A DNA stretch of 50,278 nucleotides from a virus. Lineage: Duplodnaviria > Heunggongvirae > Uroviricota > Caudoviricetes. The notes under the pieces were generated by a model, which ran no database searches, had not been told where the DNA came from, and worked only from the letters and a program-made list of their open reading frames with translations. This document shows, piece by piece, positions 1-50,278 of the stretch; positions within the stretch are counted from its first letter, which is position 1; the number at the start of each line of letters is the position of its first letter. Location of the stretch: positions 173,443-223,720 of the IMG/VR virus record IMGVR_UViG_2595698871_000001. One strand, 5' to 3'. Made by a program: the position numbers and the translations under genes.

Positions 1-128
1 TCGACGCCGAGGACGAGGACCACGCCCGCGAACTGGTGGCTGAGTCTGGCTTCACCGGAAGCCACATCGTCAGCCACGACGCCGACCTTGACCCCGAGAT
101 CAAGCTCCACCTGGACGAGGAGAACTGA
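1..128 (+). CDS. partial hypothetical protein (3' end)
   Basis: Open frame from base 3 to TGA 126-128, abutting ATG 130. Confidence 0.5.
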   Translation, partial: DAEDEDHARELVAESGFTGSHIVSHDADLDPEIKLHLDEEN

Positions 129-129
129 C

Positions 130-636
130 ATGGCCGATTTCAGTGAGGCCCGGCGTGCGGTCGCGACCGAGGAACTGATCACGCGCCTGAAGGCCCTCAA
201 GGACCTGGAGGACGCCCGCGACATCCCGGACGAGGAGACCAAGTCGGCGCTGGCGGCGGCGATCCTGCGCCTTGGTGAGTACGAAGATGAGGTCCAAAGC
301 AACAAGGCCACGATCGCGCGCCTTATGGGAGCCATCCATGCCTGGAGGACGATGGTCACCCAGGACCAGGGCGCGCCCGACTTCAAGCGCGCCGCCGCCC
401 ATCTGCACGTCTTCTCCACCTTCTACGACCGCATGTGGGCGATCGTTCGCACCTTCGAGAAGGCCGTGGATGAGACGGGCCTGCTGAACAAGACTGGTCC
501 TGATCCGATCCGCCGGCTGATCTGGAAGTACATCCGCCACGATCTGGCCGGCGAACTGGGCTCGTCCATGCTCTGGTCGCACCGCAACGCCGTCGCCGCC
601 CTCAAGGGCCTGGAAGATGCGGAGCCGAAGGTTTGA
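130..636 (+). CDS. hypothetical protein
   Basis: ATG 130 (MADFSEARR) just after upstream stop; overlaps next gene by 4 nt. Confidence 0.7.
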   Translation: MADFSEARRAVATEELITRLKALKDLEDARDIPDEETKSALAAAILRLGEYEDEVQSNKATIARLMGAIHAWRTMVTQDQGAPDFKRAAAHLHVFSTFYDRMWAIVRTFEKAVDETGLLNKTGPDPIRRLIWKYIRHDLAGELGSSMLWSHRNAVAALKGLEDAEPKV

Positions 637-845
637 GCCGCCGCTACACCGGCCCGCGCTTCTGGGTCTCCGAGGACGGTCACGTCCACCAAATCCAGGA
701 CGGCGTCACCAACGTCGTCGCCACCCTCTCCGCCGACGAGATGAAACGGCTGCGCAAGTGCGGCTGGAACATTGGCTCGTCCACCCGCCGCTACGCCTAC
801 AACCCCGCCTCCATCCTCCGCAACGCCCTGGGAGCCGCCCGATGA
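633..845 (+). CDS. hypothetical protein
   Basis: TTGA overlap coupling with both neighbours. Confidence 0.65.
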   Translation: MSRRYTGPRFWVSEDGHVHQIQDGVTNVVATLSADEMKRLRKCGWNIGSSTRRYAYNPASILRNALGAAR

Positions 846-1399
846 TCGACCCGAAAGCCAAGCTCGCTGACCAAGTGGCCGGCCTCTTCGAAGATGCCGC
901 GCGCCTCGGCGTCGAGGTCCAGGAGCGTGGCGGCAGCAATCTCGCCGACCAGACCCTGGAGTTCATCGCCGACGCCAGGGCCATCATCGAGCGGCAACAG
1001 GCGCGGGTCGCCGAACTCGAACTGAGCCAGACGCGGCGCTTCCACACCGAGCGCGCCTATCTGCGGGTGATCCAGGAGTTCATCGCCGGCAAGGGCGATG
1101 CGGACCTCAAGCGGCTGAACGACGGAGTGGGCATGATCCAGGCCCAGGTCGAGTTCATCCAGAAGGACATCCAGCGGCTGGCGGACTATCTGCGCGCCCA
1201 GCCCAAGACCAAGGAGACCGCCGACCTGATCGACCACCTGGACTTCTACATCTTCCACGAGGTCTATCGTAAGGTCCACTACATCGAGCACCACGTTATC
1301 CGTGATGCCCGGCTGGCTCTTGTGGGACTCTCCGAAGCCAGCTTTAAGTCGGGCTTGGGCGAGCAGCCCGAACCCCCGACCAGCGAGGTCAAGCCATGA
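842..1399 (+). CDS. hypothetical protein, helical/coiled-coil
   Basis: ATGA overlap; start reassigned from 617 to 842 (MIDPKAK). Confidence 0.7.
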   Translation: MIDPKAKLADQVAGLFEDAARLGVEVQERGGSNLADQTLEFIADARAIIERQQARVAELELSQTRRFHTERAYLRVIQEFIAGKGDADLKRLNDGVGMIQAQVEFIQKDIQRLADYLRAQPKTKETADLIDHLDFYIFHEVYRKVHYIEHHVIRDARLALVGLSEASFKSGLGEQPEPPTSEVKP

Positions 1400-1623
1400 T
1401 CGACTACGTCTACCGCAAAGACCCGCGCGGCAGCGACTACGGCGCCCAGCGGATGGACCTGAGCGAAGCCCTGGCGGTGGTCGCCGCCGAGAAGCAGGAC
1501 TTCCTCATTCGCTTGGTCGAGGTCCTGCACGAGAACAACCTCCTGCGCGACGCCGACGTGCTGGAGTTGCTCGGCAAGGGCTGGGGCCTGGAGGCCTACG
1601 ACGTCCTGCACGTAGACGATTGA
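1396..1623 (+). CDS. hypothetical protein
   Basis: ATGA overlap; its stop overlaps the TTGACA promoter. Confidence 0.7.
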   Translation: MIDYVYRKDPRGSDYGAQRMDLSEALAVVAAEKQDFLIRLVEVLHENNLLRDADVLELLGKGWGLEAYDVLHVDD

Positions 1624-1677
1624 CAACACTCTCGCGCCAGCATAGAAGCCTTCTCGACGACAACGAAGGAGGCTTCC
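1620..1677 (+). promoter_or_regulatory. sigma70-type promoter, class A (operator in spacer) plus conserved leader and SD
   Basis: TTGACA 1620-1625, 17 bp, TAGAAG 1643; CAACAC-N6-GCCAG; CGACGACAAC 1655-1664; GGAGG. Confidence 0.8.
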
Positions 1678-2049
1678 GTGAAGCTCGCGACCCAAGACCG
1701 GACCGATCCCCGCCTGAACGCCGACTACCGCCTGATCAAGGCGGTCTTCTACTACGGCGGCCCGGCCGAGTACCCGATCCACCTGGACGAACGCTGGAGC
1801 GCGGTGACGCCGGCCCAGGTCGAGGACCAGATTTCGGTCCTCTGCCGCGACCTCGCCAAATGCTCGGGCAACACCCTGGCGCCGGCGACCTTCTACGAGC
1901 GCGCCAAGCTGAGCTTCGCCGAGGTGCCGCCGGTGTCCGACGAGTTCTGGGGCCTGATCTCCGAGACCACCAAGCAGAACATCCTCGCCCTGAAGGATCG
2001 CTTCACCGTCCACGGCAGCGGCTTCATGCTCTCGTGGGCCAAGGTCTGA
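1678..2049 (+). CDS. hypothetical protein
   Basis: GTG start after GGAGG. Confidence 0.75.
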   Translation: MKLATQDRTDPRLNADYRLIKAVFYYGGPAEYPIHLDERWSAVTPAQVEDQISVLCRDLAKCSGNTLAPATFYERAKLSFAEVPPVSDEFWGLISETTKQNILALKDRFTVHGSGFMLSWAKV

Positions 2050-2387
2050 TGTGCCATCTGGCTCACACCCAGGGATGCCGCGAGTGCCCTTTCAAGCGCA
2101 CCGCCGCGCCCGGCTGGCTCGGAGCCGACACCCCCGAGGGCTTCCTGCGCGCGACCATGTCGGGTAGCGTCCAGATGCCCTGCCACATGACCGTCGACTA
2201 CGACGCCGACGACTGGCGCGAGCAGGCGGCCGATGCGCCGTTCTGCGCCGGCGCGCTGATCTTCCTCAAGAACATCTGCAACCTGCCGCATGATCCGAAG
2301 ATCGTCGCGGCCCGCGCGCAGGTCGAACCCAACCGCGAGGACTACTTCGCCCGCCCGGACGAGTTCCTGGCCCATCACGGAGGCTGA
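2049..2387 (+). CDS. Cys/His-rich putative Zn-binding protein (DUF6283-like)
   Basis: CRECPF...GWLG...MPCH...FCAGAL; start ATG 2049 overlaps upstream TGA. Confidence 0.6.
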   Translation: MCHLAHTQGCRECPFKRTAAPGWLGADTPEGFLRATMSGSVQMPCHMTVDYDADDWREQAADAPFCAGALIFLKNICNLPHDPKIVAARAQVEPNREDYFARPDEFLAHHGG

Positions 2388-2388
2388 C

Positions 2389-2667
2389 ATGACCAAGCCC
2401 GCCCAGTACCGCGTCCGAGCCTTCACGCGCCGTCTGCCGCCCCAGCGCGGCTATCTCGACCACGACATCGTCCACATGCAGGTCCTGGAACTCAAGCGGT
2501 GGTTCGGCTGGCAGACCATCGACGAGGAGGTCGTGCCCGACCACGTCAAGATCAGCAGCGGCGCCCTGGGCGACACCGGCGGCTGGGTCTCGAAGTTCAC
2601 CAAGCTGGGGACCTTCGGCCGCGACGGCGTCTTCACCCTGCACCCGCACGTGGAGGCCAAGCTCTGA
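2389..2667 (+). CDS. hypothetical protein
   Basis: GGAGG then ATG 2389. Confidence 0.7.
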   Translation: MTKPAQYRVRAFTRRLPPQRGYLDHDIVHMQVLELKRWFGWQTIDEEVVPDHVKISSGALGDTGGWVSKFTKLGTFGRDGVFTLHPHVEAKL

Positions 2668-3089
2668 TGCGCCTGTTCCTGATCATCCTGGCGACCATCC
2701 TGTGGCTGGGCGACACCGCCCGCGCCCAGTCCTTCCGCCTGTCCCAGCCGCTCAACTACGGCAGCGACCTCCACTACACCGAGACGCGCGACGCCTCGGC
2801 CTCACGTGATCCGCTCAAGCGGGTGATCGCCGACCTGTCGCGCTCGCCGACGGTGACGATCGAGCGGGCCTGGACCTATGCCGAACTCGCCGGCGCCCAG
2901 ACCACCTGCGGCGAGATCATCCTCAACGGCCGCCACCAGAAGTTCGTCCTCCAGCAGGGGCCGAAGACCGCCGTGATCGGCCCCGCCATGCCCACCGAGT
3001 TCTGGAGCCTGGATGTCCAGGACTACCAGTTCCGCAACGCCGGGTGCCTGCGCGACCGCGCCGCCCAGATCATCCCGCCGAGGTTCTGA
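2667..3089 (+). CDS. putative secreted protein
   Basis: MRLFLIILATILWLGDTARA|QS resembles a Sec signal peptide with A-X-A site. Confidence 0.65.
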   Translation: MRLFLIILATILWLGDTARAQSFRLSQPLNYGSDLHYTETRDASASRDPLKRVIADLSRSPTVTIERAWTYAELAGAQTTCGEIILNGRHQKFVLQQGPKTAVIGPAMPTEFWSLDVQDYQFRNAGCLRDRAAQIIPPRF

Positions 3090-3412
3090 TGCCGATCGAG
3101 GTCCCCTGGAGCCCCCAGGACGCCGAACTGTGGTTCGGCTATGCCATGACCACCAGCGCGGGCCTATGGTTCCTGATCGGGCTGTTCTTCGCCGTCAAAG
3201 ACTATGACAAGTGGAGGAGCGGCATTGAGGGGCCGGTCAGCCGCGCGATCTACGCCATCGTGGTGGTGATCGCCGGCACGGGTTTCGGGATGCTGTTCTT
3301 TCTCCCCCTTCTCGCCATGGCCCTGACCGCCCTCGCCCTGGGCGGCCCGATCCTCCTCCTGGTCTGGAGCCTTCGTTCTCTTGGCCGTCTTGTGTTGACA
3401 AAGGCAGGTTAG
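3089..3412 (+). CDS. putative membrane protein
   Basis: Two to three hydrophobic segments; TGATG coupling. Confidence 0.65.
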   Translation: MPIEVPWSPQDAELWFGYAMTTSAGLWFLIGLFFAVKDYDKWRSGIEGPVSRAIYAIVVVIAGTGFGMLFFLPLLAMALTALALGGPILLLVWSLRSLGRLVLTKAG

Positions 3413-3451
3413 CCGGCCTAGAACGTCATCGACGACAACAAAGGAGGCCCC
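3381..3451 (+). promoter_or_regulatory. sigma70-type promoter, class B (inverted operator upstream of -35)
   Basis: TTGGC-N6-GTGTTG 3381-3397; TTGACA 3395-3400, 18 bp, TAGAAC; CGACGACAAC 3430-3439; GGAGG. Confidence 0.8.
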
Positions 3452-3808
3452 ATGCCGCTGTATGATTTCCCGACCGGCCCGACCACGATGGAAGACGTCG
3501 AAGCGTTCGTCGCCGGCGCCCAGGCGGTGGTCAACGCCCAGATGGCGAAGACCTTCCCGAACGTGAGCCCGCCGGTCCTGACGATCGAGCCGGTGCGCGC
3601 CAACAGCCAGTTCGCCAAGATCGTGGCGAGCGACCGCGCCCAGCGCTCGGTCTGGGCGTTCGTGCGCCTGGAGAACGGCCTGATCTACAAGCCTTCCTCG
3701 TGGAAGGTCCCGGCCAAGCACGCGCGCGGCACCATCCACTCCGCTGGCCACGGCGCCGAGTACGTCGACTGGACCGGCCCGCGCTACATCAGGGACATGC
3801 GCCCGTGA
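3452..3808 (+). CDS. conserved phage protein of unknown function
   Basis: SVWAFV...G.IYKPSSWKVPAK..RG motif typical of a widespread phage family (recognised by eye). Confidence 0.75.
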   Translation: MPLYDFPTGPTTMEDVEAFVAGAQAVVNAQMAKTFPNVSPPVLTIEPVRANSQFAKIVASDRAQRSVWAFVRLENGLIYKPSSWKVPAKHARGTIHSAGHGAEYVDWTGPRYIRDMRP

Positions 3809-4065
3809 GCACCTTCTCCGTTCTCCTGTCGCTTTACGACGAGCGTCGGCTCTACGTGGTCGAGGCGCAAAACGCGATCAACGCCGTGGCCTATGCCAAG
3901 CGGATTGCGGCGGCGCATGACGACGCGGGCTCCAATTGGCAGTTGGAAGTCGCCTTCCACGGCGCGTCCAATCTCGCCATGGCGGGCTCGGGCCTCAAGG
4001 CCATCGACCTGCGCGCGACCGCTCACGAGACCGTTCCGCACGCTCAGCGTGGAGGTGGCTGCTGA
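3805..4065 (+). CDS. hypothetical protein
   Basis: GTGA overlap. Confidence 0.55.
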   Translation: MSTFSVLLSLYDERRLYVVEAQNAINAVAYAKRIAAAHDDAGSNWQLEVAFHGASNLAMAGSGLKAIDLRATAHETVPHAQRGGGC

Positions 4066-4607
4066 TGCCTGACCTGATCGACGCCCGCGCCATCAATGTC
4101 GACCCCTTCGCGATCGTCACCGATCGCCTGGAGGGCTCGATCACCCTGGTGCGGCTGGCCGAGGCCGGCCGCTACCGCCACGGCGGCGCGCTCCTCTACT
4201 TCCGGGGTCGCCAGATCGACACGGGTCTGAAGGGCGTCTCCTACGTCTACGATGACGAGACCAACGCCAGCCACCTCGAATACTGGGGCGGCTACGAGGA
4301 TCGCATCCTCGCGCGCTTCGCCTCCAAGGACGACGCCGTGAAGGCCCTGCACGATGGGCTGGCGGCGCGCGCCGAGGTCGACATCCTGGTCAAGCAGGCC
4401 CAGGCCATGCTCCAGGCCCTGACCGACCTGCGCGACCGGCGGTTCAAGGAGACCGTCCAGGCCCAGGAACGCGACGGCGTCCAGCGCGATGGCTGCGAGG
4501 TCTGCAACGGCTCGCGCGGTGGTGTGCCCGGCAACGAGAACGTCGTCGACGGCAAGGTGGTCTGCGACTACTGCCACGTCGACATCATGGACGCGAGGAA
4601 GGGCTGA
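4065..4607 (+). CDS. hypothetical protein with C-terminal CxxC...CxxC Zn finger
   Basis: CEVC...CDYC; TGATG coupling. Confidence 0.7.
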   Translation: MPDLIDARAINVDPFAIVTDRLEGSITLVRLAEAGRYRHGGALLYFRGRQIDTGLKGVSYVYDDETNASHLEYWGGYEDRILARFASKDDAVKALHDGLAARAEVDILVKQAQAMLQALTDLRDRRFKETVQAQERDGVQRDGCEVCNGSRGGVPGNENVVDGKVVCDYCHVDIMDARKG

Positions 4608-4828
4608 TGGGCTCCTACACCTACTGCCCCAACCGCACGTGCGGCGCCGGCCTCGGGCCGCCCTCGATCCGTGAGGTCGTGGAGAACGAGCGCAAGTGCC
4701 CGCACTGCGGCGGCGACGTGCCGGTCTACGACTCCCTGGCCGACGTGCTGGAGCGCATGGAGGGCAAGATCGAGGAACTCCAGGAGGAGGTCCGCGTGCT
4801 GCGCGAAGGAGACGACCTTGGGTCTTAG
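4607..4828 (+). CDS. small Zn-ribbon plus coiled-coil protein
   Basis: CPNRTC...CPHC, then heptad LERMEGKIEELQEEV. Confidence 0.7.
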   Translation: MGSYTYCPNRTCGAGLGPPSIREVVENERKCPHCGGDVPVYDSLADVLERMEGKIEELQEEVRVLREGDDLGS

Positions 4829-5174
4829 AAAAATCCCGCCCGCCCATTCGTGGTTCTCGGCGATGGCCTTCCGGACGACGTTCAAGAAGCCGAGCCACGA
4901 AGAGCGTCTCAAGCGCCTTCAGGCGGTCCAGGCCGCCCGGCTCTCGGGCTCTGAACTGCGCGACCCGCTGATGAAGAAGCTGGTGCGCGATGGTCTCGTG
5001 CGCCTGCACCGGCCGGCCAACGCCGAGTTCTACAGGCAGTCCAAGGGCGGCTTCATGAAGCGCACCCAGGCCTTCCTTACGCCGGCCGGCGAAGCCTATC
5101 TGGCAGACCCGGCGCATCATCCCGTTCCGAAGTCGGAGCGCACCGAGAAAGCCAAAGGGGTTCGGGGCAAATGA
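4818..5174 (+). CDS. hypothetical protein, possible winged helix
   Basis: TTG start after GGAG; MKKLVRDGLV...LTPAGEAYL. Confidence 0.55.
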   Translation: MGLRKIPPAHSWFSAMAFRTTFKKPSHEERLKRLQAVQAARLSGSELRDPLMKKLVRDGLVRLHRPANAEFYRQSKGGFMKRTQAFLTPAGEAYLADPAHHPVPKSERTEKAKGVRGK

Positions 5175-5620
5175 TAAACTGGAAGGACCCCTTCGGCTTC
5201 GAAGCCCGCCGCCTCGCGCGTGAAGCGCTCTGGGAAGAGCAGGCCAAGGAAACGCGGGCGCGCAACCTCAAGCGCGCCCAAGAAACCGGCACGCACTGCA
5301 TCAAGCAGGTCGCCGCCGATCGGTTCTTCGTGCTGCTGCGCGACACGAACGGGCGGTATCGGGCGATCCAGCGGGACGGCAAGGTCGCGGGGCAGTACCC
5401 CTGCAACGCCCACGTCATCCGCACCCTGGAGCAGGCCAAGGACTTCGGGCGCATCGCTGAGCGCAACTTCCGCGAGGAGGTGGCCGAGGAGGTCGAGCGC
5501 CTGACCAGCCACGAGAACTTCTACCACCCGACCGAGTACGAGCCCGTGCCGGCCAAGGAGGCGCGCGCCGAGGACATCGTCTTCGTCGAGGCGGTCTCCA
5601 CGTGCTGGAGTCGCCGCTGA
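5171..5620 (+). CDS. hypothetical protein
   Basis: ATGA overlap. Confidence 0.65.
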   Translation: MINWKDPFGFEARRLAREALWEEQAKETRARNLKRAQETGTHCIKQVAADRFFVLLRDTNGRYRAIQRDGKVAGQYPCNAHVIRTLEQAKDFGRIAERNFREEVAEEVERLTSHENFYHPTEYEPVPAKEARAEDIVFVEAVSTCWSRR

Positions 5621-5817
5621 TGGAGACCCGCGCAGACGCCGTCCAGGCCGTTGCCAAGGCCCTCTACGAGCGTCAGTGGGCGCGCGGCGGGCAAGTCGTC
5701 CCGCCGCCTTGGGAGACCTTGCCGCCTCGGTTCAAGACGCCGTTCCTGGAGACGGCCGAGCTTTGCGTCGACATCATCATCGAACACGTCAGGAACACCA
5801 GCCATGAACCGTCGTAA
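5620..5817 (+). CDS. hypothetical protein
   Basis: TGATG coupling. Confidence 0.6.
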   Translation: METRADAVQAVAKALYERQWARGGQVVPPPWETLPPRFKTPFLETAELCVDIIIEHVRNTSHEPS

Positions 5818-6445
5818 TCTCCTGCTGGGCGCCGGCGCGGCCGTCATCGCCGCCGGGGTCGCCCAGGCCAAACCGGTTCACGTGTCGGAGGTCAAGCCGA
5901 CGACCTACACGTGGTACTCCAGCTACGAGACGGGCATCCGCCAGCGCGACACCCACGACACCCGCTACACGATCCGCTGGGAGCAGGGCGCCATGCAGCA
6001 CCCGCACGCTGACATCGTGCGCAAGTGGGTCCGCGAGACCATCGACAGCGGCTACCTCTACTGCTTCGGCGACATCCACTGGATGGATCGCAAGGTCCGC
6101 CTGGAAGACGTCCACATCGTCATCCGGCCGGGCAAGAAGGTCTGGAACCACGTCACCGGCTACACCGACGAGGAGGGTCTCCAGATCGAGGTCAACGAGG
6201 CTGGTGCGGTCTTCGCGCCGTTCGGCCTCGCCTCGACCCATGGCCTGACCTACGTCCGCGAGTCGATGCGCGACACCTATTATGTCCGCAAGCCGTACCT
6301 GCGCTACGACGAGGAGCGCGAGCTTCGCTTCGCCCTGGGCGACGACCCGCAAGGCTACCGCGCGCCGAACTCCAAGGTCGGCTTTGACGACCGGATGTGG
6401 ACCGAGGTCCTGAAGGACCTGGAAGCCAAGAAGGCCCAGGCCTGA
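5804..6445 (+). CDS. putative Tat-exported protein
   Basis: MNRRNLLLGAGAAVIAAGVAQA|K: twin-arginine motif, h-region, AxA site. Confidence 0.7.
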   Translation: MNRRNLLLGAGAAVIAAGVAQAKPVHVSEVKPTTYTWYSSYETGIRQRDTHDTRYTIRWEQGAMQHPHADIVRKWVRETIDSGYLYCFGDIHWMDRKVRLEDVHIVIRPGKKVWNHVTGYTDEEGLQIEVNEAGAVFAPFGLASTHGLTYVRESMRDTYYVRKPYLRYDEERELRFALGDDPQGYRAPNSKVGFDDRMWTEVLKDLEAKKAQA

Positions 6446-6942
6446 TGATCCGCTCCCGCAACGAGCCGCCCGAGGTCACCTCCGGCAAGATGCAGGAGCG
6501 GTGGGCCGCCCAGAGAGCGAGCATCCATGGGATGCTCTGCCTACCGCACACCCTGAACGCCAACTGGCAGCAGGTCAGCGCGATGATCTGGGCGCACTGC
6601 GACGGGCGGGTGGTCGGCGAGTGGCAGGACCGCCCGGTGCCGGGTTGGACAGCCGAGCATATCCAGGCGCCGTTCGACATCTGCATGGTTCAGGACCCGA
6701 ACGCCAAGACCCTCCAGGACGCCGATCTGGCGCTGCGGATGATCACCACCCTCCTGCCCGACGCGGCCCTTGAGATCAAGAAGTGCAAGGGGCGTGACGG
6801 CGAGTGGGAGACGCTGATCGACACCCGTTGCGCCCAGGTCGCCAAGCATCGGGGGATGATCTGGGGCTTTGGCCCCGGCATCGCCCTGGCGACGTGGCGC
6901 GCCTACTTCAGCTACCTCCAGAAGGAGCCCACCTATGACTGA
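6445..6942 (+). CDS. hypothetical protein
   Basis: TGATG coupling. Confidence 0.65.
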   Translation: MIRSRNEPPEVTSGKMQERWAAQRASIHGMLCLPHTLNANWQQVSAMIWAHCDGRVVGEWQDRPVPGWTAEHIQAPFDICMVQDPNAKTLQDADLALRMITTLLPDAALEIKKCKGRDGEWETLIDTRCAQVAKHRGMIWGFGPGIALATWRAYFSYLQKEPTYD

Positions 6943-7156
6943 CATCTTCGACGAGGTCGAGCGGCGGCTGAACCGCAAGCGTCCGACCTTCTGGCTTCAC
7001 CGGATCGCGATCGTGATCATCGTCGTCATCGGCCTGCTGGTCGTCGCCGGCGCCGCCATCCAGGTCTTCAATCCGACCCTGGCGACCCAGTGGCAAGCTC
7101 GTCAGGACGCGGCCTACGACCGCGCCTACGAGGAAGCCCGGCGGCGGGGCGAGTAA
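6935..7156 (+). CDS. single-pass membrane protein
   Basis: IAIVIIVVIGLLVVAGAAIQVF; GGAG SD. Confidence 0.7.
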   Translation: MTDIFDEVERRLNRKRPTFWLHRIAIVIIVVIGLLVVAGAAIQVFNPTLATQWQARQDAAYDRAYEEARRRGE

Positions 7157-7638
7157 TGGCCGGCCCGCAGTACAACTGGGAGCCGGCTTCGACCGCCGAC
7201 GGCGTCAAGCTGACCGAGCACGTGATCCGGGGCGAGATCGTCCCGATCTGCGTCGGCGCGTCGCTGCACGCGATCGAGATGCACGCCATCATGGGCGAGC
7301 GGCTCTACCGGGCCTTTGGGACCATGTCCGGCGACGCCGACTGGACCCAGGCCGAGATCGGCACGCCCCAGGCCCATCCGCTCGACGGTAAGGACCTCAA
7401 CGCCCTGGACTACCACACCAGGGTCCGCGAGGAGTACCGCCGCGACATCGCCACGGCCGGCGGCCGGCATCTGATGATCTGCCGCAAGACCGACGATCTC
7501 CAGGAACTGCTCGCCCTGATCCCGATGGACCTGCGACGGCGTCACGAGATGGCCAACCTGATCACCCTGGTGGCGCGGATGCTGCTCATCGAAAACACCG
7601 CGCGCACCCTCTCCGACTCCAGCCTGAAGCGCTTCTGA
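7156..7638 (+). CDS. hypothetical protein
   Basis: TAATG coupling. Confidence 0.65.
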   Translation: MAGPQYNWEPASTADGVKLTEHVIRGEIVPICVGASLHAIEMHAIMGERLYRAFGTMSGDADWTQAEIGTPQAHPLDGKDLNALDYHTRVREEYRRDIATAGGRHLMICRKTDDLQELLALIPMDLRRRHEMANLITLVARMLLIENTARTLSDSSLKRF

Positions 7639-7639
7639 C

Positions 7640-8182
7640 ATGACCTCCCACCGCCTCGACTTCACCAGCAACGATCTTTGGCCGCCCAAGGTCGACTACG
7701 AGATGAAGAAGCTGCGCTACGACACTGCGCTCGACGCGCTGGAGATCGTCCATCCCAAGAACCGCCTGGGCAACCGGGTCGACGTCTCCCACATCTGCTC
7801 CTACCTGATGAACGGGCGCGTCAAGGGCATCCTCGACCACATCGCCAGCACCGGCGTCGAGGACCCGCGCGAGCAGACCTTCAAAATCCTGCGCATCCTG
7901 GAAAACCGGGGCATGATCGCCAACAGCGGGGGCGACTGGACGCTGACCGCGACCGGCGCGATTTGGCATCTGGTGGCGGACAACCACCCCTCGGGCTGGG
8001 CCGAGCAACAGGCCCTGCTCTACGACATCCGCCTGCAATGGTGGGCGGGACACGAGATCGTCGCGGCCATCAAGGAGACGCCGTACTTCCAGATGCGGCC
8101 CAAGCACGGCGCCGTGCCGACCATCGCCTTCGACCTCTCGGCCCTGCAACAACCGCTCGACGGGTGGAACGGATGGCGCTGA
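7640..8182 (+). CDS. hypothetical protein, possible winged helix
   Basis: ILRILENRGMIANSGGDWTLTATG. Confidence 0.65.
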   Translation: MTSHRLDFTSNDLWPPKVDYEMKKLRYDTALDALEIVHPKNRLGNRVDVSHICSYLMNGRVKGILDHIASTGVEDPREQTFKILRILENRGMIANSGGDWTLTATGAIWHLVADNHPSGWAEQQALLYDIRLQWWAGHEIVAAIKETPYFQMRPKHGAVPTIAFDLSALQQPLDGWNGWR

Positions 8183-8712
8183 GCGAGGAGGCCTGGGACA
8201 GCCTGATCCTCGACCTGCGCAACGCCGTCGAGGCCGAGGACCGCGAGGCCTGGGACGAGGCGATCCAGGCCCTGGAGAACGCCTTCGACGAGCATGTCGA
8301 CGGCCCGCTGGAGACCCACCCCAACACCCTGGCCTGGAAGAAGAGCGCCGACGAACGCAAGCGCTTCCTGGCGGGCTGGTCGTACTGGGGTAGCGGCGCC
8401 CGCGATGTGCCAGCCGAGTACAAGGGCGACATGGTCTTCAACCGGGGCCGCAGCGCCGCCGCCACCGCCCAGGACATGAGCGGCCTGCACCGGACCCTGG
8501 CGTCCTGCAAGCATCCGCAGTCCTACCGGATCGAAGGCGGCGACAATCTCCACCTGCCGCGCTACCCGGCGGTCTATGGCTCCTACGAGGTCCACATCTG
8601 CCGCCTCTGTCGCGGGTGGAAGACGATCGGCCACGGCGAGCGCCAATGGCACGAGGGGCCGTATTTCGACGCCTACGAGAAGGCGATGCGTGAGGAAGAG
8701 GAGCGCTGCTGA
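8173..8712 (+). CDS. hypothetical protein with C-terminal Cys/His cluster
   Basis: ATG 8173; SCKH...HICRLCRGW. Confidence 0.65.
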   Translation: MALSEEAWDSLILDLRNAVEAEDREAWDEAIQALENAFDEHVDGPLETHPNTLAWKKSADERKRFLAGWSYWGSGARDVPAEYKGDMVFNRGRSAAATAQDMSGLHRTLASCKHPQSYRIEGGDNLHLPRYPAVYGSYEVHICRLCRGWKTIGHGERQWHEGPYFDAYEKAMREEEERC

Positions 8713-9404
8713 TGCTCTACGTGTTCGGGGACATCCACGGCCGCATGGACCTGCTGGAGAAGGCGCGCCACGCCATCCGTGTACGCGGCGACGCCACGCG
8801 CATGATCTTCCTGGGCGACTATGTCGATCGCGGCCCGCAGAGCCGCGAGGTGGTCGAGGCCGTGATGGAGCTTCACCGCCAGGGCGAGATCGCCCTCAAG
8901 GGCAACCACGAGCAGATGATGGTCGATAGCTGGCGGATCGCCAACTACGGCGCGCTCTCCAAGATGTGGGTCAGCAACGGCGGCAAGCAGACCCTGAAGT
9001 CCTACGGCGCCGGCGACAACGCCTGGAACGCCCAGTGGGACATGATCCCCCAGGAGCATATCGACTGGATGGATGGCCTGCCGACCATGCACGTCACGCC
9101 CGGCCGGGTCTTTGTGCATGCCGGGCTGATGCCGGGCGTCCCGCTTGAGCAGCAGGACGAGGAGTGGACCCTGTGGATCAGGGATCGCTTCCTGCTGGGC
9201 AAGCCGGGCGACTTCACCCACCACGTGATCCACGGCCACACCCACACCGTGCCGGTCTTCAAGGAGGAGCCGTCCGAGCCGGAGCTTCTGCCCCACCGGA
9301 CCAACCTCGACACCGGCGCGTTCTTCACCGGCGTCCTGGGCGTGGGCGTCTTCGATCCGGACGAGACGGCCGGCCCGGTCGAGGTGCTCAAGATCACGGT
9401 GTGA
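8712..9404 (+). CDS. calcineurin-like metallophosphoesterase (lambda PP/PphA-type phosphatase family)
   Basis: All signature motifs: GDIHG, GDYVDRG, GNHE, HAG, HGHT, NLDTG. Confidence 0.92.
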   Translation: MLYVFGDIHGRMDLLEKARHAIRVRGDATRMIFLGDYVDRGPQSREVVEAVMELHRQGEIALKGNHEQMMVDSWRIANYGALSKMWVSNGGKQTLKSYGAGDNAWNAQWDMIPQEHIDWMDGLPTMHVTPGRVFVHAGLMPGVPLEQQDEEWTLWIRDRFLLGKPGDFTHHVIHGHTHTVPVFKEEPSEPELLPHRTNLDTGAFFTGVLGVGVFDPDETAGPVEVLKITV

Positions 9405-9406
9405 CG

Positions 9407-10015
9407 ATGTCGTTTCTGGACCGCATGCGCGAGTACATCACGGCCGACCTGAAGATCGTTGAGCACCTCACCCGCCGGTTCAGCCGGAAGCCGGAGGAGC
9501 CCGTGGCCGGGATCGCGCCCCAGCCGATGACGCAGGCGCCTCAGGTCGCCGGTGGTAGCAGCGGCGTGTCGCACTTCTACTACCCAGGCGTTGGCGGTGG
9601 GGGCTCTGTGAGCGCCAGCGGGGGCAGTGGAGGCGGGTCCGGCGGCACCCTGATCTACAACGGCACATCGGGGCAGGTTCTGGCCTACGACGGCCGGAAC
9701 GCGGCCTGGAGGCCCGCCCCGGTCCCCACGAAGCTGAAGGCCGACAAGCCGGCAGGGAGCTTCAAGGACCTCAACGCGACCGAGGAGGCGGTGGTCCACA
9801 ATGTCGCGCAGTACGAGGGGACCGAACTCGTGCGCGAGAAGGACGGGACGTTCTCCTATTGCCGCAAAGGCGTGGCCCTGGGCAAGGACCGCGTTCGATC
9901 CCGCACGGTCAACGTGTTGATCAAGAAGAAGTTTCTGGACGTGATCGAGTTCGGGGAGCGCGGCGAGGCCCTGGTCTGCGGGCTCGGCTCCAACATCAGG
10001 GTCCACGGCCGCTAG
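9407..10015 (+). CDS. hypothetical protein with Gly-rich linker and C-terminal family-A domain
   Basis: GGGGSVSASGGSGGGSGG; VRSRTVNVLIKKKFLDVIEFGERG aligns with the 27-31 kb paralogues. Confidence 0.65.
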   Translation: MSFLDRMREYITADLKIVEHLTRRFSRKPEEPVAGIAPQPMTQAPQVAGGSSGVSHFYYPGVGGGGSVSASGGSGGGSGGTLIYNGTSGQVLAYDGRNAAWRPAPVPTKLKADKPAGSFKDLNATEEAVVHNVAQYEGTELVREKDGTFSYCRKGVALGKDRVRSRTVNVLIKKKFLDVIEFGERGEALVCGLGSNIRVHGR

Positions 10016-10022
10016 AAAGTGT

Positions 10023-10078
10023 TTGACAACACTCTCACGCCAACATAGAACCTCCTCGACGACAACGAGGAGGGCCGC
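10023..10078 (+). promoter_or_regulatory. sigma70-type promoter, class A
   Basis: TTGACA 10023-10028, 17 bp, TAGAAC; CAACAC-tctcac-GCCAA; CGACGACAAC 10057-10066; GAGGAGG. Confidence 0.85.
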
Positions 10079-10498
10079 ATGGCTTACGCAATTCCCGACC
10101 TGAGCACCTTCACCTTCACCGACCCGTCGGTGGAAAGCTTCGCCAGGGCCATGATCTCGATGATCGAGGCCAACCAAGCGATCATCGACGAGTTCGCCAA
10201 GAGCCTGATCGAGAACCCCGTGCGCGCTCTGGAGCGCAGCCTGTCGGTCAAGCTGGCCGCCGTCCGTCAGAACGCGGCGAAGGAAGCCCTCGAACAGACC
10301 CTGGACACGCTCCTGCACGGGACCGACAAGACCTGGGCGGTGATCAAGCTGGAACTCCAGCAAGCGCTCCTGCATCACGTGGTCTACCACGCGTCGCGGT
10401 CGTCGCGCTCGACCAACGCCGAGGCCAACGACATGGAGCGCTTCGACCTGCAAGCCAAGGCCGAGTTGCTCGACCGCGTCATGAAGGGCCGCTTCTAA
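10079..10498 (+). CDS. hypothetical protein
   Basis: ATG after promoter and SD. Confidence 0.8.
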   Translation: MAYAIPDLSTFTFTDPSVESFARAMISMIEANQAIIDEFAKSLIENPVRALERSLSVKLAAVRQNAAKEALEQTLDTLLHGTDKTWAVIKLELQQALLHHVVYHASRSSRSTNAEANDMERFDLQAKAELLDRVMKGRF

Positions 10499-10740
10499 TG
10501 CGCGGCGTCGAGGTCAACGAGAGCTATCAGACCGAGCAGCGCTCGTTCGATGGCCAACTCGCCGGCAAGTACGGCGCTGCCTCGGGCGGCCCGGACCTGA
10601 CCCGTGAACAGTGGCAGGCGATGCAGCGGGCCGACCGCAAGCGCTTCGCCGGCTTCATCATGGGCGCCTTCGTGTTCATCTTCTGCCTGACCTGGGTGAT
10701 CAACGATCTGACCCACTTCGGCGCGGCGCTGCCGTTCTAA
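10498..10740 (+). CDS. small membrane protein
   Basis: TAATG coupling; FAGFIMGAFVFIFCLTWVI. Confidence 0.65.
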   Translation: MRGVEVNESYQTEQRSFDGQLAGKYGAASGGPDLTREQWQAMQRADRKRFAGFIMGAFVFIFCLTWVINDLTHFGAALPF

Positions 10741-11117
10741 TGAAGACGCTCGACGAACGCATCGCCGAGGCTATCGCCACTCCTCGTCCGGCCTGGATCG
10801 AGAAGAAGGGCGATCGCTTCCACGTCATCACCAAGGGCGTGCTGTTCCCCAACACGCGCAACGCCCTGCACAAGACCTGGAGCCGCCGCGCCGGCGCCCT
10901 GGCCTGCATCCAGCAGGACGGCTACACGTTGCTGGAGGGCGATTGCCCGTTGCCCGAGGTGACCCAGGCCCAGCGCGACGCCTACCAGTTCCAGGGCGCC
11001 GAGCGGCGCGAGGCCGTCGAGATGCTGAGCCGCGAACTGGGCATCCACCAGGACGAAATCCGCCGCGCGCTGCGCAACCTCGAAGGCAAGGGCCTGATCC
11101 AGTTCGGCGGGCGCTGA
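10740..11117 (+). CDS. protein with C-terminal winged HTH
   Basis: MLSRELGIHQDEIRRALRNLEGKGLIQF. Confidence 0.7.
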   Translation: MKTLDERIAEAIATPRPAWIEKKGDRFHVITKGVLFPNTRNALHKTWSRRAGALACIQQDGYTLLEGDCPLPEVTQAQRDAYQFQGAERREAVEMLSRELGIHQDEIRRALRNLEGKGLIQFGGR

Positions 11118-11124
11118 TAGCAGC

Positions 11125-11195
11125 TTGGCGTTTGTGTGTTGACAGCGCCAGTCCGGTTCTGTAGACCTCTGCTCGACGACAACGAGGAGGCCCCC
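11125..11195 (+). promoter_or_regulatory. sigma70-type promoter, class B
   Basis: TTGGC-N6-GTGTTG 11125-11141; TTGACA 11139-11144, 17 bp, TAGACC; CGACGACAAC 11174-11183. Confidence 0.85.
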
Positions 11196-11402
11196 ATGCC
11201 GCATCTGAGCAAACAGTCCTACAGCTTCGACTACACCAGCGACGCCCTGGCGGCGGCCGGCGAGTTCGAGGCCCTGACGACCGAGTTCTACCGCTACGAG
11301 ACGCGCTACCTCTACGACGCGGCGCGCGCGATCGTCGGCGTCGAGGTCCGCGTCATGGACGAGGACGGCTTCTTCGTCGGCTACGTGGCGGGCGAGGCCT
11401 AA
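11196..11402 (+). CDS. hypothetical protein
   Basis: ATG 11196 after GAGGAGG. Confidence 0.75.
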   Translation: MPHLSKQSYSFDYTSDALAAAGEFEALTTEFYRYETRYLYDAARAIVGVEVRVMDEDGFFVGYVAGEA

Positions 11403-11405
11403 GCC

Positions 11406-11801
11406 ATGATCACCCACAACATCGATCCGCGCATCGGCGTCCTCAACTCGGGCGTCTACTATGCCTACGTCAACGGCTATCACCAGCCCGAGACGCGCGG
11501 CACGCTCGAAGAGGTTGAGATCGCCCTGGGCGTTCGCAAGCCCAAGCCCGCGCCGGCTCCCCTGGTGGAAGTCCAGGGCCGGGGCGGGCGCGTCTCGGTG
11601 CAGTTCGGCACCATCAACGGCAAGCCCCTGACCCTGACGATCCAAGAGGCCGACAGCGTCTGCGCCGACGTCGAGTGCGGGCGCCACGGCTGCTCGCTGG
11701 CGCTGCTGGACGACTTCGGCACCATCGGCGAGGACGGCCCCAAGGTGCCCCAGAAGACCATCGACAAGATGATCGACTGGGCGCTGACGAAGGGCTGGTG
11801 A
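11406..11801 (+). CDS. hypothetical protein
   Basis: Operonic, GC3-biased ORF. Confidence 0.7.
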   Translation: MITHNIDPRIGVLNSGVYYAYVNGYHQPETRGTLEEVEIALGVRKPKPAPAPLVEVQGRGGRVSVQFGTINGKPLTLTIQEADSVCADVECGRHGCSLALLDDFGTIGEDGPKVPQKTIDKMIDWALTKGW

Positions 11802-12010
11802 TGAGCAGCACGCGCATCGCCGCCGAGGTCCTGGAGGCCATGAAGAGCACCAACGACCCGGCCCTCCAGGAGCGCCGCGTCGGCGCGGTCCTGGCCGAAT
11901 ATGCTGGCGATCCCGACACCTTCGATCTCGAAGGCCTGAGCCCGACGTCTCGGAGGATCGTCCACGAAACCACGCTGCACTGGCGGGCGCACCTGCGCCT
12001 CCGTGCATGA
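11801..12010 (+). CDS. hypothetical protein
   Basis: TGATG coupling. Confidence 0.6.
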   Translation: MSSTRIAAEVLEAMKSTNDPALQERRVGAVLAEYAGDPDTFDLEGLSPTSRRIVHETTLHWRAHLRLRA

Positions 12011-12036
12011 AATTTTAATCTGGAGAGGGCCTTAAG

Positions 12037-14070
12037 TTGCTGAATTTCCAACCGTTTAAGACGGCCGTCGCGGCGCAGTTCGCCAAGATGTCCAAGGGCC
12101 AACTCTACCGCGTCGAGGTCGACAAGGACCTCCTGTGGCAGACCTACCTCGCCGCCTTCCCGCCGGGCACGGACCCGATGTTCCGCGCGCGCACCGAGCA
12201 CAACTGCTCGTGCTGCCGCGCCTTCGTGCGCCAGGGCGGCGACGTCGTGGCCATCGTCGACAACAAGATCGTCACCCTGTGGGACATCACCGTTCCGGGC
12301 GAGCCGGCCTACCAGCAGGTCGCCGACAGCCTCGCGGGCCTGATCCGTTCGCGGCCGATCGCCGACGTCTTCCTGCACGACCAGAAGTCGATCGGCACCG
12401 ACCGCAGCATCGAGTCGATGCTGGGCGGCGACGTGACCTGGAACCACTTCTACTGCGACGTGCCCCAGCAGTTCGTCAAGAAGCGCACCGACATCCCCAC
12501 GGCGCTGCACGGCCCGCGCATGGCGGCCGAGACGCTGCTGCGCGCGGTGACCGACATCAGCCGTGAGGCGGTCGAGACCGTGCTCGAACTGGTCGCCCAG
12601 AAGTCGGTCTACCGGATCGAGGAGCACAAGGCGACCGTCGAGGCCTTCCGGGCGATGCAGAACAGCTTCGCCGGCAAGACGGGCCTGGACGCGACGCTGC
12701 ACGCCTGGAGCACGGCCACCAAGGGCGAAGTCTGGGGCTCGGTGATCGGCATCAAGAACACCGTGATCGGCTCGCTTCTGCTCGACCTGTCGGGCGACAT
12801 GGAGATCGAGGACGCGGTCAAGAAGTACGAGACCAAGGTCGCGCCGCAGAACTACAAGCGCACCTCGACGATCGCCACCAAGCGCCAGATCGAGGCCGCC
12901 AAGAAGACGCTGGAGGACCTGGGCCTGACCTCGGCCCTGGAGCGCCGCTACGCCGTCCTGACGGACGTGTCGATCAACGACGTCCTGTTCGCCGATCGCT
13001 CGGCCAAGGCGGCGCTGAGCGCGGACGTGTTCTCGGAGATGGCGGCCGAGGTGGGCGAGAAGACCAAGTCGTTCGACAAGGTCGAGGAGGTCCCGATCGA
13101 CCGCTTCCTGAGCGACATCCTGCCCAAGGTCACGTCGATCGAGGCCCTGGTCGAGAACCGTCTGGCGGGCAACTTCGTCAGCCTGATCGCGCCCAAGAAC
13201 CCGACGGCCGGCAACCTCTTCAAGTGGGGCAACAACTTCTCCTGGTCCTATGCCGGCGAGGTCGCGGACTCCATCAAGCAGCGCGTCAAGGCCGCTGGCG
13301 GTAACGTCTCGGGCGACCTCTGCTGCCGCCTGGGCTGGTTCAACCACGACGACCTCGACTTCCACATGTTCGAGCCGGGCGGTGGTCACATCTTCTTCCG
13401 CGAGAAGGTCTCGCCCTTCACGCGCGGCCAACTCGACGTCGACATGAACGCCGGGCGCGGCACCACTCGCTCGCCGGTCGAGAACATCTTCTACGGCGAT
13501 CGCAAGCGCATGAAGGAAGGCGTCTACGAACTGAAGGTCCACCAGTTCGACAACCGTGACGCCTCGCGCGATCCGGGCTTCGAGGTCGAGATCGACTACC
13601 TGGGCGCGGTGACCAAATTTGCCTACGCCAAGGCCCTGCGCTACCAGGAATACGTCACGGTCGCCAAGTTCGAGTACAGCCACGCCGGCGGGATCAAAAT
13701 CCTGTCGTCGCTGCCCTCGTCCTCGGCGAGCAAGGACGTCTGGGGCGTGAAGACCGAGACCTTCCGCAAGGTCAACGTCGTCATGCTGTCGCCCAACTTC
13801 TGGGACGGCGAGCCGGGCGTCGGCAACAAGCACTTCTTCTTCATGCTGGAGGGCGGCATCAACGAGGACGGCGCGCGCGGCTTCTACAACGAGTTCCTCA
13901 AGGACTCGCTGAGCCCGCACCGCCGCGTCTTCGAGATGCTGGGCTCCAAGCTGAAGCCCGCGCCGGCCGCCGAGCAACTCTCGGGCCTGGGCTTCTCGTC
14001 GTCCAAGCCCGACACCCTGACCGTCAAGGTCTCGGGCGCCTTCACCCGCGTTCTGAAAATCAAGTTCTAG
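12037..14070 (+). CDS. large conserved phage protein (N-terminal HNCSCC motif; C-terminal YfaP/DUF2135-like domain)
   Basis: 677 aa, strong GC3 bias, GGAGAGG SD then TTG; DLDFHMFEPGG...GQLDVDMNAG...PVENIF resembles DUF2135. Confidence 0.75.
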   Translation: MLNFQPFKTAVAAQFAKMSKGQLYRVEVDKDLLWQTYLAAFPPGTDPMFRARTEHNCSCCRAFVRQGGDVVAIVDNKIVTLWDITVPGEPAYQQVADSLAGLIRSRPIADVFLHDQKSIGTDRSIESMLGGDVTWNHFYCDVPQQFVKKRTDIPTALHGPRMAAETLLRAVTDISREAVETVLELVAQKSVYRIEEHKATVEAFRAMQNSFAGKTGLDATLHAWSTATKGEVWGSVIGIKNTVIGSLLLDLSGDMEIEDAVKKYETKVAPQNYKRTSTIATKRQIEAAKKTLEDLGLTSALERRYAVLTDVSINDVLFADRSAKAALSADVFSEMAAEVGEKTKSFDKVEEVPIDRFLSDILPKVTSIEALVENRLAGNFVSLIAPKNPTAGNLFKWGNNFSWSYAGEVADSIKQRVKAAGGNVSGDLCCRLGWFNHDDLDFHMFEPGGGHIFFREKVSPFTRGQLDVDMNAGRGTTRSPVENIFYGDRKRMKEGVYELKVHQFDNRDASRDPGFEVEIDYLGAVTKFAYAKALRYQEYVTVAKFEYSHAGGIKILSSLPSSSASKDVWGVKTETFRKVNVVMLSPNFWDGEPGVGNKHFFFMLEGGINEDGARGFYNEFLKDSLSPHRRVFEMLGSKLKPAPAAEQLSGLGFSSSKPDTLTVKVSGAFTRVLKIKF

Positions 14071-14082
14071 GAAAGGAAGACC

Positions 14083-14499
14083 ATGGAAAACATCTTCGAA
14101 GTCGCCTCGCGCGAAAAGTACCGCTACGAGTCCGCCAAGGGCCTCATCTCGACCGAGGACCTGTGGGACCTGCCGCTGACCAGCGACACGGGCAAGGCCA
14201 ACCTGAACGACATCGCCGTTGGCCTGTTCAAGCAGGTCAAGGACCTGGACGACATCTCGTTCGTGACGCCCAAGACGCTCGACAAGACCGTCGCGCCGCG
14301 CCTGGAGATCGTCAAGGCGGTGATCGCCTACCGCCAGGACCAGAACCGCAAGAAGCTGGAAGCCTCGACCAAGCGCGAGACCGCCCGCATCCTGCAAGAA
14401 GCCATCGCCGCCAAGCGCTCCGAGAAGATCGCCGGCACCCCGCTGGAAGAACTCGAAGCGCAACTGGCCGCGCTGAAGGCCGAGGGCGTCGAGGCCTAA
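14083..14499 (+). CDS. conserved phage protein, partner of upstream 677-aa gene
   Basis: FE.A.R.KYRY.S.KG.IS.EDLWDLPLTS motif; C-terminal coiled coil. Confidence 0.75.
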   Translation: MENIFEVASREKYRYESAKGLISTEDLWDLPLTSDTGKANLNDIAVGLFKQVKDLDDISFVTPKTLDKTVAPRLEIVKAVIAYRQDQNRKKLEASTKRETARILQEAIAAKRSEKIAGTPLEELEAQLAALKAEGVEA

Positions 14500-14506
14500 T
14501 CGGCTG

Positions 14507-14567
14507 TTGACAACACTCTCGCGCCAACATAGAAGGGCCTCCGACGACAACGCCGGAGGCCCTTTTC
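14507..14567 (+). promoter_or_regulatory. sigma70-type promoter, class A
   Basis: TTGACA 14507-14512, 17 bp, TAGAAG; CAACAC-tctcgc-GCCAA; CGACGACAAC 14542-14551. Confidence 0.85.
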
Positions 14568-14798
14568 ATGCACTGCCTGACACCGATCAAGACGCCGGTG
14601 ACGCACCCCGAGTTTGGGATGTCCGTCAAGGACGTCGAACTGAACGGCCGGCGCTATCGCGTCAGCCGCTCCGGCGAGGTCCGGGGCTACGTGCGCAACC
14701 CGCGCGTCCTGACGATCCATCACGAGGACCTGCGCTCCCTGCCCCTGACGGGGCCGACCGCGATCCGAGCGCGCGCCGCCTCGGGGTGGTTCGAATGA
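14568..14798 (+). CDS. small protein, paralogue of 19658-19876
   Basis: GRRYRVSRSGEV...ARAASGWFE. Confidence 0.7.
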   Translation: MHCLTPIKTPVTHPEFGMSVKDVELNGRRYRVSRSGEVRGYVRNPRVLTIHHEDLRSLPLTGPTAIRARAASGWFE

Positions 14799-15262
14799 AC
14801 GACACCCCCAAGACCTTCACCGCCGACGAGATCGCCACCGCCATGGCGGCCCAGAACCGCGCCTTCCGCCGCATGGAAGCGCGGGCGGTCGAGAAGGAGC
14901 GCGAGGCCGGCGAGCGCCGGCAGCAAATCGCCCTGGACGACCTGCGCCGCGAGATGATGGCCGGCGCCCGTGCCAACGTGGAGCGTGGCGTGTACACGCT
15001 GTCGACCCTGGAGTGCGACGAGTACCGCCACACCAATGTCGTGCTGGCCGAGGTCCGCACCCGCGTCTTCGCCGCCCGCCTGTCGTTCTCGGACGAGGAC
15101 GCGGCCTGGACGATCGAGGCGATCATCCGCCGCTATCCCGGCGGCCCGGCCCGCGTCCTGGAGAAGGAGGTCCTGACCCAGCAAGCGGCCTGGGACTTCT
15201 TCAACGAGGTCGTCGAGCGCTTCTACAACACCGCCGGCTTCATCTGCCGCGTCGACTACTAG
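14795..15262 (+). CDS. hypothetical protein
   Basis: ATGA overlap. Confidence 0.7.
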   Translation: MNDTPKTFTADEIATAMAAQNRAFRRMEARAVEKEREAGERRQQIALDDLRREMMAGARANVERGVYTLSTLECDEYRHTNVVLAEVRTRVFAARLSFSDEDAAWTIEAIIRRYPGGPARVLEKEVLTQQAAWDFFNEVVERFYNTAGFICRVDY

Positions 15263-15275
15263 GGAGGACCCCGAC

Positions 15276-15740
15276 ATGATGGCTCACCTGATCCTGAACA
15301 CCGCCCAGCAGCGCACCATGAACGAGGTGTCCGACGCGCTGGCCTACCTGATCCGCAACAACGGCGATCCCAACAGCGCCGGCGAGGGCTACTACAACAT
15401 GCTCCACCTGGACCGGATCGCCGACGACGTCACGGGCCTGTTCGCCTCCGTCGGCGAGCGTCCCCTGGCCAGGACGCTGTTCGACGTCCAGGCGACCTTC
15501 CGTGGCTATTGGAAGGGCCAGTACCCCAAGGTCGAGACCCTGAAGACCTGGGCCGCCGAGTTCCGGCCGCACTACAAGAACCTGGAGCAGGTCCGCTACA
15601 TCAACCGCCCGCCGGTCGAGCCCAAGACGGTGCGCGAGGAGGTCATGGCCAAGCTCTCGAAGAGCTACACCCAGGCCGAGATCAGCGTCTTCCTGGGGAA
15701 CCTTGAACAGCACGGCTTCGCGGTGGTCAAGGCCGGCTAA
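15276..15740 (+). CDS. hypothetical protein
   Basis: GGGAGG SD. Confidence 0.75.
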   Translation: MMAHLILNTAQQRTMNEVSDALAYLIRNNGDPNSAGEGYYNMLHLDRIADDVTGLFASVGERPLARTLFDVQATFRGYWKGQYPKVETLKTWAAEFRPHYKNLEQVRYINRPPVEPKTVREEVMAKLSKSYTQAEISVFLGNLEQHGFAVVKAG

Positions 15741-15746
15741 ACTTTG

Positions 15747-15817
15747 TTGGCGCGAGAGTGTTGACAGCAGCGTCCTGACGCCATAGAACCCTCTCGACGA
15801 CAACGAAGGAGGCCCCG
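15747..15817 (+). promoter_or_regulatory. sigma70-type promoter, class B
   Basis: TTGGC-gcgaga-GTGTTG 15747-15763 (exact reverse complement of class A operator); TTGACA 15761-15766, 17 bp, TAGAAC; CGACGACAAC 15795-15804. Confidence 0.85.
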
Positions 15818-16204
15818 ATGGGCGCGCAACTGGAAATCAAGGAAGTCTTCGCCGCCTCGCAGGACGCCGTCTATTCCTGGCGTGGCGAGGAAGGTGACGA
15901 GTACCGCGTGATGAGCCTCGTCCACGTCCAGACGATGGACGGCCGCTGGTTCCTGATGCCGGCCATGCGCCCCTACTCGGACGTCGAGCGCTTCGACTTC
16001 GAGATGGCCTGCGAGGGCGAGCCCCTGTTCGGCATGGCGACCGTCTACTGGGACGCCGAGGCCTTCGCCGCCAAGGTCCGCGCGCGCGGCGTGATCCGCC
16101 CGGAGTTCTGGGTCGAGTATCAGCCCGACACCCGCACGACCGAGCAGCGCTTCGAGGACATGTGGATCGAAGAGCAGTACGACCGCATGGGGTACGCCGC
16201 ATGA
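15818..16204 (+). CDS. hypothetical protein
   Basis: ATG after GGAGG. Confidence 0.75.
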   Translation: MGAQLEIKEVFAASQDAVYSWRGEEGDEYRVMSLVHVQTMDGRWFLMPAMRPYSDVERFDFEMACEGEPLFGMATVYWDAEAFAAKVRARGVIRPEFWVEYQPDTRTTEQRFEDMWIEEQYDRMGYAA

Positions 16205-16443
16205 GCGCCCGCCAGAAGCAGACCGTGATCGACAAGCTGGAGAAGACCTACAAGTCGATCCAGGCCCAGCAGGCGCGCGGCATCAACTGGGGCACCAAGG
16301 CGTGCCTCGAACTGGTCGACCGCTACAACGACCTGAAGGCCGAAGCCACGCGCGTCGGCGGCCATAGCAACCCCGAGTGGAAGGCCTACTGCGAGCGTCA
16401 CGGCTCCAGCGTCTCCCACGACGGCTACGATCTGTGGGCCTGA
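16201..16443 (+). CDS. hypothetical protein
   Basis: ATGA overlap. Confidence 0.7.
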   Translation: MSARQKQTVIDKLEKTYKSIQAQQARGINWGTKACLELVDRYNDLKAEATRVGGHSNPEWKAYCERHGSSVSHDGYDLWA

Positions 16444-16445
16444 GC

Positions 16446-17153
16446 ATGACCAAGTTCAGGACCCACCGCACCGACATGAAGACCGTCACGGTCCCTGGCC
16501 TGGGCGAGTTCCAGGCCGGCTGCAATAGCTCGTGCGCCACCTTCGTGGTCAGCGTCCGCTTCTGCCCGGAAGGCGCCGATGAGCCCTTGTGGGGCCAGCG
16601 CTCGTTCGAGCCGATCTTCGCCCCGGACGGCAGCTTCGACGTCGAGCCTTCGAAGGTCTTCCCGGCACACCGGCGGGAAGTCTGGCCTCAGGCCGCCGAG
16701 GACGTCGCCCGCACCCTGGCCGAGACCGTCTACCTCTACGACCCGACCGGCTTCGTCTGGCTGATGTTCGAGATGTGCCTGCGCGACCGGACCGAACATG
16801 TCCGCGCGGTGCGCCGGGCGCAAGAGAGCGTCGACATGCTGGAGCGGCTGCTGGCCGATCCCAAGGCCCCGATGACCGAGTCCTACCGCGAGCCCGAGAC
16901 CGGCGAGCTTCGCGACCGCCAGATGACCTTGGAGGCCCGCGCCAGCCGTCGCCTAGGCTGGGAGCGAGGCGTCCGCCTGGGCAAGCGCCAGCTTGCCGAA
17001 CTGAACTCGGTCGAGAGCCTGCGCGCCCTGCACCGCAAGTACGACGCCGAGCGCTACATGCGCCTCGTCTTCTTCTCGGCGCCCCGCCGCGCCCCGCCGC
17101 TGGCGGAGATCAACCACGCCGTCATGGCGCTGCTGGCGGGCGTGGACCTGTGA
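16446..17153 (+). CDS. hypothetical protein
   Basis: ATG 2 nt after upstream stop. Confidence 0.65.
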   Translation: MTKFRTHRTDMKTVTVPGLGEFQAGCNSSCATFVVSVRFCPEGADEPLWGQRSFEPIFAPDGSFDVEPSKVFPAHRREVWPQAAEDVARTLAETVYLYDPTGFVWLMFEMCLRDRTEHVRAVRRAQESVDMLERLLADPKAPMTESYREPETGELRDRQMTLEARASRRLGWERGVRLGKRQLAELNSVESLRALHRKYDAERYMRLVFFSAPRRAPPLAEINHAVMALLAGVDL

Positions 17154-17392
17154 GCCGCACCGTCAAAGTCGAGCGCGGCGCCACGACCTACTACGTCACG
17201 ATCGACGAGGCCGGCGAGGTGATCGCCATCTCCGGCTTGGCGGTGGTCGGCAAGGTCCCGCGCCACAAGGGCGGCTCTCGCCGCGTGCCCTGGAGCGGCG
17301 CGCACTGGCACGTGGCCTACAAGACGCCGATCCCCAAGCAGTTGAAACCCATCGCCGAAGAGGCGATCCAGATGAAGGAGCCCGCCTCTTGA
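17150..17392 (+). CDS. hypothetical protein
   Basis: GTGA overlap. Confidence 0.6.
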   Translation: MSRTVKVERGATTYYVTIDEAGEVIAISGLAVVGKVPRHKGGSRRVPWSGAHWHVAYKTPIPKQLKPIAEEAIQMKEPAS

Positions 17393-17595
17393 GCCAGCGC
17401 AGACCCGCCATTTCCCCCGCCTTCAAGCCGGCCGCGCTGGAAGAGATCGCCGAGATCGAAGAGATGATGGGCATCCAGACCATCCGCTACGGCATGGGGC
17501 CGCTGAACGCCGACAAGGTCCTGGAGCGCTGCTCCCTGCTGCGCGGCTACATCGAGTCCATCTGCCCCGAACCTCAGAAGGAGGCCCAGCCTTGA
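17389..17595 (+). CDS. hypothetical protein
   Basis: TTGA overlap, GGAG SD. Confidence 0.6.
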   Translation: MSQRRPAISPAFKPAALEEIAEIEEMMGIQTIRYGMGPLNADKVLERCSLLRGYIESICPEPQKEAQP

Positions 17596-17969
17596 GCTAC
17601 GTGAACTTCTGGCCCATCCAGACCGCCGCCTTCGTCGCTGCCCTACGCGCGCGCCGCCCGCACGACATCAACGTCTTCCCCGTCGACGCGCCGTTCGAGT
17701 GCGATCGCCTGATCCTGGTCTCGCCCGAAGTCCGGCGGGCCGTGAAGGCTGCGATGGGCGGCATCGAGGACGAGGTGAAGCTGCGGATGACCCTGCCGAC
17801 GGCGGGCGCGGACGCGCGCTTGGAGGCGTTCGAGTCCTACGACAAGCGCAACCTCCTCTGGTCGATGCCGCTGTCGGAGCTTCCCGACCCGATCGCCAAC
17901 GCCCTCAAGTTTGAGCTTATGTGGAAGCTCCTGGAGGCCACCGGCAACAACCCCATCCCTCTCGTCTAG
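17592..17969 (+). CDS. hypothetical protein
   Basis: TTGA overlap, GGAGG SD. Confidence 0.65.
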   Translation: MSYVNFWPIQTAAFVAALRARRPHDINVFPVDAPFECDRLILVSPEVRRAVKAAMGGIEDEVKLRMTLPTAGADARLEAFESYDKRNLLWSMPLSELPDPIANALKFELMWKLLEATGNNPIPLV

Positions 17970-17979
17970 GAGACCCGTC

Positions 17980-18372
17980 TTGACCAATCTCATCGACCTT
18001 CAGCCTTTCACCCTGGCCGAGCACGAGGCCCTCGCGGCGTACAAGGCCGGCGGTGGTCCGGCCGAATATCTCGCCGACGTCGTCATCGACATGCGAGAGC
18101 GCATCAGCCGCGCCGAGGCTATCCGCAAGGTCGTCCAGTTCGAGCACAAGGTGTTCGAGGACGACGCCGCTGCGCCCCGCGACTTCTGGCATGTCCGCGC
18201 CGTCTTCGGCGAGGGCGATCTCGTCGGCGACTGGGTCCAGTATGGGGAACTGGGTGACCACCGCGCGCCCATGTCGGCCGAGGTCCGCGCCCACAACGAG
18301 AACCGCGCCTTCAACTGCACGATCGACGCCCTGCTGGAGATCGGCAAGGCCTACGCTTCGGTGAGCGCATGA
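17980..18372 (+). CDS. hypothetical protein
   Basis: AGGAG then TTG 17980. Confidence 0.65.
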   Translation: MTNLIDLQPFTLAEHEALAAYKAGGGPAEYLADVVIDMRERISRAEAIRKVVQFEHKVFEDDAAAPRDFWHVRAVFGEGDLVGDWVQYGELGDHRAPMSAEVRAHNENRAFNCTIDALLEIGKAYASVSA

Positions 18373-18824
18373 GCGACAACCGCCTCCTCATCAACACCGA
18401 CGGCGCCAACTTCCAGGCCCAGGCCGTGCTCGCGGTGGTCCGCGACATGCTGGGCGAGGACTTCGAGCCCTCCTGGAGCACCGACCTGGGCGAATACCTC
18501 GCCGAGCCGCGTCTGGCCCGCTTCGATAACAACCGCGTCGCCGGCTACGTGATCTGGATGCCCGACAGCCGGGCGTGCGCCTGGATGGGTCCCGAAGGCT
18601 GGCGCCAGATCAACATCACCTTCTACCAGCACGGCGTCAGCGACCAGATCGTCGTCAACGGCTGGCGCAAAGCCTATCGTGAAGACCTGCCGCCCACTCG
18701 CCACGACATGCCCGACGTCGAGGAGATGCACCGCCGGCAAATCTTCGAGCAGCACGAGATCGTGCCGGCCGCCGAGTACATCATCCACCTGCTGACCGAG
18801 TTCTGGGAGGAAGGCAATACGTGA
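18369..18824 (+). CDS. hypothetical protein
   Basis: ATGA overlap. Confidence 0.7.
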   Translation: MSDNRLLINTDGANFQAQAVLAVVRDMLGEDFEPSWSTDLGEYLAEPRLARFDNNRVAGYVIWMPDSRACAWMGPEGWRQINITFYQHGVSDQIVVNGWRKAYREDLPPTRHDMPDVEEMHRRQIFEQHEIVPAAEYIIHLLTEFWEEGNT

Positions 18825-19156
18825 CCGACTATGACGCCTGCCTGACCAACTGGGTCATCTGCCTGACGCCGATCCCGGTCATCGTCCGGGGCGACGCCGT
18901 GCCCGAGCCGGGCGTGGTGCTCGTCGGCGAGATCATGCAGGACCGCAAGAAGCGCTGGCCGGACGGGCGTCTCGTCCACACCTCGGTGCTTCTGAGCGCG
19001 CGGGAGTTGATCAAGCCGGGCGAGGTCGTGCGCACCCTGCGCAGCCACTACCTCCTGGGCCGACCCGCCGAGGAGATCACCCTGCGCCATAGCCTGGGCG
19101 CGATGTTCGCCCAGGTCGTCATTCAACCGCTTGACAACACTCTCGCGCCAACCTAG
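18821..19156 (+). CDS. conserved phage protein of unknown function
   Basis: GEI.QD...RWPDG..VHTS...V.T..SHY.LG motif; GTGA overlap. Confidence 0.65.
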   Translation: MTDYDACLTNWVICLTPIPVIVRGDAVPEPGVVLVGEIMQDRKKRWPDGRLVHTSVLLSARELIKPGEVVRTLRSHYLLGRPAEEITLRHSLGAMFAQVVIQPLDNTLAPT

Positions 19157-19223
19157 AAGGGTCGTCGACGACAACGCCTGTCCGAAATTTGTACACAGAT
19201 TTCGGACATAATAGGAGGTCCAG
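19131..19223 (+). promoter_or_regulatory. sigma70-type promoter, class A, with extra leader palindrome
   Basis: TTGACA 19131-19136, 17 bp, TAGAAG; CAACAC-tctcgc-GCCAA; CGACGACAAC 19166-19175; TGTCCGAAAT-N10-ATTTCGGACA 19179-19208; AGGAGG. Confidence 0.85.
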
Positions 19224-19655
19224 ATGTCCTACACCGAAGCCCACATGGAAGCGCTGGTCGCCTTCCACCAGAACGAGATGGACGTCGGCGACGGCGCCTG
19301 GGGGCGCTACGTCAAGACGCTGGAGCAGCGCACCGGGATCGAAGACCTGGACGGCGACAACTCCGAAGAGGCCCGCGCCTACTTCTGCGACATGGGCTAC
19401 TCGCTCGACGACACCTTCGACATGTTCCAGAAGGGCGTGTCGCTGGCCGACGCCGAGACCGCGATCCTGCGTTCGTGCTATGAGGCCGCCACCCGCGCGG
19501 CGCTCGCCGGCGTCAAGGGCCTGACCGAGGCCCAGGAGCGCGCCCAGGCGGCCGGCAAGACCGACTATGTCGCGCAACTTCAGAAGCAGATCGACAGCCT
19601 GATCGACGGCGAGAGCGCCGAGGCCTCGGCGGTCGAACGCGCGGCGGGGTGCTGA
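19224..19655 (+). CDS. hypothetical acidic protein
   Basis: AGGAGG SD. Confidence 0.75.
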   Translation: MSYTEAHMEALVAFHQNEMDVGDGAWGRYVKTLEQRTGIEDLDGDNSEEARAYFCDMGYSLDDTFDMFQKGVSLADAETAILRSCYEAATRAALAGVKGLTEAQERAQAAGKTDYVAQLQKQIDSLIDGESAEASAVERAAGC

Positions 19656-19657
19656 CC

Positions 19658-19876
19658 ATGAGCTTCCACCGCAGCCCCCTTCCTGGCCCGCCGGAGCAGG
19701 CCGACGAGCGCTACAAGTTCATCGACATCGATGGCCGGCGCTACAAGGTCTACCGCTCGGGTCACGTCTCGGTCCTGATCCAGGGCACGGGCAAGCGGGC
19801 CGGCTACACCCGCTCGCTGACCCACAACAGCATCATCGCCGCGCGCGTGCGCTTCGCCTCGGGGTGGTTCGCATGA
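19658..19876 (+). CDS. small protein, paralogue of 14568-14798
   Basis: GRRYKVYRSGHV...VRFASGWFA. Confidence 0.7.
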   Translation: MSFHRSPLPGPPEQADERYKFIDIDGRRYKVYRSGHVSVLIQGTGKRAGYTRSLTHNSIIAARVRFASGWFA

Positions 19877-20265
19877 GCAAGCCGTCGATCGCGGTGGTGG
19901 GGTTCGTCTCCTCCACGCCCAACTTCTTCGAGATCGTCGACCTCAAGGTCGTCGACGACAGCCGCCGGCCCGGCGACGGGCGCATGTTCGCCCGCGACGC
20001 CGACACGGTGAACCCGTGCCCGCCCTGGGTCGAGTTCCAGATCGTGCTCGGCGTCTTCGACACCTACGAGCAGGCGGCGGCGGCGCGCGAGAAGTCCCGC
20101 GCCGACTACAAGGCCGCCGGCGCCGAGGTCGAGAAGACCAACGGCGAACTGATGCGCGCGACCCGCGCCTATGAAGCCGCCATCCTCGCCCACAACGAGG
20201 CCAAGACCGAGCAGCGGCGCGCCAGCCGGCAGGCCTTCCTCGGCACCCCCACCGACTACCGCTAG
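19873..20265 (+). CDS. hypothetical protein with C-terminal coiled coil
   Basis: ATGA overlap. Confidence 0.7.
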   Translation: MSKPSIAVVGFVSSTPNFFEIVDLKVVDDSRRPGDGRMFARDADTVNPCPPWVEFQIVLGVFDTYEQAAAAREKSRADYKAAGAEVEKTNGELMRATRAYEAAILAHNEAKTEQRRASRQAFLGTPTDYR

Positions 20266-20273
20266 GAGGTCCC

Positions 20274-20477
20274 ATGACCAAGTACGTCATCCCCATTCAG
20301 GTCGACTTCCTGATCGCGCCCGCCAGGGGCGATGTGATGCAAACCCTGCTGTCGCGGATCGAGGCGATCCTGGACGAAGAACTCAGCATCATGCTGAGCG
20401 ACGCGCCCGACCGGGTCATCGCCCTGAGCCCCGTCAAGGGTCTGCACCAGCGGACCACGACGACGGAGGAGACCTGA
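20274..20477 (+). CDS. hypothetical protein
   Basis: AGGAGG SD. Confidence 0.7.
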   Translation: MTKYVIPIQVDFLIAPARGDVMQTLLSRIEAILDEELSIMLSDAPDRVIALSPVKGLHQRTTTTEET

Positions 20478-20478
20478 C

Positions 20479-20970
20479 ATGGCCCAGGAATACCAGACCT
20501 ACACCGTCAAGGGCTCCTGGCCCTTCCCGACCGACATGCTGCGCTACGACGACGCCAAGCCGGCGACCGTCTTTGCCAGCGAGACGATCAACCGCCTGTC
20601 GGGCGACTACGCCCCGTCGCGCGAGAGCATCCGCGACGAGGTCGAAATCAGGCTGATCCGGATCAAGCGCGGCCTGCCGGCGATCGACCGCTGGGAGTCG
20701 TTTGGCTGGAAGGTCGTCAACGGCGACGAGGACACCCAGTACGCGATCGCGGTGCGCAACCCGCCGCCGCTGGAACCCACGCCCTACGAGAAGCTGCGCG
20801 CGGCGGTCAAGGACGTGATCGCCGAACTCGACTACACGCCCAAGTACGTCTACGCCCGCGAGGACGACCTGGGCAAGCCCCTACCACCGCGCCTGATGTG
20901 CGCGCTGAACGAACTCACCAACACCTACAACGAAACTCCGGAGGCCCGACATGGCAATGACCACCCCTGA
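20479..20970 (+). CDS. conserved phage protein of unknown function
   Basis: FPTDMLRYD...P...RWESFGW motif. Confidence 0.7.
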   Translation: MAQEYQTYTVKGSWPFPTDMLRYDDAKPATVFASETINRLSGDYAPSRESIRDEVEIRLIRIKRGLPAIDRWESFGWKVVNGDEDTQYAIAVRNPPPLEPTPYEKLRAAVKDVIAELDYTPKYVYAREDDLGKPLPPRLMCALNELTNTYNETPEARHGNDHP

Positions 20971-21319
20971 CGGGCGCTACGCCATCGCCGGCTTCACCGG
21001 CTGGTCGCCCCAGCACTTCAAGGTCGTCGACCTGGACACCAAGTCCGTCAACGTCAGCGGCTGGGAAGACGAGGAGCAGGACTTCGCCCTGACGCTGGAC
21101 GGCGAGCGCTTCTACTACGACGTCATCAAGGCGCGCTTCGCGACCGCCGAGGACGCCGTGGGCAACCTCACCGCCGCCCAGGAAGCCTACGCGCTCCACG
21201 ACAAGGAGGTCGAGGCCTTGAGCGAGGAACTGGAAACCCTCAAGCGCAAGCTCGAACTGGCCGTCTCGGCGCGGGGCCGGGCCTACCGCAAGGCCATGAA
21301 GGGCGTCGACCTCGGATGA
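20951..21319 (+). CDS. hypothetical protein with C-terminal coiled coil
   Basis: GGAGG SD. Confidence 0.7.
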   Translation: MAMTTPDGRYAIAGFTGWSPQHFKVVDLDTKSVNVSGWEDEEQDFALTLDGERFYYDVIKARFATAEDAVGNLTAAQEAYALHDKEVEALSEELETLKRKLELAVSARGRAYRKAMKGVDLG

Positions 21320-21591
21320 TCGTCTTCCTGCTCTGCGCCATCCCCTACGTCCTGGTCGGCGGCTGCATCTACGCGGCCCTGATCGACCGCTACGTCACGC
21401 GCGAGACCACCGGAAGCTCGGACGATGAAGTGGGCGCCCGGCTGATCTACGCGATCTTCTGGATGATCGCCATCCCCCTCCACCTCCTCGCAATCCTGTT
21501 CGACATCCTGCGGCATCGCGCCTTCCGTCAGCGCCATAAGCTCCGGACCGGCCACGACATCGGCCCCTGGACCTATACCGGCTGGCTCTGA
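21316..21591 (+). CDS. two-helix membrane protein
   Basis: Two hydrophobic segments; ATGA overlap. Confidence 0.7.
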   Translation: MIVFLLCAIPYVLVGGCIYAALIDRYVTRETTGSSDDEVGARLIYAIFWMIAIPLHLLAILFDILRHRAFRQRHKLRTGHDIGPWTYTGWL

Positions 21592-21594
21592 GCC

Positions 21595-21664
21595 TTGGCT
21601 GCGATGTGTTGACAAGGCTGCGCGGCCTCCTGTAGAAGACCCTCGACGACAACAGGAGGCCCTC
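21595..21664 (+). promoter_or_regulatory. sigma70-type promoter, class B
   Basis: TTGGC-N6-GTGTTG 21595-21611; TTGACA 21609-21614, 18 bp, TAGAAG; CGACGACAAC 21644-21653. Confidence 0.85.
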
Positions 21665-22147
21665 ATGCCTGACAACTCGAACTTCGACGCCGCCGTCCTC
21701 GTGGGCGTGGAGATCATCAAGACCAAGCCGGAAGGGCTGACCGCCCTGGAGGCCGTCCAGCGGTTCCAGCACCAGTCGCCGGACTTCGTCGACCTCGTCA
21801 CCCGCTTCAACAAGCTGACGGCCGCCTTGCCGGCGGTGGTCAACGGCCATCACCTCCAGTCGACCTGCGCCGAGTGGGTCCTCAACGAGTCCCAGCAGCG
21901 CATCACGCTGCCGTTCGAGACCATCGCCCAGCGCGTGGAATTCTACGCCCAGCAGATGACGATCCCGGCCTACGGCTACCTGATGGATCGCTACAAGGAA
22001 AACCTCGACAGCAAGATCGCCACGGTGCGCGGCTGTCTGACGGACCAGAACTATCTCGGGGCCAGCTACAACCTCCTCGACCTGGAGGAGACCTTCCAGG
22101 AGATGGTCGACCGTCACGACGATCTGGTCTCGGACGGCTACCCCTGA
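21665..22147 (+). CDS. hypothetical protein
   Basis: AGGAGG SD. Confidence 0.75.
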   Translation: MPDNSNFDAAVLVGVEIIKTKPEGLTALEAVQRFQHQSPDFVDLVTRFNKLTAALPAVVNGHHLQSTCAEWVLNESQQRITLPFETIAQRVEFYAQQMTIPAYGYLMDRYKENLDSKIATVRGCLTDQNYLGASYNLLDLEETFQEMVDRHDDLVSDGYP

Positions 22148-22219
22148 TGAGCGCTTGCGCCGCTCCAGGCCCCGGCCTAGCTTCCCCGCGCCGCGCTGTT
22201 GCGGCTCAGAGGATTCGTT

Positions 22220-22480
22220 ATGGACAGGCTCAAGGTCAAACTCTTCGCCAGGGGCGTGCAGACCGCCGCCGAGGCGCTGGTGAACGCGATCGACGCCCTG
22301 CCGGCTGGCCCGGAGAAGGATGCGGTGGTCGCGGCCGAGAAGACGCTGCATGCGCGGCTGAACTACGGCGCCGTGCGCGCGGGCGACTTCTTCGGCGACG
22401 AGTCGATCACCTTGATCGGCACGCGCCGCACCGGCGGCGAGGACAAGCCGGACGCGCCGGAAGTTCCGCCCGGCGGCTGA
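22220..22480 (+). CDS. small hypothetical protein
   Basis: AGAGGA SD; possible own promoter TTGCGC-17-TAGCTT 22155-22183. Confidence 0.65.
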   Translation: MDRLKVKLFARGVQTAAEALVNAIDALPAGPEKDAVVAAEKTLHARLNYGAVRAGDFFGDESITLIGTRRTGGEDKPDAPEVPPGG

Positions 22481-22490
22481 CGGGTGCATC

Positions 22491-23015
22491 ATGGGCCTGA
22501 CGGGGTGCAGCTTTGCGCTCCTGACGGCCGGCTCGGTCGCCTTCGCGGTTGACCGTGGGGGCAGGGCGCTCAAGGCGAGCGGCCTGCTCCTCCTGGCGAC
22601 CTGGGCGTTCTCGGTGACCGTCGGCAAGGTGCTGGTCGCCGCCTACAAGCCCTACATCTACGCCTGGGTCGACGGCATGTTCGCCGGCGCCATGGGCGTC
22701 ATGATCTCCGCCCGCTACCAGCGCTGGCGCGCCGGGCTCTTCGCCCTGGCGATCCTCCAGATGGGGCTCCATCTGGCCATGCTCGGCTACTGGGATTTCA
22801 CCCTGGCGGCCCGCCGGCTGCACGTGCTGTCGCTCAACATCACCTACGCCCTGGAACTCTTCGTGCTCACGATCGGCGCGGTGGTCTACCGCCCTGGCGC
22901 GGACGACGATATGCCGGTGATCATGGAGGTCCAGCACCACCTCGTGGGGCAGGACGACGGCACGCTGCTCGATTGGCTTGAGTGTGTTGACAAAGCCGGA
23001 CGGCCCGTCCTATAA
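22491..23015 (+). CDS. polytopic membrane protein
   Basis: About five hydrophobic segments. Confidence 0.7.
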   Translation: MGLTGCSFALLTAGSVAFAVDRGGRALKASGLLLLATWAFSVTVGKVLVAAYKPYIYAWVDGMFAGAMGVMISARYQRWRAGLFALAILQMGLHLAMLGYWDFTLAARRLHVLSLNITYALELFVLTIGAVVYRPGADDDMPVIMEVQHHLVGQDDGTLLDWLECVDKAGRPVL

Positions 23016-23043
23016 CCCCCTCGACGACAACGAGGAGGCCCCC
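22973..23043 (+). promoter_or_regulatory. sigma70-type promoter, class B
   Basis: TTGGC-N6-GTGTTG 22973-22989; TTGACA 22987-22992, 18 bp, TATAAC; CGACGACAAC 23022-23031. Confidence 0.85.
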
Positions 23044-23472
23044 ATGCCGCAGCCCAAGACCGCCACGATCTCCCGCGCGCTCGCCTACTTGGCGATCACG
23101 GGCGGCACCAACTGCCTCACGATCAACACCCGGATCGCCCTGCACCCCTATCACAAGCTGGTCCCGGTCACGTACAAGATCGGTGACACCGAACTGACCC
23201 GCCACGTCTACAAGCTCACCGACGAGGGCCAAGCCCTGGCCGAGAAGAGCAAGCTCTGGAAGGGCCACCAGAAGCTCGTCGAGATGGGCTTCAAGTTCCA
23301 GGCGCGCCGGCGTCAGTCCTCGCGCTTCCTGTCCTACGATCACGCGACCGACGACTGCCGCAAGGATCGTCGCGGCGCGTTCATCTCCGGCGACAGCCCC
23401 TACGCCCAGCCGGCGCCGGGGCAGACGCCCGAGGGCAAGAAGGACTGGGACTACATCAAGGTGGAGGTCTAA
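23044..23472 (+). CDS. hypothetical protein
   Basis: ATG after GAGGAGG. Confidence 0.75.
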   Translation: MPQPKTATISRALAYLAITGGTNCLTINTRIALHPYHKLVPVTYKIGDTELTRHVYKLTDEGQALAEKSKLWKGHQKLVEMGFKFQARRRQSSRFLSYDHATDDCRKDRRGAFISGDSPYAQPAPGQTPEGKKDWDYIKVEV

Positions 23473-23475
23473 GCC

Positions 23476-23862
23476 ATGGCTACCCGCACCGCGTTCGACA
23501 TCCTCACCGACGCCGCCCACCTGATCGAGCGCAACGGCTGGGCTCAAGGCAAAGCAGTCCAGGCCGGCCCCGCCGCCGCCGACTGCCCAACCTGCGCCAA
23601 TCTGGCCCTGGGCGACGCCGCGCGCTTCCGCAGCGAGGTCCTCGGCGCCAACTACCACGCCTACCTGGAAGCCCAGGTGGCGCTCCTCAAGTACCTGAAG
23701 ATCGGCATCGCCCCGGCCCTGCTGAACCAGACCACCAAGGGCTCCCTGATCGTCGACTGGAACGACGCGCCCGAGCGCACGGCCGCCGAGGTCGTCGCCG
23801 CCCTGCGTGGCGCGGCCTACGCCCTGGTGGGTGACGGTCTGGTGGAGGCCAGCCTCGCATGA
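23476..23862 (+). CDS. DUF6197-like phage protein
   Basis: AAHLIERNGWAQG...WNDAPERTAAEV. Confidence 0.7.
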   Translation: MATRTAFDILTDAAHLIERNGWAQGKAVQAGPAAADCPTCANLALGDAARFRSEVLGANYHAYLEAQVALLKYLKIGIAPALLNQTTKGSLIVDWNDAPERTAAEVVAALRGAAYALVGDGLVEASLA

Positions 23863-24155
23863 TCTGGCAAGGAAGAGCCCTGCGTGTTTCGTTCGGCGAC
23901 AATCTCGTCGCCGAACTGACCAAGCTGCGCGTACCGCCTTCGACGTTCGGCCTGTCCGAGACGCCCTCGAAGGACCAGCCGCACATGAAGCTCTACGACG
24001 TCTGGGACGTCATGGGCGAGCGTCAATTCCGTGACCTGGGCGTGCCGGCCAATCCTCAGTACGGGCGCGATGTCAGCGGGATGTGGACGAACGGCGACAT
24101 GTGGATCACGCCGCAGGAAGCCGCCCAGATCATCGAGCAGAGGAAGCAATCGTGA
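23859..24155 (+). CDS. hypothetical protein
   Basis: ATGA overlap. Confidence 0.65.
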   Translation: MIWQGRALRVSFGDNLVAELTKLRVPPSTFGLSETPSKDQPHMKLYDVWDVMGERQFRDLGVPANPQYGRDVSGMWTNGDMWITPQEAAQIIEQRKQS

Positions 24156-24547
24156 CCGTCGCTCATGACCTCGCCCGCGCCTGCCGGCTGATCGAAGTCC
24201 ATGGCTGGGCGCAGGCCCGCCCGGCGGCCGAGCGCAATCCGACCGCCGCGCCGGACGGCACGATGGCCTACTGCACCACCACGGCGATCCACGAGTCCTG
24301 CAAGTTCGAGGGCCGTTCGGACGATCCGCGCTTCGTGATCGGCTACAGCAACCGCGTGCGCGACTGCTTCGCGGCCGTGCTCGACATCGTCAAGCCCGAG
24401 CGCGATCACCTCTTCGACCGCAGCAATCCGATGCTGATCTGGGCCTGGAACGATGCGCCCGAGCGCACCGCCGACGAGGTCATGGAGACGCTGCACCAAG
24501 CCGCCGTCACGATGGCCGACAAACTGGGACTGGGAGACGACGACTGA
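24152..24547 (+). CDS. DUF6197-like phage protein, paralogue of 23476-23862
   Basis: ACRLIEVHGWAQA...WNDAPERTADEV. Confidence 0.7.
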   Translation: MTVAHDLARACRLIEVHGWAQARPAAERNPTAAPDGTMAYCTTTAIHESCKFEGRSDDPRFVIGYSNRVRDCFAAVLDIVKPERDHLFDRSNPMLIWAWNDAPERTADEVMETLHQAAVTMADKLGLGDDD

Positions 24548-25203
24548 TGACCAGCTATGTGACCAACGATTCCGATGGGCGGGCCTACGTGGTCAGTTCG
24601 CGCGGGGTGATCCGCAACGGCACGACCGTCGTCATCGTCGCCAAGGACAACCGCGACATCGACGGACTGATCGGCGTGCTGGCGGTCGAGCGCGACCGCG
24701 AGACCGTCACGGTTCAGGCCGGATGCCGCCACATCCAGGTCGAGCCGGGCATGGTCAGCGAACTCAAGATGGGCCAGCGCATCGGCGATCCCGAGGCCAA
24801 CGAGCACCTCGCCCACATCGCCGAGATGGTCGGCGAGGGCGATGACGTGGGCGCGGCCTGGGAGAGCGTCCAGGCGATCATCACCGAGCGCGACACCCTC
24901 AAGGCCGCGATCGATACGGCCCTGGTCCAGATCAGCGGTGGTCTCTGCTACTTCACGGCCGACGCCAAGCACGCCCAGTTGAAGGACGCCGAGAAGACCC
25001 TGGAGCGGGCGCTGAACGGCGGGCAGGCCCCGATCGAAAAGCGCCTCTACGCCGAAGAACCGGGCGATGACTGGAGCCTGGAGCTTCACGTCTTCCACGC
25101 CGCCAACAACCCCAACCTGCCGGCCGCCACGCGGGAGCTTCTCAAGACCCTGTGGAAGGCCTATTGCGCCCTGGAACAACGCTGCGAAGGAGCCGCCACG
25201 TGA
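24547..25203 (+). CDS. hypothetical protein
   Basis: TGATG coupling. Confidence 0.7.
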   Translation: MTSYVTNDSDGRAYVVSSRGVIRNGTTVVIVAKDNRDIDGLIGVLAVERDRETVTVQAGCRHIQVEPGMVSELKMGQRIGDPEANEHLAHIAEMVGEGDDVGAAWESVQAIITERDTLKAAIDTALVQISGGLCYFTADAKHAQLKDAEKTLERALNGGQAPIEKRLYAEEPGDDWSLELHVFHAANNPNLPAATRELLKTLWKAYCALEQRCEGAAT

Positions 25204-25748
25204 ACATCCTGCAAGACCTCCTCGCCCAGCCCGAGCACATGACCGACGCCTATGCGTCCTGCATCTCGATGCGCATCGGCGACACCCTGGCCAGCCCCAA
25301 GCGCCAGGACCTCTTCGACCTCGCCACCACGCTGACGAGCATCTCCCACGCCATGCTGGCCCAGGCCCCGCAGGCGACCCGCGACGCCATCATCCACGAC
25401 AAGGCCGACATGGGCGATCCGATCATGGCCGCCTTCCGCCTGGGGCAACTCTCGATGGCCGGCGAGATCATGGGCTACGAGGCGACCCGCCGCGCGGACG
25501 ACGACATAATCGACGTGGTGAAGGCCAACCTCGGCGTGCTCTCCGACATCCGCGAGGGCCGCAACACGCCGTCGGAACTGGCGATGCAGTTTGGCATGAC
25601 CGGCAAGGAACTGAAGGTGCTGGTCCGGGTGCTGGAGCACAAGGGCCTCGTCGTTACCGTCACCAGCAGCACGCCGGGCGTCTACGAGGCGCGCCTGACG
25701 CCGCTCGCCCATTCGATCCTCGACATGCTGAAAGAGAAGGCCGCATGA
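25200..25748 (+). CDS. protein with C-terminal MarR-like winged HTH
   Basis: TPSELAMQFGMTGKELKVLVRVLEHKGLVV...RLTPLAHSIL. Confidence 0.75.
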   Translation: MNILQDLLAQPEHMTDAYASCISMRIGDTLASPKRQDLFDLATTLTSISHAMLAQAPQATRDAIIHDKADMGDPIMAAFRLGQLSMAGEIMGYEATRRADDDIIDVVKANLGVLSDIREGRNTPSELAMQFGMTGKELKVLVRVLEHKGLVVTVTSSTPGVYEARLTPLAHSILDMLKEKAA

Positions 25749-26350
25749 AGCCGCTCGTCACCCTTCGCGCCTGCCCGCCGGGCGTCTTCCGCTACGACGG
25801 CCTGCTCTTCTGCAAGACCGAGTACGGCACGATCATCGGCCGCAAGGACGCCGTGGACAAGCCGCACGTCTACGAGATGACCGACCGCTCGGACGTCTAC
25901 TGCCTGGGCTCTGGCGAGTATTTCTGGGGCGGCGTCGAGACCGCCGAGGATCGCGAGAATCTGATGGTCGAGCCGATCGACATCGCGGCGCTCGACTCCA
26001 TTGCCGAGACCGACAAGATGGTCCAGGCAATCATGGAGGCGGTGGGCTTTGCCTCGCTCTACGACAACGGCGCGGGCATGTACGCCCGCAACGTCCTGCG
26101 CGCCATCCAGTCGGGCAAGTACGCGGCGTTCGAGGCCCTGCTGCCGCCGCATGTTCCCAGGGATGGAACGGTGGTCCGCGAGGACCCGCTGAAGATCACC
26201 CAGGAGACGCGCGACATCGTCGGCGACGCCTTCGGCACCGTGGCGCTGATCCAGGTCGAGGACCCCGAGGCCGCGCCCATCACCTTCACCCTGGCCGAGG
26301 TCGACGCCCTGCTGACCGCCCAGCGCCGCAAGCTGGAGGCCGACCTGTGA
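25745..26350 (+). CDS. hypothetical protein
   Basis: ATGA overlap. Confidence 0.65.
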   Translation: MKPLVTLRACPPGVFRYDGLLFCKTEYGTIIGRKDAVDKPHVYEMTDRSDVYCLGSGEYFWGGVETAEDRENLMVEPIDIAALDSIAETDKMVQAIMEAVGFASLYDNGAGMYARNVLRAIQSGKYAAFEALLPPHVPRDGTVVREDPLKITQETRDIVGDAFGTVALIQVEDPEAAPITFTLAEVDALLTAQRRKLEADL

Positions 26351-26937
26351 AGCTGGATCGCACCCTTTCCGAGGTCGAGTTCCGCGTCCTGACCTATCTG
26401 GGTCTGCGCAAGGGCAAGGCCACGACCGTCGGCCAAGTCGCCGCCAATGTGCCGGGGGCGGGCGGCAAGGCCGGTGAGGTGCTTGAAAGCCTGCGCGATC
26501 TGCGCGTGGTGTCCAAGATCGACGCCGAGCACTTCTGGAGCTTCGTGATCCACGAGCGCGGCGTGGCCTATCTGAAGGGCAAGACCTCCAACGGCGCCAA
26601 GAAGCGCAAGAAGGCCCTGCCCCCGACGCCGCTGCTGCATGAGCGGCTCCAGACGATCCTCGACGAGAGCATCGCCGGCATCGAGCATCCCTCGCAGGTG
26701 GCGATCAACGTCTGCGTGCCTCGCGCCGACCTCCAGGAGGCCGTCAGGGGCCTCAAAGCCCGCGAGGTGTCCACCGGCCTGCCCGAGGACTTCCTGGCCG
26801 GCTGGGACGATCTGAGGCGGGCGATCACCGCGATCGAGACGGCGACCCTCCACTCGATTGGCGAGGCCACCCGCTGGCTCGAAGAGGAACGCCAGAAGTT
26901 TGACACCCTGGTCCGCGACACGGCAAGGAACGCATGA
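26347..26937 (+). CDS. protein with N-terminal winged HTH
   Basis: LSEVEFRVLTYL...TVGQVAA...VLESLRDLRVV...ERGVAYL. Confidence 0.7.
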   Translation: MKLDRTLSEVEFRVLTYLGLRKGKATTVGQVAANVPGAGGKAGEVLESLRDLRVVSKIDAEHFWSFVIHERGVAYLKGKTSNGAKKRKKALPPTPLLHERLQTILDESIAGIEHPSQVAINVCVPRADLQEAVRGLKAREVSTGLPEDFLAGWDDLRRAITAIETATLHSIGEATRWLEEERQKFDTLVRDTARNA

Positions 26938-27260
26938 CCCCCAAGACCTTCATCGATAAGCTGCGCGTGGGCGCCCAGAAGGCGCTCGCCCGCTCCAAGG
27001 CCTGGACGCCCGAGGAGAACATCATTCTCCAGACCCTGGTCTGGGCGCCGGCCAACATCCAGAAGCGCTCGGACCTCTACGTAGCCGGCGTCATGCGGGG
27101 CATGCTGGCCCTGATCTCGACCATGAGTGGCAAGGTCTCCGAGGAGATCAAGACGCTGCTCTGGATGGCCGGCGAGGCGACCGAGATCGACGCGCCCGTC
27201 CCGGACGATCAGGTCCAGGCGGCCTTGACCGCGCTCGACGCCCTGCACGCAAGGGGCTGA
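26934..27260 (+). CDS. hypothetical protein
   Basis: ATGA overlap. Confidence 0.7.
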   Translation: MTPKTFIDKLRVGAQKALARSKAWTPEENIILQTLVWAPANIQKRSDLYVAGVMRGMLALISTMSGKVSEEIKTLLWMAGEATEIDAPVPDDQVQAALTALDALHARG

Positions 27261-27261
27261 C

Positions 27262-27675
27262 ATGCTGTCGCGTTCGGCGCGCCACGCGCAGATGACCGGC
27301 AAGACCGACACGCCCGACCTGATTGCGCGAGGCTACTGGCACAAGGGCCAGTGGGTGCGCAACACCATGGCCAGCCGGCTCAAGGCCTATATCGACCGCG
27401 TGCCCGACGTGCGGTTCTTCGAGGACGAGAAGGGCTACTATCCGGGTATCATGCTCGACCTGGGCGGCGATCGCTGGAGCATCACGCCGATCACCGGGCG
27501 GTTCAAGCGGGACGGCGAGGAAATCCCCGCCCCGCCGTTCTCCGACGTCTCGGCCCGGCAGTTCAGCCTCGCCCTGATGCGCAAGCTGGAGAAGGAGGGC
27601 GCGCTGGTCGCCGCCGTGCTCGACGTGCGCTATGACGGCAAGACGACTGTAGCGCGCTTTGATCCCGTGACCTGA
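27262..27675 (+). CDS. paralogue array, family A
   Basis: FSLALMRKLEKEGALVAAVLD. Confidence 0.65.
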   Translation: MLSRSARHAQMTGKTDTPDLIARGYWHKGQWVRNTMASRLKAYIDRVPDVRFFEDEKGYYPGIMLDLGGDRWSITPITGRFKRDGEEIPAPPFSDVSARQFSLALMRKLEKEGALVAAVLDVRYDGKTTVARFDPVT

Positions 27676-27959
27676 TGCCCAAGCTCTGGAACAAGCCCGT
27701 CCCGCTGAAGGCCCAGCCGATCCCCTACCAGATCGAGCGCTATCTGCTCAACCACCGCGACGTGCGGCTGGTGCGCGGACGCGACGGCTGGTTCCGACTC
27801 CAGGGCCGCACGGGGGTCAACCACTTCCGCAGCGTGCCAGGGTCGGGGCGCTACTCGGCGCGCACCGCCATGCTCTGCGTCGACAGCCTGTGTACGGTCG
27901 AGTCGTTCGACGAGTGCAATCGGCCCGACGTGATCGGCCTGCATCGGGACGTCATCTGA
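27675..27959 (+). CDS. paralogue array, family A
   Basis: YSARTAMLCVDSLCTVESFDECNRP. Confidence 0.65.
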   Translation: MPKLWNKPVPLKAQPIPYQIERYLLNHRDVRLVRGRDGWFRLQGRTGVNHFRSVPGSGRYSARTAMLCVDSLCTVESFDECNRPDVIGLHRDVI

Positions 27960-28324
27960 TGTGGTGCGATCCCAAGGTCCGCGCCCGGCGCCTGATGCTG
28001 CCGCGCAACGACGGCAAGGTGCGCTTCAACGGCACCGACTTCCCGTCGCTGATCTGCGCGGCGACGGCCTCGGTCCTGCTCGACAAGATGTGGAAGAGCT
28101 TTGACCAGCACCCGATCCTGCTGCGGCGGTCCGACGGCGATTTCGACCTCGACTGCGATCCCATCGGCCTGGAGGAGGACCGGCTGACGTTCGAGGCCGA
28201 CATCGTGATCTCCCGGCGCATCGCCATGAACTTGGTCGAACTGGGCTACCTACTCGTCGTGACGAGCACCGAGCGCGGCGCGCCCCAGCGCCTGGAAGTG
28301 GCCGACGTGCCGAGGCGGACCTGA
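27959..28324 (+). CDS. paralogue array, family A
   Basis: ISRRIAMNLVELGYLLVVTSTERGAP. Confidence 0.65.
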   Translation: MWCDPKVRARRLMLPRNDGKVRFNGTDFPSLICAATASVLLDKMWKSFDQHPILLRRSDGDFDLDCDPIGLEEDRLTFEADIVISRRIAMNLVELGYLLVVTSTERGAPQRLEVADVPRRT

Positions 28325-28605
28325 TGGCGAGGTCCCGTGTACGCGTCAGGATCACCCAGCTTCGCTACCTGGAGGTGCGTGCGAAACTCCAGCGCGGGCC
28401 GTGGAAGCATCTGATCCGCGCCTATCGCGGCTGGCGCTGCTACAATCCCGCCACCGGCACGACCGATATGGCCGAGCGCTACAGCGACGACACGGTGCGG
28501 CGCATGGTCGCAAGCGGGACGCTGGACGTCCACGAGTTCGACGAGGACGGCGTGGTCCAGGTCTATCGCCTGGGCAAGGCCTTCGACGGCTGGAGGTCGT
28601 CATGA
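28324..28605 (+). CDS. paralogue array, family A
   Basis: YSDDTVRRMVASGTLDVHEFDEDGVV. Confidence 0.7.
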   Translation: MARSRVRVRITQLRYLEVRAKLQRGPWKHLIRAYRGWRCYNPATGTTDMAERYSDDTVRRMVASGTLDVHEFDEDGVVQVYRLGKAFDGWRSS

Positions 28606-28955
28606 AGTACAAGTGGATGGCCAACCCCTACTACGCCCAGATAGGGTTCTCGCCCCATCAGGCGCGCTACTGGGACGTCGAGAAAGCCATGGTCCTCAAC
28701 CTGTGGGACGACATCGGCCGCGTCGGCGGGCTCGAAGACCCCAGCCACTGGAAGCTTGTCTGGAGGCCCTTGCAAGTGGGCCGCGAAGGGCGATATGTCC
28801 TGGTCACCGCCCAGGCTGGAATCGCCTACCCCATGGCGTACCCAAAGGGCTATCGCGGCGCGATCGTGGAGATCGCCGCCGATGAGGACTGCCGGCTGCG
28901 GCCGACGGTGCGGGACGAGACCGGGCGGATTCTGGAGTATCGGGGCGTCCAGTGA
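28602..28955 (+). CDS. paralogue array, divergent family A
   Basis: FSPHQARYWDVEKAMVLNLWDDIGRV. Confidence 0.6.
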   Translation: MKYKWMANPYYAQIGFSPHQARYWDVEKAMVLNLWDDIGRVGGLEDPSHWKLVWRPLQVGREGRYVLVTAQAGIAYPMAYPKGYRGAIVEIAADEDCRLRPTVRDETGRILEYRGVQ

Positions 28956-29575
28956 AGAGCGATTGGCGCGAGACCTTGGCGGCGGCGTTCGACCGGCCCC
29001 TCCCCGTGGAGGAGCCGGTGGCGGACCCCTATGCCTTCGATCCCAACGCGCCGCCGCTGATCCTCGACCTCACCCCGGACGAGAAGCTGTCGCTGACCGA
29101 GTACCGCTGGGCGGCGCTGGACGCGTCGGGCGCGGTCATGGGCGAATTCTGGGCGATCTCCCAGGCGGCCGAGGCGCTCGCCACCTTCCTCTACCCAGGC
29201 TTGGCCAGCTACGCGCGCGGCGGGCACACCGGCCGGCTCAAGGCCAACCGCCTGCGCCGGCTGAGCGAGGCCCAGAACTGGCGCTGCTGCTACTGCCATG
29301 GGCAGATGCGCATGCCCCACGACTGCGACGGCCCCAACGAGCCGGACATGGCGACGCTGGAGCACGTCACCCGCGTCACCGATGGCGGTGGTAGCACCTG
29401 GGACAACCTGATCGCCGCCTGCCAGACCTGCAACTCCCATCGCGGGAGCGTCATGCCCCTGAAGTGGTGGAAGCTGCGCCAGAAGCTCCTCCCCGATTGG
29501 CCGGCCTGCTCGCCGATCACCGACGCGGCCCGCTACGCCCTGCGCGGCTATGGGCTCTTGCGGCGCGGGTGGTGA
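28952..29575 (+). CDS. HNH endonuclease
   Basis: CCYC...ATLEHV...GG...NLIAACQTCNSHRG (CxxC-H-N-CxxCN). Confidence 0.88.
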   Translation: MKSDWRETLAAAFDRPLPVEEPVADPYAFDPNAPPLILDLTPDEKLSLTEYRWAALDASGAVMGEFWAISQAAEALATFLYPGLASYARGGHTGRLKANRLRRLSEAQNWRCCYCHGQMRMPHDCDGPNEPDMATLEHVTRVTDGGGSTWDNLIAACQTCNSHRGSVMPLKWWKLRQKLLPDWPACSPITDAARYALRGYGLLRRGW

Positions 29576-29621
29576 CAACCGTTTTTGGTTGTAAAGTGAG
29601 TTCACAACCTTTTTCGGTTGT
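29575..29621. promoter_or_regulatory. tandem palindromic operators ACAACC-N6-GGTTGT
   Basis: Copies at 29575-29592 and 29604-29621. Confidence 0.65.
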
Positions 29622-29694
29622 AGCGCGACTGTGTTGACGAGGTAACGAAAGCGGACTAAATGTAGGGCCTCGACGACAACGAAGGAGACCCCGC
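29620..29694 (+). promoter_or_regulatory. sigma70-type promoter, degenerate class B
   Basis: GTAGC-N6-GTGTTG; TTGACG 29634-29639, 17 bp, TAAATG; CGACGACAAC 29671-29680; GGAG. Confidence 0.7.
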
Positions 29695-29883
29695 ATGCCT
29701 AAGACCTGCGTCAAGATGGGCGATCTTGGCCTCGGCTGGTACGCCAGCAGCTACAGCGACGACTCGATGACCGTGCGCAATCCCGAGAAGGGCCTGCGCA
29801 TCGACCTGGAGTCCGAGAGCGTCGAGCGCCTGCGCCAGTTCTTCGCCCAGGCCAAGGCCGAAGCCGCCGGGCGCGCCGCATGA
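29695..29883 (+). CDS. hypothetical protein
   Basis: ATG after leader and SD. Confidence 0.7.
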   Translation: MPKTCVKMGDLGLGWYASSYSDDSMTVRNPEKGLRIDLESESVERLRQFFAQAKAEAAGRAA

Positions 29884-30089
29884 CGGCGATCGGCGCGGTC
29901 TTCACCTACTTCATGTTCTTCTGCTTCCTGCTGGTCCTGGCCTGCCTGATCGAGCGCGACGGCGACTACACGCCGCCCGACAAGGCCGAGAAGCTGTCGC
30001 TGCCGGTGATCGTCCTGCTGGCGATCGTCGCGGGCGCCGCCACCATGGGGCTGGCCTGGGCGATCCGCTATCATCGGGGCTTTTGGTGA
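29880..30089 (+). CDS. two-helix membrane protein
   Basis: Two hydrophobic segments. Confidence 0.65.
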   Translation: MTAIGAVFTYFMFFCFLLVLACLIERDGDYTPPDKAEKLSLPVIVLLAIVAGAATMGLAWAIRYHRGFW

Positions 30090-30550
30090 CCTCGCACGTC
30101 TCGCTCAAGAAGGTGACCACCGGCTTTGGCCTGACGCCCTCGGCGATCCCCGGTGTGACGATCGTCCTGCCGACGATTTCGCAGGTCATCCACCCGCGCA
30201 TCCAGGCCCGCATCGACAAGCTGACCCTCCAGTACAAGCAGGCCAAGGACCGCGCCCGCCGGCGCCAGAGCTTCAAGCTCCAGGCCCTGCTTGACGAGAC
30301 GCTGCCGGGCAAGGTGGTCTTCCACCGCACCGCCGGGGGTTTCTACAAGGCCGACTTCACCGGCACGGTGGAAGAATTTCAGGCCATGAGCCGGCTGCTG
30401 CTGCATCCGCTCTTCCTCCACGCCTGGGGCATCCGCTCGCTCAAGCCGCTGATCGCCGACGGCGCCCTGGTGGTCGAGGCGATGGACGAATACTGCCGGC
30501 CGTTGACCGTGCGCTTCGTCGACAACATCTGGACCTATGATGACGCGTAA
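30083..30550 (+). CDS. paralogue array, family A
   Basis: WGIRSLKPLIADGALVVEAMDEYCRP. Confidence 0.65.
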   Translation: MVTSHVSLKKVTTGFGLTPSAIPGVTIVLPTISQVIHPRIQARIDKLTLQYKQAKDRARRRQSFKLQALLDETLPGKVVFHRTAGGFYKADFTGTVEEFQAMSRLLLHPLFLHAWGIRSLKPLIADGALVVEAMDEYCRPLTVRFVDNIWTYDDA

Positions 30551-30920
30551 GCGCAAGTTGACGGTGATCAAGAAGGGCCGGCGCCTCACCGAAGTGGAGA
30601 GCGGGGTCACGGTCACCGAGGCCGAGGCCACGGTGATCGGCCTGCTCGCGCGCGGCACGCGCCTGAAGTTCGTCGACCTGGGCGACGACGGCTATTATCG
30701 GGTCCACTCGCTCTGCACGGCCGATCTCCAGAAGATGATGCAGGGCGAGCGATCCGGTGCCCGTGTCTACTGCTACACCACGCGCTTTGCCCGGCCCACG
30801 ATCGACAGCCTCGTCGCCACCGGCTGGCTGGCGCCGGTGCTCTCCGACGAGAACGGCCGGCCGCAGATGCTGGTCGCGCCGGGGCTGGCCGGCGCGTTTC
30901 TCCAGGAGATGTTCGCTTGA
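30537..30920 (+). CDS. paralogue array, family A
   Basis: FARPTIDSLVATGWLAPVLSDENGRP. Confidence 0.7.
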   Translation: MMTRKRKLTVIKKGRRLTEVESGVTVTEAEATVIGLLARGTRLKFVDLGDDGYYRVHSLCTADLQKMMQGERSGARVYCYTTRFARPTIDSLVATGWLAPVLSDENGRPQMLVAPGLAGAFLQEMFA

Positions 30921-31231
30921 AGCGACTCCAGCCTCACGTCCGTCTCGTCCTGCTGGTCCAGAAGATGGGCTACGCCACCACCGAGCCGCTGCTGCGTCGC
31001 GAGGCGCGCGGCTGGATCGTCACCTCGGCCGCCCGCGTGGTCGGGCGCTTCCGGGCCTATGACGCCGAGCCGGGCCTGACGTTTAACCCGCTGGAAGCCA
31101 CGGGCTTTGCGTTCTCCACGATCGAGCAGGCGATCCGGTACGAGCGGCTGAAGATCGAGCCCAGCGCCTGGAACCAGCACAAGCGGCCGATCGAGTACCG
31201 CATCACCGACTACTTTGGGTCCGGCCGATGA
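30917..31231 (+). CDS. paralogue array, family B
   Basis: FSTIEQAIR...WNQHKRPIEYRI. Confidence 0.65.
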   Translation: MKRLQPHVRLVLLVQKMGYATTEPLLRREARGWIVTSAARVVGRFRAYDAEPGLTFNPLEATGFAFSTIEQAIRYERLKIEPSAWNQHKRPIEYRITDYFGSGR

Positions 31232-31560
31232 GCAGCGCCATCCACAAGCTTCGCTCCCTGTTCGACCTGATCCAGAAGAGCTACCCGACGGCCGAGATCA
31301 GGCTGGAGCATCAGGGCGGCGACGCCTACCGCGTGAAGATCGTCGAGTATGACGGCGCCGCGCGCGTCGGCTTCTACAGCGACCGCCTCGGCCAAGCCTT
31401 CACCCGCGAACTCGTCACGCCCGGCTTGCAGCGCCAGGGCGCGCGCTATCGCATCGGCACGGTGCGCGAGGCGCTCAAGCGCTGGCCCACCGCCGTGCTC
31501 ACGCCGACGGCCTGGAACGAGTCGCTCAAGCCCATCGACTACCGGCTGCTGCTCGCATGA
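31228..31560 (+). CDS. paralogue array, family B
   Basis: IGTVREALK...WNESLKPIDYRL. Confidence 0.65.
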   Translation: MSSAIHKLRSLFDLIQKSYPTAEIRLEHQGGDAYRVKIVEYDGAARVGFYSDRLGQAFTRELVTPGLQRQGARYRIGTVREALKRWPTAVLTPTAWNESLKPIDYRLLLA

Positions 31561-31889
31561 GATCGGCCGGCGCCCAGTTCCTCGACGTGATCAACGCGAT
31601 CGGGCTCTACCCGTCTGAGACGGCCAAGCTGCTCCACGTCGAGGGCGACCGCTTCGTCCTGGAGGTCCCGCGCCGCGAGCGCTGGACGATCGGGGGCGAC
31701 TACGGCTATGTCGCCCTGAACCCGCAGGGGCGTGTCGTGTACGCGGCACACCCTGCGCTGGCCAAGCCCTGGCGCCGGCGCACGTTCGAAGAGGCGGTGC
31801 GCACCTCGCCCGGCTGGCTGGCCCTGGAGGTCACCGCGCGCGATCAGAACCTCACCCCGGTCGGCTACACGTTGAGGGCGGTGCGATGA
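31557..31889 (+). CDS. paralogue array, family B
   Basis: RRTFEEAVR...RDQNLTPVGYTL. Confidence 0.65.
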   Translation: MRSAGAQFLDVINAIGLYPSETAKLLHVEGDRFVLEVPRRERWTIGGDYGYVALNPQGRVVYAAHPALAKPWRRRTFEEAVRTSPGWLALEVTARDQNLTPVGYTLRAVR

Positions 31890-32299
31890 AGCGCAAGATC
31901 AAGGTCCCCAGGTACACCCAATTCGAGCGCGCCTATCGGGCGCTCCTGATCCTGTCCCAGGACTATGCCGACCAGCCCTGTGACGGGTTCCCCGGCCGCG
32001 TCACGCTGGAGCGCCGCGAGTTCGGGCGCTGGGTGTTCCTTTGGGACAACCTGCCGATGTGGGTCAACAACGACGCGGGCATGGTGCTGGTCGCGCGCGC
32101 CGAATTCGGCAAGCCGATCGCCCACTTCACCACCAAGACCGTGCGGACCATGATCCTGGCCTCGCGCGGTACGGTGCGCGCCTACGACGGCGACGCCTAT
32201 TCCACGCGCCAGCCGCTGGGGCTGCTGCTGCCCGAGGCCTGGGACCAACAGGCGCGCGTGATCTGCTATCGGGTCTTGCCCCTCTCGGTGACTCTCTAG
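31886..32299 (+). CDS. hypothetical protein, possible family A member
   Basis: FTTKTVRTMI partial match. Confidence 0.6.
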   Translation: MKRKIKVPRYTQFERAYRALLILSQDYADQPCDGFPGRVTLERREFGRWVFLWDNLPMWVNNDAGMVLVARAEFGKPIAHFTTKTVRTMILASRGTVRAYDGDAYSTRQPLGLLLPEAWDQQARVICYRVLPLSVTL

Positions 32300-32311
32300 T
32301 AAGGCTTCATT

Positions 32312-32665
32312 ATGAGCCTGAAAACCCTCCGCCCCGATCCTGAAGAGCGCGCCGCGCTCACCGAATTCTTCCGCACCACGCGCCTGTCGTGGATCATCCT
32401 GCCTGCCTCGGCCAAGCACTTCGTGGTGCGCCGCCTGGGCAAGGACGACGACATCAAGCGGTTCCTGAAGTTCATCGGCCACAAGGTGGTCGAGACTGGC
32501 GAGGGCCGGCCGACGTGGTTCCACATCGAAGACCTGGGCGACGCGCTGATGACGAACGCCGCGCGCGGCGACCTGACCGACCGCATCGGCGCCAACGGCT
32601 GGGGCTACGCAATCTTCGCGCCCGTGCCGCACGATGACGCGATTGACGACCGTCGTGACGCTTGA
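32312..32665 (+). CDS. hypothetical protein
   Basis: GC3-biased ORF. Confidence 0.65.
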   Translation: MSLKTLRPDPEERAALTEFFRTTRLSWIILPASAKHFVVRRLGKDDDIKRFLKFIGHKVVETGEGRPTWFHIEDLGDALMTNAARGDLTDRIGANGWGYAIFAPVPHDDAIDDRRDA

Positions 32666-32846
32666 CATCCGCAGGGCGGTCTATTAACCCTCTTCCCCGA
32701 CATTAACAGTATGCGAGAAATTGAGGTCTAGGGCGCCGCTTACCCGGCTCCCCGCCTGCGCAGCCCCCAGACCCTGGAAGGGTGTCGCCCGGAGGCGCCG
32801 TAGGCGAACGCCGAAAATTTTTCGATACAAGAGGGGAAATATACCA

Positions 32847-33965
32847 ATGCCCAAGGGTCCCGTGCTCGACAAGTTCGTCAAGGGCAAGCGCTACAGCCAG
32901 CGGGAGTTCCTGCGCCTCGTCCTGGACACCGTCACGGCCATCACCGCCCTGCCGACCTACGAGCGGGGATGCCGCGCCCGCGACGTCGCCGAGCGCTTTG
33001 GTGATCCGGCCTGGGGCGAGCGCGATAATCTCCAGATCATCGCCGTCACCCTCAACAACCTGAAGAACCGCAACTACGTCCGCTCCCCCGAGCGCGGCCT
33101 GTTCCTGGTCAACGAGGGCAAGGCCAGCCTGGGCCTGGACGTGCAGGAGCAGATCGAGATCGCCGTCGCCGACGTGCTCACCGCGCAGGGCGGCTACGGC
33201 CGGCGCAAGGTGATCGACGTCGCCATGGGGGCCGAGCGGTGGTCCAAGGAGCAGGTGACGATCAACCGCGTCATCAACCAGAACGACCGCATCCGCCGCG
33301 ACTACAAGGGCATGGCCTACGCGCTCTACAACCTCGCGCCCGAGGAACTCGCCCTGCTGCCCCAGCAGGGTCGGTGGCTGCATCTCCAGTCGGCCGCCGG
33401 CCTGCGGATGATCACCGGCAAGCCCACCCACGACATCTACAATCTGATCGAGAAGGCCGCCCGCCAGCAGTACCGCAACATCGGGGCGATCTTCCGGCTG
33501 GTGCTCGACCACATCGACGAGGAGTTCGTCGACGGCCTGGAGAACGACGACGACCTGCACGACGCCATGAAGGCCTACACGCGCGCCTTCTCCGACATCG
33601 ACTCGGCCGCGAAGCGGCTTATCGAGGAGCGCTACGGCCCGGCCGGCGACAAGTTCACCGCCCTCCAGCAGAAGGGCTGGTCGCTCGACGAGATCGACAC
33701 CGCCCGGCGCGACGCCCTGCTCGACTACGATCGCGACGCCCCGCTGCGGCTGATCGACCTCTTCTGTGAGGGGGACGCCCATGCGCACGAGCGCGCGCCG
33801 ATCGCCTTCTATGAGGCCTTCGCCAAATGGGCCGGGCTGGACGCGCCGGCGCTCAGCCGGGGCATCATCATGGCCGACCTGTCGCGGATCAAGCGGATGA
33901 GCAAGCTGGACGCCCTCGAAGACGGGCCGCTGCCTGGGTATGAGGACGCCGCGCCGGCCGAGTAG
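32847..33965 (+). CDS. putative DNA-binding protein with tandem winged-helix-like N-terminal domains (candidate initiator/regulator)
   Basis: GAGGGG SD then ATG 32847; RARDVAERF...AVTLNNLKNRNYVRSPERGLFLV; second helical repeat ADVLTAQGG...TINRVI. Confidence 0.6.
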   Translation: MPKGPVLDKFVKGKRYSQREFLRLVLDTVTAITALPTYERGCRARDVAERFGDPAWGERDNLQIIAVTLNNLKNRNYVRSPERGLFLVNEGKASLGLDVQEQIEIAVADVLTAQGGYGRRKVIDVAMGAERWSKEQVTINRVINQNDRIRRDYKGMAYALYNLAPEELALLPQQGRWLHLQSAAGLRMITGKPTHDIYNLIEKAARQQYRNIGAIFRLVLDHIDEEFVDGLENDDDLHDAMKAYTRAFSDIDSAAKRLIEERYGPAGDKFTALQQKGWSLDEIDTARRDALLDYDRDAPLRLIDLFCEGDAHAHERAPIAFYEAFAKWAGLDAPALSRGIIMADLSRIKRMSKLDALEDGPLPGYEDAAPAE

Positions 33966-33983
33966 GGCTGGCCGGCCCCTACT
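33961..33983 (+). terminator. hairpin at end of 32847-33965
   Basis: AGTAGGG / CCCTACT stem; no clear U-tract. Confidence 0.4.
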
Positions 33984-33984
33984 C

Positions 33985-34225
33985 ACTATAGGTCAAATGT
34001 GTACCCATATGTGTAAGCATGTTAATATACCTGTATGGGCATGCCACCCCTCCTATACTTCTCCCTAGTCATTTGTGTATAACTATATAATACACTCTTA
34101 TTATAACACACCATCTACTCACATTAATAACCAACTTTTAGATATATAGATACTTCTCCTTAGATGGGGGGTATAGAGAGGAGAAAATGAGCAGGATTGA
34201 GGGCTAGAAGTTTAATAGTCCTACT
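33985..34225. other. AT-rich non-coding island (candidate DNA-unwinding element)
   Basis: Visibly A/T-rich, ORF-free; ATACTTCTCCYTAG repeated at 34055 and 34150. Confidence 0.7.
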
Positions 34226-34262
34226 TTCTGCCGCCGGCAGGATCGAAACCAGCCGCGTCGGT

Positions 34263-34358
34263 CCTACCCGGCACTACCTGCCGGCCATACCCGACCGAAA
34301 TCATCGCCCTACCTGACCGATCCCCGTCGCCAGCCATACCCGACCGATCCCCGTCGCC
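34263..34358 (+). repeat. iteron-like direct repeats
   Basis: GCCATACCCGACCGA at 34284 and 34333; GACCGATCCCCGTCGCC at 34315 and 34342; five TACCYG cores. Confidence 0.7.
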
Positions 34359-34456
34359 GGCCGAAACCACCGCCCAACCCGGTAGCCGATAGCTGGTGAC
34401 GCGCGTTCAGGTCCCGGAGGGAGAGCGCAGCGTTTCCAGGCCGCGTCGGCGGGGAG

Positions 34457-34485
34457 TTGACAGTCGTGGTTAACGACGCTAGATG
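34457..34485 (+). promoter_or_regulatory. sigma70-type promoter for the packaging operon
   Basis: TTGACA 34457-34462, 17 bp containing GTTAAC, TAGATG; lacks the class A/B operator and leader. Confidence 0.55.
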
Positions 34486-34544
34486 TCGTGAATCTTGACA
34501 TGCGGTGGTCTGCATGAGAGACATGGTTAACGAGATGGACCCAC

Positions 34545-35276
34545 TTGGTCCCTCGGGAGCCGCTCATGATCACCGCCCCCACCCTGCGTTCGACCAACCC
34601 CCAAGACCCGCGCCCGACCCATGTCGACCGCGACGTCCAGGTGCTGGCCATCAGCACGGCCCTGCCGGCGATCCTCGACTGGGCGCGCCTGCACCAGCCG
34701 GGCTTTGATGAGACCCACGCCGAGCACGCCCTGATCATCGCCCTGGAACTGGGCGGCGCGGACGCCTTCCGCATGGGGGTGGTGCTGGGCACCAAGTTCA
34801 ACTGGCCGGTCGACTACACCTTGGTGCGGGCGATGAGCGCGGTGGTCGAGGCCCTGCCCACCGCCTACCGGGCGGTGACCGGCCGCTGGGCCGCCCGCAC
34901 CGGCATCCGCTTCCCCGCCAAGGAAGGCGACACCATCGAGTTCCTCTCGGCCGCCGGCAAGCGCCTCGTCGGCAAGGTGGTGGGCGTCAGCGCCCTGACC
35001 GCCACCGCCTACGTCCAGCCCTCGAACGGGACCGAGTTCACCGATCCGCCGATCGAGATCGCCGCCGAGGCGGTGGTCGCCAACGTCACCCAAAACCGCT
35101 TCACCCCTGAGACCCCGATCCTGGGCGCGCGCTACGACGATGCGCCGGCCCTGGGTGCGGCGGCCGAAGCCGCCAGGGTCAAGACGGCCGCCGGCGCGGC
35201 TTCGCCGCAGACCCCGGCGCCCTTCCCTCATCTCACTGACTTCCGCCCGGACCCCGACGGGCCGGCCATCGCCTAG
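34545..35276 (+). CDS. hypothetical protein
   Basis: 243-aa ORF; start uncertain. Confidence 0.7.
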   Translation: MVPREPLMITAPTLRSTNPQDPRPTHVDRDVQVLAISTALPAILDWARLHQPGFDETHAEHALIIALELGGADAFRMGVVLGTKFNWPVDYTLVRAMSAVVEALPTAYRAVTGRWAARTGIRFPAKEGDTIEFLSAAGKRLVGKVVGVSALTATAYVQPSNGTEFTDPPIEIAAEAVVANVTQNRFTPETPILGARYDDAPALGAAAEAARVKTAAGAASPQTPAPFPHLTDFRPDPDGPAIA

Positions 35277-35285
35277 AGCAGGACC

Positions 35286-35462
35286 ATGAGCCTTTCCTAC
35301 ATCGACGATCCCGAGGAGTGCATCAAGGACGCGCTCGACCTCGATTTGCACGAGGTGGCGGTGGTTTGCCGCGACGCGTCGGGCGAACTCTACGTCCTGA
35401 CCAATGTCAAGGGCCGGCGCCTGGAGCGCCTGATGGCCGACGGCGTGGACGTGACCGAATGA
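35286..35462 (+). CDS. small hypothetical protein (58 aa, below track cutoff)
   Basis: AGGA-ATG 35286, MSLSYIDDP...VTE, ATGA overlap with next gene. Confidence 0.6.
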   Translation: MSLSYIDDPEECIKDALDLDLHEVAVVCRDASGELYVLTNVKGRRLERLMADGVDVTE

Positions 35463-35740
35463 TCGCCGCCCACCAGCGCCCCTGCATGACGCCCGGCTGT
35501 CACTACCACATCCATGACAGCCCCGGCCGCATCCAGATCACCATCGACCTGCCGGCCGGCGTGTCGCTGAAGACCAACCAGCACGAGGTGCTGCACCTGA
35601 TGGCCGAGATGGGCGTCGCCGCTGCCCTGGCCAATGACGGACAGGTCGAGCGCATCGATCTGGCGAGCATGAAGCTCTACCAGGGCGCGTTCGAGAAGAT
35701 GGCCGCCGAGCCCGATGACGACGCTGGCGGTGGTGCATGA
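35459..35740 (+). CDS. hypothetical protein
   Basis: CMTPGCH N-terminus; ATGA overlaps. Confidence 0.6.
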   Translation: MIAAHQRPCMTPGCHYHIHDSPGRIQITIDLPAGVSLKTNQHEVLHLMAEMGVAAALANDGQVERIDLASMKLYQGAFEKMAAEPDDDAGGGA

Positions 35741-36252
35741 AGATCATCGGCGTCGACCCCGGCATCTCCGGCGGCGTGGTGCTGCTCGACACCGAGGCCT
35801 GCTCGCTGACGGTCGCCGACATGCCCACCGAGCCCTCGACCAAGGGCCGCAGGCTCGCCTCCTCGGCCCTGCTCACCGTCTTCCTGCATGACGTCCAGCC
35901 CGATCACATCTTCCTCGAAGAGGTCGGGGTTCGTCCTGGCGAGGGCGCGGTCGGGGCCTTCTCGTTTGGTCGGGGCCTGGGGCGCCTGGAGGGCGTGGCG
36001 GCCGGCACCCGCACGGCGCTGACCACCGTCACCCCGCAGGAGTGGAAGCGCGTCACCAAGACGCCGGCCGACAAGAAGCGCGCCATCGCCCGCGCCTACC
36101 AACTCTTCCCCCGCTGCGTGAAGCTCTTCCAGGGGCCGCGCGGCGGTGAAAAGGACGGGCGCGCCGAAGCCGCCCTGATCGCCTTCTACGGGGCGATGAA
36201 GCTCGGCGTCGTCCCCAAAGCCCCCATCGAACCGGCGGAGTTCCCGGCTTGA
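35737..36252 (+). CDS. ruvC: RuvC-like Holliday junction resolvase
   Basis: IIGVDPG, IFLEEV, TPQEWK, DGRAEAALIA: RNase H-fold catalytic motifs. Confidence 0.88.
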   Translation: MKIIGVDPGISGGVVLLDTEACSLTVADMPTEPSTKGRRLASSALLTVFLHDVQPDHIFLEEVGVRPGEGAVGAFSFGRGLGRLEGVAAGTRTALTTVTPQEWKRVTKTPADKKRAIARAYQLFPRCVKLFQGPRGGEKDGRAEAALIAFYGAMKLGVVPKAPIEPAEFPA

Positions 36253-36902
36253 CCCAGCCCCAGTACCTGACGCGCGCGCAGCTTCCTCGCCAGCGCCTCC
36301 CGCTTCGCCGGTTGTCGCCCGCCGATCGCTCCGGCCCGATCCCGACCTATGACGGCGACTACTCGTTCACCGCCGACCACCTGATCGACGATCCACGCGA
36401 GCCCAACATCGTGCCGATCGGTCTGCTGGACGAGCGCGGCGAGATGCTCCTGAAGGTCCACATGCCCATCAAGGTCAAGATGGGTTTCGCCCTGCCGCCG
36501 TCCGATCGTGACGACGCCGACGAGGTGGTCGCCTACGTGCCCGAGAGCCAGCTTATCGTCTCCGACATCGGCCTGGGTCAGGGCTTCGTCACGCCCAAGG
36601 AAGCCGACGAGGCCGAAGACCTGGACCCCGAGGACGACGAGGATGAGGGCGAGACCACCGTGTCGATCCGCATCCCCGCCACCGAGTCGGTCATCGCCGC
36701 CCATGGCGCTATGCAGGAGGCGGCCGAGGCCGTCGCTGATCAGGTCACCGCCATGCACGTGGCGCTCACTCCTGAGGGTCTCATCGTCCTGCGCGGTCTG
36801 GCCTCGGCCCAGACTGACGCGCTGATCGCTTTCCTCCAGGCCGCTCATGCCGCGCGCCAGGAGGTCACCCAGGAAAAGGTCGATGGCGGACAAGCAGCCT
36901 GA
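36249..36902 (+). CDS. hypothetical acidic protein
   Basis: TTGA overlap; DPEDDEDEGE tract. Confidence 0.65.
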   Translation: MTQPQYLTRAQLPRQRLPLRRLSPADRSGPIPTYDGDYSFTADHLIDDPREPNIVPIGLLDERGEMLLKVHMPIKVKMGFALPPSDRDDADEVVAYVPESQLIVSDIGLGQGFVTPKEADEAEDLDPEDDEDEGETTVSIRIPATESVIAAHGAMQEAAEAVADQVTAMHVALTPEGLIVLRGLASAQTDALIAFLQAAHAARQEVTQEKVDGGQAA

Positions 36903-37179
36903 TCTCTCCACCCGCGTGGGCGCGGCGCGCCATCACCGTGCCCACGATGCGGCGCTCGACGCCTCGGTCTGCGCCTTCCACGACGCGGTGCGGATGTACA
37001 CGGGCCTGACCGCCCAGGTCGACCTCAAGAAGGTCCGCCCCGCCATTGTCGAGGACTACCGCCTCAATGCGATCGCCGCGTTCGAGGCCCTGCTCGACAA
37101 CATGAAGAACGCCAGCGACGCGCTGGCCATCCTCAACGCAGTGCGCGCGGCCGATCCGCCCAAGCGCCCGGAACTCTGA
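36883..37179 (+). CDS. hypothetical protein
   Basis: ATG 36883 after AAGG. Confidence 0.65.
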   Translation: MADKQPDLSTRVGAARHHRAHDAALDASVCAFHDAVRMYTGLTAQVDLKKVRPAIVEDYRLNAIAAFEALLDNMKNASDALAILNAVRAADPPKRPEL

Positions 37180-37183
37180 TCCC

Positions 37184-37990
37184 ATGCCTCGCCTCGCCAA
37201 CGACCGCCAAGAAACCTACGCCATCATGCGCGCCAAGGGCATGAAGCCTCCCCAGGCGGCGGCGGCGGCCGGCTATGTCGCGGGCTCGGCCGTCTACAGC
37301 GAACTGGAGAAGGACCCCGACATCAAGGCCCGCGCCCAGGAACTGCTCGACGAGAACAACCTCAAGCGCGACCAGATGCGCACGGCCGCCACCGAGGCGG
37401 CCAAGGTCGTCGGGCAGATGAGCGGCGTGTCCAAATCCTGGGTGCTCCAGAAGCTGGCCGAGAACGCCCAGATGGCGGCCCAGGACGGCGACTACAAGGA
37501 GAGCAACGCGGCCCTGAAGCTGATCGGCGATGAGTTCGGCATGTTCACCGGCGCGTCCGGCGAGGGCACCGACCAGGGCGACGGCAAGCGCGCCTACGAC
37601 CTCGACACCATGAGCGCCCTGCTCGACAAGGCCGCCGAGAGCCTGCCCGCGCCGGCGCCCAAGGTTGACCCCAACGTCGCCTTCGACCTGATCGCCGGCC
37701 AGGGCGAGGCCGCCAAGCGCGCCCGCCAGAGCCGCGCCTTCTCCGACGGCGAGGAAGCCGATATGGCGTTCACCGAGGCGGCCGACATCGACGCCGTGCC
37801 CGACGGCCCCTGGTCGGGTCCCGCGCCCGAGGACTTCCTGAGCGACGAGGAGCCCGAGGCGATGGTCGGGGAATCCTTCGAGCGCATCGATCCCAAGACC
37901 TCTCCCGAAGAGATCATGGCCCGCATCACGCAGGCCGACCAATCCCCGACTTCCAGCGACGATCGGCCCAAGCGCCGGTCCTCGCGCTGA
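37184..37990 (+). CDS. terS: terminase small subunit
   Basis: N-terminal HTH QAAAAAGY...P.IKAR..EL; ALKLIGDEFGMF motif; directly upstream of TerL. Confidence 0.8.
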   Translation: MPRLANDRQETYAIMRAKGMKPPQAAAAAGYVAGSAVYSELEKDPDIKARAQELLDENNLKRDQMRTAATEAAKVVGQMSGVSKSWVLQKLAENAQMAAQDGDYKESNAALKLIGDEFGMFTGASGEGTDQGDGKRAYDLDTMSALLDKAAESLPAPAPKVDPNVAFDLIAGQGEAAKRARQSRAFSDGEEADMAFTEAADIDAVPDGPWSGPAPEDFLSDEEPEAMVGESFERIDPKTSPEEIMARITQADQSPTSSDDRPKRRSSR

Positions 37991-38003
37991 CCACTGATCG
38001 TCT

Positions 38004-40736
38004 ATGACCTTCTATCCCATGGAGGACCGGGCCAAGGCTCGCTCCGTCGTCACCAACCTGCTGGACCTCCAGCGCGAAGCCGTCAAGGTGGGCCGTCAAG
38101 GGCTGATCCTGCCGCCCGAGCGCAAGCAGTTGATCACCCAGTTGACCGAGACCGAGGATCACACCCGCTGGGTGGACCTCTTGGGTCAGTTCGCCGATCG
38201 CGTCCAGACCGATCACCTCTCGCGCCTGAAGCCGATCGCCAAGGACGACTTCAACGCCTTCTGCGAGTACGTCAACCCCGACGAGCCGCCGGCCTCCAAG
38301 TGGCACGTCTTCCTGACCGGCACGCTCCAGGAGATCGAGAACAACCCCGAGCTTGAGCGCTTCGTGCTCAACTGCCCGCCGGGCCACGCCAAGCCGCTGG
38401 ACGTCGACACCGAAGTGCTGATGGCTGATGGCGCCTGGAAGCGTCTGGGCGACATCCAGGTGGGCGACTACGTGGTGGGCGAGAGCGGCGCGCGCTGCAA
38501 GGTCACCGCCGTCCATGAGCAGGGCGACCTCGACACCCTGAAGATCACCACCGCCCACGGCCGGCAGATCATCGCCGCGCCCGACCACTCGTTCCGGGTC
38601 GGTGACGGCTGGAAGCCGGCCGGCAAGCTGCGTCCGGGTGACGCCCTGTCCGTCGTCGGCGCCGCCAACCTCAACTACGACGCCAGCGGCAAGTCGATCG
38701 ACCACTTCGAGCTTGCCGCCTACCTCCAGGCCAAGGGCGGGCGCTCCTACTTCCACCGCGTCCACAAGAGCGGGCCGAAGACCTACCGCAACGTCTATCT
38801 GTGGACGTCCGACCACCGCGAGGCCAGCCAGATCAGCACGTGCCTCAAGCGCATGGGCGTGGCCTTCAAGGGGCGGCTGGCCAAGACCGAGAAGGTCTGG
38901 AAGATGCGCCTCTCGACCGAGTGGGGCGACGCCCTGGCCGAGGAGTACGGCCTGGACGCCAAGATCGACGCGCGTCGTGTTCCGGCCTTTGTCACGAAAG
39001 GCGACGAGGAGCAGATCGGCCGCTACCTGTCGACCCTGACCTCGCTGGCCGGCGAAGCTCCCGAGCGCTACACCATCCCGCGTCTGGTGCTCTACTTCAA
39101 GAACCCCGACTTCGCCACCGACGTCCAGCGCCTGTTCGCCGCCGTCGGCGTCAACGCGCGCATCGAGCCGCGCAAGACCGGTCGCACCCGGCTGCACATC
39201 TCCGGCGCCGATCTCGAAGCCTACTTCGCCGCCGGCCTGACCTACACCGGCCCCAACGCCGACAAGCTGCCGGCCAAGCGCGCGGCGTTCCCGACCGCGC
39301 CCTCGACGCTGGCCGATCACGTCACCTGGATCGAGCCGCATGGGGTGCGCCCCTGCCGCTGCCTGACGGTCGAGAACGAGCACACCTTCATCGCCCAGGG
39401 CGTGGTGGTCCACAACTCGACCTACGCCTCGCGCCTGTTCGTGGCGTGGCGCCTGGGCCGCGATCCGCGCCAGAAGATCATCGGCGGCGGCCACTCCCAA
39501 CGCTTCGTCGAAAACGAGTTCAGCGGCAAGATTCGCAACCTCGTGCGGACGCCCCAGTTCAAGGACGTCTTCCCCGGCGTGGTCATCGACCATGCCACCT
39601 CGGCTAAGGACATGTGGGCGATCGCCGGGCACGGCGGGCAGTATGCCGCCAAGGGCGCCGGTCAGGCCATCCACGGTCTGCGCGCCAACTTCGTCTGCGT
39701 CGATGACCCCTATCCGTCGATCCAGAAGGCCGAGAGCGGGGCCTACCGCGAGGAAGTCCGCACGTGGTTCTTCGGTGACGTTGGCTCGCGTCTGTTGCCG
39801 CTCGCTAAAGTATTCCTCATCATGACGCGCTTTCATGAGGAAGATTTGACGGGTACGATCCTCAAGTACAACCAAGACGCACTTGTGGAGTCTGACCGTT
39901 ACCACATCGTCGAAGCGCCCGCTCTGTGTTACGACCCCGAGAACGACGTCCTCGGCCGCGCTCTGGGCGAAGTTTTGTGGGACTACTATGACTTGCATTA
40001 CTTCAAACGGAAGCGCTCCGAGTGGAAGTACCAAAGATTTGCTTTGGTTTATCAACAACTTGCGGACGCCGCCTCGGACACGTCGATCGCGTCCAAGTTC
40101 CAGACCTACCAGCACCTGCCGCACCTGGACCCGAAGGTCCTCAAGGCGCGCATGGACGCGGGGCATGTTGACGATCGCGGCCGGCCGATCCCGGACCGCA
40201 AGGAGCACTTCCGCCGCATCGTGACCTCGGTCGACGCGGCCCAGAAAAAGGGCGCGCGCAACGACTACACGGTCGTCCAGGTGTGGGGCGAGACCCACGA
40301 TCGCAAGCACTACCTGATCTACCAGGAGCGCAAGAAGGTCGAGATCAACGACCTGATCGAGATGGTCGAGCGCATCTCCAAGCGCTTCGACGTCGACTCT
40401 ATCCTGGTCGAGGACAAGGGCAACGGCACCGCCTACATCCAGGCGCGGGGCCAGACCGACAGCCAGCGCCGGCTCGCGCCGGCCCCGATCGAGGCGATCC
40501 AGGTCCCCAGCACCTACTCCAAGGAGTTCCGCTTCAACGAGGTCATCCCGATGATCGAGGCGCAAGAGGTCTACCTGCCCGACAAGGCGCCGTGGCTGGA
40601 CCTGTTCATCCGCGAAGTCGGGCAGTTCCCCGAAGGCGCCCACGATGACCAAGTCGACGCCATGACGCAGTACCTCCGCTGGGCCAAGTCCAAGCGCTCG
40701 CGGTTCGGCGCGCGCAAGGTCGGCTCGATGGGCTGA
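38004..40736 (+). CDS. terL: terminase large subunit, intein-containing (569 aa after splicing)
   Basis: Walker A PPGHAK|S, GGQY..KG, VCVDDP Walker B, IMTRFHEEDL, nuclease SVDAA...DYT, HDDQVDA. Confidence 0.95.
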   Translation: MTFYPMEDRAKARSVVTNLLDLQREAVKVGRQGLILPPERKQLITQLTETEDHTRWVDLLGQFADRVQTDHLSRLKPIAKDDFNAFCEYVNPDEPPASKWHVFLTGTLQEIENNPELERFVLNCPPGHAKPLDVDTEVLMADGAWKRLGDIQVGDYVVGESGARCKVTAVHEQGDLDTLKITTAHGRQIIAAPDHSFRVGDGWKPAGKLRPGDALSVVGAANLNYDASGKSIDHFELAAYLQAKGGRSYFHRVHKSGPKTYRNVYLWTSDHREASQISTCLKRMGVAFKGRLAKTEKVWKMRLSTEWGDALAEEYGLDAKIDARRVPAFVTKGDEEQIGRYLSTLTSLAGEAPERYTIPRLVLYFKNPDFATDVQRLFAAVGVNARIEPRKTGRTRLHISGADLEAYFAAGLTYTGPNADKLPAKRAAFPTAPSTLADHVTWIEPHGVRPCRCLTVENEHTFIAQGVVVHNSTYASRLFVAWRLGRDPRQKIIGGGHSQRFVENEFSGKIRNLVRTPQFKDVFPGVVIDHATSAKDMWAIAGHGGQYAAKGAGQAIHGLRANFVCVDDPYPSIQKAESGAYREEVRTWFFGDVGSRLLPLAKVFLIMTRFHEEDLTGTILKYNQDALVESDRYHIVEAPALCYDPENDVLGRALGEVLWDYYDLHYFKRKRSEWKYQRFALVYQQLADAASDTSIASKFQTYQHLPHLDPKVLKARMDAGHVDDRGRPIPDRKEHFRRIVTSVDAAQKKGARNDYTVVQVWGETHDRKHYLIYQERKKVEINDLIEMVERISKRFDVDSILVEDKGNGTAYIQARGQTDSQRRLAPAPIEAIQVPSTYSKEFRFNEVIPMIEAQEVYLPDKAPWLDLFIREVGQFPEGAHDDQVDAMTQYLRWAKSKRSRFGARKVGSMG
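38394..39416 (+). mobile_element. intein, 341 aa, Pro1, with degenerate LAGLIDADG domain
   Basis: Block A PLDVDTEVLMADG, block B AAPDHSF, block F CRCLTV, C-terminal HN|S; inserted between K and S of the P-loop. Confidence 0.92.
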
Positions 40737-40762
40737 TTAACCATCTTCGTTCACCCTGTCCG

Positions 40763-40799
40763 GGCCTGTTAACCTTAACACACCGATGGTTAACAGGCC
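40763..40799. repeat. 12-bp inverted repeat containing GTTAAC
   Basis: GGCCTGTTAACC 40763-40774 / GGTTAACAGGCC 40788-40799. Confidence 0.8.
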
Positions 40800-40927
40800 A
40801 GGGACCCATCGAAATTAACCCTTGGGGACCCAGGGGAATCGTCAGCCGGGGACCCTGGGAAATTAACCCTTGGGGACCCACCAAAATCAACCTTCGGGGA
40901 CCCTAGCGAATCGTGGCTCGGGGACCC
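40800..40927 (+). repeat. GGGGACCC array with exact 24-bp period
   Basis: Cores start at 40800 (AGGGACCC), 40824, 40848, 40872, 40896, 40920. Confidence 0.92.
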
Positions 40928-40948
40928 TGGCAAATCAAGGAGCCGGCG

Positions 40949-41182
40949 ATGGCCGAACTCATGAGCCTGCTGTTCAACATCGCCCCGTTCCTGCTGCTGG
41001 CGATCGTCGTCTACCACGTCCTGGAGGCCGTCTGGGCGATCAGCCTGTGGGTCTACGGCCTGCGCACCCTGTGGAAGCTCCACCGCGACGACGTCAGCGA
41101 GGCCCTGACCCTGGAGCGGGCCTTGAGCCCCTTCTCCAGCCCTGGCCGCGACCGCAACGGCAATCCCGTCCCGCCGGCCTGA
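40949..41182 (+). CDS. small membrane protein
   Basis: AAGGAG SD; LLFNIAPFLLLAIVVYHVLEAVWAISLWV. Confidence 0.7.
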   Translation: MAELMSLLFNIAPFLLLAIVVYHVLEAVWAISLWVYGLRTLWKLHRDDVSEALTLERALSPFSSPGRDRNGNPVPPA

Positions 41183-41189
41183 CGACCTA

Positions 41190-41215
41190 TGTCACGGACT
41201 GTAGGTTTCATGACA
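41190..41215. promoter_or_regulatory. 26-bp palindromic site TGTCA..-N12-..TGACA (copy 1)
   Basis: TGTCACG-gactgtaggttt-CATGACA. Confidence 0.55.
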
Positions 41216-41254
41216 AGGTGGATTATTCCACAACGAAATCAAAGGCTTATCGCC

Positions 41255-41503
41255 ATGTCGATCCGCACCTTCTTCCACGACCTCGCCGTCCGTTTCGTCG
41301 TTTTGGGGTGGATTTTTGCCCAAAAACCCCAGAAATGGGCTCCAAAAGGGCATAATTTTCAGCCCATCCCGCCGGCCCAGGTCGAGCGGCAGGACCTCCG
41401 GGGGCGCGTGCTTCTCCTGAGGAGCTTCGGCGTCCTCGCCGCCGCATGCACAACCATGGGCCTGTGTCAATACCTGCTCTGGCGCCGCGCGCCCATGTCA
41501 TAG
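41255..41503 (+). CDS. small putative membrane protein
   Basis: Hydrophobic N- and C-terminal segments; start uncertain. Confidence 0.55.
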   Translation: MSIRTFFHDLAVRFVVLGWIFAQKPQKWAPKGHNFQPIPPAQVERQDLRGRVLLLRSFGVLAAACTTMGLCQYLLWRRAPMS

Positions 41504-41521
41504 ACCATCGCTTTCGTGACA
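41496..41521. promoter_or_regulatory. 26-bp palindromic site (copy 2)
   Basis: TGTCATA-gaccatcgcttt-CGTGACA. Confidence 0.55.
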
Positions 41522-41550
41522 GCTTCACGATCCCGTTACCGGACAACCCC

Positions 41551-41649
41551 ATGCCCCACCTCGGTTTCTGGCTCTCCGCCGCCTGCATCGCCCTGGCCTG
41601 GGCGATCTGGGCGCTACGGCGGCTGATCGCCCCACCACCGCCCGCCTGA
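41551..41649 (+). CDS. 32-aa membrane peptide
   Basis: MPHLGFWLSAACIALAWAIWALRRLIAPPPPA; weak SD. Confidence 0.45.
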   Translation: MPHLGFWLSAACIALAWAIWALRRLIAPPPPA

Positions 41650-41695
41650 CCCCGGCCGCGCGCGCCCGCGCCGCCGGTATCGCCCGGCCAAAGCG

Positions 41696-41743
41696 TCATA
41701 TATGAGCCCTTAACCCCTCTAAGGTCGCATATATGAGACCTTA
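41696..41743. repeat. paired CATATATG palindromes
   Basis: TCATATATGA 41696-41705; TAAGGTC-g-CATATATG-a-GACCTTA 41720-41743. Confidence 0.75.
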
Positions 41744-41783
41744 CGGCCCTCTTGACGCCCTCGTGTTCCTCTGAACGCGGGGG

Positions 41784-41910
41784 CGTTTTGACGTCGGCGC
41801 ATTTCCAACTCAACGCGCGGCCGTTTTGACGTCCGAGCGTTTTGACGCGAGCGCATTTTCGATTCGACGGGCGAGCGTTTTGACGTCCGACCGTTTTTCA
41901 ACTTGACGTC
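41784..41910 (+). repeat. CGTTTTGACGTC direct repeats
   Basis: Copies at 41784, 41822, 41838 (variant), 41876 and partial TTGACGTC 41903. Confidence 0.85.
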
Positions 41911-41930
41911 GTTTCATTTACCAAGAGCGC

Positions 41931-42121
41931 CTTAAGGTTAACCGCCGAGCCTGGGAAGGGTTAAGGCCCGTTAACCATGTTTGTTAACCCTCAGGCCGTT
42001 AACCTATCACTCGTTAAGGTTAACGCGCCCGCCTCATTAACCCTTAGCGTGTTAAGGTTAACGCCCCGGCCCAGGCCGTTAAGGTTAACAAACATGGTTA
42101 ACGGGCCAGACCGGCGTTAAC
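41931..42121. repeat. dense TTAA/GTTAAC cluster with 25-bp perfect inverted repeat
   Basis: 15 TTAA in about 190 bp; IR arms 41965-41989 and 42083-42107. Confidence 0.88.
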
Positions 42122-42215
42122 CCTAACGGCCGGCGCCCAGCCGCGCCCAGGCGCTCGCCGGCGAGCCCAGGCCCTACCGGGTATGACCTGCCGGCCATAC
42201 CCGCCAGAGTGCGCC

Positions 42216-42473
42216 TCACGCGTCCGCGTCGGGCGACGCCGCCGCCCCGTAGTCGTGATCATTCCAGAGTATGCCCAGAATTTCGTCAGGCCCGAACGAC
42301 GGGAGAAGGGTTTGCAGGGCGTCGTATGTCTCGCGGAAGGCGCTCGCGTCGTCGTCCTGCATCCAGACCGACTCCTTGCCGGTCTTGTCGCGGAACGTGT
42401 ACGCCGCGCCGTTCCCGTAGCTGTCGAGGGCGAAGCGTTCGCCCTCCGATATCCGAAGCGGTCCTGAGTACAT
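42216..42473 (-). CDS. hypothetical protein (only minus-strand gene)
   Basis: MYSGPLRISEGERFALDSYG...; GGAG SD on minus strand; own CtrA-box promoter. Confidence 0.7.
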   Translation of the reverse strand: MYSGPLRISEGERFALDSYGNGAAYTFRDKTGKESVWMQDDDASAFRETYDALQTLLPSFGPDEILGILWNDHDYGAAASPDADA

Positions 42474-42530
42474 GGGGCGTTCTCCAAGGGCGCGGGATGC
42501 GCCCGACCCGTGCAATCTGACAGCCAATTC

Positions 42531-42545
42531 TTAACAAAAGGTTAC
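42531..42545 (-). promoter_or_regulatory. CtrA box promoter (leftward)
   Basis: Minus strand GTAA-ccttttg-TTAA-G. Confidence 0.75.
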
Positions 42546-42564
42546 CGTGAGATTTTTCTTGCCG

Positions 42565-42596
42565 TTTACTTTTTGTTAAGAATTGGGGTCTAGTGT
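42565..42596 (+). promoter_or_regulatory. CtrA box promoter
   Basis: TTTA-ctttttg-TTAA 42565-42579, then CTAGTGT. Confidence 0.8.
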
Positions 42597-42646
42597 CCCT
42601 CTTGTCGGGGCCACCCCCGGCGCTCTTTGACATTGTGAGGCAACCC

Positions 42647-42835
42647 ATGATTCCCCAAGAAATCCTGAATCCGCGCGAGCACTGGACTCCCGTCGCCTCG
42701 CGCGAGGAAGCCGACAAGATCGCCGCGCGCTGCACCGAAGGCGACCCCGTCGGCCGCTACTATGTCGAGTCCAAGGGCGCCGGCTACGCTGTCGCCTATG
42801 ACGACGAGACGGGCCAATTCGTCGCCTACCTCTAA
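42647..42835 (+). CDS. hypothetical protein
   Basis: GAGG SD then ATG 42647. Confidence 0.7.
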   Translation: MIPQEILNPREHWTPVASREEADKIAARCTEGDPVGRYYVESKGAGYAVAYDDETGQFVAYL

Positions 42836-42890
42836 CCCCGCGCCCCGGCCTCGCGCCGGGGCGCTCCGCCCCTCTTTCGGAGCCTTCCCC

Positions 42891-43283
42891 ATGCCCAGAA
42901 ATTCCGGCCTCTTGCGCCTTATGGCCACCCATGCCGCCCCCGTCATCAAGGCTTATCACGACGATTTCGCCGTGCATGACGCCAAGGTCATTGACGGACT
43001 GGAGGCGGGCGACGTGATCTTGTGGGCGCCCGACCCGTGCGGCTCGACTCTCATCGTCATGGCCCGCGCCGGGCGCCCTAATCACCGCGCCGCCGAACAC
43101 TTCGAAGCCGCCCAGAGCGCCCGCAAGCCGCCCGCGTGGTTCGTCGCTTCGGTCTATGACAACGGGGAGGCGGGCGGCTGGAATTTCGCCCCCGCCCCGG
43201 ACGCGCCGGCCATTGTCGCGCGCTTCGCCGAACAAGCCGCCCGCGACCCCGCGCCCGACCCGGTGCGCGAGCTACACCTTTAA
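42891..43283 (+). CDS. hypothetical protein
   Basis: GGAG SD; TAA stop is part of the next CtrA box. Confidence 0.7.
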   Translation: MPRNSGLLRLMATHAAPVIKAYHDDFAVHDAKVIDGLEAGDVILWAPDPCGSTLIVMARAGRPNHRAAEHFEAAQSARKPPAWFVASVYDNGEAGGWNFAPAPDAPAIVARFAEQAARDPAPDPVRELHL

Positions 43284-43310
43284 CCTTTTGTTAAGACATG
43301 GCCTCTATAC
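43280..43310 (+). promoter_or_regulatory. CtrA box promoter
   Basis: TTAA-ccttttg-TTAA 43280-43294, then CTATAC. Confidence 0.85.
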
Positions 43311-43344
43311 CGGGGCCATGTCCAACCCCTGGAGGCCCTGCCCC

Positions 43345-43884
43345 ATGTCCGCTATCGAAACCGCCAACCTCTCGCGCGGCCGTGTTCTCACGGTCGAAAT
43401 CGACGACTGCGCCCAAGAGCCCTACGCGGGCGACAAGGGCGTGCGAATCGTCGTCCTGCATCGCCATTGGACGAACCCCGCCGCCGGCCTGCTGGACTCG
43501 GTCGCGGACGTTCAAGCCTTCGAGGCGGAGAACGCCGCGCCCGACTCCGAATGGGCGATCTTTGAGCTATGGGTGATGGACCATAGCGGCCGGACCTTCA
43601 AGGCCGGCGCGCTGGGCGCCGGAAACCCGTTCGGCGCCGGACCCTACGCCCAATGGGATAGCGGCCGGGTCGGAGTCATCGCCCTGGCGCGCGCCGAGTG
43701 GCCCGCCGCCGACCTCAAGACCGCCCAAGGCGTCGCCGACACCTACGGCGCATGGGCCGAAGGCGAGGTTTACCAATTCGTCATTTCGAACCGCCGGGGC
43801 GACGTGCTCGACTCGTGCGGCGGGTTCTACAGCGTCGCCGAAGCCCTGGCCGCCGGCCGCGACGCCGCCAAGGTGAAAGCGTGA
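43345..43884 (+). CDS. conserved phage protein of unknown function
   Basis: DHSG...WDSG.VG.I...GEVY.F...DSCGGFY motif. Confidence 0.75.
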   Translation: MSAIETANLSRGRVLTVEIDDCAQEPYAGDKGVRIVVLHRHWTNPAAGLLDSVADVQAFEAENAAPDSEWAIFELWVMDHSGRTFKAGALGAGNPFGAGPYAQWDSGRVGVIALARAEWPAADLKTAQGVADTYGAWAEGEVYQFVISNRRGDVLDSCGGFYSVAEALAAGRDAAKVKA

Positions 43885-44075
43885 GAGTCGCCCGCGAAAG
43901 CTTCGCCGTGTTCTGGACCCGCCCCGGCTGGCGCGTCCAGTTTCACGCCGACATGAAACGGGCGCTGTACCCGACCGCCAAGGCCGCCGCCGACGCCTTC
44001 GCCGCCATGTTCCCGGCTGATCAGGTCAAGAGCGTGCGCGACGGCTCCGGCCGCTTCCTGGCCTTCAAGCGCTAG
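43881..44075 (+). CDS. hypothetical protein
   Basis: GTGA overlap. Confidence 0.6.
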   Translation: MRVARESFAVFWTRPGWRVQFHADMKRALYPTAKAAADAFAAMFPADQVKSVRDGSGRFLAFKR

Positions 44076-44080
44076 ACCAG

Positions 44081-44117
44081 ACGCCCCGGAAAACTTTTCC
44101 GGGGCGTTTACTTTTTG
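44081..44117 (+). terminator. intrinsic terminator overlapping next CtrA box
   Basis: ACGCCCCGGAA / TTCCGGGGCGT stem then TTACTTTTT. Confidence 0.75.
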
Positions 44118-44138
44118 TTAAGGAATGGCGTCTAGTGT
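44107..44138 (+). promoter_or_regulatory. CtrA box promoter
   Basis: TTTA-ctttttg-TTAA 44107-44121, then CTAGTGT. Confidence 0.8.
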
Positions 44139-44183
44139 CCCTCTTGCCGCCGGGCAATCCCGCCCGGCCTTGGAGTTCTTCCC

Positions 44184-44702
44184 ATGCCGGAATTTGTCCT
44201 AGATACGTCGGGCCAAGTCGCCCCGCCCGCCGCCGCCAAGCTTTGGCCGCACCCCCTGGCCTGGAATCAGTTGAGCGATTTTGCTCAAGGCTACATCGAG
44301 GCCCTGTTTTTCACCGAGTCGTCGCCGGCCTATGACCGCGCCGAATGGTTCGGCGCCGAGTGTCAAGAGGCCCTGACCGAAGGCACGGCGGACGGCAACA
44401 TTCCGGGCGATGTCGGGTTTTCCGACCTCGCGCCCGACACCCTCAACCGCATCTTGAACGACTGCGCCAACTTCAAGCGCGAGCACGCCGACACCCTGGC
44501 CAAGGCCTATGACCACGGCGGCGCGGCGGGCGACTATGACGAAACCCAAGCCGGCCGCGATTACTGGTACACCCGCAACGGCCATGGCGTCGGGTTTTGG
44601 GATCGCGGACTCGGCGAGATCGGCGAGGCCCTGAGCAAGGCCGCCCGCTACAGCGAGCAAAACGCCTCTTTCGAAGAGGACGGAAAAGTCTACCTGTTTT
44701 AA
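44184..44702 (+). CDS. conserved phage protein of unknown function
   Basis: GYIEALFFTE...QAGRDYWYTRNGHGVGFWDR motif. Confidence 0.75.
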   Translation: MPEFVLDTSGQVAPPAAAKLWPHPLAWNQLSDFAQGYIEALFFTESSPAYDRAEWFGAECQEALTEGTADGNIPGDVGFSDLAPDTLNRILNDCANFKREHADTLAKAYDHGGAAGDYDETQAGRDYWYTRNGHGVGFWDRGLGEIGEALSKAARYSEQNASFEEDGKVYLF

Positions 44703-44730
44703 CCTTTTGTTAAGACTTGGCCTCTAGGGT
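44699..44730 (+). promoter_or_regulatory. CtrA box promoter
   Basis: TTAA-ccttttg-TTAA 44699-44713, then CTAGGGT. Confidence 0.85.
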
Positions 44731-44794
44731 CGAGTTGTCCCGGCGCCGGGGCTGGAAACCCCGGCGCGTCCATTCCGTGAAAGGAATCCATACC

Positions 44795-45541
44795 GTGTCT
44801 TTTGGTCAATTCTCCGCCGACGCCCGCGCCCCGCTGTCGAAAGCCGCCATGCTGGACGCCCTGCCCGCCGCCCGCCGCGACACTCTGGTCAAGGCCAGCA
44901 AGCCGGCGCGAAACACCCTCGATTACACGACGTCGGACGGCGTGCGCCGCGTGCGCCTGCATGACACCGACGTTCTGACCTTCCATGTCAACGGCGCCGT
45001 CGAGATCAACACGGGCGGCTGGAATACCCTGACCACGCGCGACCGCATCAACGCCTTCGCCCCGCCTCACGTGCGCGTCTACAGCGACAAGGGCCGCGCC
45101 ATGGTCCGCGCCATGCCGGCCGGTAGCGAGGCCGTCACGTGGTCCAGCCCCGCCGCGTCCAAGCCGTTCGCCAAGCGCGCCACCGTCCACCCGGACGGCC
45201 GAATCGAAGTGGACGCCACCGTCAAGGAACTGGAGGCGATTCCTGCCCTCATCCGCCGCTATCTGGAGGCCTTCAAGGCCGGATTCCCGTTCAACTCGTC
45301 GGGCGACCCCTGGATGACGCCCGGCGCCCTCGTCGCCCCTGAAACGGCCCTGGATTGGCTGGGCGCCGACAGCGGCAAGCCGTACCTGTTCGACTCGATC
45401 CTGTTTCACGCCCATGTTGCGGCCGGCCTGACCGAAGAGGGCGCGGCCTATTACATGCGCGACGCCGCCCGGCGCGGGATCGACAAATTCAACCTTGGCC
45501 GCATCCGGCGCTATCTCAAGCGTTGCCTTCGCGAAGCCTAG
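44795..45541 (+). CDS. hypothetical protein with conserved phage domain
   Basis: AAGGA SD then GTG; VRLHDTDV...INTGGW.T.TT.DRIN. Confidence 0.7.
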   Translation: MSFGQFSADARAPLSKAAMLDALPAARRDTLVKASKPARNTLDYTTSDGVRRVRLHDTDVLTFHVNGAVEINTGGWNTLTTRDRINAFAPPHVRVYSDKGRAMVRAMPAGSEAVTWSSPAASKPFAKRATVHPDGRIEVDATVKELEAIPALIRRYLEAFKAGFPFNSSGDPWMTPGALVAPETALDWLGADSGKPYLFDSILFHAHVAAGLTEEGAAYYMRDAARRGIDKFNLGRIRRYLKRCLREA

Positions 45542-45549
45542 GACCCTCC

Positions 45550-45582
45550 GGCCGCGCCTCCCCTGGCGCGGCCTTTCTTTTT
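45550..45582 (+). terminator. intrinsic terminator
   Basis: GGCCGCGCC / GGCGCGGCC stem plus TTTCTTTTT. Confidence 0.8.
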
Positions 45583-45593
45583 CCGTGTACGCG

Positions 45594-45626
45594 TTAACCT
45601 GTTGTTAAGACTTTATCCGCTAGTGT
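45594..45626 (+). promoter_or_regulatory. CtrA box promoter
   Basis: TTAA-cctgttg-TTAA 45594-45608, then GCTAGTGT. Confidence 0.85.
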
Positions 45627-45671
45627 CCCTTTGCCGGCGCACTTCCGCGCCCTCACCTGGAGATTTTCCCC

Positions 45672-46292
45672 ATGGCCCGCCTGATCAAAGCCAAGACCGC
45701 CGCCGAACAAGCCGAAGCCCTCGCCAGCCTGCGCAAGATGATCAAGCCGGGCGACACGGTTTATCCCGTGCTCCGCCACGTCTCGACCTCCGGCATGTTG
45801 CGGGTCATTGACCTGATTATCCCGGTCACCGTCACCCAAACCGACACCTTGCCGGCCGATGCGCGCGGCTTCAAGATCGGCGTTCAAGCCTATGCGACCC
45901 CGCCGGAGCGCAACGCCCCCCGCGCCTTCTCGACCGGAACCGTAACGGGTTTCGACGCCGACACCGTGACCATTGCCTATCAGGCCACCGCCGACGGCCG
46001 GGGCGACGCGGAGTCGGTGACGTGGCCCCGTGGTCAGGTCAAGTTCTACCGCAAGAGCACGCGCCCCGGCGTCCGCTCGATCGGCTGGCTTGCCGCGAAG
46101 GCCATGGGCGACACCTTCGACGCCGACCGCCAAGGAATCAAGGTCGGCGGGTGCGGTATGGATATGGGCTTTCACCTCGTTTACAGCCTGGGCCGCACCC
46201 TGTGGCCGAACGGGACGAAAAAGCCCCATGGCTCGCGCAATGGCGAGCCGGACCGTGACGGCGGTTATGCGCTGAAACATTCCTGGCTTTAA
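45672..46292 (+). CDS. conserved phage protein of unknown function
   Basis: VLRHVS.SGM.R.I...GCGMDMGFHLVY.L motif; GGAG SD. Confidence 0.75.
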   Translation: MARLIKAKTAAEQAEALASLRKMIKPGDTVYPVLRHVSTSGMLRVIDLIIPVTVTQTDTLPADARGFKIGVQAYATPPERNAPRAFSTGTVTGFDADTVTIAYQATADGRGDAESVTWPRGQVKFYRKSTRPGVRSIGWLAAKAMGDTFDADRQGIKVGGCGMDMGFHLVYSLGRTLWPNGTKKPHGSRNGEPDRDGGYALKHSWL

Positions 46293-46321
46293 CTTTTTGT
46301 TAAGAGTTTAGCCGCTAATGT
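46289..46321 (+). promoter_or_regulatory. CtrA box promoter
   Basis: TTAA-ctttttg-TTAA 46289-46303, then GCTAATGT. Confidence 0.85.
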
Positions 46322-46369
46322 CTCCTTGCGGCCGGGCAATCCCGCCCGGCCGCACTCGGAACCAAGCCC

Positions 46370-46642
46370 ATGACCCGCGCTCAAGCCCTCGCTGAAATGA
46401 ACGCCCTCCCCGGTATCATCGCCTCTTTCGAGCGCGAGACGGGCGAATATCGCGTCACCCTGCGCTTTGGCCCCCTGCCGGGCGGCCGGGGCGCTCAAGA
46501 GTGGATGCACAAGCGCCGCGAAGCCGTCGCCAGCTACAGCGACGACAAGGCCGACGCCCTGGCCACCGCCCGCGACATGTCGGCCCGCTGGGAAGCCATG
46601 ACGCCCGCGCAACGTGATCACCTGTACCGCCACCCCGCGTAA
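46370..46642 (+). CDS. hypothetical protein
   Basis: Lies between two CtrA cassettes. Confidence 0.7.
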   Translation: MTRAQALAEMNALPGIIASFERETGEYRVTLRFGPLPGGRGAQEWMHKRREAVASYSDDKADALATARDMSARWEAMTPAQRDHLYRHPA

Positions 46643-46671
46643 CCCTTCGTTAAGACCTCGCCGCCTAGAGT
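46639..46671 (+). promoter_or_regulatory. CtrA box promoter
   Basis: GTAA-cccttcg-TTAA 46639-46653, then CTAGAGT. Confidence 0.75.
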
Positions 46672-46706
46672 GGCGGGGTCATCAACCCCCGCAAGGATCG
46701 CCCGAC

Positions 46707-46985
46707 ATGCGCAAGCCCCTCACCCAAGAGCAAAAGGCCCGCCGCCGCGCCCAACGCCGCGCCGCCCGCCTCAACTGGAGCGACGAACGCCGCGCGGCCG
46801 AATACGCCCGCCAATCGCGCTTTTTCCTGATGATCGCCGAACGCGCCCAAGCGGCGGGCGACGCCAAGGAAGCCGCCCGCCTCGCCACCGTCGCCCAACG
46901 CAAGGTCACTAACTGGCGCATGGCGCAAGCCTGCGCTCGCATCAACGCCCTTTCCGTCCACGCCTGGGCCGCTGTCGCGGCCTAA
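46707..46985 (+). CDS. basic Arg/Ala-rich helical protein
   Basis: AAGGA SD; MRKPLTQEQKARRRAQRR. Confidence 0.65.
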   Translation: MRKPLTQEQKARRRAQRRAARLNWSDERRAAEYARQSRFFLMIAERAQAAGDAKEAARLATVAQRKVTNWRMAQACARINALSVHAWAAVAA

Positions 46986-47018
46986 GCCGCCGCGCCCGAA
47001 CCGAAGGAACCCCGCCCC

Positions 47019-47342
47019 ATGCCCCCGATGACTCACCCTCACGCCCTGGCCTTGATCGCGCTCGCGGAAAAGGTCCTGCCCCTGACCCGGCTGGACCCGC
47101 TGAATCAGCGCGCCGCCGCTGTCGACCTGATCGGCGATCTTTACAGCCTCGCCGACTCCATCGACGCCACCGCCGGCCATCTGGTCGCCGCTGTCAACGG
47201 CGCCTTGCGTGACGGCTGCGAGGGCTACGCGCCCAAGAGCCGCGCCGCCGCCGCTGTCGCCACCGTCCGCGCCGACGAACTGCGCTCCGCCCTGGAAGCG
47301 TACACCGAAGCCGCCGCCCTGGCCCTGCCGAAGGTCGCCTAA
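47019..47342 (+). CDS. hypothetical protein
   Basis: AAGGA SD. Confidence 0.65.
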   Translation: MPPMTHPHALALIALAEKVLPLTRLDPLNQRAAAVDLIGDLYSLADSIDATAGHLVAAVNGALRDGCEGYAPKSRAAAAVATVRADELRSALEAYTEAAALALPKVA

Positions 47343-47343
47343 C

Positions 47344-47916
47344 ATGACCGTCACCCGCTACCGCCTCCCCGACATGACCGCTTACGGTAAGGGGCTTTCC
47401 GAAACGCTTTATGCGGCGTTCGAAGCCCTGAAAAATCCGCAAGCGCCCTACAAGCCGGGCGAACGCGCCCGCCTCATCGAGTCGCTGATCACCTACAGCG
47501 CCGGCGCCCATACGCCCAAGGCCCCCGACTCGGTCCTCGCAACCCTGCTTTGGGTTGTCGAAATGGCGCAAGAGCGCGCCACCGACTCCGACTTCAACAC
47601 GGCGCGCGAGGCGCTGGACGAACACGCCGCCTTAGGGTTCGTCACCGATTGGCTAGAAGCGCACGGCTTGGACGTGGCCCGCATCCGGGGCGCGGAACTC
47701 AGCGCCGAAGCCCGCGCCTCTCTGGTTGAGGAAGCCGACGCCGAACAAGCCAAGCTGGACGCCCTGGAAGCCGCCCAGACGGGCGAAACGCCCGCCGACG
47801 TGATCACCGAAGCCCTCGCCCCGTTCCTGGGCTCCACGGTCGCGGAAAACCACTCTGACGACGTGCTGGCGGCGCTGGACGCGGCCGGCTTCACCATCAC
47901 CCGAAAGGACGCCTGA
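47344..47916 (+). CDS. hypothetical protein
   Basis: ATG 1 nt after upstream TAA. Confidence 0.7.
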   Translation: MTVTRYRLPDMTAYGKGLSETLYAAFEALKNPQAPYKPGERARLIESLITYSAGAHTPKAPDSVLATLLWVVEMAQERATDSDFNTAREALDEHAALGFVTDWLEAHGLDVARIRGAELSAEARASLVEEADAEQAKLDALEAAQTGETPADVITEALAPFLGSTVAENHSDDVLAALDAAGFTITRKDA

Positions 47917-47918
47917 GC

Positions 47919-48638
47919 ATGACCGCCCCCGCCCTGACCCGCGCCGCCGCCCTGGAAGCCCTGGAAATCGCCCGCGCCAACCTCGCCGCCGGCCCCGCCC
48001 TGGCCAAGGCCGCCGACGGCGTGACGGATGTGTGTCACTTCGCCCTGACCCGCGCCGCCATGCTCAAGGCCGCCGACATGATCGCCGCCGCCGCCCCGGC
48101 GCTGGACCTGGGCGCCGTCTCGACGGCCGATCTAATCGCCGAACTCTACCGCCGCCCCGTCGCGCTTTGCGTGTTCGAAGCCGCCGACGTGCTCACCGAA
48201 GCGCCCGGCGCTTTCGACGACGCCGACGACGCGGGCCAATGGCTGGCGAGCAAGTCCAGCTATATCGGCGACGCGATGAGCGGCGCCGGCTGGGACTCGG
48301 TGCGCTATCACCTGACCGCCGACGGCCGGGCGACCGATGACGACGAGGAAGGCGAGGAAGCCGACGACGAGGGCGACGCCCTCCCCGTCGCCGTGACCTT
48401 GGAGCAAGGCGACGCCGTCCCCGTGGTCGGGCGCTTCGCCACCGTGTCGGAGGCTGAAACCTTCCTGGCGTCGCCGATCCGTGATCAAGCCGCCCTCACC
48501 GCCGGGCGCTACGGTATCGACGCGCCGCACGGCGTGGCCAGCGACGACGACGCCGTGACCCTGGCGCGCCGCCTGGGCTGGGCTGGCGTGGCGAACGCGG
48601 CCGAAGCCTTGCGCTTCCTGGCCAAAATCGAGCCTTAA
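47919..48638 (+). CDS. hypothetical acidic protein
   Basis: AAGGA SD; DDDEEGEEADDE tract. Confidence 0.7.
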   Translation: MTAPALTRAAALEALEIARANLAAGPALAKAADGVTDVCHFALTRAAMLKAADMIAAAAPALDLGAVSTADLIAELYRRPVALCVFEAADVLTEAPGAFDDADDAGQWLASKSSYIGDAMSGAGWDSVRYHLTADGRATDDDEEGEEADDEGDALPVAVTLEQGDAVPVVGRFATVSEAETFLASPIRDQAALTAGRYGIDAPHGVASDDDAVTLARRLGWAGVANAAEALRFLAKIEP

Positions 48639-48647
48639 GCCCGGCTA

Positions 48648-48673
48648 AGTCATCAAACCTATCGTCTATGACA
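48648..48673. promoter_or_regulatory. 26-bp palindromic site (copy 3, inverted)
   Basis: AGTCATC-aaacctatcgtc-TATGACA; 20/26 identical to reverse complement of copy 1. Confidence 0.5.
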
Positions 48674-48829
48674 TGTCACGGGCTGAATACTTGGCTCGTG
48701 ACGACTTCCCCTAGTAAAGCTCACGCCTGTTTTCGTGACATAGCGCAAGGAATTGAAATCGTTGGAAAAACTCCTAGAGGGTCACAAAGTTCTGGTTTGG
48801 CTGCTGCTTCTGGCTTGCCTCTGGCGCTT

Positions 48830-48862
48830 TTAACCCTTTGTTAAGACTTTACCCGCTAGGGT
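48830..48862 (+). promoter_or_regulatory. CtrA box promoter
   Basis: TTAA-ccctttg-TTAA 48830-48844, then GCTAGGGT. Confidence 0.85.
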
Positions 48863-48918
48863 GACTTTGCGGCCGGGCAATCCCGCCCCGCCGCCCTTCC
48901 TTCTCTGGAGCCGCTACC

Positions 48919-49359
48919 ATGCAAACCGCTTCCGTGATCCTCCCCGCCCAAACCCTGGCCGGCGCCGACCTTGGCCCCGTGCTGATGGTCTTCGCCCTGG
49001 AACTGTCGCAGCACTTCGGCGACGTCACCCAAGCCCCGACCGTCGAGCGCTGGACCGATGAGGCCACGGGCGCCGAGTTCGTCGCCGACTGTGTGGCGTT
49101 CACGGTGTCGGCGGACTGGACCGCCAAGGGCGGGCGCATGGCGCGCCGCCTGGAGAACATGGCCGCCCGCTACGCCGCCCCGTGCGAGGCCCCGGCCCTG
49201 ACCGTCCAGCACGCCGACGGCTCAACCGTCTACGTCGCCGCCCTGGAGGCGCTGGCGCGCCCTGCCCCGGTGCAAGGCCCCTCGCGCATCGCAGACCCGG
49301 CTTTCCTCCCTCGCCAGCGTGAGGACAAGGCCGCCCGCTTCGAACGCCTGACCGCCTAG
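48919..49359 (+). CDS. hypothetical protein
   Basis: GGAG SD. Confidence 0.7.
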   Translation: MQTASVILPAQTLAGADLGPVLMVFALELSQHFGDVTQAPTVERWTDEATGAEFVADCVAFTVSADWTAKGGRMARRLENMAARYAAPCEAPALTVQHADGSTVYVAALEALARPAPVQGPSRIADPAFLPRQREDKAARFERLTA

Positions 49360-49381
49360 GCCTTGGCCTAGCCTCTCCCCT

Positions 49382-49415
49382 AGCGCACCGCCTCGCAAGC
49401 GGTGCGCTTTTCTTT
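49382..49415 (+). terminator. intrinsic terminator
   Basis: AGCGCACCGC / GCGGTGCGCT stem plus TTTCTTT. Confidence 0.85.
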
Positions 49416-49420
49416 GCGTA

Positions 49421-49454
49421 TTAACTTGTTGTTAAGAGTTTAGCTGATAGTGTC
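49421..49454 (+). promoter_or_regulatory. CtrA box promoter
   Basis: TTAA-cttgttg-TTAA 49421-49435, then ATAGTGT. Confidence 0.85.
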
Positions 49455-49503
49455 CCCTTGTTGGCGACGCATCCCGCGCCGCTCCTCTCTTGGATCGCTC
49501 CAC

Positions 49504-49896
49504 ATGGCCCGCCCTTCTGACCTGCTCAACGTCAACGCCGCCCGCGTCCTGGCTTGCCTGGAAGCCCTGGCCGGCGTCGTTAAGACCGCCCCGGAAACCG
49601 ATCGCGCCGCCTTCTCCTACCTGCTGGACGCGGCCGAATTCGTCGCTTCCTGGCGCCGCAACCATACGGAAACCGATCGCCGTCGCGCCTACGGTGCAGC
49701 GTGCGCGGCGCAAGCCCTGGCCCTGACCAATGCCTATCAGCCCGCGACCATGCAAGGCGGGGCGGTGCGCCGCGCTCTGGGCGCCTATGCCGCCGCCCTT
49801 AAGCTGCTGCTGGACGGTGAGCCGGTGCAAGCCGTGCGCGCGGCCGAAGGCGCCGCCCAGAGCGTGCGCGGGCGCTTCGCTAACACCCGCATCTAG
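49504..49896 (+). CDS. hypothetical Ala-rich protein
   Basis: ATG 49504; weak SD. Confidence 0.65.
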   Translation: MARPSDLLNVNAARVLACLEALAGVVKTAPETDRAAFSYLLDAAEFVASWRRNHTETDRRRAYGAACAAQALALTNAYQPATMQGGAVRRALGAYAAALKLLLDGEPVQAVRAAEGAAQSVRGRFANTRI

Positions 49897-49928
49897 TAAC
49901 CTTCTGTTAAGACCCCCTGGCCTATAGT
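49896..49928 (+). promoter_or_regulatory. CtrA box promoter
   Basis: GTAA-ccttctg-TTAA 49896-49910, then CTATAGT. Confidence 0.75.
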
Positions 49929-49953
49929 CGGGGGGTCGCAAGGAGACACCCAC

Positions 49954-50145
49954 ATGACCCGCCCCGGCCCCGCCTCGCTCCTCTCGCCCGCCGCCACCTT
50001 CTCGGCGCATAACCTGACCCTTCCGGGCGCTCGCCCTATGCCCCTGCCCAAGGCGCAAGGCCTGACCCTTCGCCAGTGCGTCGCCCTGGGCGCTGGCCTT
50101 GGCGCTCTGGCCTATGTCGCGTTGCGCGCGCTGGGCGTGCTCTGA
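49954..50145 (+). CDS. small protein with C-terminal transmembrane helix
   Basis: AAGGAG SD; VALGAGLGALAYVALRALGVL. Confidence 0.6.
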   Translation: MTRPGPASLLSPAATFSAHNLTLPGARPMPLPKAQGLTLRQCVALGAGLGALAYVALRALGVL

Positions 50146-50174
50146 CCTGACCCCCGGCGCCCCCGGTCGCCTCG

Positions 50175-50226
50175 CGGTAGGGCTGTCCCATATTGAGACG
50201 GCCCTACCGGGGTAGTGTTTCTTTTT
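50175..50226 (+). terminator. long hairpin / probable terminator
   Basis: CGGTAGGGC(t)GTC...GAC(g)GCCCTACCG stem, T-rich run downstream. Confidence 0.55.
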
Positions 50227-50278
50227 GGGACGAGGGACCCAAAGGCCCCCTACGTTAACCATTTTTGGCGGCGCCCCC

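Follow-up and report, generated by a model that had tools for sequence, protein, structure and literature searches.

A candidate oriented operator mirrored across the -35 box of phiCbK-like phage promoters

Introduction

How does a phiCbK-like phage control the many promoters that head its accessory genes? The window analysed here, a stretch of 50,278 nucleotides, comes from a phiCbK-like Caulobacter phage with a genome of 223.7 kb, of which it is the right-hand 50 kb; the phage is called Rogue in the comparisons below. From this stretch, it was originally predicted that a single bipartite motif, CAACAC-N6-GCCAA, marks nine or ten promoters in two geometries: either forward within the spacer between the -35 and -10 boxes (class A), or inverted and upstream of the -35 box as TTGGC-N6-GTGTTG (class B). 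One regulator, flipped about the -35 hexamer, was proposed to switch one set of promoters off and the other on.

Work on the Caulobacter cell cycle uses phiCbK as its standard phage. Our literature search found no description of phiCbK promoters, and a time-course study from 2023 does not settle how the phage genes are controlled. We compared Rogue with CcrBL10, Karma and phiCbK, making four phages together, with identities between orthologous promoters computed for Rogue against Karma. Hosts were searched for exact arms in four Caulobacter genomes, and for the 17-mer with at most two mismatches, relative to a control, in 41 genomes.

Results

Rescanning the window for CAACAC-N6-GCCAA with at most one mismatch returned 10 matches where 0.57 were expected, a number reached by none of 100 shuffles, and the coordinates agreed with those first reported for the motif copies. 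The element is present at 10/10 of the promoter-leader cassettes in the window, comprising four of class A, five of class B, and a sixth upstream copy that is a variant (Table 1). All four class A copies sit in a 17-bp spacer and share the CA of TTGACA, which begins at 1620, 10023, 14507 and 19131, and all five class B copies sit upstream and share its TTG, as predicted; the copy at 1620 does end in GCCAG, and that at 15747 matches the class A element exactly when reverse-complemented. The copy at 29620 had been described as degenerate: its distal TGGC arm is indeed absent, but the position of this arm is held by the second of two ACAACC-N6-GGTTGT palindromes. Perfect CAACC-N6-GGTTG palindromes occur as one pair per genome. 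The tenth match in the window, at 39781 (one mismatch), is away from promoters, and the classes run A-B-A-B-A-B-A-B-B-B along the window.

Table 1. Promoter cassettes in the window, with the genes of two candidate trans factors
Feature	Span	Strand	Element	-35	-10	Leader	Start codon	Remarks
Class A cassette	1620..1664	+	1624-1640, CAACAC-N6-GCCAG	1620-1625	1643-1648, TAGAAG	1655-1664, CGACGACAAC	GTG 1678	17-bp spacer
Class B cassette	3381..3439	+	3381-3397, TTGGC-N6-GTGTTG	3395-3400	3419-3424	3430-3439	ATG 3452	
Class A cassette	10023..10066	+	10027-10043		10046-10051	10057-10066	ATG 10079	
Class B cassette	11125..11183	+	11125-11141	11139-11144	11162-11167	11174-11183	ATG 11196	
Class A cassette	14507..14551	+	14511-14527		14530-14535	14542-14551	ATG 14568	
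Class B cassette	15747..15804	+	15747-15763	15761-15766	15784-15789	15795-15804	ATG 15818	
Class A cassette	19131..19206	+	19135-19151		19154-19159	19166-19175	ATG 19224	
Class B cassette	21595..21653	+	21595-21611	21609-21614	21633-21638	21644-21653	ATG 21665	18-bp spacer
Class B cassette	22973..23031	+	22973-22989	22987-22992	23011-23016	23022-23031	ATG 23044	
Variant cassette	29575..29680	+	Palindromes ACAACC-N6-GGTTGT 29575-29592 and 29604-29621, then GTG	29634-29639, TTGACG	29657-29662	29671-29680	ATG 29695	
Candidate trans factor, 169 aa	25239..25748	+						C-terminal winged helix; weak Pfam MarR_2/HxlR matches; phrog_12757
Candidate trans factor, 125 aa	10740..11117	+						Winged helix at the C terminus; gene 3 in the operon that starts at 10023 (class A)

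The promoters themselves are of the Caulobacter RpoD (sigma-73) type. TTGACA(G) is 100% conserved, and (C/G)(A/C)TAGAA(G/C) follows at the -10 after a 17-18-bp spacer in 10/10 window cassettes; the RpoD consensus is TTGaCgS at -35 and GCtANAWC at -10, 10-19 bp apart (PMC8144410). At the 19131 cassette, a 26-bp near-palindrome (19181-19206) occupies the place where an immediate ribosome-binding site would be. Some class B promoters have a short A/T-rich patch further upstream.

Measured from the first T of TTGACA, the element spans -14 to +2 in class B and +4 to +20 in class A, making the fourth base of TTGACA the mirror axis, with the -35 box overlapped by 3 bp (TTG) and 2 bp (CA), respectively. 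About 11 bp separate the centres of the two arms, which hence both lie on one helix face. The class B core consists of TGGC, six loosely constrained bases and GTGTTG. It had been thought that the class B arms are fixed while the N6 varies, and across 79 class B promoters from the four phages, TGGC was indeed 84-97% conserved and GTG 95-100%, against 39-62% for the N6. Yet the N6 is itself constrained, having the consensus G-Y-G-A-G-A and an identity of 0.74 between orthologous promoters. Within the class B arms a single position varies, the first T of TTGGC (T/C, conserved in only 46%); class A, a small sample of 3-5 loci per genome, varies only in the N6 and at the mirror-image terminal base (A/G). 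These mirrored positional constraints, including the tolerated T/C (A/G), argue for one reader of both classes.

Orthologous promoters of Rogue and Karma conserve different flanks of the -35 box in the two classes. In class B, identity was 0.89 in the distal arm and 0.95 in GTG, relative to 0.58 in the spacer and 0.53 far upstream (Fisher p 8e-7); in class A, it was 0.96 in the spacer and 0.33-0.44 upstream (binomial p 6e-10). As judged by these comparisons, the reciprocal constraint is purifying selection on the element in both positions. Together with matches restricted to promoters, such selection upholds the predicted arrangement, a single oriented element in two mirror-image positions about the -35 box, as for a protein footprint: the whole-genome scan placed 14/14 exact arm matches at promoters, where about 0.1 would be expected. 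The range originally given, 1620-29694, was too narrow, as the system extends beyond it on both strands, with 5 class A, approximately 17-19 class B and 4 GTG-only promoters across the whole genome. The same two classes are present in the three relatives, CcrBL10, Karma and phiCbK, where class A numbers 3-5 promoters per genome and class B 18-21. A promoter can do without the distal arm: GTG-only promoters stay GTG-only in orthologues, the best case being Rogue 143201 and its three counterparts.

The gene at 1620 has an orthologue behind a class A promoter in 4/4 phages, the promoter at 3381 is class B in all four, and the 19131 cassette is conserved in the same set. Two orthologous first genes have promoters of different class in different lineages, meaning the class distinction may matter little. 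The 10023 cassette of Rogue retains, in its upstream flank, what is left of a class B arm, out of register; its orthologous promoter belongs to class B in Karma and phiCbK. A homologue of the first gene at 15747 sits behind a class A promoter in these two phages. A further class A promoter lies within the replication module (genome 151746, minus strand), the genes of which are reported to be expressed early (PMC10688885). There are about 25 promoter cassettes per genome, and that at 14507, kept in 20 phage records, precedes a different first gene among the four phages, the pattern of cassettes heading exchangeable genes in promoter early stem loop (PeSL)-like modules. Assembled RNA contigs break at the cassettes because these are repeats, and read-through is likely, as intrinsic terminators on the + strand are not above chance.

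Outside this clade, exact TGGC-N6-GTGTTGAC had 0 occurrences in the four Caulobacter genomes, and the 17-mer with at most two mismatches was not enriched in the 41 genomes (21 matches, against 13 for the control). Nor was the element found in phage Colossus, where other promoter flanks are conserved. The early promoters of T4 have phage-specific extended consensus positions that are read by RNA polymerase itself, and so failing to find the element in host promoters is still compatible with direct RNA polymerase contact.

Several known sites were considered and rejected as identities for the element. An UP element would be an A/T-rich tract between -40 and -60, present at strong host promoters too, whereas the element is G+C-rich (TGGCG..GAGAGTG) and showed neither exact copies nor enrichment in the host genomes just described. 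The published ChIP-seq matrix of the XRE-type regulator TgrL, with its motif of a CAAC[C] core and a G at +12 (PMC10688885), scores the element at no more than 3.7 bits, against 10-14 for the best genomic sites, and exceeds 10 bits at no fewer than 45 other sites. The element consensus lacks the TTAA of the CtrA box (TTAA-N7-TTAA), and relative to a sigma-54 promoter (TGGCAC-N5-TTGC), where GG and GC must be exactly 10 bp apart, the TTG of TGGCG-N6-TGTTG is 2 bp too far from the GG. A MerR-type spacer operator does not fit either, as class A spacers are 17 bp, not 19-20 bp, and the site is non-palindromic. The placement does resemble that of lambda OR2, the same site being centred near -42 in class B and lying between -35 and -10 in class A.

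Among candidate proteins, the 169-aa winged-helix protein occurs in exactly the same 20 phage records as the class A cassette, and tblastn found no match to it in Colossus; the 125-aa protein has a Colossus homologue with 47% identity. A GcrA-like and an A1-like protein are further candidate DNA-binding proteins. Phyletic profiles do not separate these candidates because all are simply clade genes. Ten candidate proteins were scanned and gave winged-helix, XRE and GcrA matches only, with no AraC-type protein with two HTH motifs among them.

Discussion

The explanation we favour, giving it somewhat better than an even chance, is that the element is a cis-regulatory operator for one oriented factor that modulates early promoters. 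Its specificity to the phiCbK/Karma/Rogue/BL10 clade suggests this factor is probably phage-encoded. Protein binding, a shared protein for the two classes, the identity of that protein and the direction of the regulation are each things we infer. The GTGTTG/CAACAC arm would always place the factor on the -35 box, where it could abut or compete with sigma region 4 from either side. As strong host RpoD (sigma-73) promoters, these should fire unaided at the start of infection, suggesting the factor would act after its own synthesis, modulating these early promoters once made. Both geometries overlap the -35 box by 2-3 bp, so both classes could simply be repressed; the most likely effect would be shut-off at both classes through -35 occlusion, with class A, its site lying within the spacer, perhaps a tighter or differently timed subset.

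In the switch first proposed, a regulator centred near -42 and in contact with sigma region 4 or alpha would activate class B, and the same regulator in the spacer would repress class A, dividing the accessory genes into two temporal sets. We consider this unlikely, even though the geometry fits textbook rules and the precedent of lambda OR2 at PRM and PR, and the mirrored constraints support a single reader of both classes. The phiCbK time course also gives six temporal groups, including early, constitutive and early-middle (PMC10688885). Yet, with TTGACA perfect and the -10 good at class B promoters, it is not obvious why these would need activating. A class B promoter also heads the operon containing TgrL, an early regulator that peaks by 15 min (PMC10688885); the class A promoter of the replication module sits among genes reported as early, and the class is swapped between lineages at two orthologous genes. 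Slightly less likely again is that the transcription machinery reads the element, as an extended -35, an UP-like sequence or the site of a sigma-tethered cofactor such as a phage GcrA homologue, thereby favouring phage over host promoters. A GcrA-like protein (Pfam GcrA, E 8e-21) is encoded in the element-bearing clade, and was not found in Colossus, which itself lacks the element (PMC3556154). Host GcrA works through sigma-70 domain 2, stabilised by a promoter-proximal DNA site (PMC4647560), and the distal arm, TTGGCG, is one base off the Caulobacter -35 consensus. Against this, the element contains no GANTC methylation site and was not found among the host promoters searched, contact with alpha or sigma region 4 does not explain an inverted 17-bp copy in the spacer, and co-occurrence with GcrA is common to many clade genes.

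It is improbable that the element has no regulatory function of its own, being a by-product of recombining or homogenising cassettes through PeSL-like shuffling, or a tyrosine recombinase site. The roughly 25-fold repetition of the cassette, the differing genes behind the window 14507 cassette and its counterparts, the breaks in RNA contigs at these repeats and a tyrosine recombinase gene behind a class B promoter would all accord with such an origin. However, homogenisation would carry the spacer too, yet class B spacers diverge while the arms are kept. Each class A copy also retains its own lineage-specific leader, a sign that the copies descend vertically and that the spacer is under selection; comparison of the relatives showed no inverted segments, and Karma has two adjacent class A promoters, meaning that A/B inverted-repeat pairing is not general. 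In a further reading the element would act in RNA, class A and class B copies pairing in read-through transcripts to form processing sites. The copies at 14507 and 15747, complementary over as many as 19 nt, the likely read-through and the largely alternating classes in the window are consistent with pairing, but the alternation does not hold in Karma, class A copies are far fewer than class B, and variation in the N6 leaves complementary arms of 5-6 nt in most pairs. The strict register with the -35 box also has no RNA rationale, and this is the explanation we find hardest to credit.

A more elaborate version of our preferred reading, of an operator for one oriented factor, is also doubtful. 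A single clade-specific factor on either flank of sigma region 4 might act in opposite or graded ways at the three kinds of promoter, class A, class B and GTG-only. It would be either a winged-helix protein of the phage or the phage's GcrA homologue, the latter serving as a sigma-tethered cofactor that recognises the element in place of methylated GANTC. Were this true, the early-to-middle transition over more than 100 phiCbK-like phage genes would be programmed in this way.

Whichever reading holds, three promoter classes are now defined, for which RNA-seq data already available (GSE241057) allow immediate comparison, and the 17-mer offers a bait for the candidate regulator. The approximately 25 promoters constitute a natural test of whether the side and orientation of a site relative to the -35 box set the sign of regulation, and may supply compact regulated promoters for Caulobacter engineering.

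Parts of this arrangement resemble known systems. As in the PeSL cassettes of T4-type phages (PMC2839356), many copies of a standard early-promoter module head small accessory operons and persist, whereas the genes between them are exchanged. The cassettes here differ in being GC-rich and of the Caulobacter RpoD type. We know of no oriented operator in two mirror-image positions described for PeSLs. TgrL, an early phage-encoded transcription factor of the XRE type in phiCbK, with XRE regulators also in Caulobacter, belongs to the same phages and has a core superficially like the CAACAC arm (PMC10688885), but differs in its matrix scoring the element poorly, as given above. CtrA boxes, which overlap the -35 of promoters in Caulobacter and in phiCbK-like phages (PMC9437464, PMC11264516), are likewise bipartite, with an 11-bp period, and are read by a winged-helix regulator that both induces and represses; however, CtrA is host-encoded, recognises a different sequence, and in these phages its sites are concentrated in the terminal repeats.

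The general principle, of one regulator with a position-dependent sign, is not new, being familiar from lambda cI and, for two orientations, from the marbox. The class I and II marboxes of E. coli (MarA/SoxS/Rob) are asymmetric, degenerate, bipartite sites of about 20 bp, with recognition elements approximately one helical turn apart and an orientation that depends on position relative to the -35 box, which class II overlaps. Their sequence is unrelated to that of the phage element, MarA is an activator at class I and class II alike, and none of the marbox classes is located in the spacer. Lambda cI at OR2 is a single regulator that activates PRM from about -42 and represses PR. OR2 is a 17-bp operator, its edge overlapping the -35 box by 2-3 bp and its centre near -42, from which it can activate through sigma region 4, while the same protein over the -35 and spacer of another promoter represses. 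Lambda operators, however, are palindromic, bind dimers, and use one site for two divergent promoters. The phage element is instead asymmetric, with each promoter having its own single copy in one of two mirror geometries about the -35 box.

Organisation and distribution of the element

The 17-base bipartite motif CAACAC-N6-GCCAA is a genuine cis element that is conserved, specific to one clade and placed in an unusual mirror-image fashion about the -35 hexamer; it is very probably an operator. The window (bases 173443-223720, G+C content approximately 66%) forms the right-hand end of Rogue, a virus record of 223,720 bp with direct terminal repeats. The nearest public relative was Caulobacter phage CcrBL10, which matched 83% of a 15-kb query at 89% identity, followed by phiCbK, Karma and others at approximately 78%. 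Allowing one mismatch, there were ten matches to the element in the window, against 0.57 expected. Nine lay within cassettes, repeated promoter-leader modules approximately 75 bp long (termed GTGTTGACAG cassettes on a related genome), which consist of TTGACA, a 17-18-bp spacer, TAGAA(G/C), about six bases, the leader CGACGACAAC, a GGAGG ribosome site and a start codon; the tenth, at 39781, did not lie at a promoter. The original prediction distinguished two geometries, with the element either forward within the spacer (class A) or inverted upstream of the -35 (class B), and these nine matches were placed as it described, including a copy at 15747 whose sequence matches the class A element exactly when reverse-complemented. 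All ten exact window copies of the leader also sat in one of these two forms. The cassette hexamers agree with the Caulobacter RpoD consensus, TTGaCgS / GCtANAWC (PMC8144410); a promoter scan called none of the cassette promoters because it demanded T at the last -10 position.

Positions of promoters, associated sequence features and candidate readers
Feature	Position	Description
Class A promoters	window 1620, 10023, 14507, 19131	element forward in spacer, CA shared with TTGACA
Class B promoters	window 3381, 11125, 15747, 21595, 22973	element inverted upstream, TTG shared with TTGACA
Fifth Rogue class A promoter	genome 151746	minus strand
Class swap 1	Rogue 183465/CcrBL10 182339 vs Karma 183710/phiCbK 29352	orthologous first gene, class A vs class B
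Class swap 2	Rogue 189203/CcrBL10 188502 vs Karma 191530/phiCbK 21849	orthologous first gene, classes differ
Paired GTGTTGACA boxes	genome 166220-166258	33 bp apart, first box followed by AGCGCCAA
Class B-type promoter	genome 53241-53300	CTGGC-N6-GTGTTGACA, -10 TACAAC
Near-palindrome, 26 bp	window 19181-19206	TCCGAAAT..ATTTCGGA around TGTACACA, after class A promoter 19131
Cassette stems (examples)	window 1649-1675, 10052-10076, 14536-14562	CGACGACAAC in loop
ACAACC-N6-GGTTGT palindromes	window 29575-29592, 29604-29621	directly upstream of 29634 promoter
Winged-helix protein, candidate reader	window 10740-11117	homologue also in CcrColossus
Winged-helix protein, candidate reader	window 25239-25748	in exactly the 20 phage records holding the class A cassette
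Winged-helix protein	genome 149825-150157	absent from phiCbK
GcrA homologue, candidate reader		in exactly the 20 phage records holding the class A cassette
A1-like protein, candidate reader		discussed by Gill et al. (PMC3556154)

Scanning the whole genome and its relatives, the check attached to the original prediction, found exact matches to TTGGC-N6-GTGTTG only at promoters in Rogue (14/14, with approximately 0.1 expected from base composition), and both classes in three relatives. A promoter catalogue was anchored on TTGAC(A/G), with class B defined by up to two arm mismatches and including a few coding false positives. It contained five class A, 19 class B and four GTG-only promoters, which lack the distal TGGC arm, in Rogue; five, 18 and three in CcrBL10; and three, 21 and two in each of Karma and phiCbK. 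In phiCbK (JX163858.1) the class A promoters are at 38217, 24335 and 21849, all on the minus strand; its class B promoters include those at 36701, 29352, 19378, 18009, 51259 and 55584, and its GTG-only promoters are at 67360 and 57096. The Rogue promoters occupy both strands and extend into the replication module on the minus strand. Outside the clade, scanning viral contigs for the pattern returned single chance matches only. CcrColossus (NC_019406.1) contains GTGTTGACA just four times and has two promoter families of its own, one with AGAGTTGACAG(C/A)CGGC (16 copies), and another with a variable -35 and an invariant TTTCTTTACA(A) spanning the spacer end and -10 (23 copies). Its terminal repeat has a related TTTCTTAACAA bearing CtrA boxes, and its GAGTCACGTTT repeats are often in palindromic pairs.

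Two further arrangements were observed in Rogue. The paired GTGTTGACA boxes lie in a divergent region adjoining a GcrA-like operon, with the first preceding a shortened class A-like arm, and this arrangement is kept in CcrBL10, Karma and phiCbK. The class B-type promoter in the tRNA/RNA region has no CGACGACAAC leader and no ORF called downstream, and is the sole copy outside the early modules.

Constraint and mirror symmetry

Variation among promoters follows the bipartite structure of the element. In a logo of 79 class B promoters, numbered from the first T of TTGACA, the T-G-G-C at -13 to -10 was 84-97% conserved and the G-T-G at -3 to -1 was 95-100% conserved, against 39-62% for the six bases between them, in keeping with the earlier observation of fixed arms around a variable N6. 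Base -14 was T or C. Across 16 class A promoters, the spacer was invariant outside N6 and its last base, an A or G that mirrors the T or C of class B. Reflection about the fourth base of TTGACA maps every position of one class onto the other; if both arms were present, a promoter would form a palindrome of 35 bp, and the Rogue promoter at 151746 is nearly such a case, with two mismatches in its upstream arm.

Identity between Rogue and Karma promoters paired by first-gene homology or by position
Region	Class B (14 pairs)	Class A (3 pairs)
Far upstream	0.53	0.38
Distal arm	0.89	0.33
N6	0.74	0.44
GTG	0.95	0.44
-35	1.00	1.00
Spacer	0.58	0.96
-10	0.85	0.94

Conservation between lineages was reciprocal, with the arms exceeding the spacer in class B (Fisher p = 8e-7), and 49/51 spacer positions identical in class A (p = 6e-10 under the class B spacer rate). 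Homogenisation between repeats, as a source of the similarity between elements, cannot produce this reciprocal pattern; it can be explained by a putative sequence-specific reader. Furthermore, every class A copy retains its own lineage-specific leader, and therefore these copies descend vertically and have not overwritten each other. Promoters without TGGC also tend to lack it in their orthologues, most clearly Rogue 143201 and its three counterparts, and thus this arm is dispensable for the promoter, its presence being a property of particular promoters. The upstream flank of the class A promoter at window 10023 retains the trace of a class B arm, now out of register, which suggests that this promoter was converted from B to A via a double-armed intermediate.

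Candidate readers and mode of action

Several interpretations of the element were rejected. An antisense or bidirectional promoter (the bottom strand in class A, the reverse in class B) lacked a -10 at a fitting distance; sigma-54, CtrA, MerR and IHF sites mismatched in spacing or sequence; and the element contains no GANTC methylation site. Alternation of the classes as inverted-repeat brackets of class A operons holds in the window but not in Karma, where two class A promoters lie side by side. The Karma/phiCbK stretch was present in contigs assembled from four 2023 RNA-seq runs, with ends at Karma 188946-188949 and 191527-191556; since the loose ends run on into other cassettes, these breaks are repeat-induced, and were rejected as transcript starts.

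Reading by a transcription factor of the host, or a feature general to host promoters, was similarly discarded, as the element was not found in 41 Caulobacter genomes: the 17-mer was not enriched (21 matches, against 13 for a reversed control), and near matches to a shorter pattern were codon-like only. Exact TGGC-N6-GTGTTGAC was absent from four Caulobacter genomes. The obvious phage candidate was TgrL, an early XRE-family regulator, since CAAC(C) forms the core of its published motif (PMC10688885), but the published matrix gives the element at most 3.7 bits, against 10-14 bits at the best genomic sites, and TgrL was rejected as the binder. The other candidates came from the CcrBL10 annotation and Pfam/PHROG scans. 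The protein at 149825-150157 cannot be a required reader, being missing from phiCbK, which has the element. The 20 records are the whole clade, and therefore the co-occurrence of the 25239-25748 protein and the GcrA homologue is non-discriminating, indicating compatibility only.

The two perfect ACAACC-N6-GGTTGT palindromes are 29 bp apart. Rogue, CcrBL10, Karma and CcrColossus each contain exactly one CAACC-N6-GGTTG pair spaced in this way, while the second copy in the phiCbK counterpart has N7. All five phages have TgrL homologues, and the CAACC half-site is identical to the motif core published from TgrL/XRE ChIP-seq. The pair makes a good candidate operator for the TgrL of the phage itself, a point left open by that study (PMC10688885).

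The site is asymmetric, with one helical turn between its arms, and the reader should therefore be an oriented unit, which could be a heterodimer, a dimer arranged head to tail, or a monomer carrying two reading heads. The GTGTTG/CAACAC arm overlaps the -35 in both classes, and so the reader would abut sigma region 4, from opposite sides in classes A and B. The cassette promoters are near-consensus, and TgrL, whose operon begins with a class B promoter, is already at its peak by 15 min (PMC10688885); this combination favours an early-made factor that would then damp the cassette promoters, class A being a subset tuned differently. The switch originally proposed, in which the regulator turns class A off and class B on, is less likely than such damping: two orthologous first genes change class between lineages, class A is also found in the replication module, for which early gene expression is reported (PMC10688885), and activation seems unnecessary.

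Leader structure and read-through

In the cassettes, the stretch separating the -10 from the leader is complementary to the ribosome-binding region, and the resulting stems co-vary from cassette to cassette. If transcription starts approximately 7 nt after the -10, the 5' half of the stem would be present only in read-through transcripts, leaving promoter-proximal transcripts alone with a free ribosome site. Intrinsic-terminator-like sites in window 1-20000 were no commoner than chance, with almost none on the coding strand, and transcription probably continues from one small operon into the next. Some GenBank records label the 14507-type copy a terminator. The near-palindrome after the 19131 promoter takes the place of the ribosome site, is kept in CcrBL10, Karma and phiCbK, and may act as a hairpin in the RNA or as a further operator.

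Relation to known systems

The original prediction knew of no description of this architecture, and searches of the literature on phiCbK promoters, early genes and consensus likewise found none of the cassette promoters or the element; the genome paper mentions a promoter once, and its predictions cover terminators only. The mirror-image architecture and the element appear undescribed. The regulatory principle is already known. The class B geometry is that of lambda OR2 relative to PRM, and the class A geometry that of a spacer repressor.

Follow-up and report, generated by a model that had tools for sequence, protein, structure and literature searches.

A tandem array of highly diverged paralogues with a shared, winged-helix-like predicted fold in a phiCbK-like Caulobacter phage

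The window analysed here, a stretch of 50,278 nucleotides, comes from a phiCbK-like Caulobacter phage of 223.7 kb, of which it forms the right end; the nearest relative of the phage is CcrBL10. We found twelve members of one family of small proteins in this genome, namely 9407 (named by its start position), A1–A7 and B1–B4, with 11 of the 12 in one tight array, and it is very probable that the array members and 9407 are diverged paralogues with one shared predicted fold. The observations as a whole are best explained by an ancient paralogue family of small, winged-helix-like, nucleic-acid-binding proteins, a reading to which we assign a probability of about 0.5. A first-pass annotation, made from the sequence alone, had proposed a family of highly diverged paralogues with a common fold and at least eight members, and the HMM searches, profile comparisons and models described below agree with it. 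The members and the other features of the locus are as follows.

9407..10015, + strand: outlier member, 202 aa; found by a family HMM built without it
27262..27675, + strand: A1, 137 aa, pI 9.5; hhalign to the A core
27675..27959, + strand: A2, 94 aa, pI 9.8; BLAST, HMM and model match
27959..28324, + strand: A3, 121 aa, pI 5.8, the sole acidic member; HMM iterations 3–4
28324..28605, + strand: A4, 93 aa, pI 10.2, the minimal domain; modelled member
28602..28955, + strand: A5, 117 aa, pI 8.7; groups with subfamily B by sequence
28952..29575, + strand: HNH endonuclease, a non-member inside the array; Pfam PF01844, E = 1e-7
29576..29694, + strand: intergenic break; read directly from the sequence
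29695..30089, + strand: two small non-member ORFs, 62 aa and 69 aa; start of the second unit
30083..30550, + strand: A6, 155 aa, pI 9.7; bridges subfamilies A and B
30537..30920, + strand: A7, 127 aa, pI 9.5; reciprocal HMM detection with A4
30917..31231, + strand: B1, 104 aa, pI 10.25; hhalign
31228..31560, + strand: B2, 110 aa, pI 9.9, the modelled B member; AF2, BFVD
31557..31889, + strand: B3, 110 aa, pI 9.85; hhalign, seed search
31886..32299, + strand: B4, 137 aa, pI 9.8; hhalign, seed search

The array ORFs have a GC3 of 0.86–0.94, and the stop and start codons of neighbouring ORFs overlap by 1, 4, 7 or 14 nt throughout, in line with the earlier view that most are translationally coupled. 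The description of the proteins as small and basic holds for 10 of the 12 (pI 9.5–10.25) but not for A3 and A5. Likewise, the interval first delimited as the array, 27262–30920, does hold members but also contains three non-members, the HNH gene and the 62-aa and 69-aa ORFs. The array consists of two translationally coupled units, with the HNH gene, which occupies the same array position in all relatives, and a regulatory gap between them. Read 5' to 3', the gap carries two ACAACC-N6-GGTTGT palindromes, a promoter candidate (TTGACG-N17-TAAATG) that was not called by a strict sigma-70 scan, and AGGAG ahead of the next ATG; Karma has an annotated terminator at the equivalent position. This break likely divides the array into two transcription units. 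Neither of the small ORFs that begin the second unit was matched by the HMMs of subfamily A or B; the 69-aa product is hydrophobic and membrane-spanning as judged by eye, and its ORF is absent from CcrBL10 and Karma.

In pairwise BLAST of all window proteins, no A member significantly matched another (best E 0.28–0.36). A1–A4, A6, A7 and 9407 were joined using iterative HMM searches, hhalign with reversed controls, a genome scan and an exhaustive protein search. A4 and A7, a pair with an hhalign P of 3.2e-6, detected one another in the initial HMM iteration, A2 and A3 joined later, and no decoy ORFs were recruited. Of the paralogue networks in the window, the array was the largest in 90 single-seed iterations; of 90 control runs with the inclusion threshold set at E = 0.02, about 6 took in decoys. 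A2, aligned over 77 residues by the A4/A7 HMM, also matched the Karma orthologue of A4 by BLAST (E = 6.7e-4). A1, in which a long insertion separates the first hairpin from the second helix, was the best sub-threshold match of the iteration (E = 0.08) and aligned with a merged A2/A3/A4/A7 profile over 57 columns (P = 3e-4; reversed control P = 0.35). A6 aligned with the A core over 54 columns (P = 2.3e-4) and was recruited from seeds B1, B3 and 9407. Reversed controls of the merged-profile comparisons all gave P of at least 0.2, and BL57 orthologues held out of the model were recovered at about E = 1e-13 (E = 1e-13 for that of A3).

The distant gene 9407, previously listed as an outlier, was retained: the family HMM built without it detected it at E = 8.5e-4 among 1,611 genome ORFs, with the next match at E = 0.78. 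Its family domain is the C-terminal part of about 75 residues (about 9785–10012), preceded by a Gly-rich N-terminal part; the alignment is in register with the invariant Gly of the family, and 9407 as a seed recruited A4, A6 and A7.

The gene at 31886 (B4), which had been thought to belong only partly, proved to belong fully to subfamily B, a sister group that also contains 30917, 31228 and 31557. Pairs within this subfamily gave hhalign P values of 1e-8 to 1e-4 (B1–B5, 1e-6; B1–B2, 2e-5; B2–B3, 3.3e-5 over 86 columns; B1–B4, 5.3e-5; B4–B7, 1.1e-4 over 103 columns), the B3 seed recruited B1, B2 and A6, and the B4 seed recruited B1 and B2. The A-family HMM matched the CcrBL10 copy of B1 (E = 0.004), and the A and B profiles aligned with P = 1.6e-4, against 0.64 when reversed. 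A5 is alignable to B members over its whole length (P = 5.4e-6 with B1) and aligned with the A core at residues 83–112 (P = 0.012). The conserved block of this protein had been read as FSPHQA...WDDIGR; it lies instead in the C-terminal stretch around YRGAIVEIAADEDCRLRPTVRDETGRILEY. A5 and subfamily B are linked to the A core at the profile and fold level.

A sceptic could hold that there is no real family, and that small Arg-rich proteins of a high-GC genome merely look alike by eye through chance. The lack of significant BLAST matches among the A members, the decoys in the control runs and the assignment of the members to separate PHROGs all speak for this view. It is contradicted by the reciprocal and held-out detection, the reversed-profile controls, the independent structure models described below and the outcome of searching 1.84e9 proteins exhaustively, which gave 27 matches, nine of them new small proteins (Logan) carrying both motifs; we find the view scarcely credible. 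As for the PHROGs (12425, 12756, 12372, 12992, 12253, 12758, 12010 and 12721), members fall into them one each (HMM E = 1e-45 to 1e-90), all are of unknown function, and they represent orthologue groups, not the superfamily. Public annotation treats the genes as unrelated hypotheticals, as the first-pass annotation had foreseen. PHROG-level remote clustering can therefore miss such families, which synteny-guided profile building recovers. In Pfam, A1–A7 and B4 had no match at E ≤ 0.1, nor had 9407, B2 and the external members at E ≤ 1, and the A-family profile found nothing below E = 0.64 among PDB sequences.

The motif of about 26 aa on which the family was first proposed is real, but homology extends over about 80 residues and takes in a helix at the N-terminus as well as a hairpin that carries the invariant Gly. 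The domain runs from this helix through a beta-hairpin (h-h-R-x-x-(D/G)-G-x-(Y/W/F)), a variable loop and a short helix (R-[YF]-S-x-x-T-[IV]-x-x-L-[IV]-x-x-G) to a second hairpin (L-x-V-x3-D-E-x-G-R-P). Its hydrophobic core and the two turns are conserved, and, as had been expected of variable surfaces, the paralogues differ in the loop and at exposed positions of the second helix. Such a conserved scaffold with a variable surface suggests diversified target recognition.

AF2 models of A4 (pLDDT 82.6, pTM 0.70; H3-24, E29-33, E36-41, H55-64, E67-72, E78-83) and B2 (pLDDT 74.1, pTM 0.68; H4-18, E23-30, E33-41, E44-51, H76-84, E89-96, E102-109) have an identical order of elements. As the underlying alignments mixed paralogues, these two models cannot by themselves count as independent evidence that the fold is shared, but those from BFVD and Atlas can. 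The best BFVD matches of the A4 and B2 models were to other family members, whose models had been predicted independently. The A4 model matched the Swift orthologue of A2 (E = 8e-4, rmsd 2.1, 63 columns), and A7 orthologues were found in BFVD at E = 1.8e-3 and 4e-3. Models of A6 orthologues were matched from both A4 and B2, and the B2 model also matched orthologues of B1, A7 and A2. In the ESM Atlas, the A4 and A7 models had their neighbours in common. Foldseek against the PDB gave no match at E ≤ 0.001.

The best structural neighbours are winged-helix domains (PadR, MarR and IclR DNA-binding domains, ESCRT-II and cullin WH domains, and ADAR1 Z domains), and from the models we infer a winged-helix-like fold. 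The proposed recognition helix plus wing is partly upheld: a helix followed by a hairpin is present in both A4 (H55-64, E67-72, E78-83) and B2 (H76-84, E89-96, E102-109), but neither model has a true helix-turn-helix, as a beta-hairpin (E29-33/E36-41 in A4) and the variable loop replace helix 2. Z scores against winged-helix domains are below 8, and the family has no Pfam or PDB sequence match to them. The N-terminal (N2) domain of GspE/PilT/BfpD secretion ATPases was a further neighbour, of low Z and without sequence similarity, and the family has no ATPase domain. The winged-helix-like domain is named by no database, so that about a dozen 'hypothetical' genes of a model Caulobacter phage group can be united as a single domain family, still without a name but recognisable by a clear signature; their syntenic counterparts in phiCbK are gp300–gp309. 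For this well-studied phage and host, the family opens a large block of dark matter to testing: a single structure, for example of A4/gp303 (88–93 aa), would annotate the whole set.

Since the second helix would stand in place of the recognition helix and the last hairpin in place of the wing, and since the pI is high, nucleic-acid binding is the most likely activity, and we tentatively predict it from the models. Each paralogue would have its own DNA (or RNA) target and, in infected cells, would influence transcription or replication of the phage or the host. Several findings count against this prediction: A3 is acidic, the helix-turn-helix is missing, Foldseek found no significant PDB match, and an acidic D-E pair, located in the turn of the wing, is among the polar residues of highest conservation. 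An acidic pair is unusual in a wing that contacts DNA.

Binding to host proteins is a close rival to nucleic-acid binding. It is possible that the members are host-takeover or counter-defence effectors, in which a conserved scaffold with variable surfaces would direct each to a different host protein; in one form of this idea the partner may be RNA polymerase, whose omega subunit is bound by the central region of the gene transfer agent (GTA) activator GafA (PMC9638019; discussed in PMC11150451). For both A4 and A7, the independent Atlas model has DUF6456-containing (GafA/GafZ-like) proteins as its best neighbours (TM by query 0.63 for A4 and 0.46 for A7, about 80 residues aligned). Like the family, these proteins occur in alphaproteobacteria and their phages, and one of them from Roseobacter phage RDJL Phi 1, the GafA-like gp38, was matched by the A4 model (TMq 0.59, rmsd 3.0, 78 columns). 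The absence of a true helix-turn-helix suits this reading, as does the restriction of the family to one phage lineage with fast divergence between lineages. Such a pattern is typical of host-interaction genes. However, TM values of about 0.5–0.6 over 80 residues are weak, and sequence and profile similarity is lacking: the PF20057 (DUF6456) model found nothing in the genome at E ≤ 10 in a search that did detect gp38 at E = 1e-12, and hhalign of the family profiles against gp38 gave P of at least 0.1. An HMM search of gp38 was also insignificant; a word search for its relatives returned gp38 only, and a contig scan none. The DUF6456 match in gp38 covers residues 230–293, which look helical by eye and are thus unlikely to be the A4-like part. 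GafA/GafZ-like proteins are also multidomain (250–310 aa, with flanking HTH domains), whereas the array proteins are single-domain and of 90–155 aa. The more specific idea that the array is a phage radiation of a domain shared with GafA/GafZ-type GTA regulators, whose members would reprogram Caulobacter transcription by docking on host RNA polymerase (e.g. its omega subunit) or its factors, is improbable; if true, it would define a previously unrecognised class of small RNA polymerase-targeting phage proteins and tie phiCbK-like phages to the GTA regulatory toolkit.

It is very unlikely that the members act as small growth-inhibiting, toxin-like proteins (e.g. YjhX/TopAI-like) and in this way switch off functions of the host. 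Their small size and basic character would fit, and a language-model search listed a YjhX_toxin cluster for A4 (score 0.87) and A7 (0.85), but scores below 0.9 are leads only according to the tool, Pfam PF09857 gave no match at E ≤ 0.1, and no antitoxin-like partner was identified.

Whatever their targets, the members are under purifying selection. Against CcrBL10, dN/dS is 0.17–0.48 for those genes that are still 74–91% identical, which gives no sign of positive selection. B1, a replaced copy, is only 37% identical to that of CcrBL10 (neighbours, 83–87%), too diverged for dN/dS; this comparison and those with Karma are saturated or biased by the extreme GC3. Family members are about 40% identical to their Karma counterparts, against 93% for the flanking gene at 26934. 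The IMG/VR related-locus search returned CcrBL10 and Karma only, and word-indexed searches with A7 and subfamily B returned phiCbK-like phages only; Colossus, CcrBL9 and CcrSC gave no match at E ≤ 0.01 in a filtered search, which does not by itself prove absence.

The array had also been called a gene accordion. Like tandem small-protein families of large phages and poxvirus-type accordions, it is head-to-tail, translationally coupled and in a non-structural region, but it shows no near-identical repeats or recent amplification. The duplications are old, because the paralogues are less than about 30% identical (13–32% between subfamilies in the alignments) and mostly one-to-one orthologous across genera. 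A1–A7 are syntenic one-to-one in Karma, phiCbK, Ccr5 and CcrBL10, while in BL57 A2 is missing and A1 is truncated. Since copy number is variable only in subfamily B, this is an old family rather than a recent accordion, and the expected copy-number variation is confined to that subfamily, which, as in poxvirus-type accordions, differs among relatives: two copies in Karma and Ccr5, four here and in CcrBL10, and four to five in BL57.

The array lies on a 223.7-kb phage genome with direct terminal repeats, of which the window is bases 173443-223720, and its nearest relative by megablast is the Caulobacter phage CcrBL10 (Poindextervirus; 87% identity across 93% of the region). DNA-level matches to other phiCbK-like phages were confined, in the same search, to the first 261 bases. 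The + strand carries every credible gene (GC3 0.8-0.97), and the array is part of a run of small genes with two MarR-like genes, so classed by eye, on one side and the resolvase and terminase genes on the other. At the position of the first MarR-like gene, 25200-25748, CcrBL10 and Karma are annotated with an 'HTH DNA binding protein'. A check of the sequence bore out the reading frames of the first-pass annotation as described, as well as their translational coupling, with junction overlaps of 1 nt (TGATG), 4 nt (ATGA/GTGA), 7 nt or 14 nt all along the array, and their basic character (pI 9.5-10.25 in 10 of 12 members). The genes are named as follows:

Starts at 27262, 27675, 27959, 28324, 28602, 30083 and 30537, + strand: A1 to A7, subfamily A (A5 groups with B by sequence)
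28952-29575, + strand: HNH endonuclease gene inside the array, not a member
29695-30089, + strand: 62-aa ORF and 69-aa membrane ORF
Starts at 30917, 31228, 31557 and 31886, + strand: B1 to B4, sister subfamily B
9407-10015, + strand: outlier member

To standard tools these genes are unrelated, as had been anticipated: BLAST, Pfam and PHROG find no family. The best BLAST matches among members within the window were at E = 0.28-0.36, Pfam gave only HNH, for 28952-29575, and each member matched a different PHROG of unknown function. The profile comparison that the first-pass annotation had proposed was run with hhalign on five-sequence orthologue alignments, and joined A4 to A7 (P = 3.2e-6), A5 to B1 (P = 5.4e-6) and many B-B pairs (P = 1e-8 to 1e-4). 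HMM iteration covered 764 ORFs, namely those of the whole genome and of the loci of four relatives, ~340 antisense decoys among them. The first round linked A4 with A7 and later rounds added A2 and A3, all with zero decoys; the best matches below the threshold were A1 and A6. The merged A profile matched these two over both domain halves (hhalign P = 3e-4 and 2.3e-4, respectively), and reversed-target controls gave P ≥ 0.2. A domain-trimmed MAFFT alignment of six A subfamilies was collinear over ~90 columns, and one Gly of the first hairpin was near-invariant in it; the resulting HMM recovered held-out BL57 orthologues at ~1e-13 and CcrBL10 B1 at E = 0.004. Against all 1,611 genome ORFs, its sole non-training match was the 9407 gene (E = 8.5e-4; next E = 0.78). 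Family A matched family B, including A5, across the helix-plus-hairpin block (P = 1.6e-4; reversed 0.64).

As a control, 90 single-seed HMM iterations were run, one per window gene, and the array emerged as the largest paralogue network. The 9407 gene recruited A4, A6 and A7, A2 recruited A3, A4 and A7, and B1 and B3 recruited A6 along with further B members. Decoys got into about 6 of the 90 runs, and any single marginal link has to be weighed accordingly. The observation of a hidden family holds, and the family grows to 12 members that fall into two subfamilies. The window also contains separate paralogue sets:

3936-4607, 19864-20265 and 20951-21319, + strand: three-gene paralogue family (BLAST E = 8e-4 to 0.013, reciprocal HMM recruitment)
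23476-23862 and 24152-24547, + strand: paralogue pair (E = 1e-8)
25200-25748 and 10611-11117, + strand: pair that looks MarR-like by eye

Gene order is common to CcrBL10, Karma, phiCbK, Ccr5 and BL57: A1-A5, HNH, A6, A7, then 2-5 further small genes. Reading orthologues side by side, we found the proposed ~26-aa block conserved in A1-A4, A6 and A7 but misplaced in A5, where FSPHQA...WDDIGR is absent from the Karma orthologue and the matching block instead lies at the C-terminus. B1-B4 share a C-terminal signature, L-x-P-x-A-W-D-x3-(R/K)-P-(I/V)-x-Y, which is related to the A block. In BL57, the A1 orthologue (locus L003, 4812-5141) stops before the C-terminal block, A2 is missing, and the C-terminal hairpin is absent from a 114-aa B copy (7937-8281); these appear to be members in decay. 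For CcrBL10 gp112 (locus L001, 4328-4609) the annotation gives 47 aa, but the A4 frame continues intact upstream to its full 92 aa, so the annotation probably has the wrong start.

HNH is followed by a 119-nt gap (29576-29694) that contains two ACAACC-N6-GGTTGT palindromes with T-rich centres, which might act as operators or form small terminator hairpins, and downstream of them a promoter-like TTGACG-N17-TAAATG and a ribosome-binding site. A strict consensus scan called no promoter in this gap. The palindromes and promoter-like site divide the array into two halves, and Karma has an annotated terminator at the equivalent position. Because of these elements, the array probably comprises two units, one made up of A1-A5 and HNH and the other of the 62-aa ORF, the membrane ORF, A6, A7 and B1-B4.

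In the comparison with CcrBL10, dN/dS is 0.17-0.48 for those array genes that retain 74-91% identity and 0.15-0.20 for the genes that flank the array upstream. Positive selection, for which a test had been suggested, was not seen in this comparison, and these array genes are constrained coding genes. Members are 29-64% identical to Karma versus 93% for the adjacent gene 26934, and B1 (30917-31231) shares 37% identity with its CcrBL10 counterpart versus 83-87% for its neighbours, which argues for fast evolution or mosaic exchange of the array block. A large gene at 32847-33965 is 38% identical to CcrBL10 versus 57% to Karma, and both it and B1 appear to be mosaic replacements. A1-A7 are one-to-one among relatives and copy number differs only in subfamily B. 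The earlier interpretation is thus partly supported: the diverged tandem family stands, whereas the gene accordion was not borne out, and these comparisons point to an old, diversified family rather than a recent expansion.

The A4 model, built from a 19-row family alignment, had a pLDDT of 82.6 and pTM of 0.70 (H3-24, E29-33, E36-41, H55-64, E67-72, E78-83), and the B2 model (pLDDT 74.1), from a 15-row alignment that combined B with A5, had the same element order plus one extra strand. Foldseek found no significant match in the PDB. In BFVD, whose models were built by others from their own alignments, the top matches were orthologues of A4, A2, A7, A6 and B1 for A4 (E = 1.5e-6 to 0.06) and of B2, A6, B1, A7 and A2 for B2. 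The BFVD entries were assigned to members on the name of the phage and the length of the protein rather than on sequence; allowing for this, the cross-matches are the strongest independent evidence for a fold common to A and B. In the ESM Atlas, the A4 and A7 models had the same neighbours, with DUF6456-containing proteins at the top.

DUF6456 is the hallmark of the GTA activator GafA and of proteins related to it. GafA binds RNAP omega with its central region (PMC9638019), and GafZ, its Caulobacter homologue, is an anti-terminator (PMC11150451). The main rival reading is protein binding, possibly with RNA polymerase as the target. Membership of DUF6456/GafA was not supported: PF20057 had no match in this genome, and profile comparisons of the family with RDJL Phi 1 gp38, whose Pfam match (residues 230-293) lies away from an unannotated middle region that looks alpha/beta by eye, were insignificant. 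The likeness remains a lead at the level of the fold. The analysis establishes a family with its signature, predicted topology and constraint; beyond this, we infer a winged-helix-like role in nucleic-acid binding, in which each paralogue would have a separate target. The grounds are the neighbours of the fold, a MarR-like pattern of helix plus wing in the sequence, the basic charge, and exposed positions that vary around a conserved core. What is new is an unannotated domain family, an apparent variant of the winged-helix theme, in a diverged tandem array of a model phage lineage. Expression data for the phiCbK orthologues are published in Table S3 of PMC10688885.

Word-indexed searches found the family in phiCbK-like phages only. 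When 1.84 billion representatives were scanned exhaustively with HMMER, 27 proteins matched at E ≤ 1e-3. Nine of these are new (89-156 aa, on short Logan contigs) and retain the hairpin R-x-x-D-G-x-Y-R and the block R-[YF]-S-x-x-T-[IV]-x-x-L-[IV] ... D-E-x-G-R-P-L. The Brevundimonas phages Bajun and Bambus had two matches each, of which local HMM search confirmed one and two, respectively; a filtered search of Colossus, CcrBL9 and CcrSC gave no match at E ≤ 0.01. The domain is a portable module and not solely a stand-alone protein, because it is C-terminal in longer proteins, namely a 266-aa Bambus protein (locus L017, 1486-2286) and the 202-aa product of 9407-10015. One metagenomic hit of the scan, P0034 (302 aa), has ~6 tandem repeats of ~24 residues (KMIESGAFVVDE..LRWS) that match the helix-plus-hairpin part of the family HMM; this match is probably convergent and repeat-driven.

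Each ORF from 40913 on, within ~40700-50278 of the window, has an identical twin at genome ~950-10000, and this region is a direct terminal repeat of roughly 10 kb, a feature for which phiCbK-like phages are known. There is also a match between the end of terL and genome position 18.

Follow-up and report, generated by a model that had tools for sequence, protein, structure and literature searches.

A dense TTAA array in the terminal repeat of Caulobacter phage CcrRogue as a candidate docking site for the host regulator CtrA

Caulobacter phage CcrRogue carries in its terminal repeat a short non-coding array packed with TTAA words, and the question that it raises is which protein reads these words and to what end. 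The window, by which we mean the whole stretch of 50,278 nucleotides that was analysed, is the right end of the CcrRogue genome (Rogue in the following) and corresponds to positions 173,443-223,720 of a 223,720-bp record with direct terminal repeats (DTR). The genome ends are identical over 10,321 bp, which is the length of the DTR. The closest records allowed in the search were the Caulobacter phages CcrSwift (92%) and CcrBL10 (91%). Mascolo et al. (2022, PMC9437464) list Rogue (NC_019408) in their supplement as a member of the 'LPEG' set and class it as pilitropic, a tropism that is inferred there. The right copy of the DTR begins at window position 39958, within terL, so that 2.0 kb of the DTR precede the array, which follows the terL stop codon at a distance of 1.2 kb. 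Gill et al. (2012, PMC3556154) placed the left terminus in codon 652 of terL, the same place as the start of the DTR here. Being borne on the DTR, the array is present twice in each virion genome. Its surroundings are as follows.

38004-40736, plus strand: terL, the gene for the large terminase, interrupted by an intein with a LAGLIDADG domain (PHROG phrog_38, E 5e-147; Pfam Terminase_6C, Intein_splicing and LAGLIDADG_3).
40737-40948, no strand: non-coding block adjoining terL, defined by sequence, tandem-repeat and 12-mer searches.
41696-41743, no strand: pair of CATATATGAG words inside short palindromes, found by repeat search and kept in Swift, BL10 and phiCbK.
41756-41789, plus strand: terminator-like hairpin followed by a T run, at the end of the rightward unit that extends from terL to the small ORFs; homologous to an annotated rho-independent terminator of phiCbK (1745-1774).
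41783-41919, no strand: iteron-like array of five GCGTTTTGACG interleaved with GCGCATTT (repeat search and TRF).
41931-42127, no strand: the TTAA array, with 15 TTAA; all coordinates were checked by script.
42178-42203, no strand: GC-rich hairpin (CGGGTATGACC / GGCCATACCCG) that closes the array on the right, just downstream of a leftward small ORF (repeat search).
42216-42473, minus strand: this small ORF, of unknown function (phrog_17546), present in Swift and missing from phiCbK and BL10.

The gene-free gap around the array measures 570 bp (41650-42215). Two terminator-like hairpins flank the array, and the first CtrA-box promoters lie 0.4 kb downstream of it. The block adjoining terL contains TTAACCAT at 40739 and, at 40763-40799, an inverted repeat of 12 nt that is made of GTTAAC words and includes a 12-mer described below (40768-40779), as well as six copies of GGGGACCC with a period of 24 bp; between this block and the CATATATGAG pair there are three small ORFs without known function. 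GTTTTGACG is confined to the DTR. Arrays of T-tracts and TTGACG like the GCGTTTTGACG array were found in Kabachok and DSS3P8, and hairpins related to the GC-rich one (CATACCCGGTAGGGCC) in phiCbK, BL10 and Kabachok.

The original prediction for this locus listed fifteen TTAA, four copies of TTAAGGTTAAC, a perfect 25-nt inverted repeat and no adjacent pair of TTAA at N7 spacing, and each of these statements was reproduced by script. Exactly the same 15 start positions were recovered, the copies of TTAAGGTTAAC start at 41932, 42014, 42052 and 42079, the segment 41965-41989 is the exact reverse complement of 42083-42107, and none of the 15 TTAA has a partner at 11 bp from start to start. In other words, the canonical CtrA box, two TTAA that are 7 bp apart, does not occur within the array. 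It might be thought that this spacing is avoided, but avoidance is not demonstrated: about one N7 pair is expected by chance among the 36 pairs that are at most 40 bp apart, and a count of zero therefore proves nothing on its own. The spacings that do occur are 6, 10, 13, 15, 17, 19, 21 and 23, with one N6 pair (41961/41971) and two N9 pairs (41971/41984 and 42085/42098). What sets the array apart is density. It has 15 TTAA per 200 bp, as compared with a genome mean of 0.12, a maximum of 6 elsewhere and 0.16 expected from base composition; this is approximately 100 times the genome mean and the densest TTAA spot of the genome. Similarly, GTTAAC occurs 15 times in the window (2.25 expected), with nine of the 15 inside the array.

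The repeat unit of the array is better described as the 9-mer GTTAACCNT, which is present in nine exact copies (four on the plus and five on the minus strand) and one variant, ATTAACCCT. Where N is T or C and AAC follows, the 9-mer extends to a 12-mer, GTTAAGGTTAAC or GTTAGGGTTAAC, which consists of two hexamers, xTTAAG and GTTAAC, in direct repeat. Where N is A it gives GTTAACCAT, which is found twice in the array. Listed by content, the array has four GTTAAGGTTAAC/CTTAAGGTTAAC on the plus strand, one GTTAACCCTAAC and two GTTAACCATG. Exact GTTAACCATG, which is both the half-site of CtrA and the word recovered by ChIP for its partner SciP, is located at 41970 (plus strand) and 42093-42102 (minus strand), and seven other GTTAACCNT copies deviate from it only at N. 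These words are strongly concentrated in the terminal repeat. GTTAACCNT occurs 11 times per DTR and six times in the 203-kb unique part of the genome, where two are expected. With one mismatch allowed, the 12-mer was found in the 223.7-kb genome only in the array and at the single site at 40768, and in Swift, BL10 and phiCbK it is likewise confined to the DTR.

The inverted repeat within the array deserves separate consideration. Its two arms, with 93 nt between them, are the following.

41965-41989, plus strand: left arm, GTTAACCAT-GTTT-GTTAACC, containing TTAA-N9-TTAA; present in Rogue, Swift and BL10.
42083-42107, minus strand: right arm, an inverted duplication; present among the ten aligned phages only in Rogue and Swift.

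In the ten-phage alignment the right arm is absent from BL10, phiCbK and six other relatives, and in phiCbK the 25-mer of the arm, with one mismatch, stands directly after terL instead. Single-strand folding of the array gave -49 kcal/mol with a z score of -8.95. When the array was compared with Rfam, only sub-threshold matches to microRNA hairpins, caused by the inverted repeat, were obtained, and no RNA family. The inverted repeat was rejected as a functional element, be it a cruciform or a structured RNA, because the pairing of the arms is not conserved; this lack of conservation, together with the 93 nt between the arms, makes a cruciform or RNA role unlikely. Since the right arm is restricted to Rogue and Swift, the inverted repeat is best regarded as a lineage-specific duplication. 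To judge from the alignment, a single composite site was recently copied in inverted orientation, and the repeat is probably not a functional cruciform.

The array as a whole is far more stable than this duplication. In an alignment of ten phiCbK-like phages it was retained in all ten, though the flanks diverge by 25-30%. The (G)TTAAC(C) cores are retained and the spacers drift, identity being 77% in the TTAA columns and 63% in the others. The central GG of the 12-mer is strictly kept, which suggests that the protein concerned makes contacts beyond TTAA. Units are gained or lost among relatives: whole 17-bp units, GTTARGGTTAACGCCCC, have been gained in Ccr10 and Ccr2, and in these two phages adjacent 17-bp units form canonical TTAAC-N5-GTTAA boxes. 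One could suspect from this turnover that the array is neutral repeat DNA, namely what is left of former CtrA-box promoters after decay or duplication. Gain, loss and inversion of units between close relatives would fit such an origin, as would the lack of -10 elements beside the units. Neutral DNA would, however, hardly be maintained in ten of ten phages between flanks that diverge as far as they do, nor would the cores be kept better than the spacers or analogous arrays turn up in distant phages, and we consider this explanation extremely improbable.

A possible clue to the reader of the words is provided by the promoters that follow the array in the DTR. They were identified by motif search.

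42524-42588, GTAAC-N5-GTTAAG on the minus strand and TTTAC-N5-GTTAAG on the plus strand: divergent pair of CtrA-box promoters, the first of 11 in the DTR.
43280-49910, plus strand: nine more canonical or nearly canonical TTAAC-N5-GTTAAG boxes, each with a -10 element, a leader and a small ORF.

TTAA-N7-TTAA with at most one mismatch occurs 11 times in the window, in every case within the DTR (42531-49910). Perfect copies number six per DTR and zero in the 203-kb unique part. Each of the 11 boxes reads TTAAC-N5-GTTAAG and is followed after about 10 nt by a -10 element of the CTAGTGT type, then by a leader and a small ORF. The words of the array match the half-sites of these promoters of Rogue itself. 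The array units are intergenic and have no CTAGTGT-type -10 at promoter spacing, and they are therefore not promoters. Consistent with this, a promoter and terminator scan of the array block gave nothing above chance, and by inspection the TTGACG words of the block have no -10 at the spacing usual in Caulobacter. It has been reported that canonical CtrA sites crowd the DTRs of phiCbK-like phages and that the phiCbK promoters of gp005 and gp018 are bound by CtrA and depend on CtrA for activity (PMC9437464).

DTRs dense in CtrA sites have thus already been published, with Rogue included (PMC9437464), a point that the original prediction had missed, and the array is a variant of that theme. It shares with the CtrA-site-dense DTR and gap regions of Mascolo et al. 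(2022, PMC9437464) the phage group, the DTR compartment and the TTAA vocabulary. Like the phages of that class, Rogue has a CtrA-encoding alphaproteobacterial host, is pilus-tropic by inference and concentrates its canonical sites in the DTR, when the DTR is taken as a whole. In that class the sites lie in promoter regions as canonical TTAA-N7-TTAA, whereas the Rogue array has no such box and no promoter and is built of GTTAACCNT, the 12-mer and N9 composites. In the gap region of Brevundimonas phage Delta (PMC9437464), canonical sites are accompanied by many orphan TTAA, including the 12-mer and a 19-mer of Rogue.

Would CtrA be able to use such sites? In C. crescentus its sites are TTAA-N7-TTAAC and the half-site TTAACCAT, the word that the repeat unit of the array reproduces, and sequences with TTAA only can also be bound; the recognition helix of CtrA is identical in distant Alphaproteobacteria (PMC3692519). 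At the host promoters of pilA and at ctrA P1 and P2, CtrA uses N6-spaced and single half-sites, with ctrA P1 having a single one (PMC11264516). The sites upstream of pilA resemble the array in that several non-consensus (N6) CtrA sites lie upstream of a CtrA box at -35; they tune the sensitivity of the promoter to the CtrA level and both repress and induce (PMC11264516). The two arrangements differ in scale and position, since the four pilA sites lie within about 150 bp of their own promoter, whereas the array has about 15 half-sites, is 0.4 kb from the nearest promoter and is flanked by terminators.

The original prediction had also allowed for a phage protein that mimics the specificity of CtrA. 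In a six-frame search no ORF of Rogue matched Trans_reg_C or DUF1153, the latter of which we take to be the SciP family. A phage-encoded homologue of CtrA or SciP was accordingly rejected as the reader, and the idea of a mimic survives only in the form of a non-homologous phage protein. Delta offers a comparison here, and all ORFs of Rogue with at least 40 aa were compared with the whole Delta genome by tblastn. Shared genes encode ribonucleotide reductase subunits, ThyX, a dNMP kinase, an SF1 helicase, HNH and LAGLIDADG (homing) endonucleases, DUF4326 and DnaT_2; among these there is no obvious common site-specific regulator. One further protein common to both phages is P0001, a 90-aa protein encoded in the DTR (window 46370-46642). 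Its structure was modelled with confidence (pLDDT 86), it had no match in the PDB, and long relatives of P0001 have no Pfam domain. P0001 was rejected as the common binder on account of the missing PDB match and its absence from XM05, RXM, Cp1R7A-A1 and Kabachok, four other phages that are rich in the 12-mer. With no detectable CtrA- or SciP-like protein in Rogue and no obvious site-specific regulator in common with Delta, a CtrA-type factor of the host is the best candidate.

Comparison with distant phages bears on the same point. Stretches that match the array were found in Brevundimonas jumbo phages, Caulobacter Bertelyviruses, Erythrobacter phages XM05 and L02, Citromicrobium phage RXM, Mesorhizobium phage Cp1R7A-A1 and Delta-like Brevundimonas phages. 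The exact 25-mer of the Rogue arm is present in XM05, and its 19-nt core, GTTAACAAACATGGTTAAC, in Delta. When IMG/VR was scanned for pairs of 12-mers within 34 nt, 49 stretches with a G+C content of 50-66% were obtained. The 12-mer was counted 41 times in 30 kb of XM05 and 50 times in 36 kb of Kabachok. In these two phages and in several metagenomic contigs a single 12-mer stands in nearly every intergenic gap of the early cassette, usually just past a terminator, and in many cases a degenerate half-site (GTAA or TTTA) is found 7 bp away; in XM05 and Kabachok these gaps are the places that canonical boxes occupy in Rogue. Across these phages the distances from TTAA to TTAA have their maxima at 6, 11 and 13 bp, with further ones at the sums of these values, and the TTAA gap of Delta has words of the Rogue type at interleaved spacings of 6, 11 and 13 bp. 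An 81-bp probe from this gap binds CtrA in EMSA (Mascolo et al. 2022, PMC9437464), and Delta is not kin to phiCbK in the proteome tree of the same authors (PMC9437464). The exact words GTTAAGGTTAAC and GTTAACCAT-N4-GTTAAC are common to phages of at least three host orders and rare in host chromosomes. In 400 sampled alphaproteobacterial genomes the exact 12-mer was mostly present in 0-2 copies, which is about the chance level, and the hosts therefore apparently do not use it as a CtrA site.

Taken as a whole, these findings lead us to propose, with moderate confidence, that the array is a cluster of CtrA-type half-sites, part of the non-coding control region at the head of the early terminal-repeat region and a candidate docking site for CtrA. 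A host factor of invariant specificity, CtrA with or without SciP, would in our judgement be the most economical reader, and to this part of the reading we attach a similar, middling confidence. The link to CtrA that had been predicted from the TTAA words is hence the best-supported reading, by virtue of the identity of the half-sites, the phage's own promoters and the CtrA-bound region of Delta; a loading platform or sponge, as proposed along with it, would be conjectural, and the CtrA-gated origin of the same proposal fared less well, as described below.

Several points speak against CtrA. The 6-bp register of the 12-mer is not a known CtrA geometry, and two winged-helix monomers bound in it would sit on opposite sides of the helix. 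The 11-bp register that is canonical for CtrA is not represented by any pair of the array. The strict retention of the central GG is a further point, as is the rarity of the exact 12-mer in chromosomes of the host type. Finally, the array is always found beside terL and the genome end, in the company of phage-specific iterons and GGGACCC, a setting that would be expected of an origin or a packaging region.

These points raise the question whether the words are the sites of a DNA-binding protein encoded by the phage. The region 40.7-42.2 kb would then be a replication origin or a terminase (pac-like) region, and the likeness to CtrA sites would be coincidental or secondary. The position after terL, 0.5-2.4 kb from the left end, is common to phiCbK-like phages, Cp1R7A-A1, RXM and XM05; in the last three, arrays again follow the terL stop and are accompanied by a second iteron family that is peculiar to each phage, and in RXM and XM05 GGGACCC repeats stand beside the arrays. 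The neighbours of the array in Rogue conform to this pattern, with phage-specific iterons (GCGTTTTGACG in Rogue, other words elsewhere) and phased GGGACCC, and near the right boundary of the DTR, at 15-45 nt from it, related words are found once more.

50233-50262, plus strand: GGGACCC and then GTTAACCAT, the latter ending 17 nt short of the DTR boundary.

The scarcity of the exact 12-mer in host chromosomes would also be understandable if its reader came from the phage. The mapped DTR boundary, however, is 2 kb away, and the scattering of the 12-mer over 30-36 kb of the relatives, one per gap, fits control of transcription and not a single origin or pac site. Moreover, no site-specific regulator is common to Rogue and Delta despite the same composite word, P0001, the one small ORF in common, is missing from XM05, RXM, Cp1R7A-A1 and Kabachok, and the ORFs next to the array have neither a recognisable function nor a DNA-binding signature in PHROG or Pfam. 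We regard a phage protein as a rather unlikely reader and keep it under consideration because of terL, the genome end, GGGACCC and the iterons as company of the array and because of the rarity of the 12-mer.

The heptads bound by the omega protein of pSM19035 and the hexamer sets of P1 pac are short repeats in both orientations that are bound by small dimeric proteins. They resemble the array in their units of 6-7 bp, in the combination of direct and inverted repeats and in their variable copy number. The likeness is an analogy only, since the analysis of Rogue revealed no protein of this kind and the array lacks a regular spacing. The adjoining GCGTTTTGACG array consists of five direct repeats, while the TTAA units are in both orientations and irregularly spaced.

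A different host protein could also be the primary binder, either SciP on RTTAACCATR or a nucleoid-type silencer such as MucR on DNA rich in TA steps within a genome of 66% G+C. Two exact matches to the SciP ChIP consensus are located in the arms of the inverted repeat, and the array is the TTAA-densest spot of the genome. Yet the full SciP word is present in only two of about ten units, and the conserved G..C flanks and the GG centre speak against a generic AT-seeking protein. In the work of Gora and colleagues of 2010 the binding of DNA by SciP on its own is reportedly disputed. The ChIP consensus of SciP, the partner of CtrA, is (G/A)TTAACCAT(A/G), and SciP is present in swarmer cells, the cells that phiCbK-type phages infect (PMC4083442). 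On balance we think it improbable that one of these proteins is the primary binder.

The remaining alternative, put forward in the original prediction, was a CtrA-gated origin modelled on the chromosomal origin of Caulobacter, which would delay phage replication until CtrA has been cleared. At Cori, five CtrA boxes silence replication in swarmer cells. The array is similar to Cori as a cluster of CtrA-type sites in non-coding DNA, and the second set of iterons beside TTAA-rich DNA could be taken for part of an origin. Cori differs by its canonical N7 boxes, its DnaA boxes and its AT-rich region, and no counterpart of these was found at the array: there are zero canonical CtrA boxes within it, no word resembling the DnaA box TKATCCACA with one mismatch allowed was present at 40100-50278, and an AT-rich unwinding element is missing, the lowest G+C content of any 50-nt segment in the array being 44%. 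Nor does the GC-skew trend turn at the array, which is a weak point because skew follows gene orientation here. The idea of a gated origin was abandoned in view of the missing DnaA-box-like words, AT-rich element and skew turn, and we now consider it very improbable. It has a conceptual parallel in Cori and in the Spo0A boxes at the origins of Bacillus phage phi29 (PMC9437464). In phi29, clustered sites for a developmental regulator of the host couple the phage cycle to the state of the host, as may be the case here; regulator and host are different ones, and the boxes of phi29 conform to the consensus, lie at promoters and origins and have been shown to be bound (PMC9437464).

How might CtrA act through such a cluster? 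From the words, their restriction to the DTR, their conservation and their position we infer a mechanism of occupancy, buffer and sink. Phosphorylated host CtrA (CtrA~P), possibly together with SciP, would bind the approximately 15 closely packed non-canonical half-sites weakly and cooperatively. The array could then act as a local reservoir or buffer which sets the response of the 11 DTR promoters to the level of CtrA. As the phage genome multiplies, it might also become a sink for CtrA, reducing the free pool at the expense of host targets and early promoters. [quoted passage not shown]

In a literature search we found no description of a promoter-less cluster composed only of half-sites, of the GTTAACCNT, 12-mer and N9 words, or of their conservation across three host orders. 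Phages of the phiCbK type infect only swarmer cells, and the genes of their terminal repeats are wired to host CtrA. If the block were to bind a phage protein, it would mark the origin or packaging site of this group of phages. If CtrA is the reader, a half-site cluster that is independent of promoters would constitute a second layer of this wiring, which may serve for buffering, for titration or for recruitment of a partner such as SciP, and under the decoy reading it would amount to a DNA 'sponge' for the master regulator of the host cell cycle.

The direct terminal repeat (DTR) of Rogue carries several further repeat families and regulatory elements around the TTAA array, and the large terminase gene, terL, in which the DTR starts, contains an intein. 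The features in the window are:

38004-40736: intein within the large terminase, matched by the Pfam families Intein_splicing, Hom_end_hint and LAGLIDADG_3 (Hint and LAGLIDADG domains)
40800-40927: six copies of the repeat GGGGACCC at a 24-bp period, immediately 3' of terL
41783-41919: iteron-like GCGTTTTGACG array, adjoining the TTAA array
42524-42588: near-perfect 18-nt inverted repeat, CCAATTCTTAACAAAAGG / CTTTTTGTTAAGAATTGG, made by two divergent CtrA-box promoters
46370-46642: P0001, a 90-aa DTR protein (phrog_7462), with a canonical CtrA box as driver
50233-50262: GGGACCC followed by GTTAACCAT, ending 17 nt short of the right DTR boundary

At the position equivalent to the GCGTTTTGACG array, Kabachok has about 15 units of GATTTGACG. 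Two further phages, DSS3P8 of Roseobacter and RcXuper of Rhodobacter, have TGTTTTGACG arrays but no TTAA arrays (the comparison arrays lie at L021 1130-1400 and L023 1440-1600). In Erythrobacter phage XM05 (L022 520-700 and 1640-1700) and Citromicrobium phage RXM (L145 1200-1360) ATGGATCGAGGCCATTTTG repeats lie between the two TTAA arrays of each phage. The repeat has as its core CGATCCATA, a loose match to a DnaA box (6/9), and is without equivalent in Rogue.

The leftward member of the divergent promoter pair reads into a small ORF that is absent from phiCbK and BL10. P0001 has a homologue, DELTA_2, in the unrelated phage Delta, where it adjoins the TTAA gap. The P0001 domain is present in 226 cluster representatives and is often N-terminal in proteins of 300-700 aa without Pfam domains. 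The AlphaFold model of P0001 was confident and gave no match against the PDB. The terminal repeat is also rich in GANTC, the CcrM methylation site, with 3.2 per kb versus 1.18 per kb in the unique part of the whole Rogue genome, a 2.7-fold difference.

Rhodobacterales chromosomes hold 5-19 exact copies of the 12-mer GTTAAGGTTAAC and none of the reversed control (L103 7774-7899, L107 6100-6170 and L117-L126; bacterial genomes G001-G005). Some of these copies form tandem arrays (seven copies, 19-bp period); others belong to a dispersed REP-like element, in which the 12-mer is followed by a GC-rich spacer and CTTCTTTGTTCCGCAAATATCC, between housekeeping genes. Metagenomic phage-like contigs carry seven 12-mers in tandem at a fixed period of 16 or 18 bp (L046 1873-1992, L089 1-108 and L115 785-892). 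Because these arrays are in some cases located at contig ends, it is suggested that they disrupt assemblies.

Repeats of GGGACCC/GGGTCCC accompany the TTAA arrays 3' of terL in both RXM (L145, about 560-690) and XM05 (L022, about 1370-1470). In Rogue, GGGACCC and GTTAACCAT recur near the right DTR boundary, and therefore the word pair that follows terL is present at the packaging end point too.
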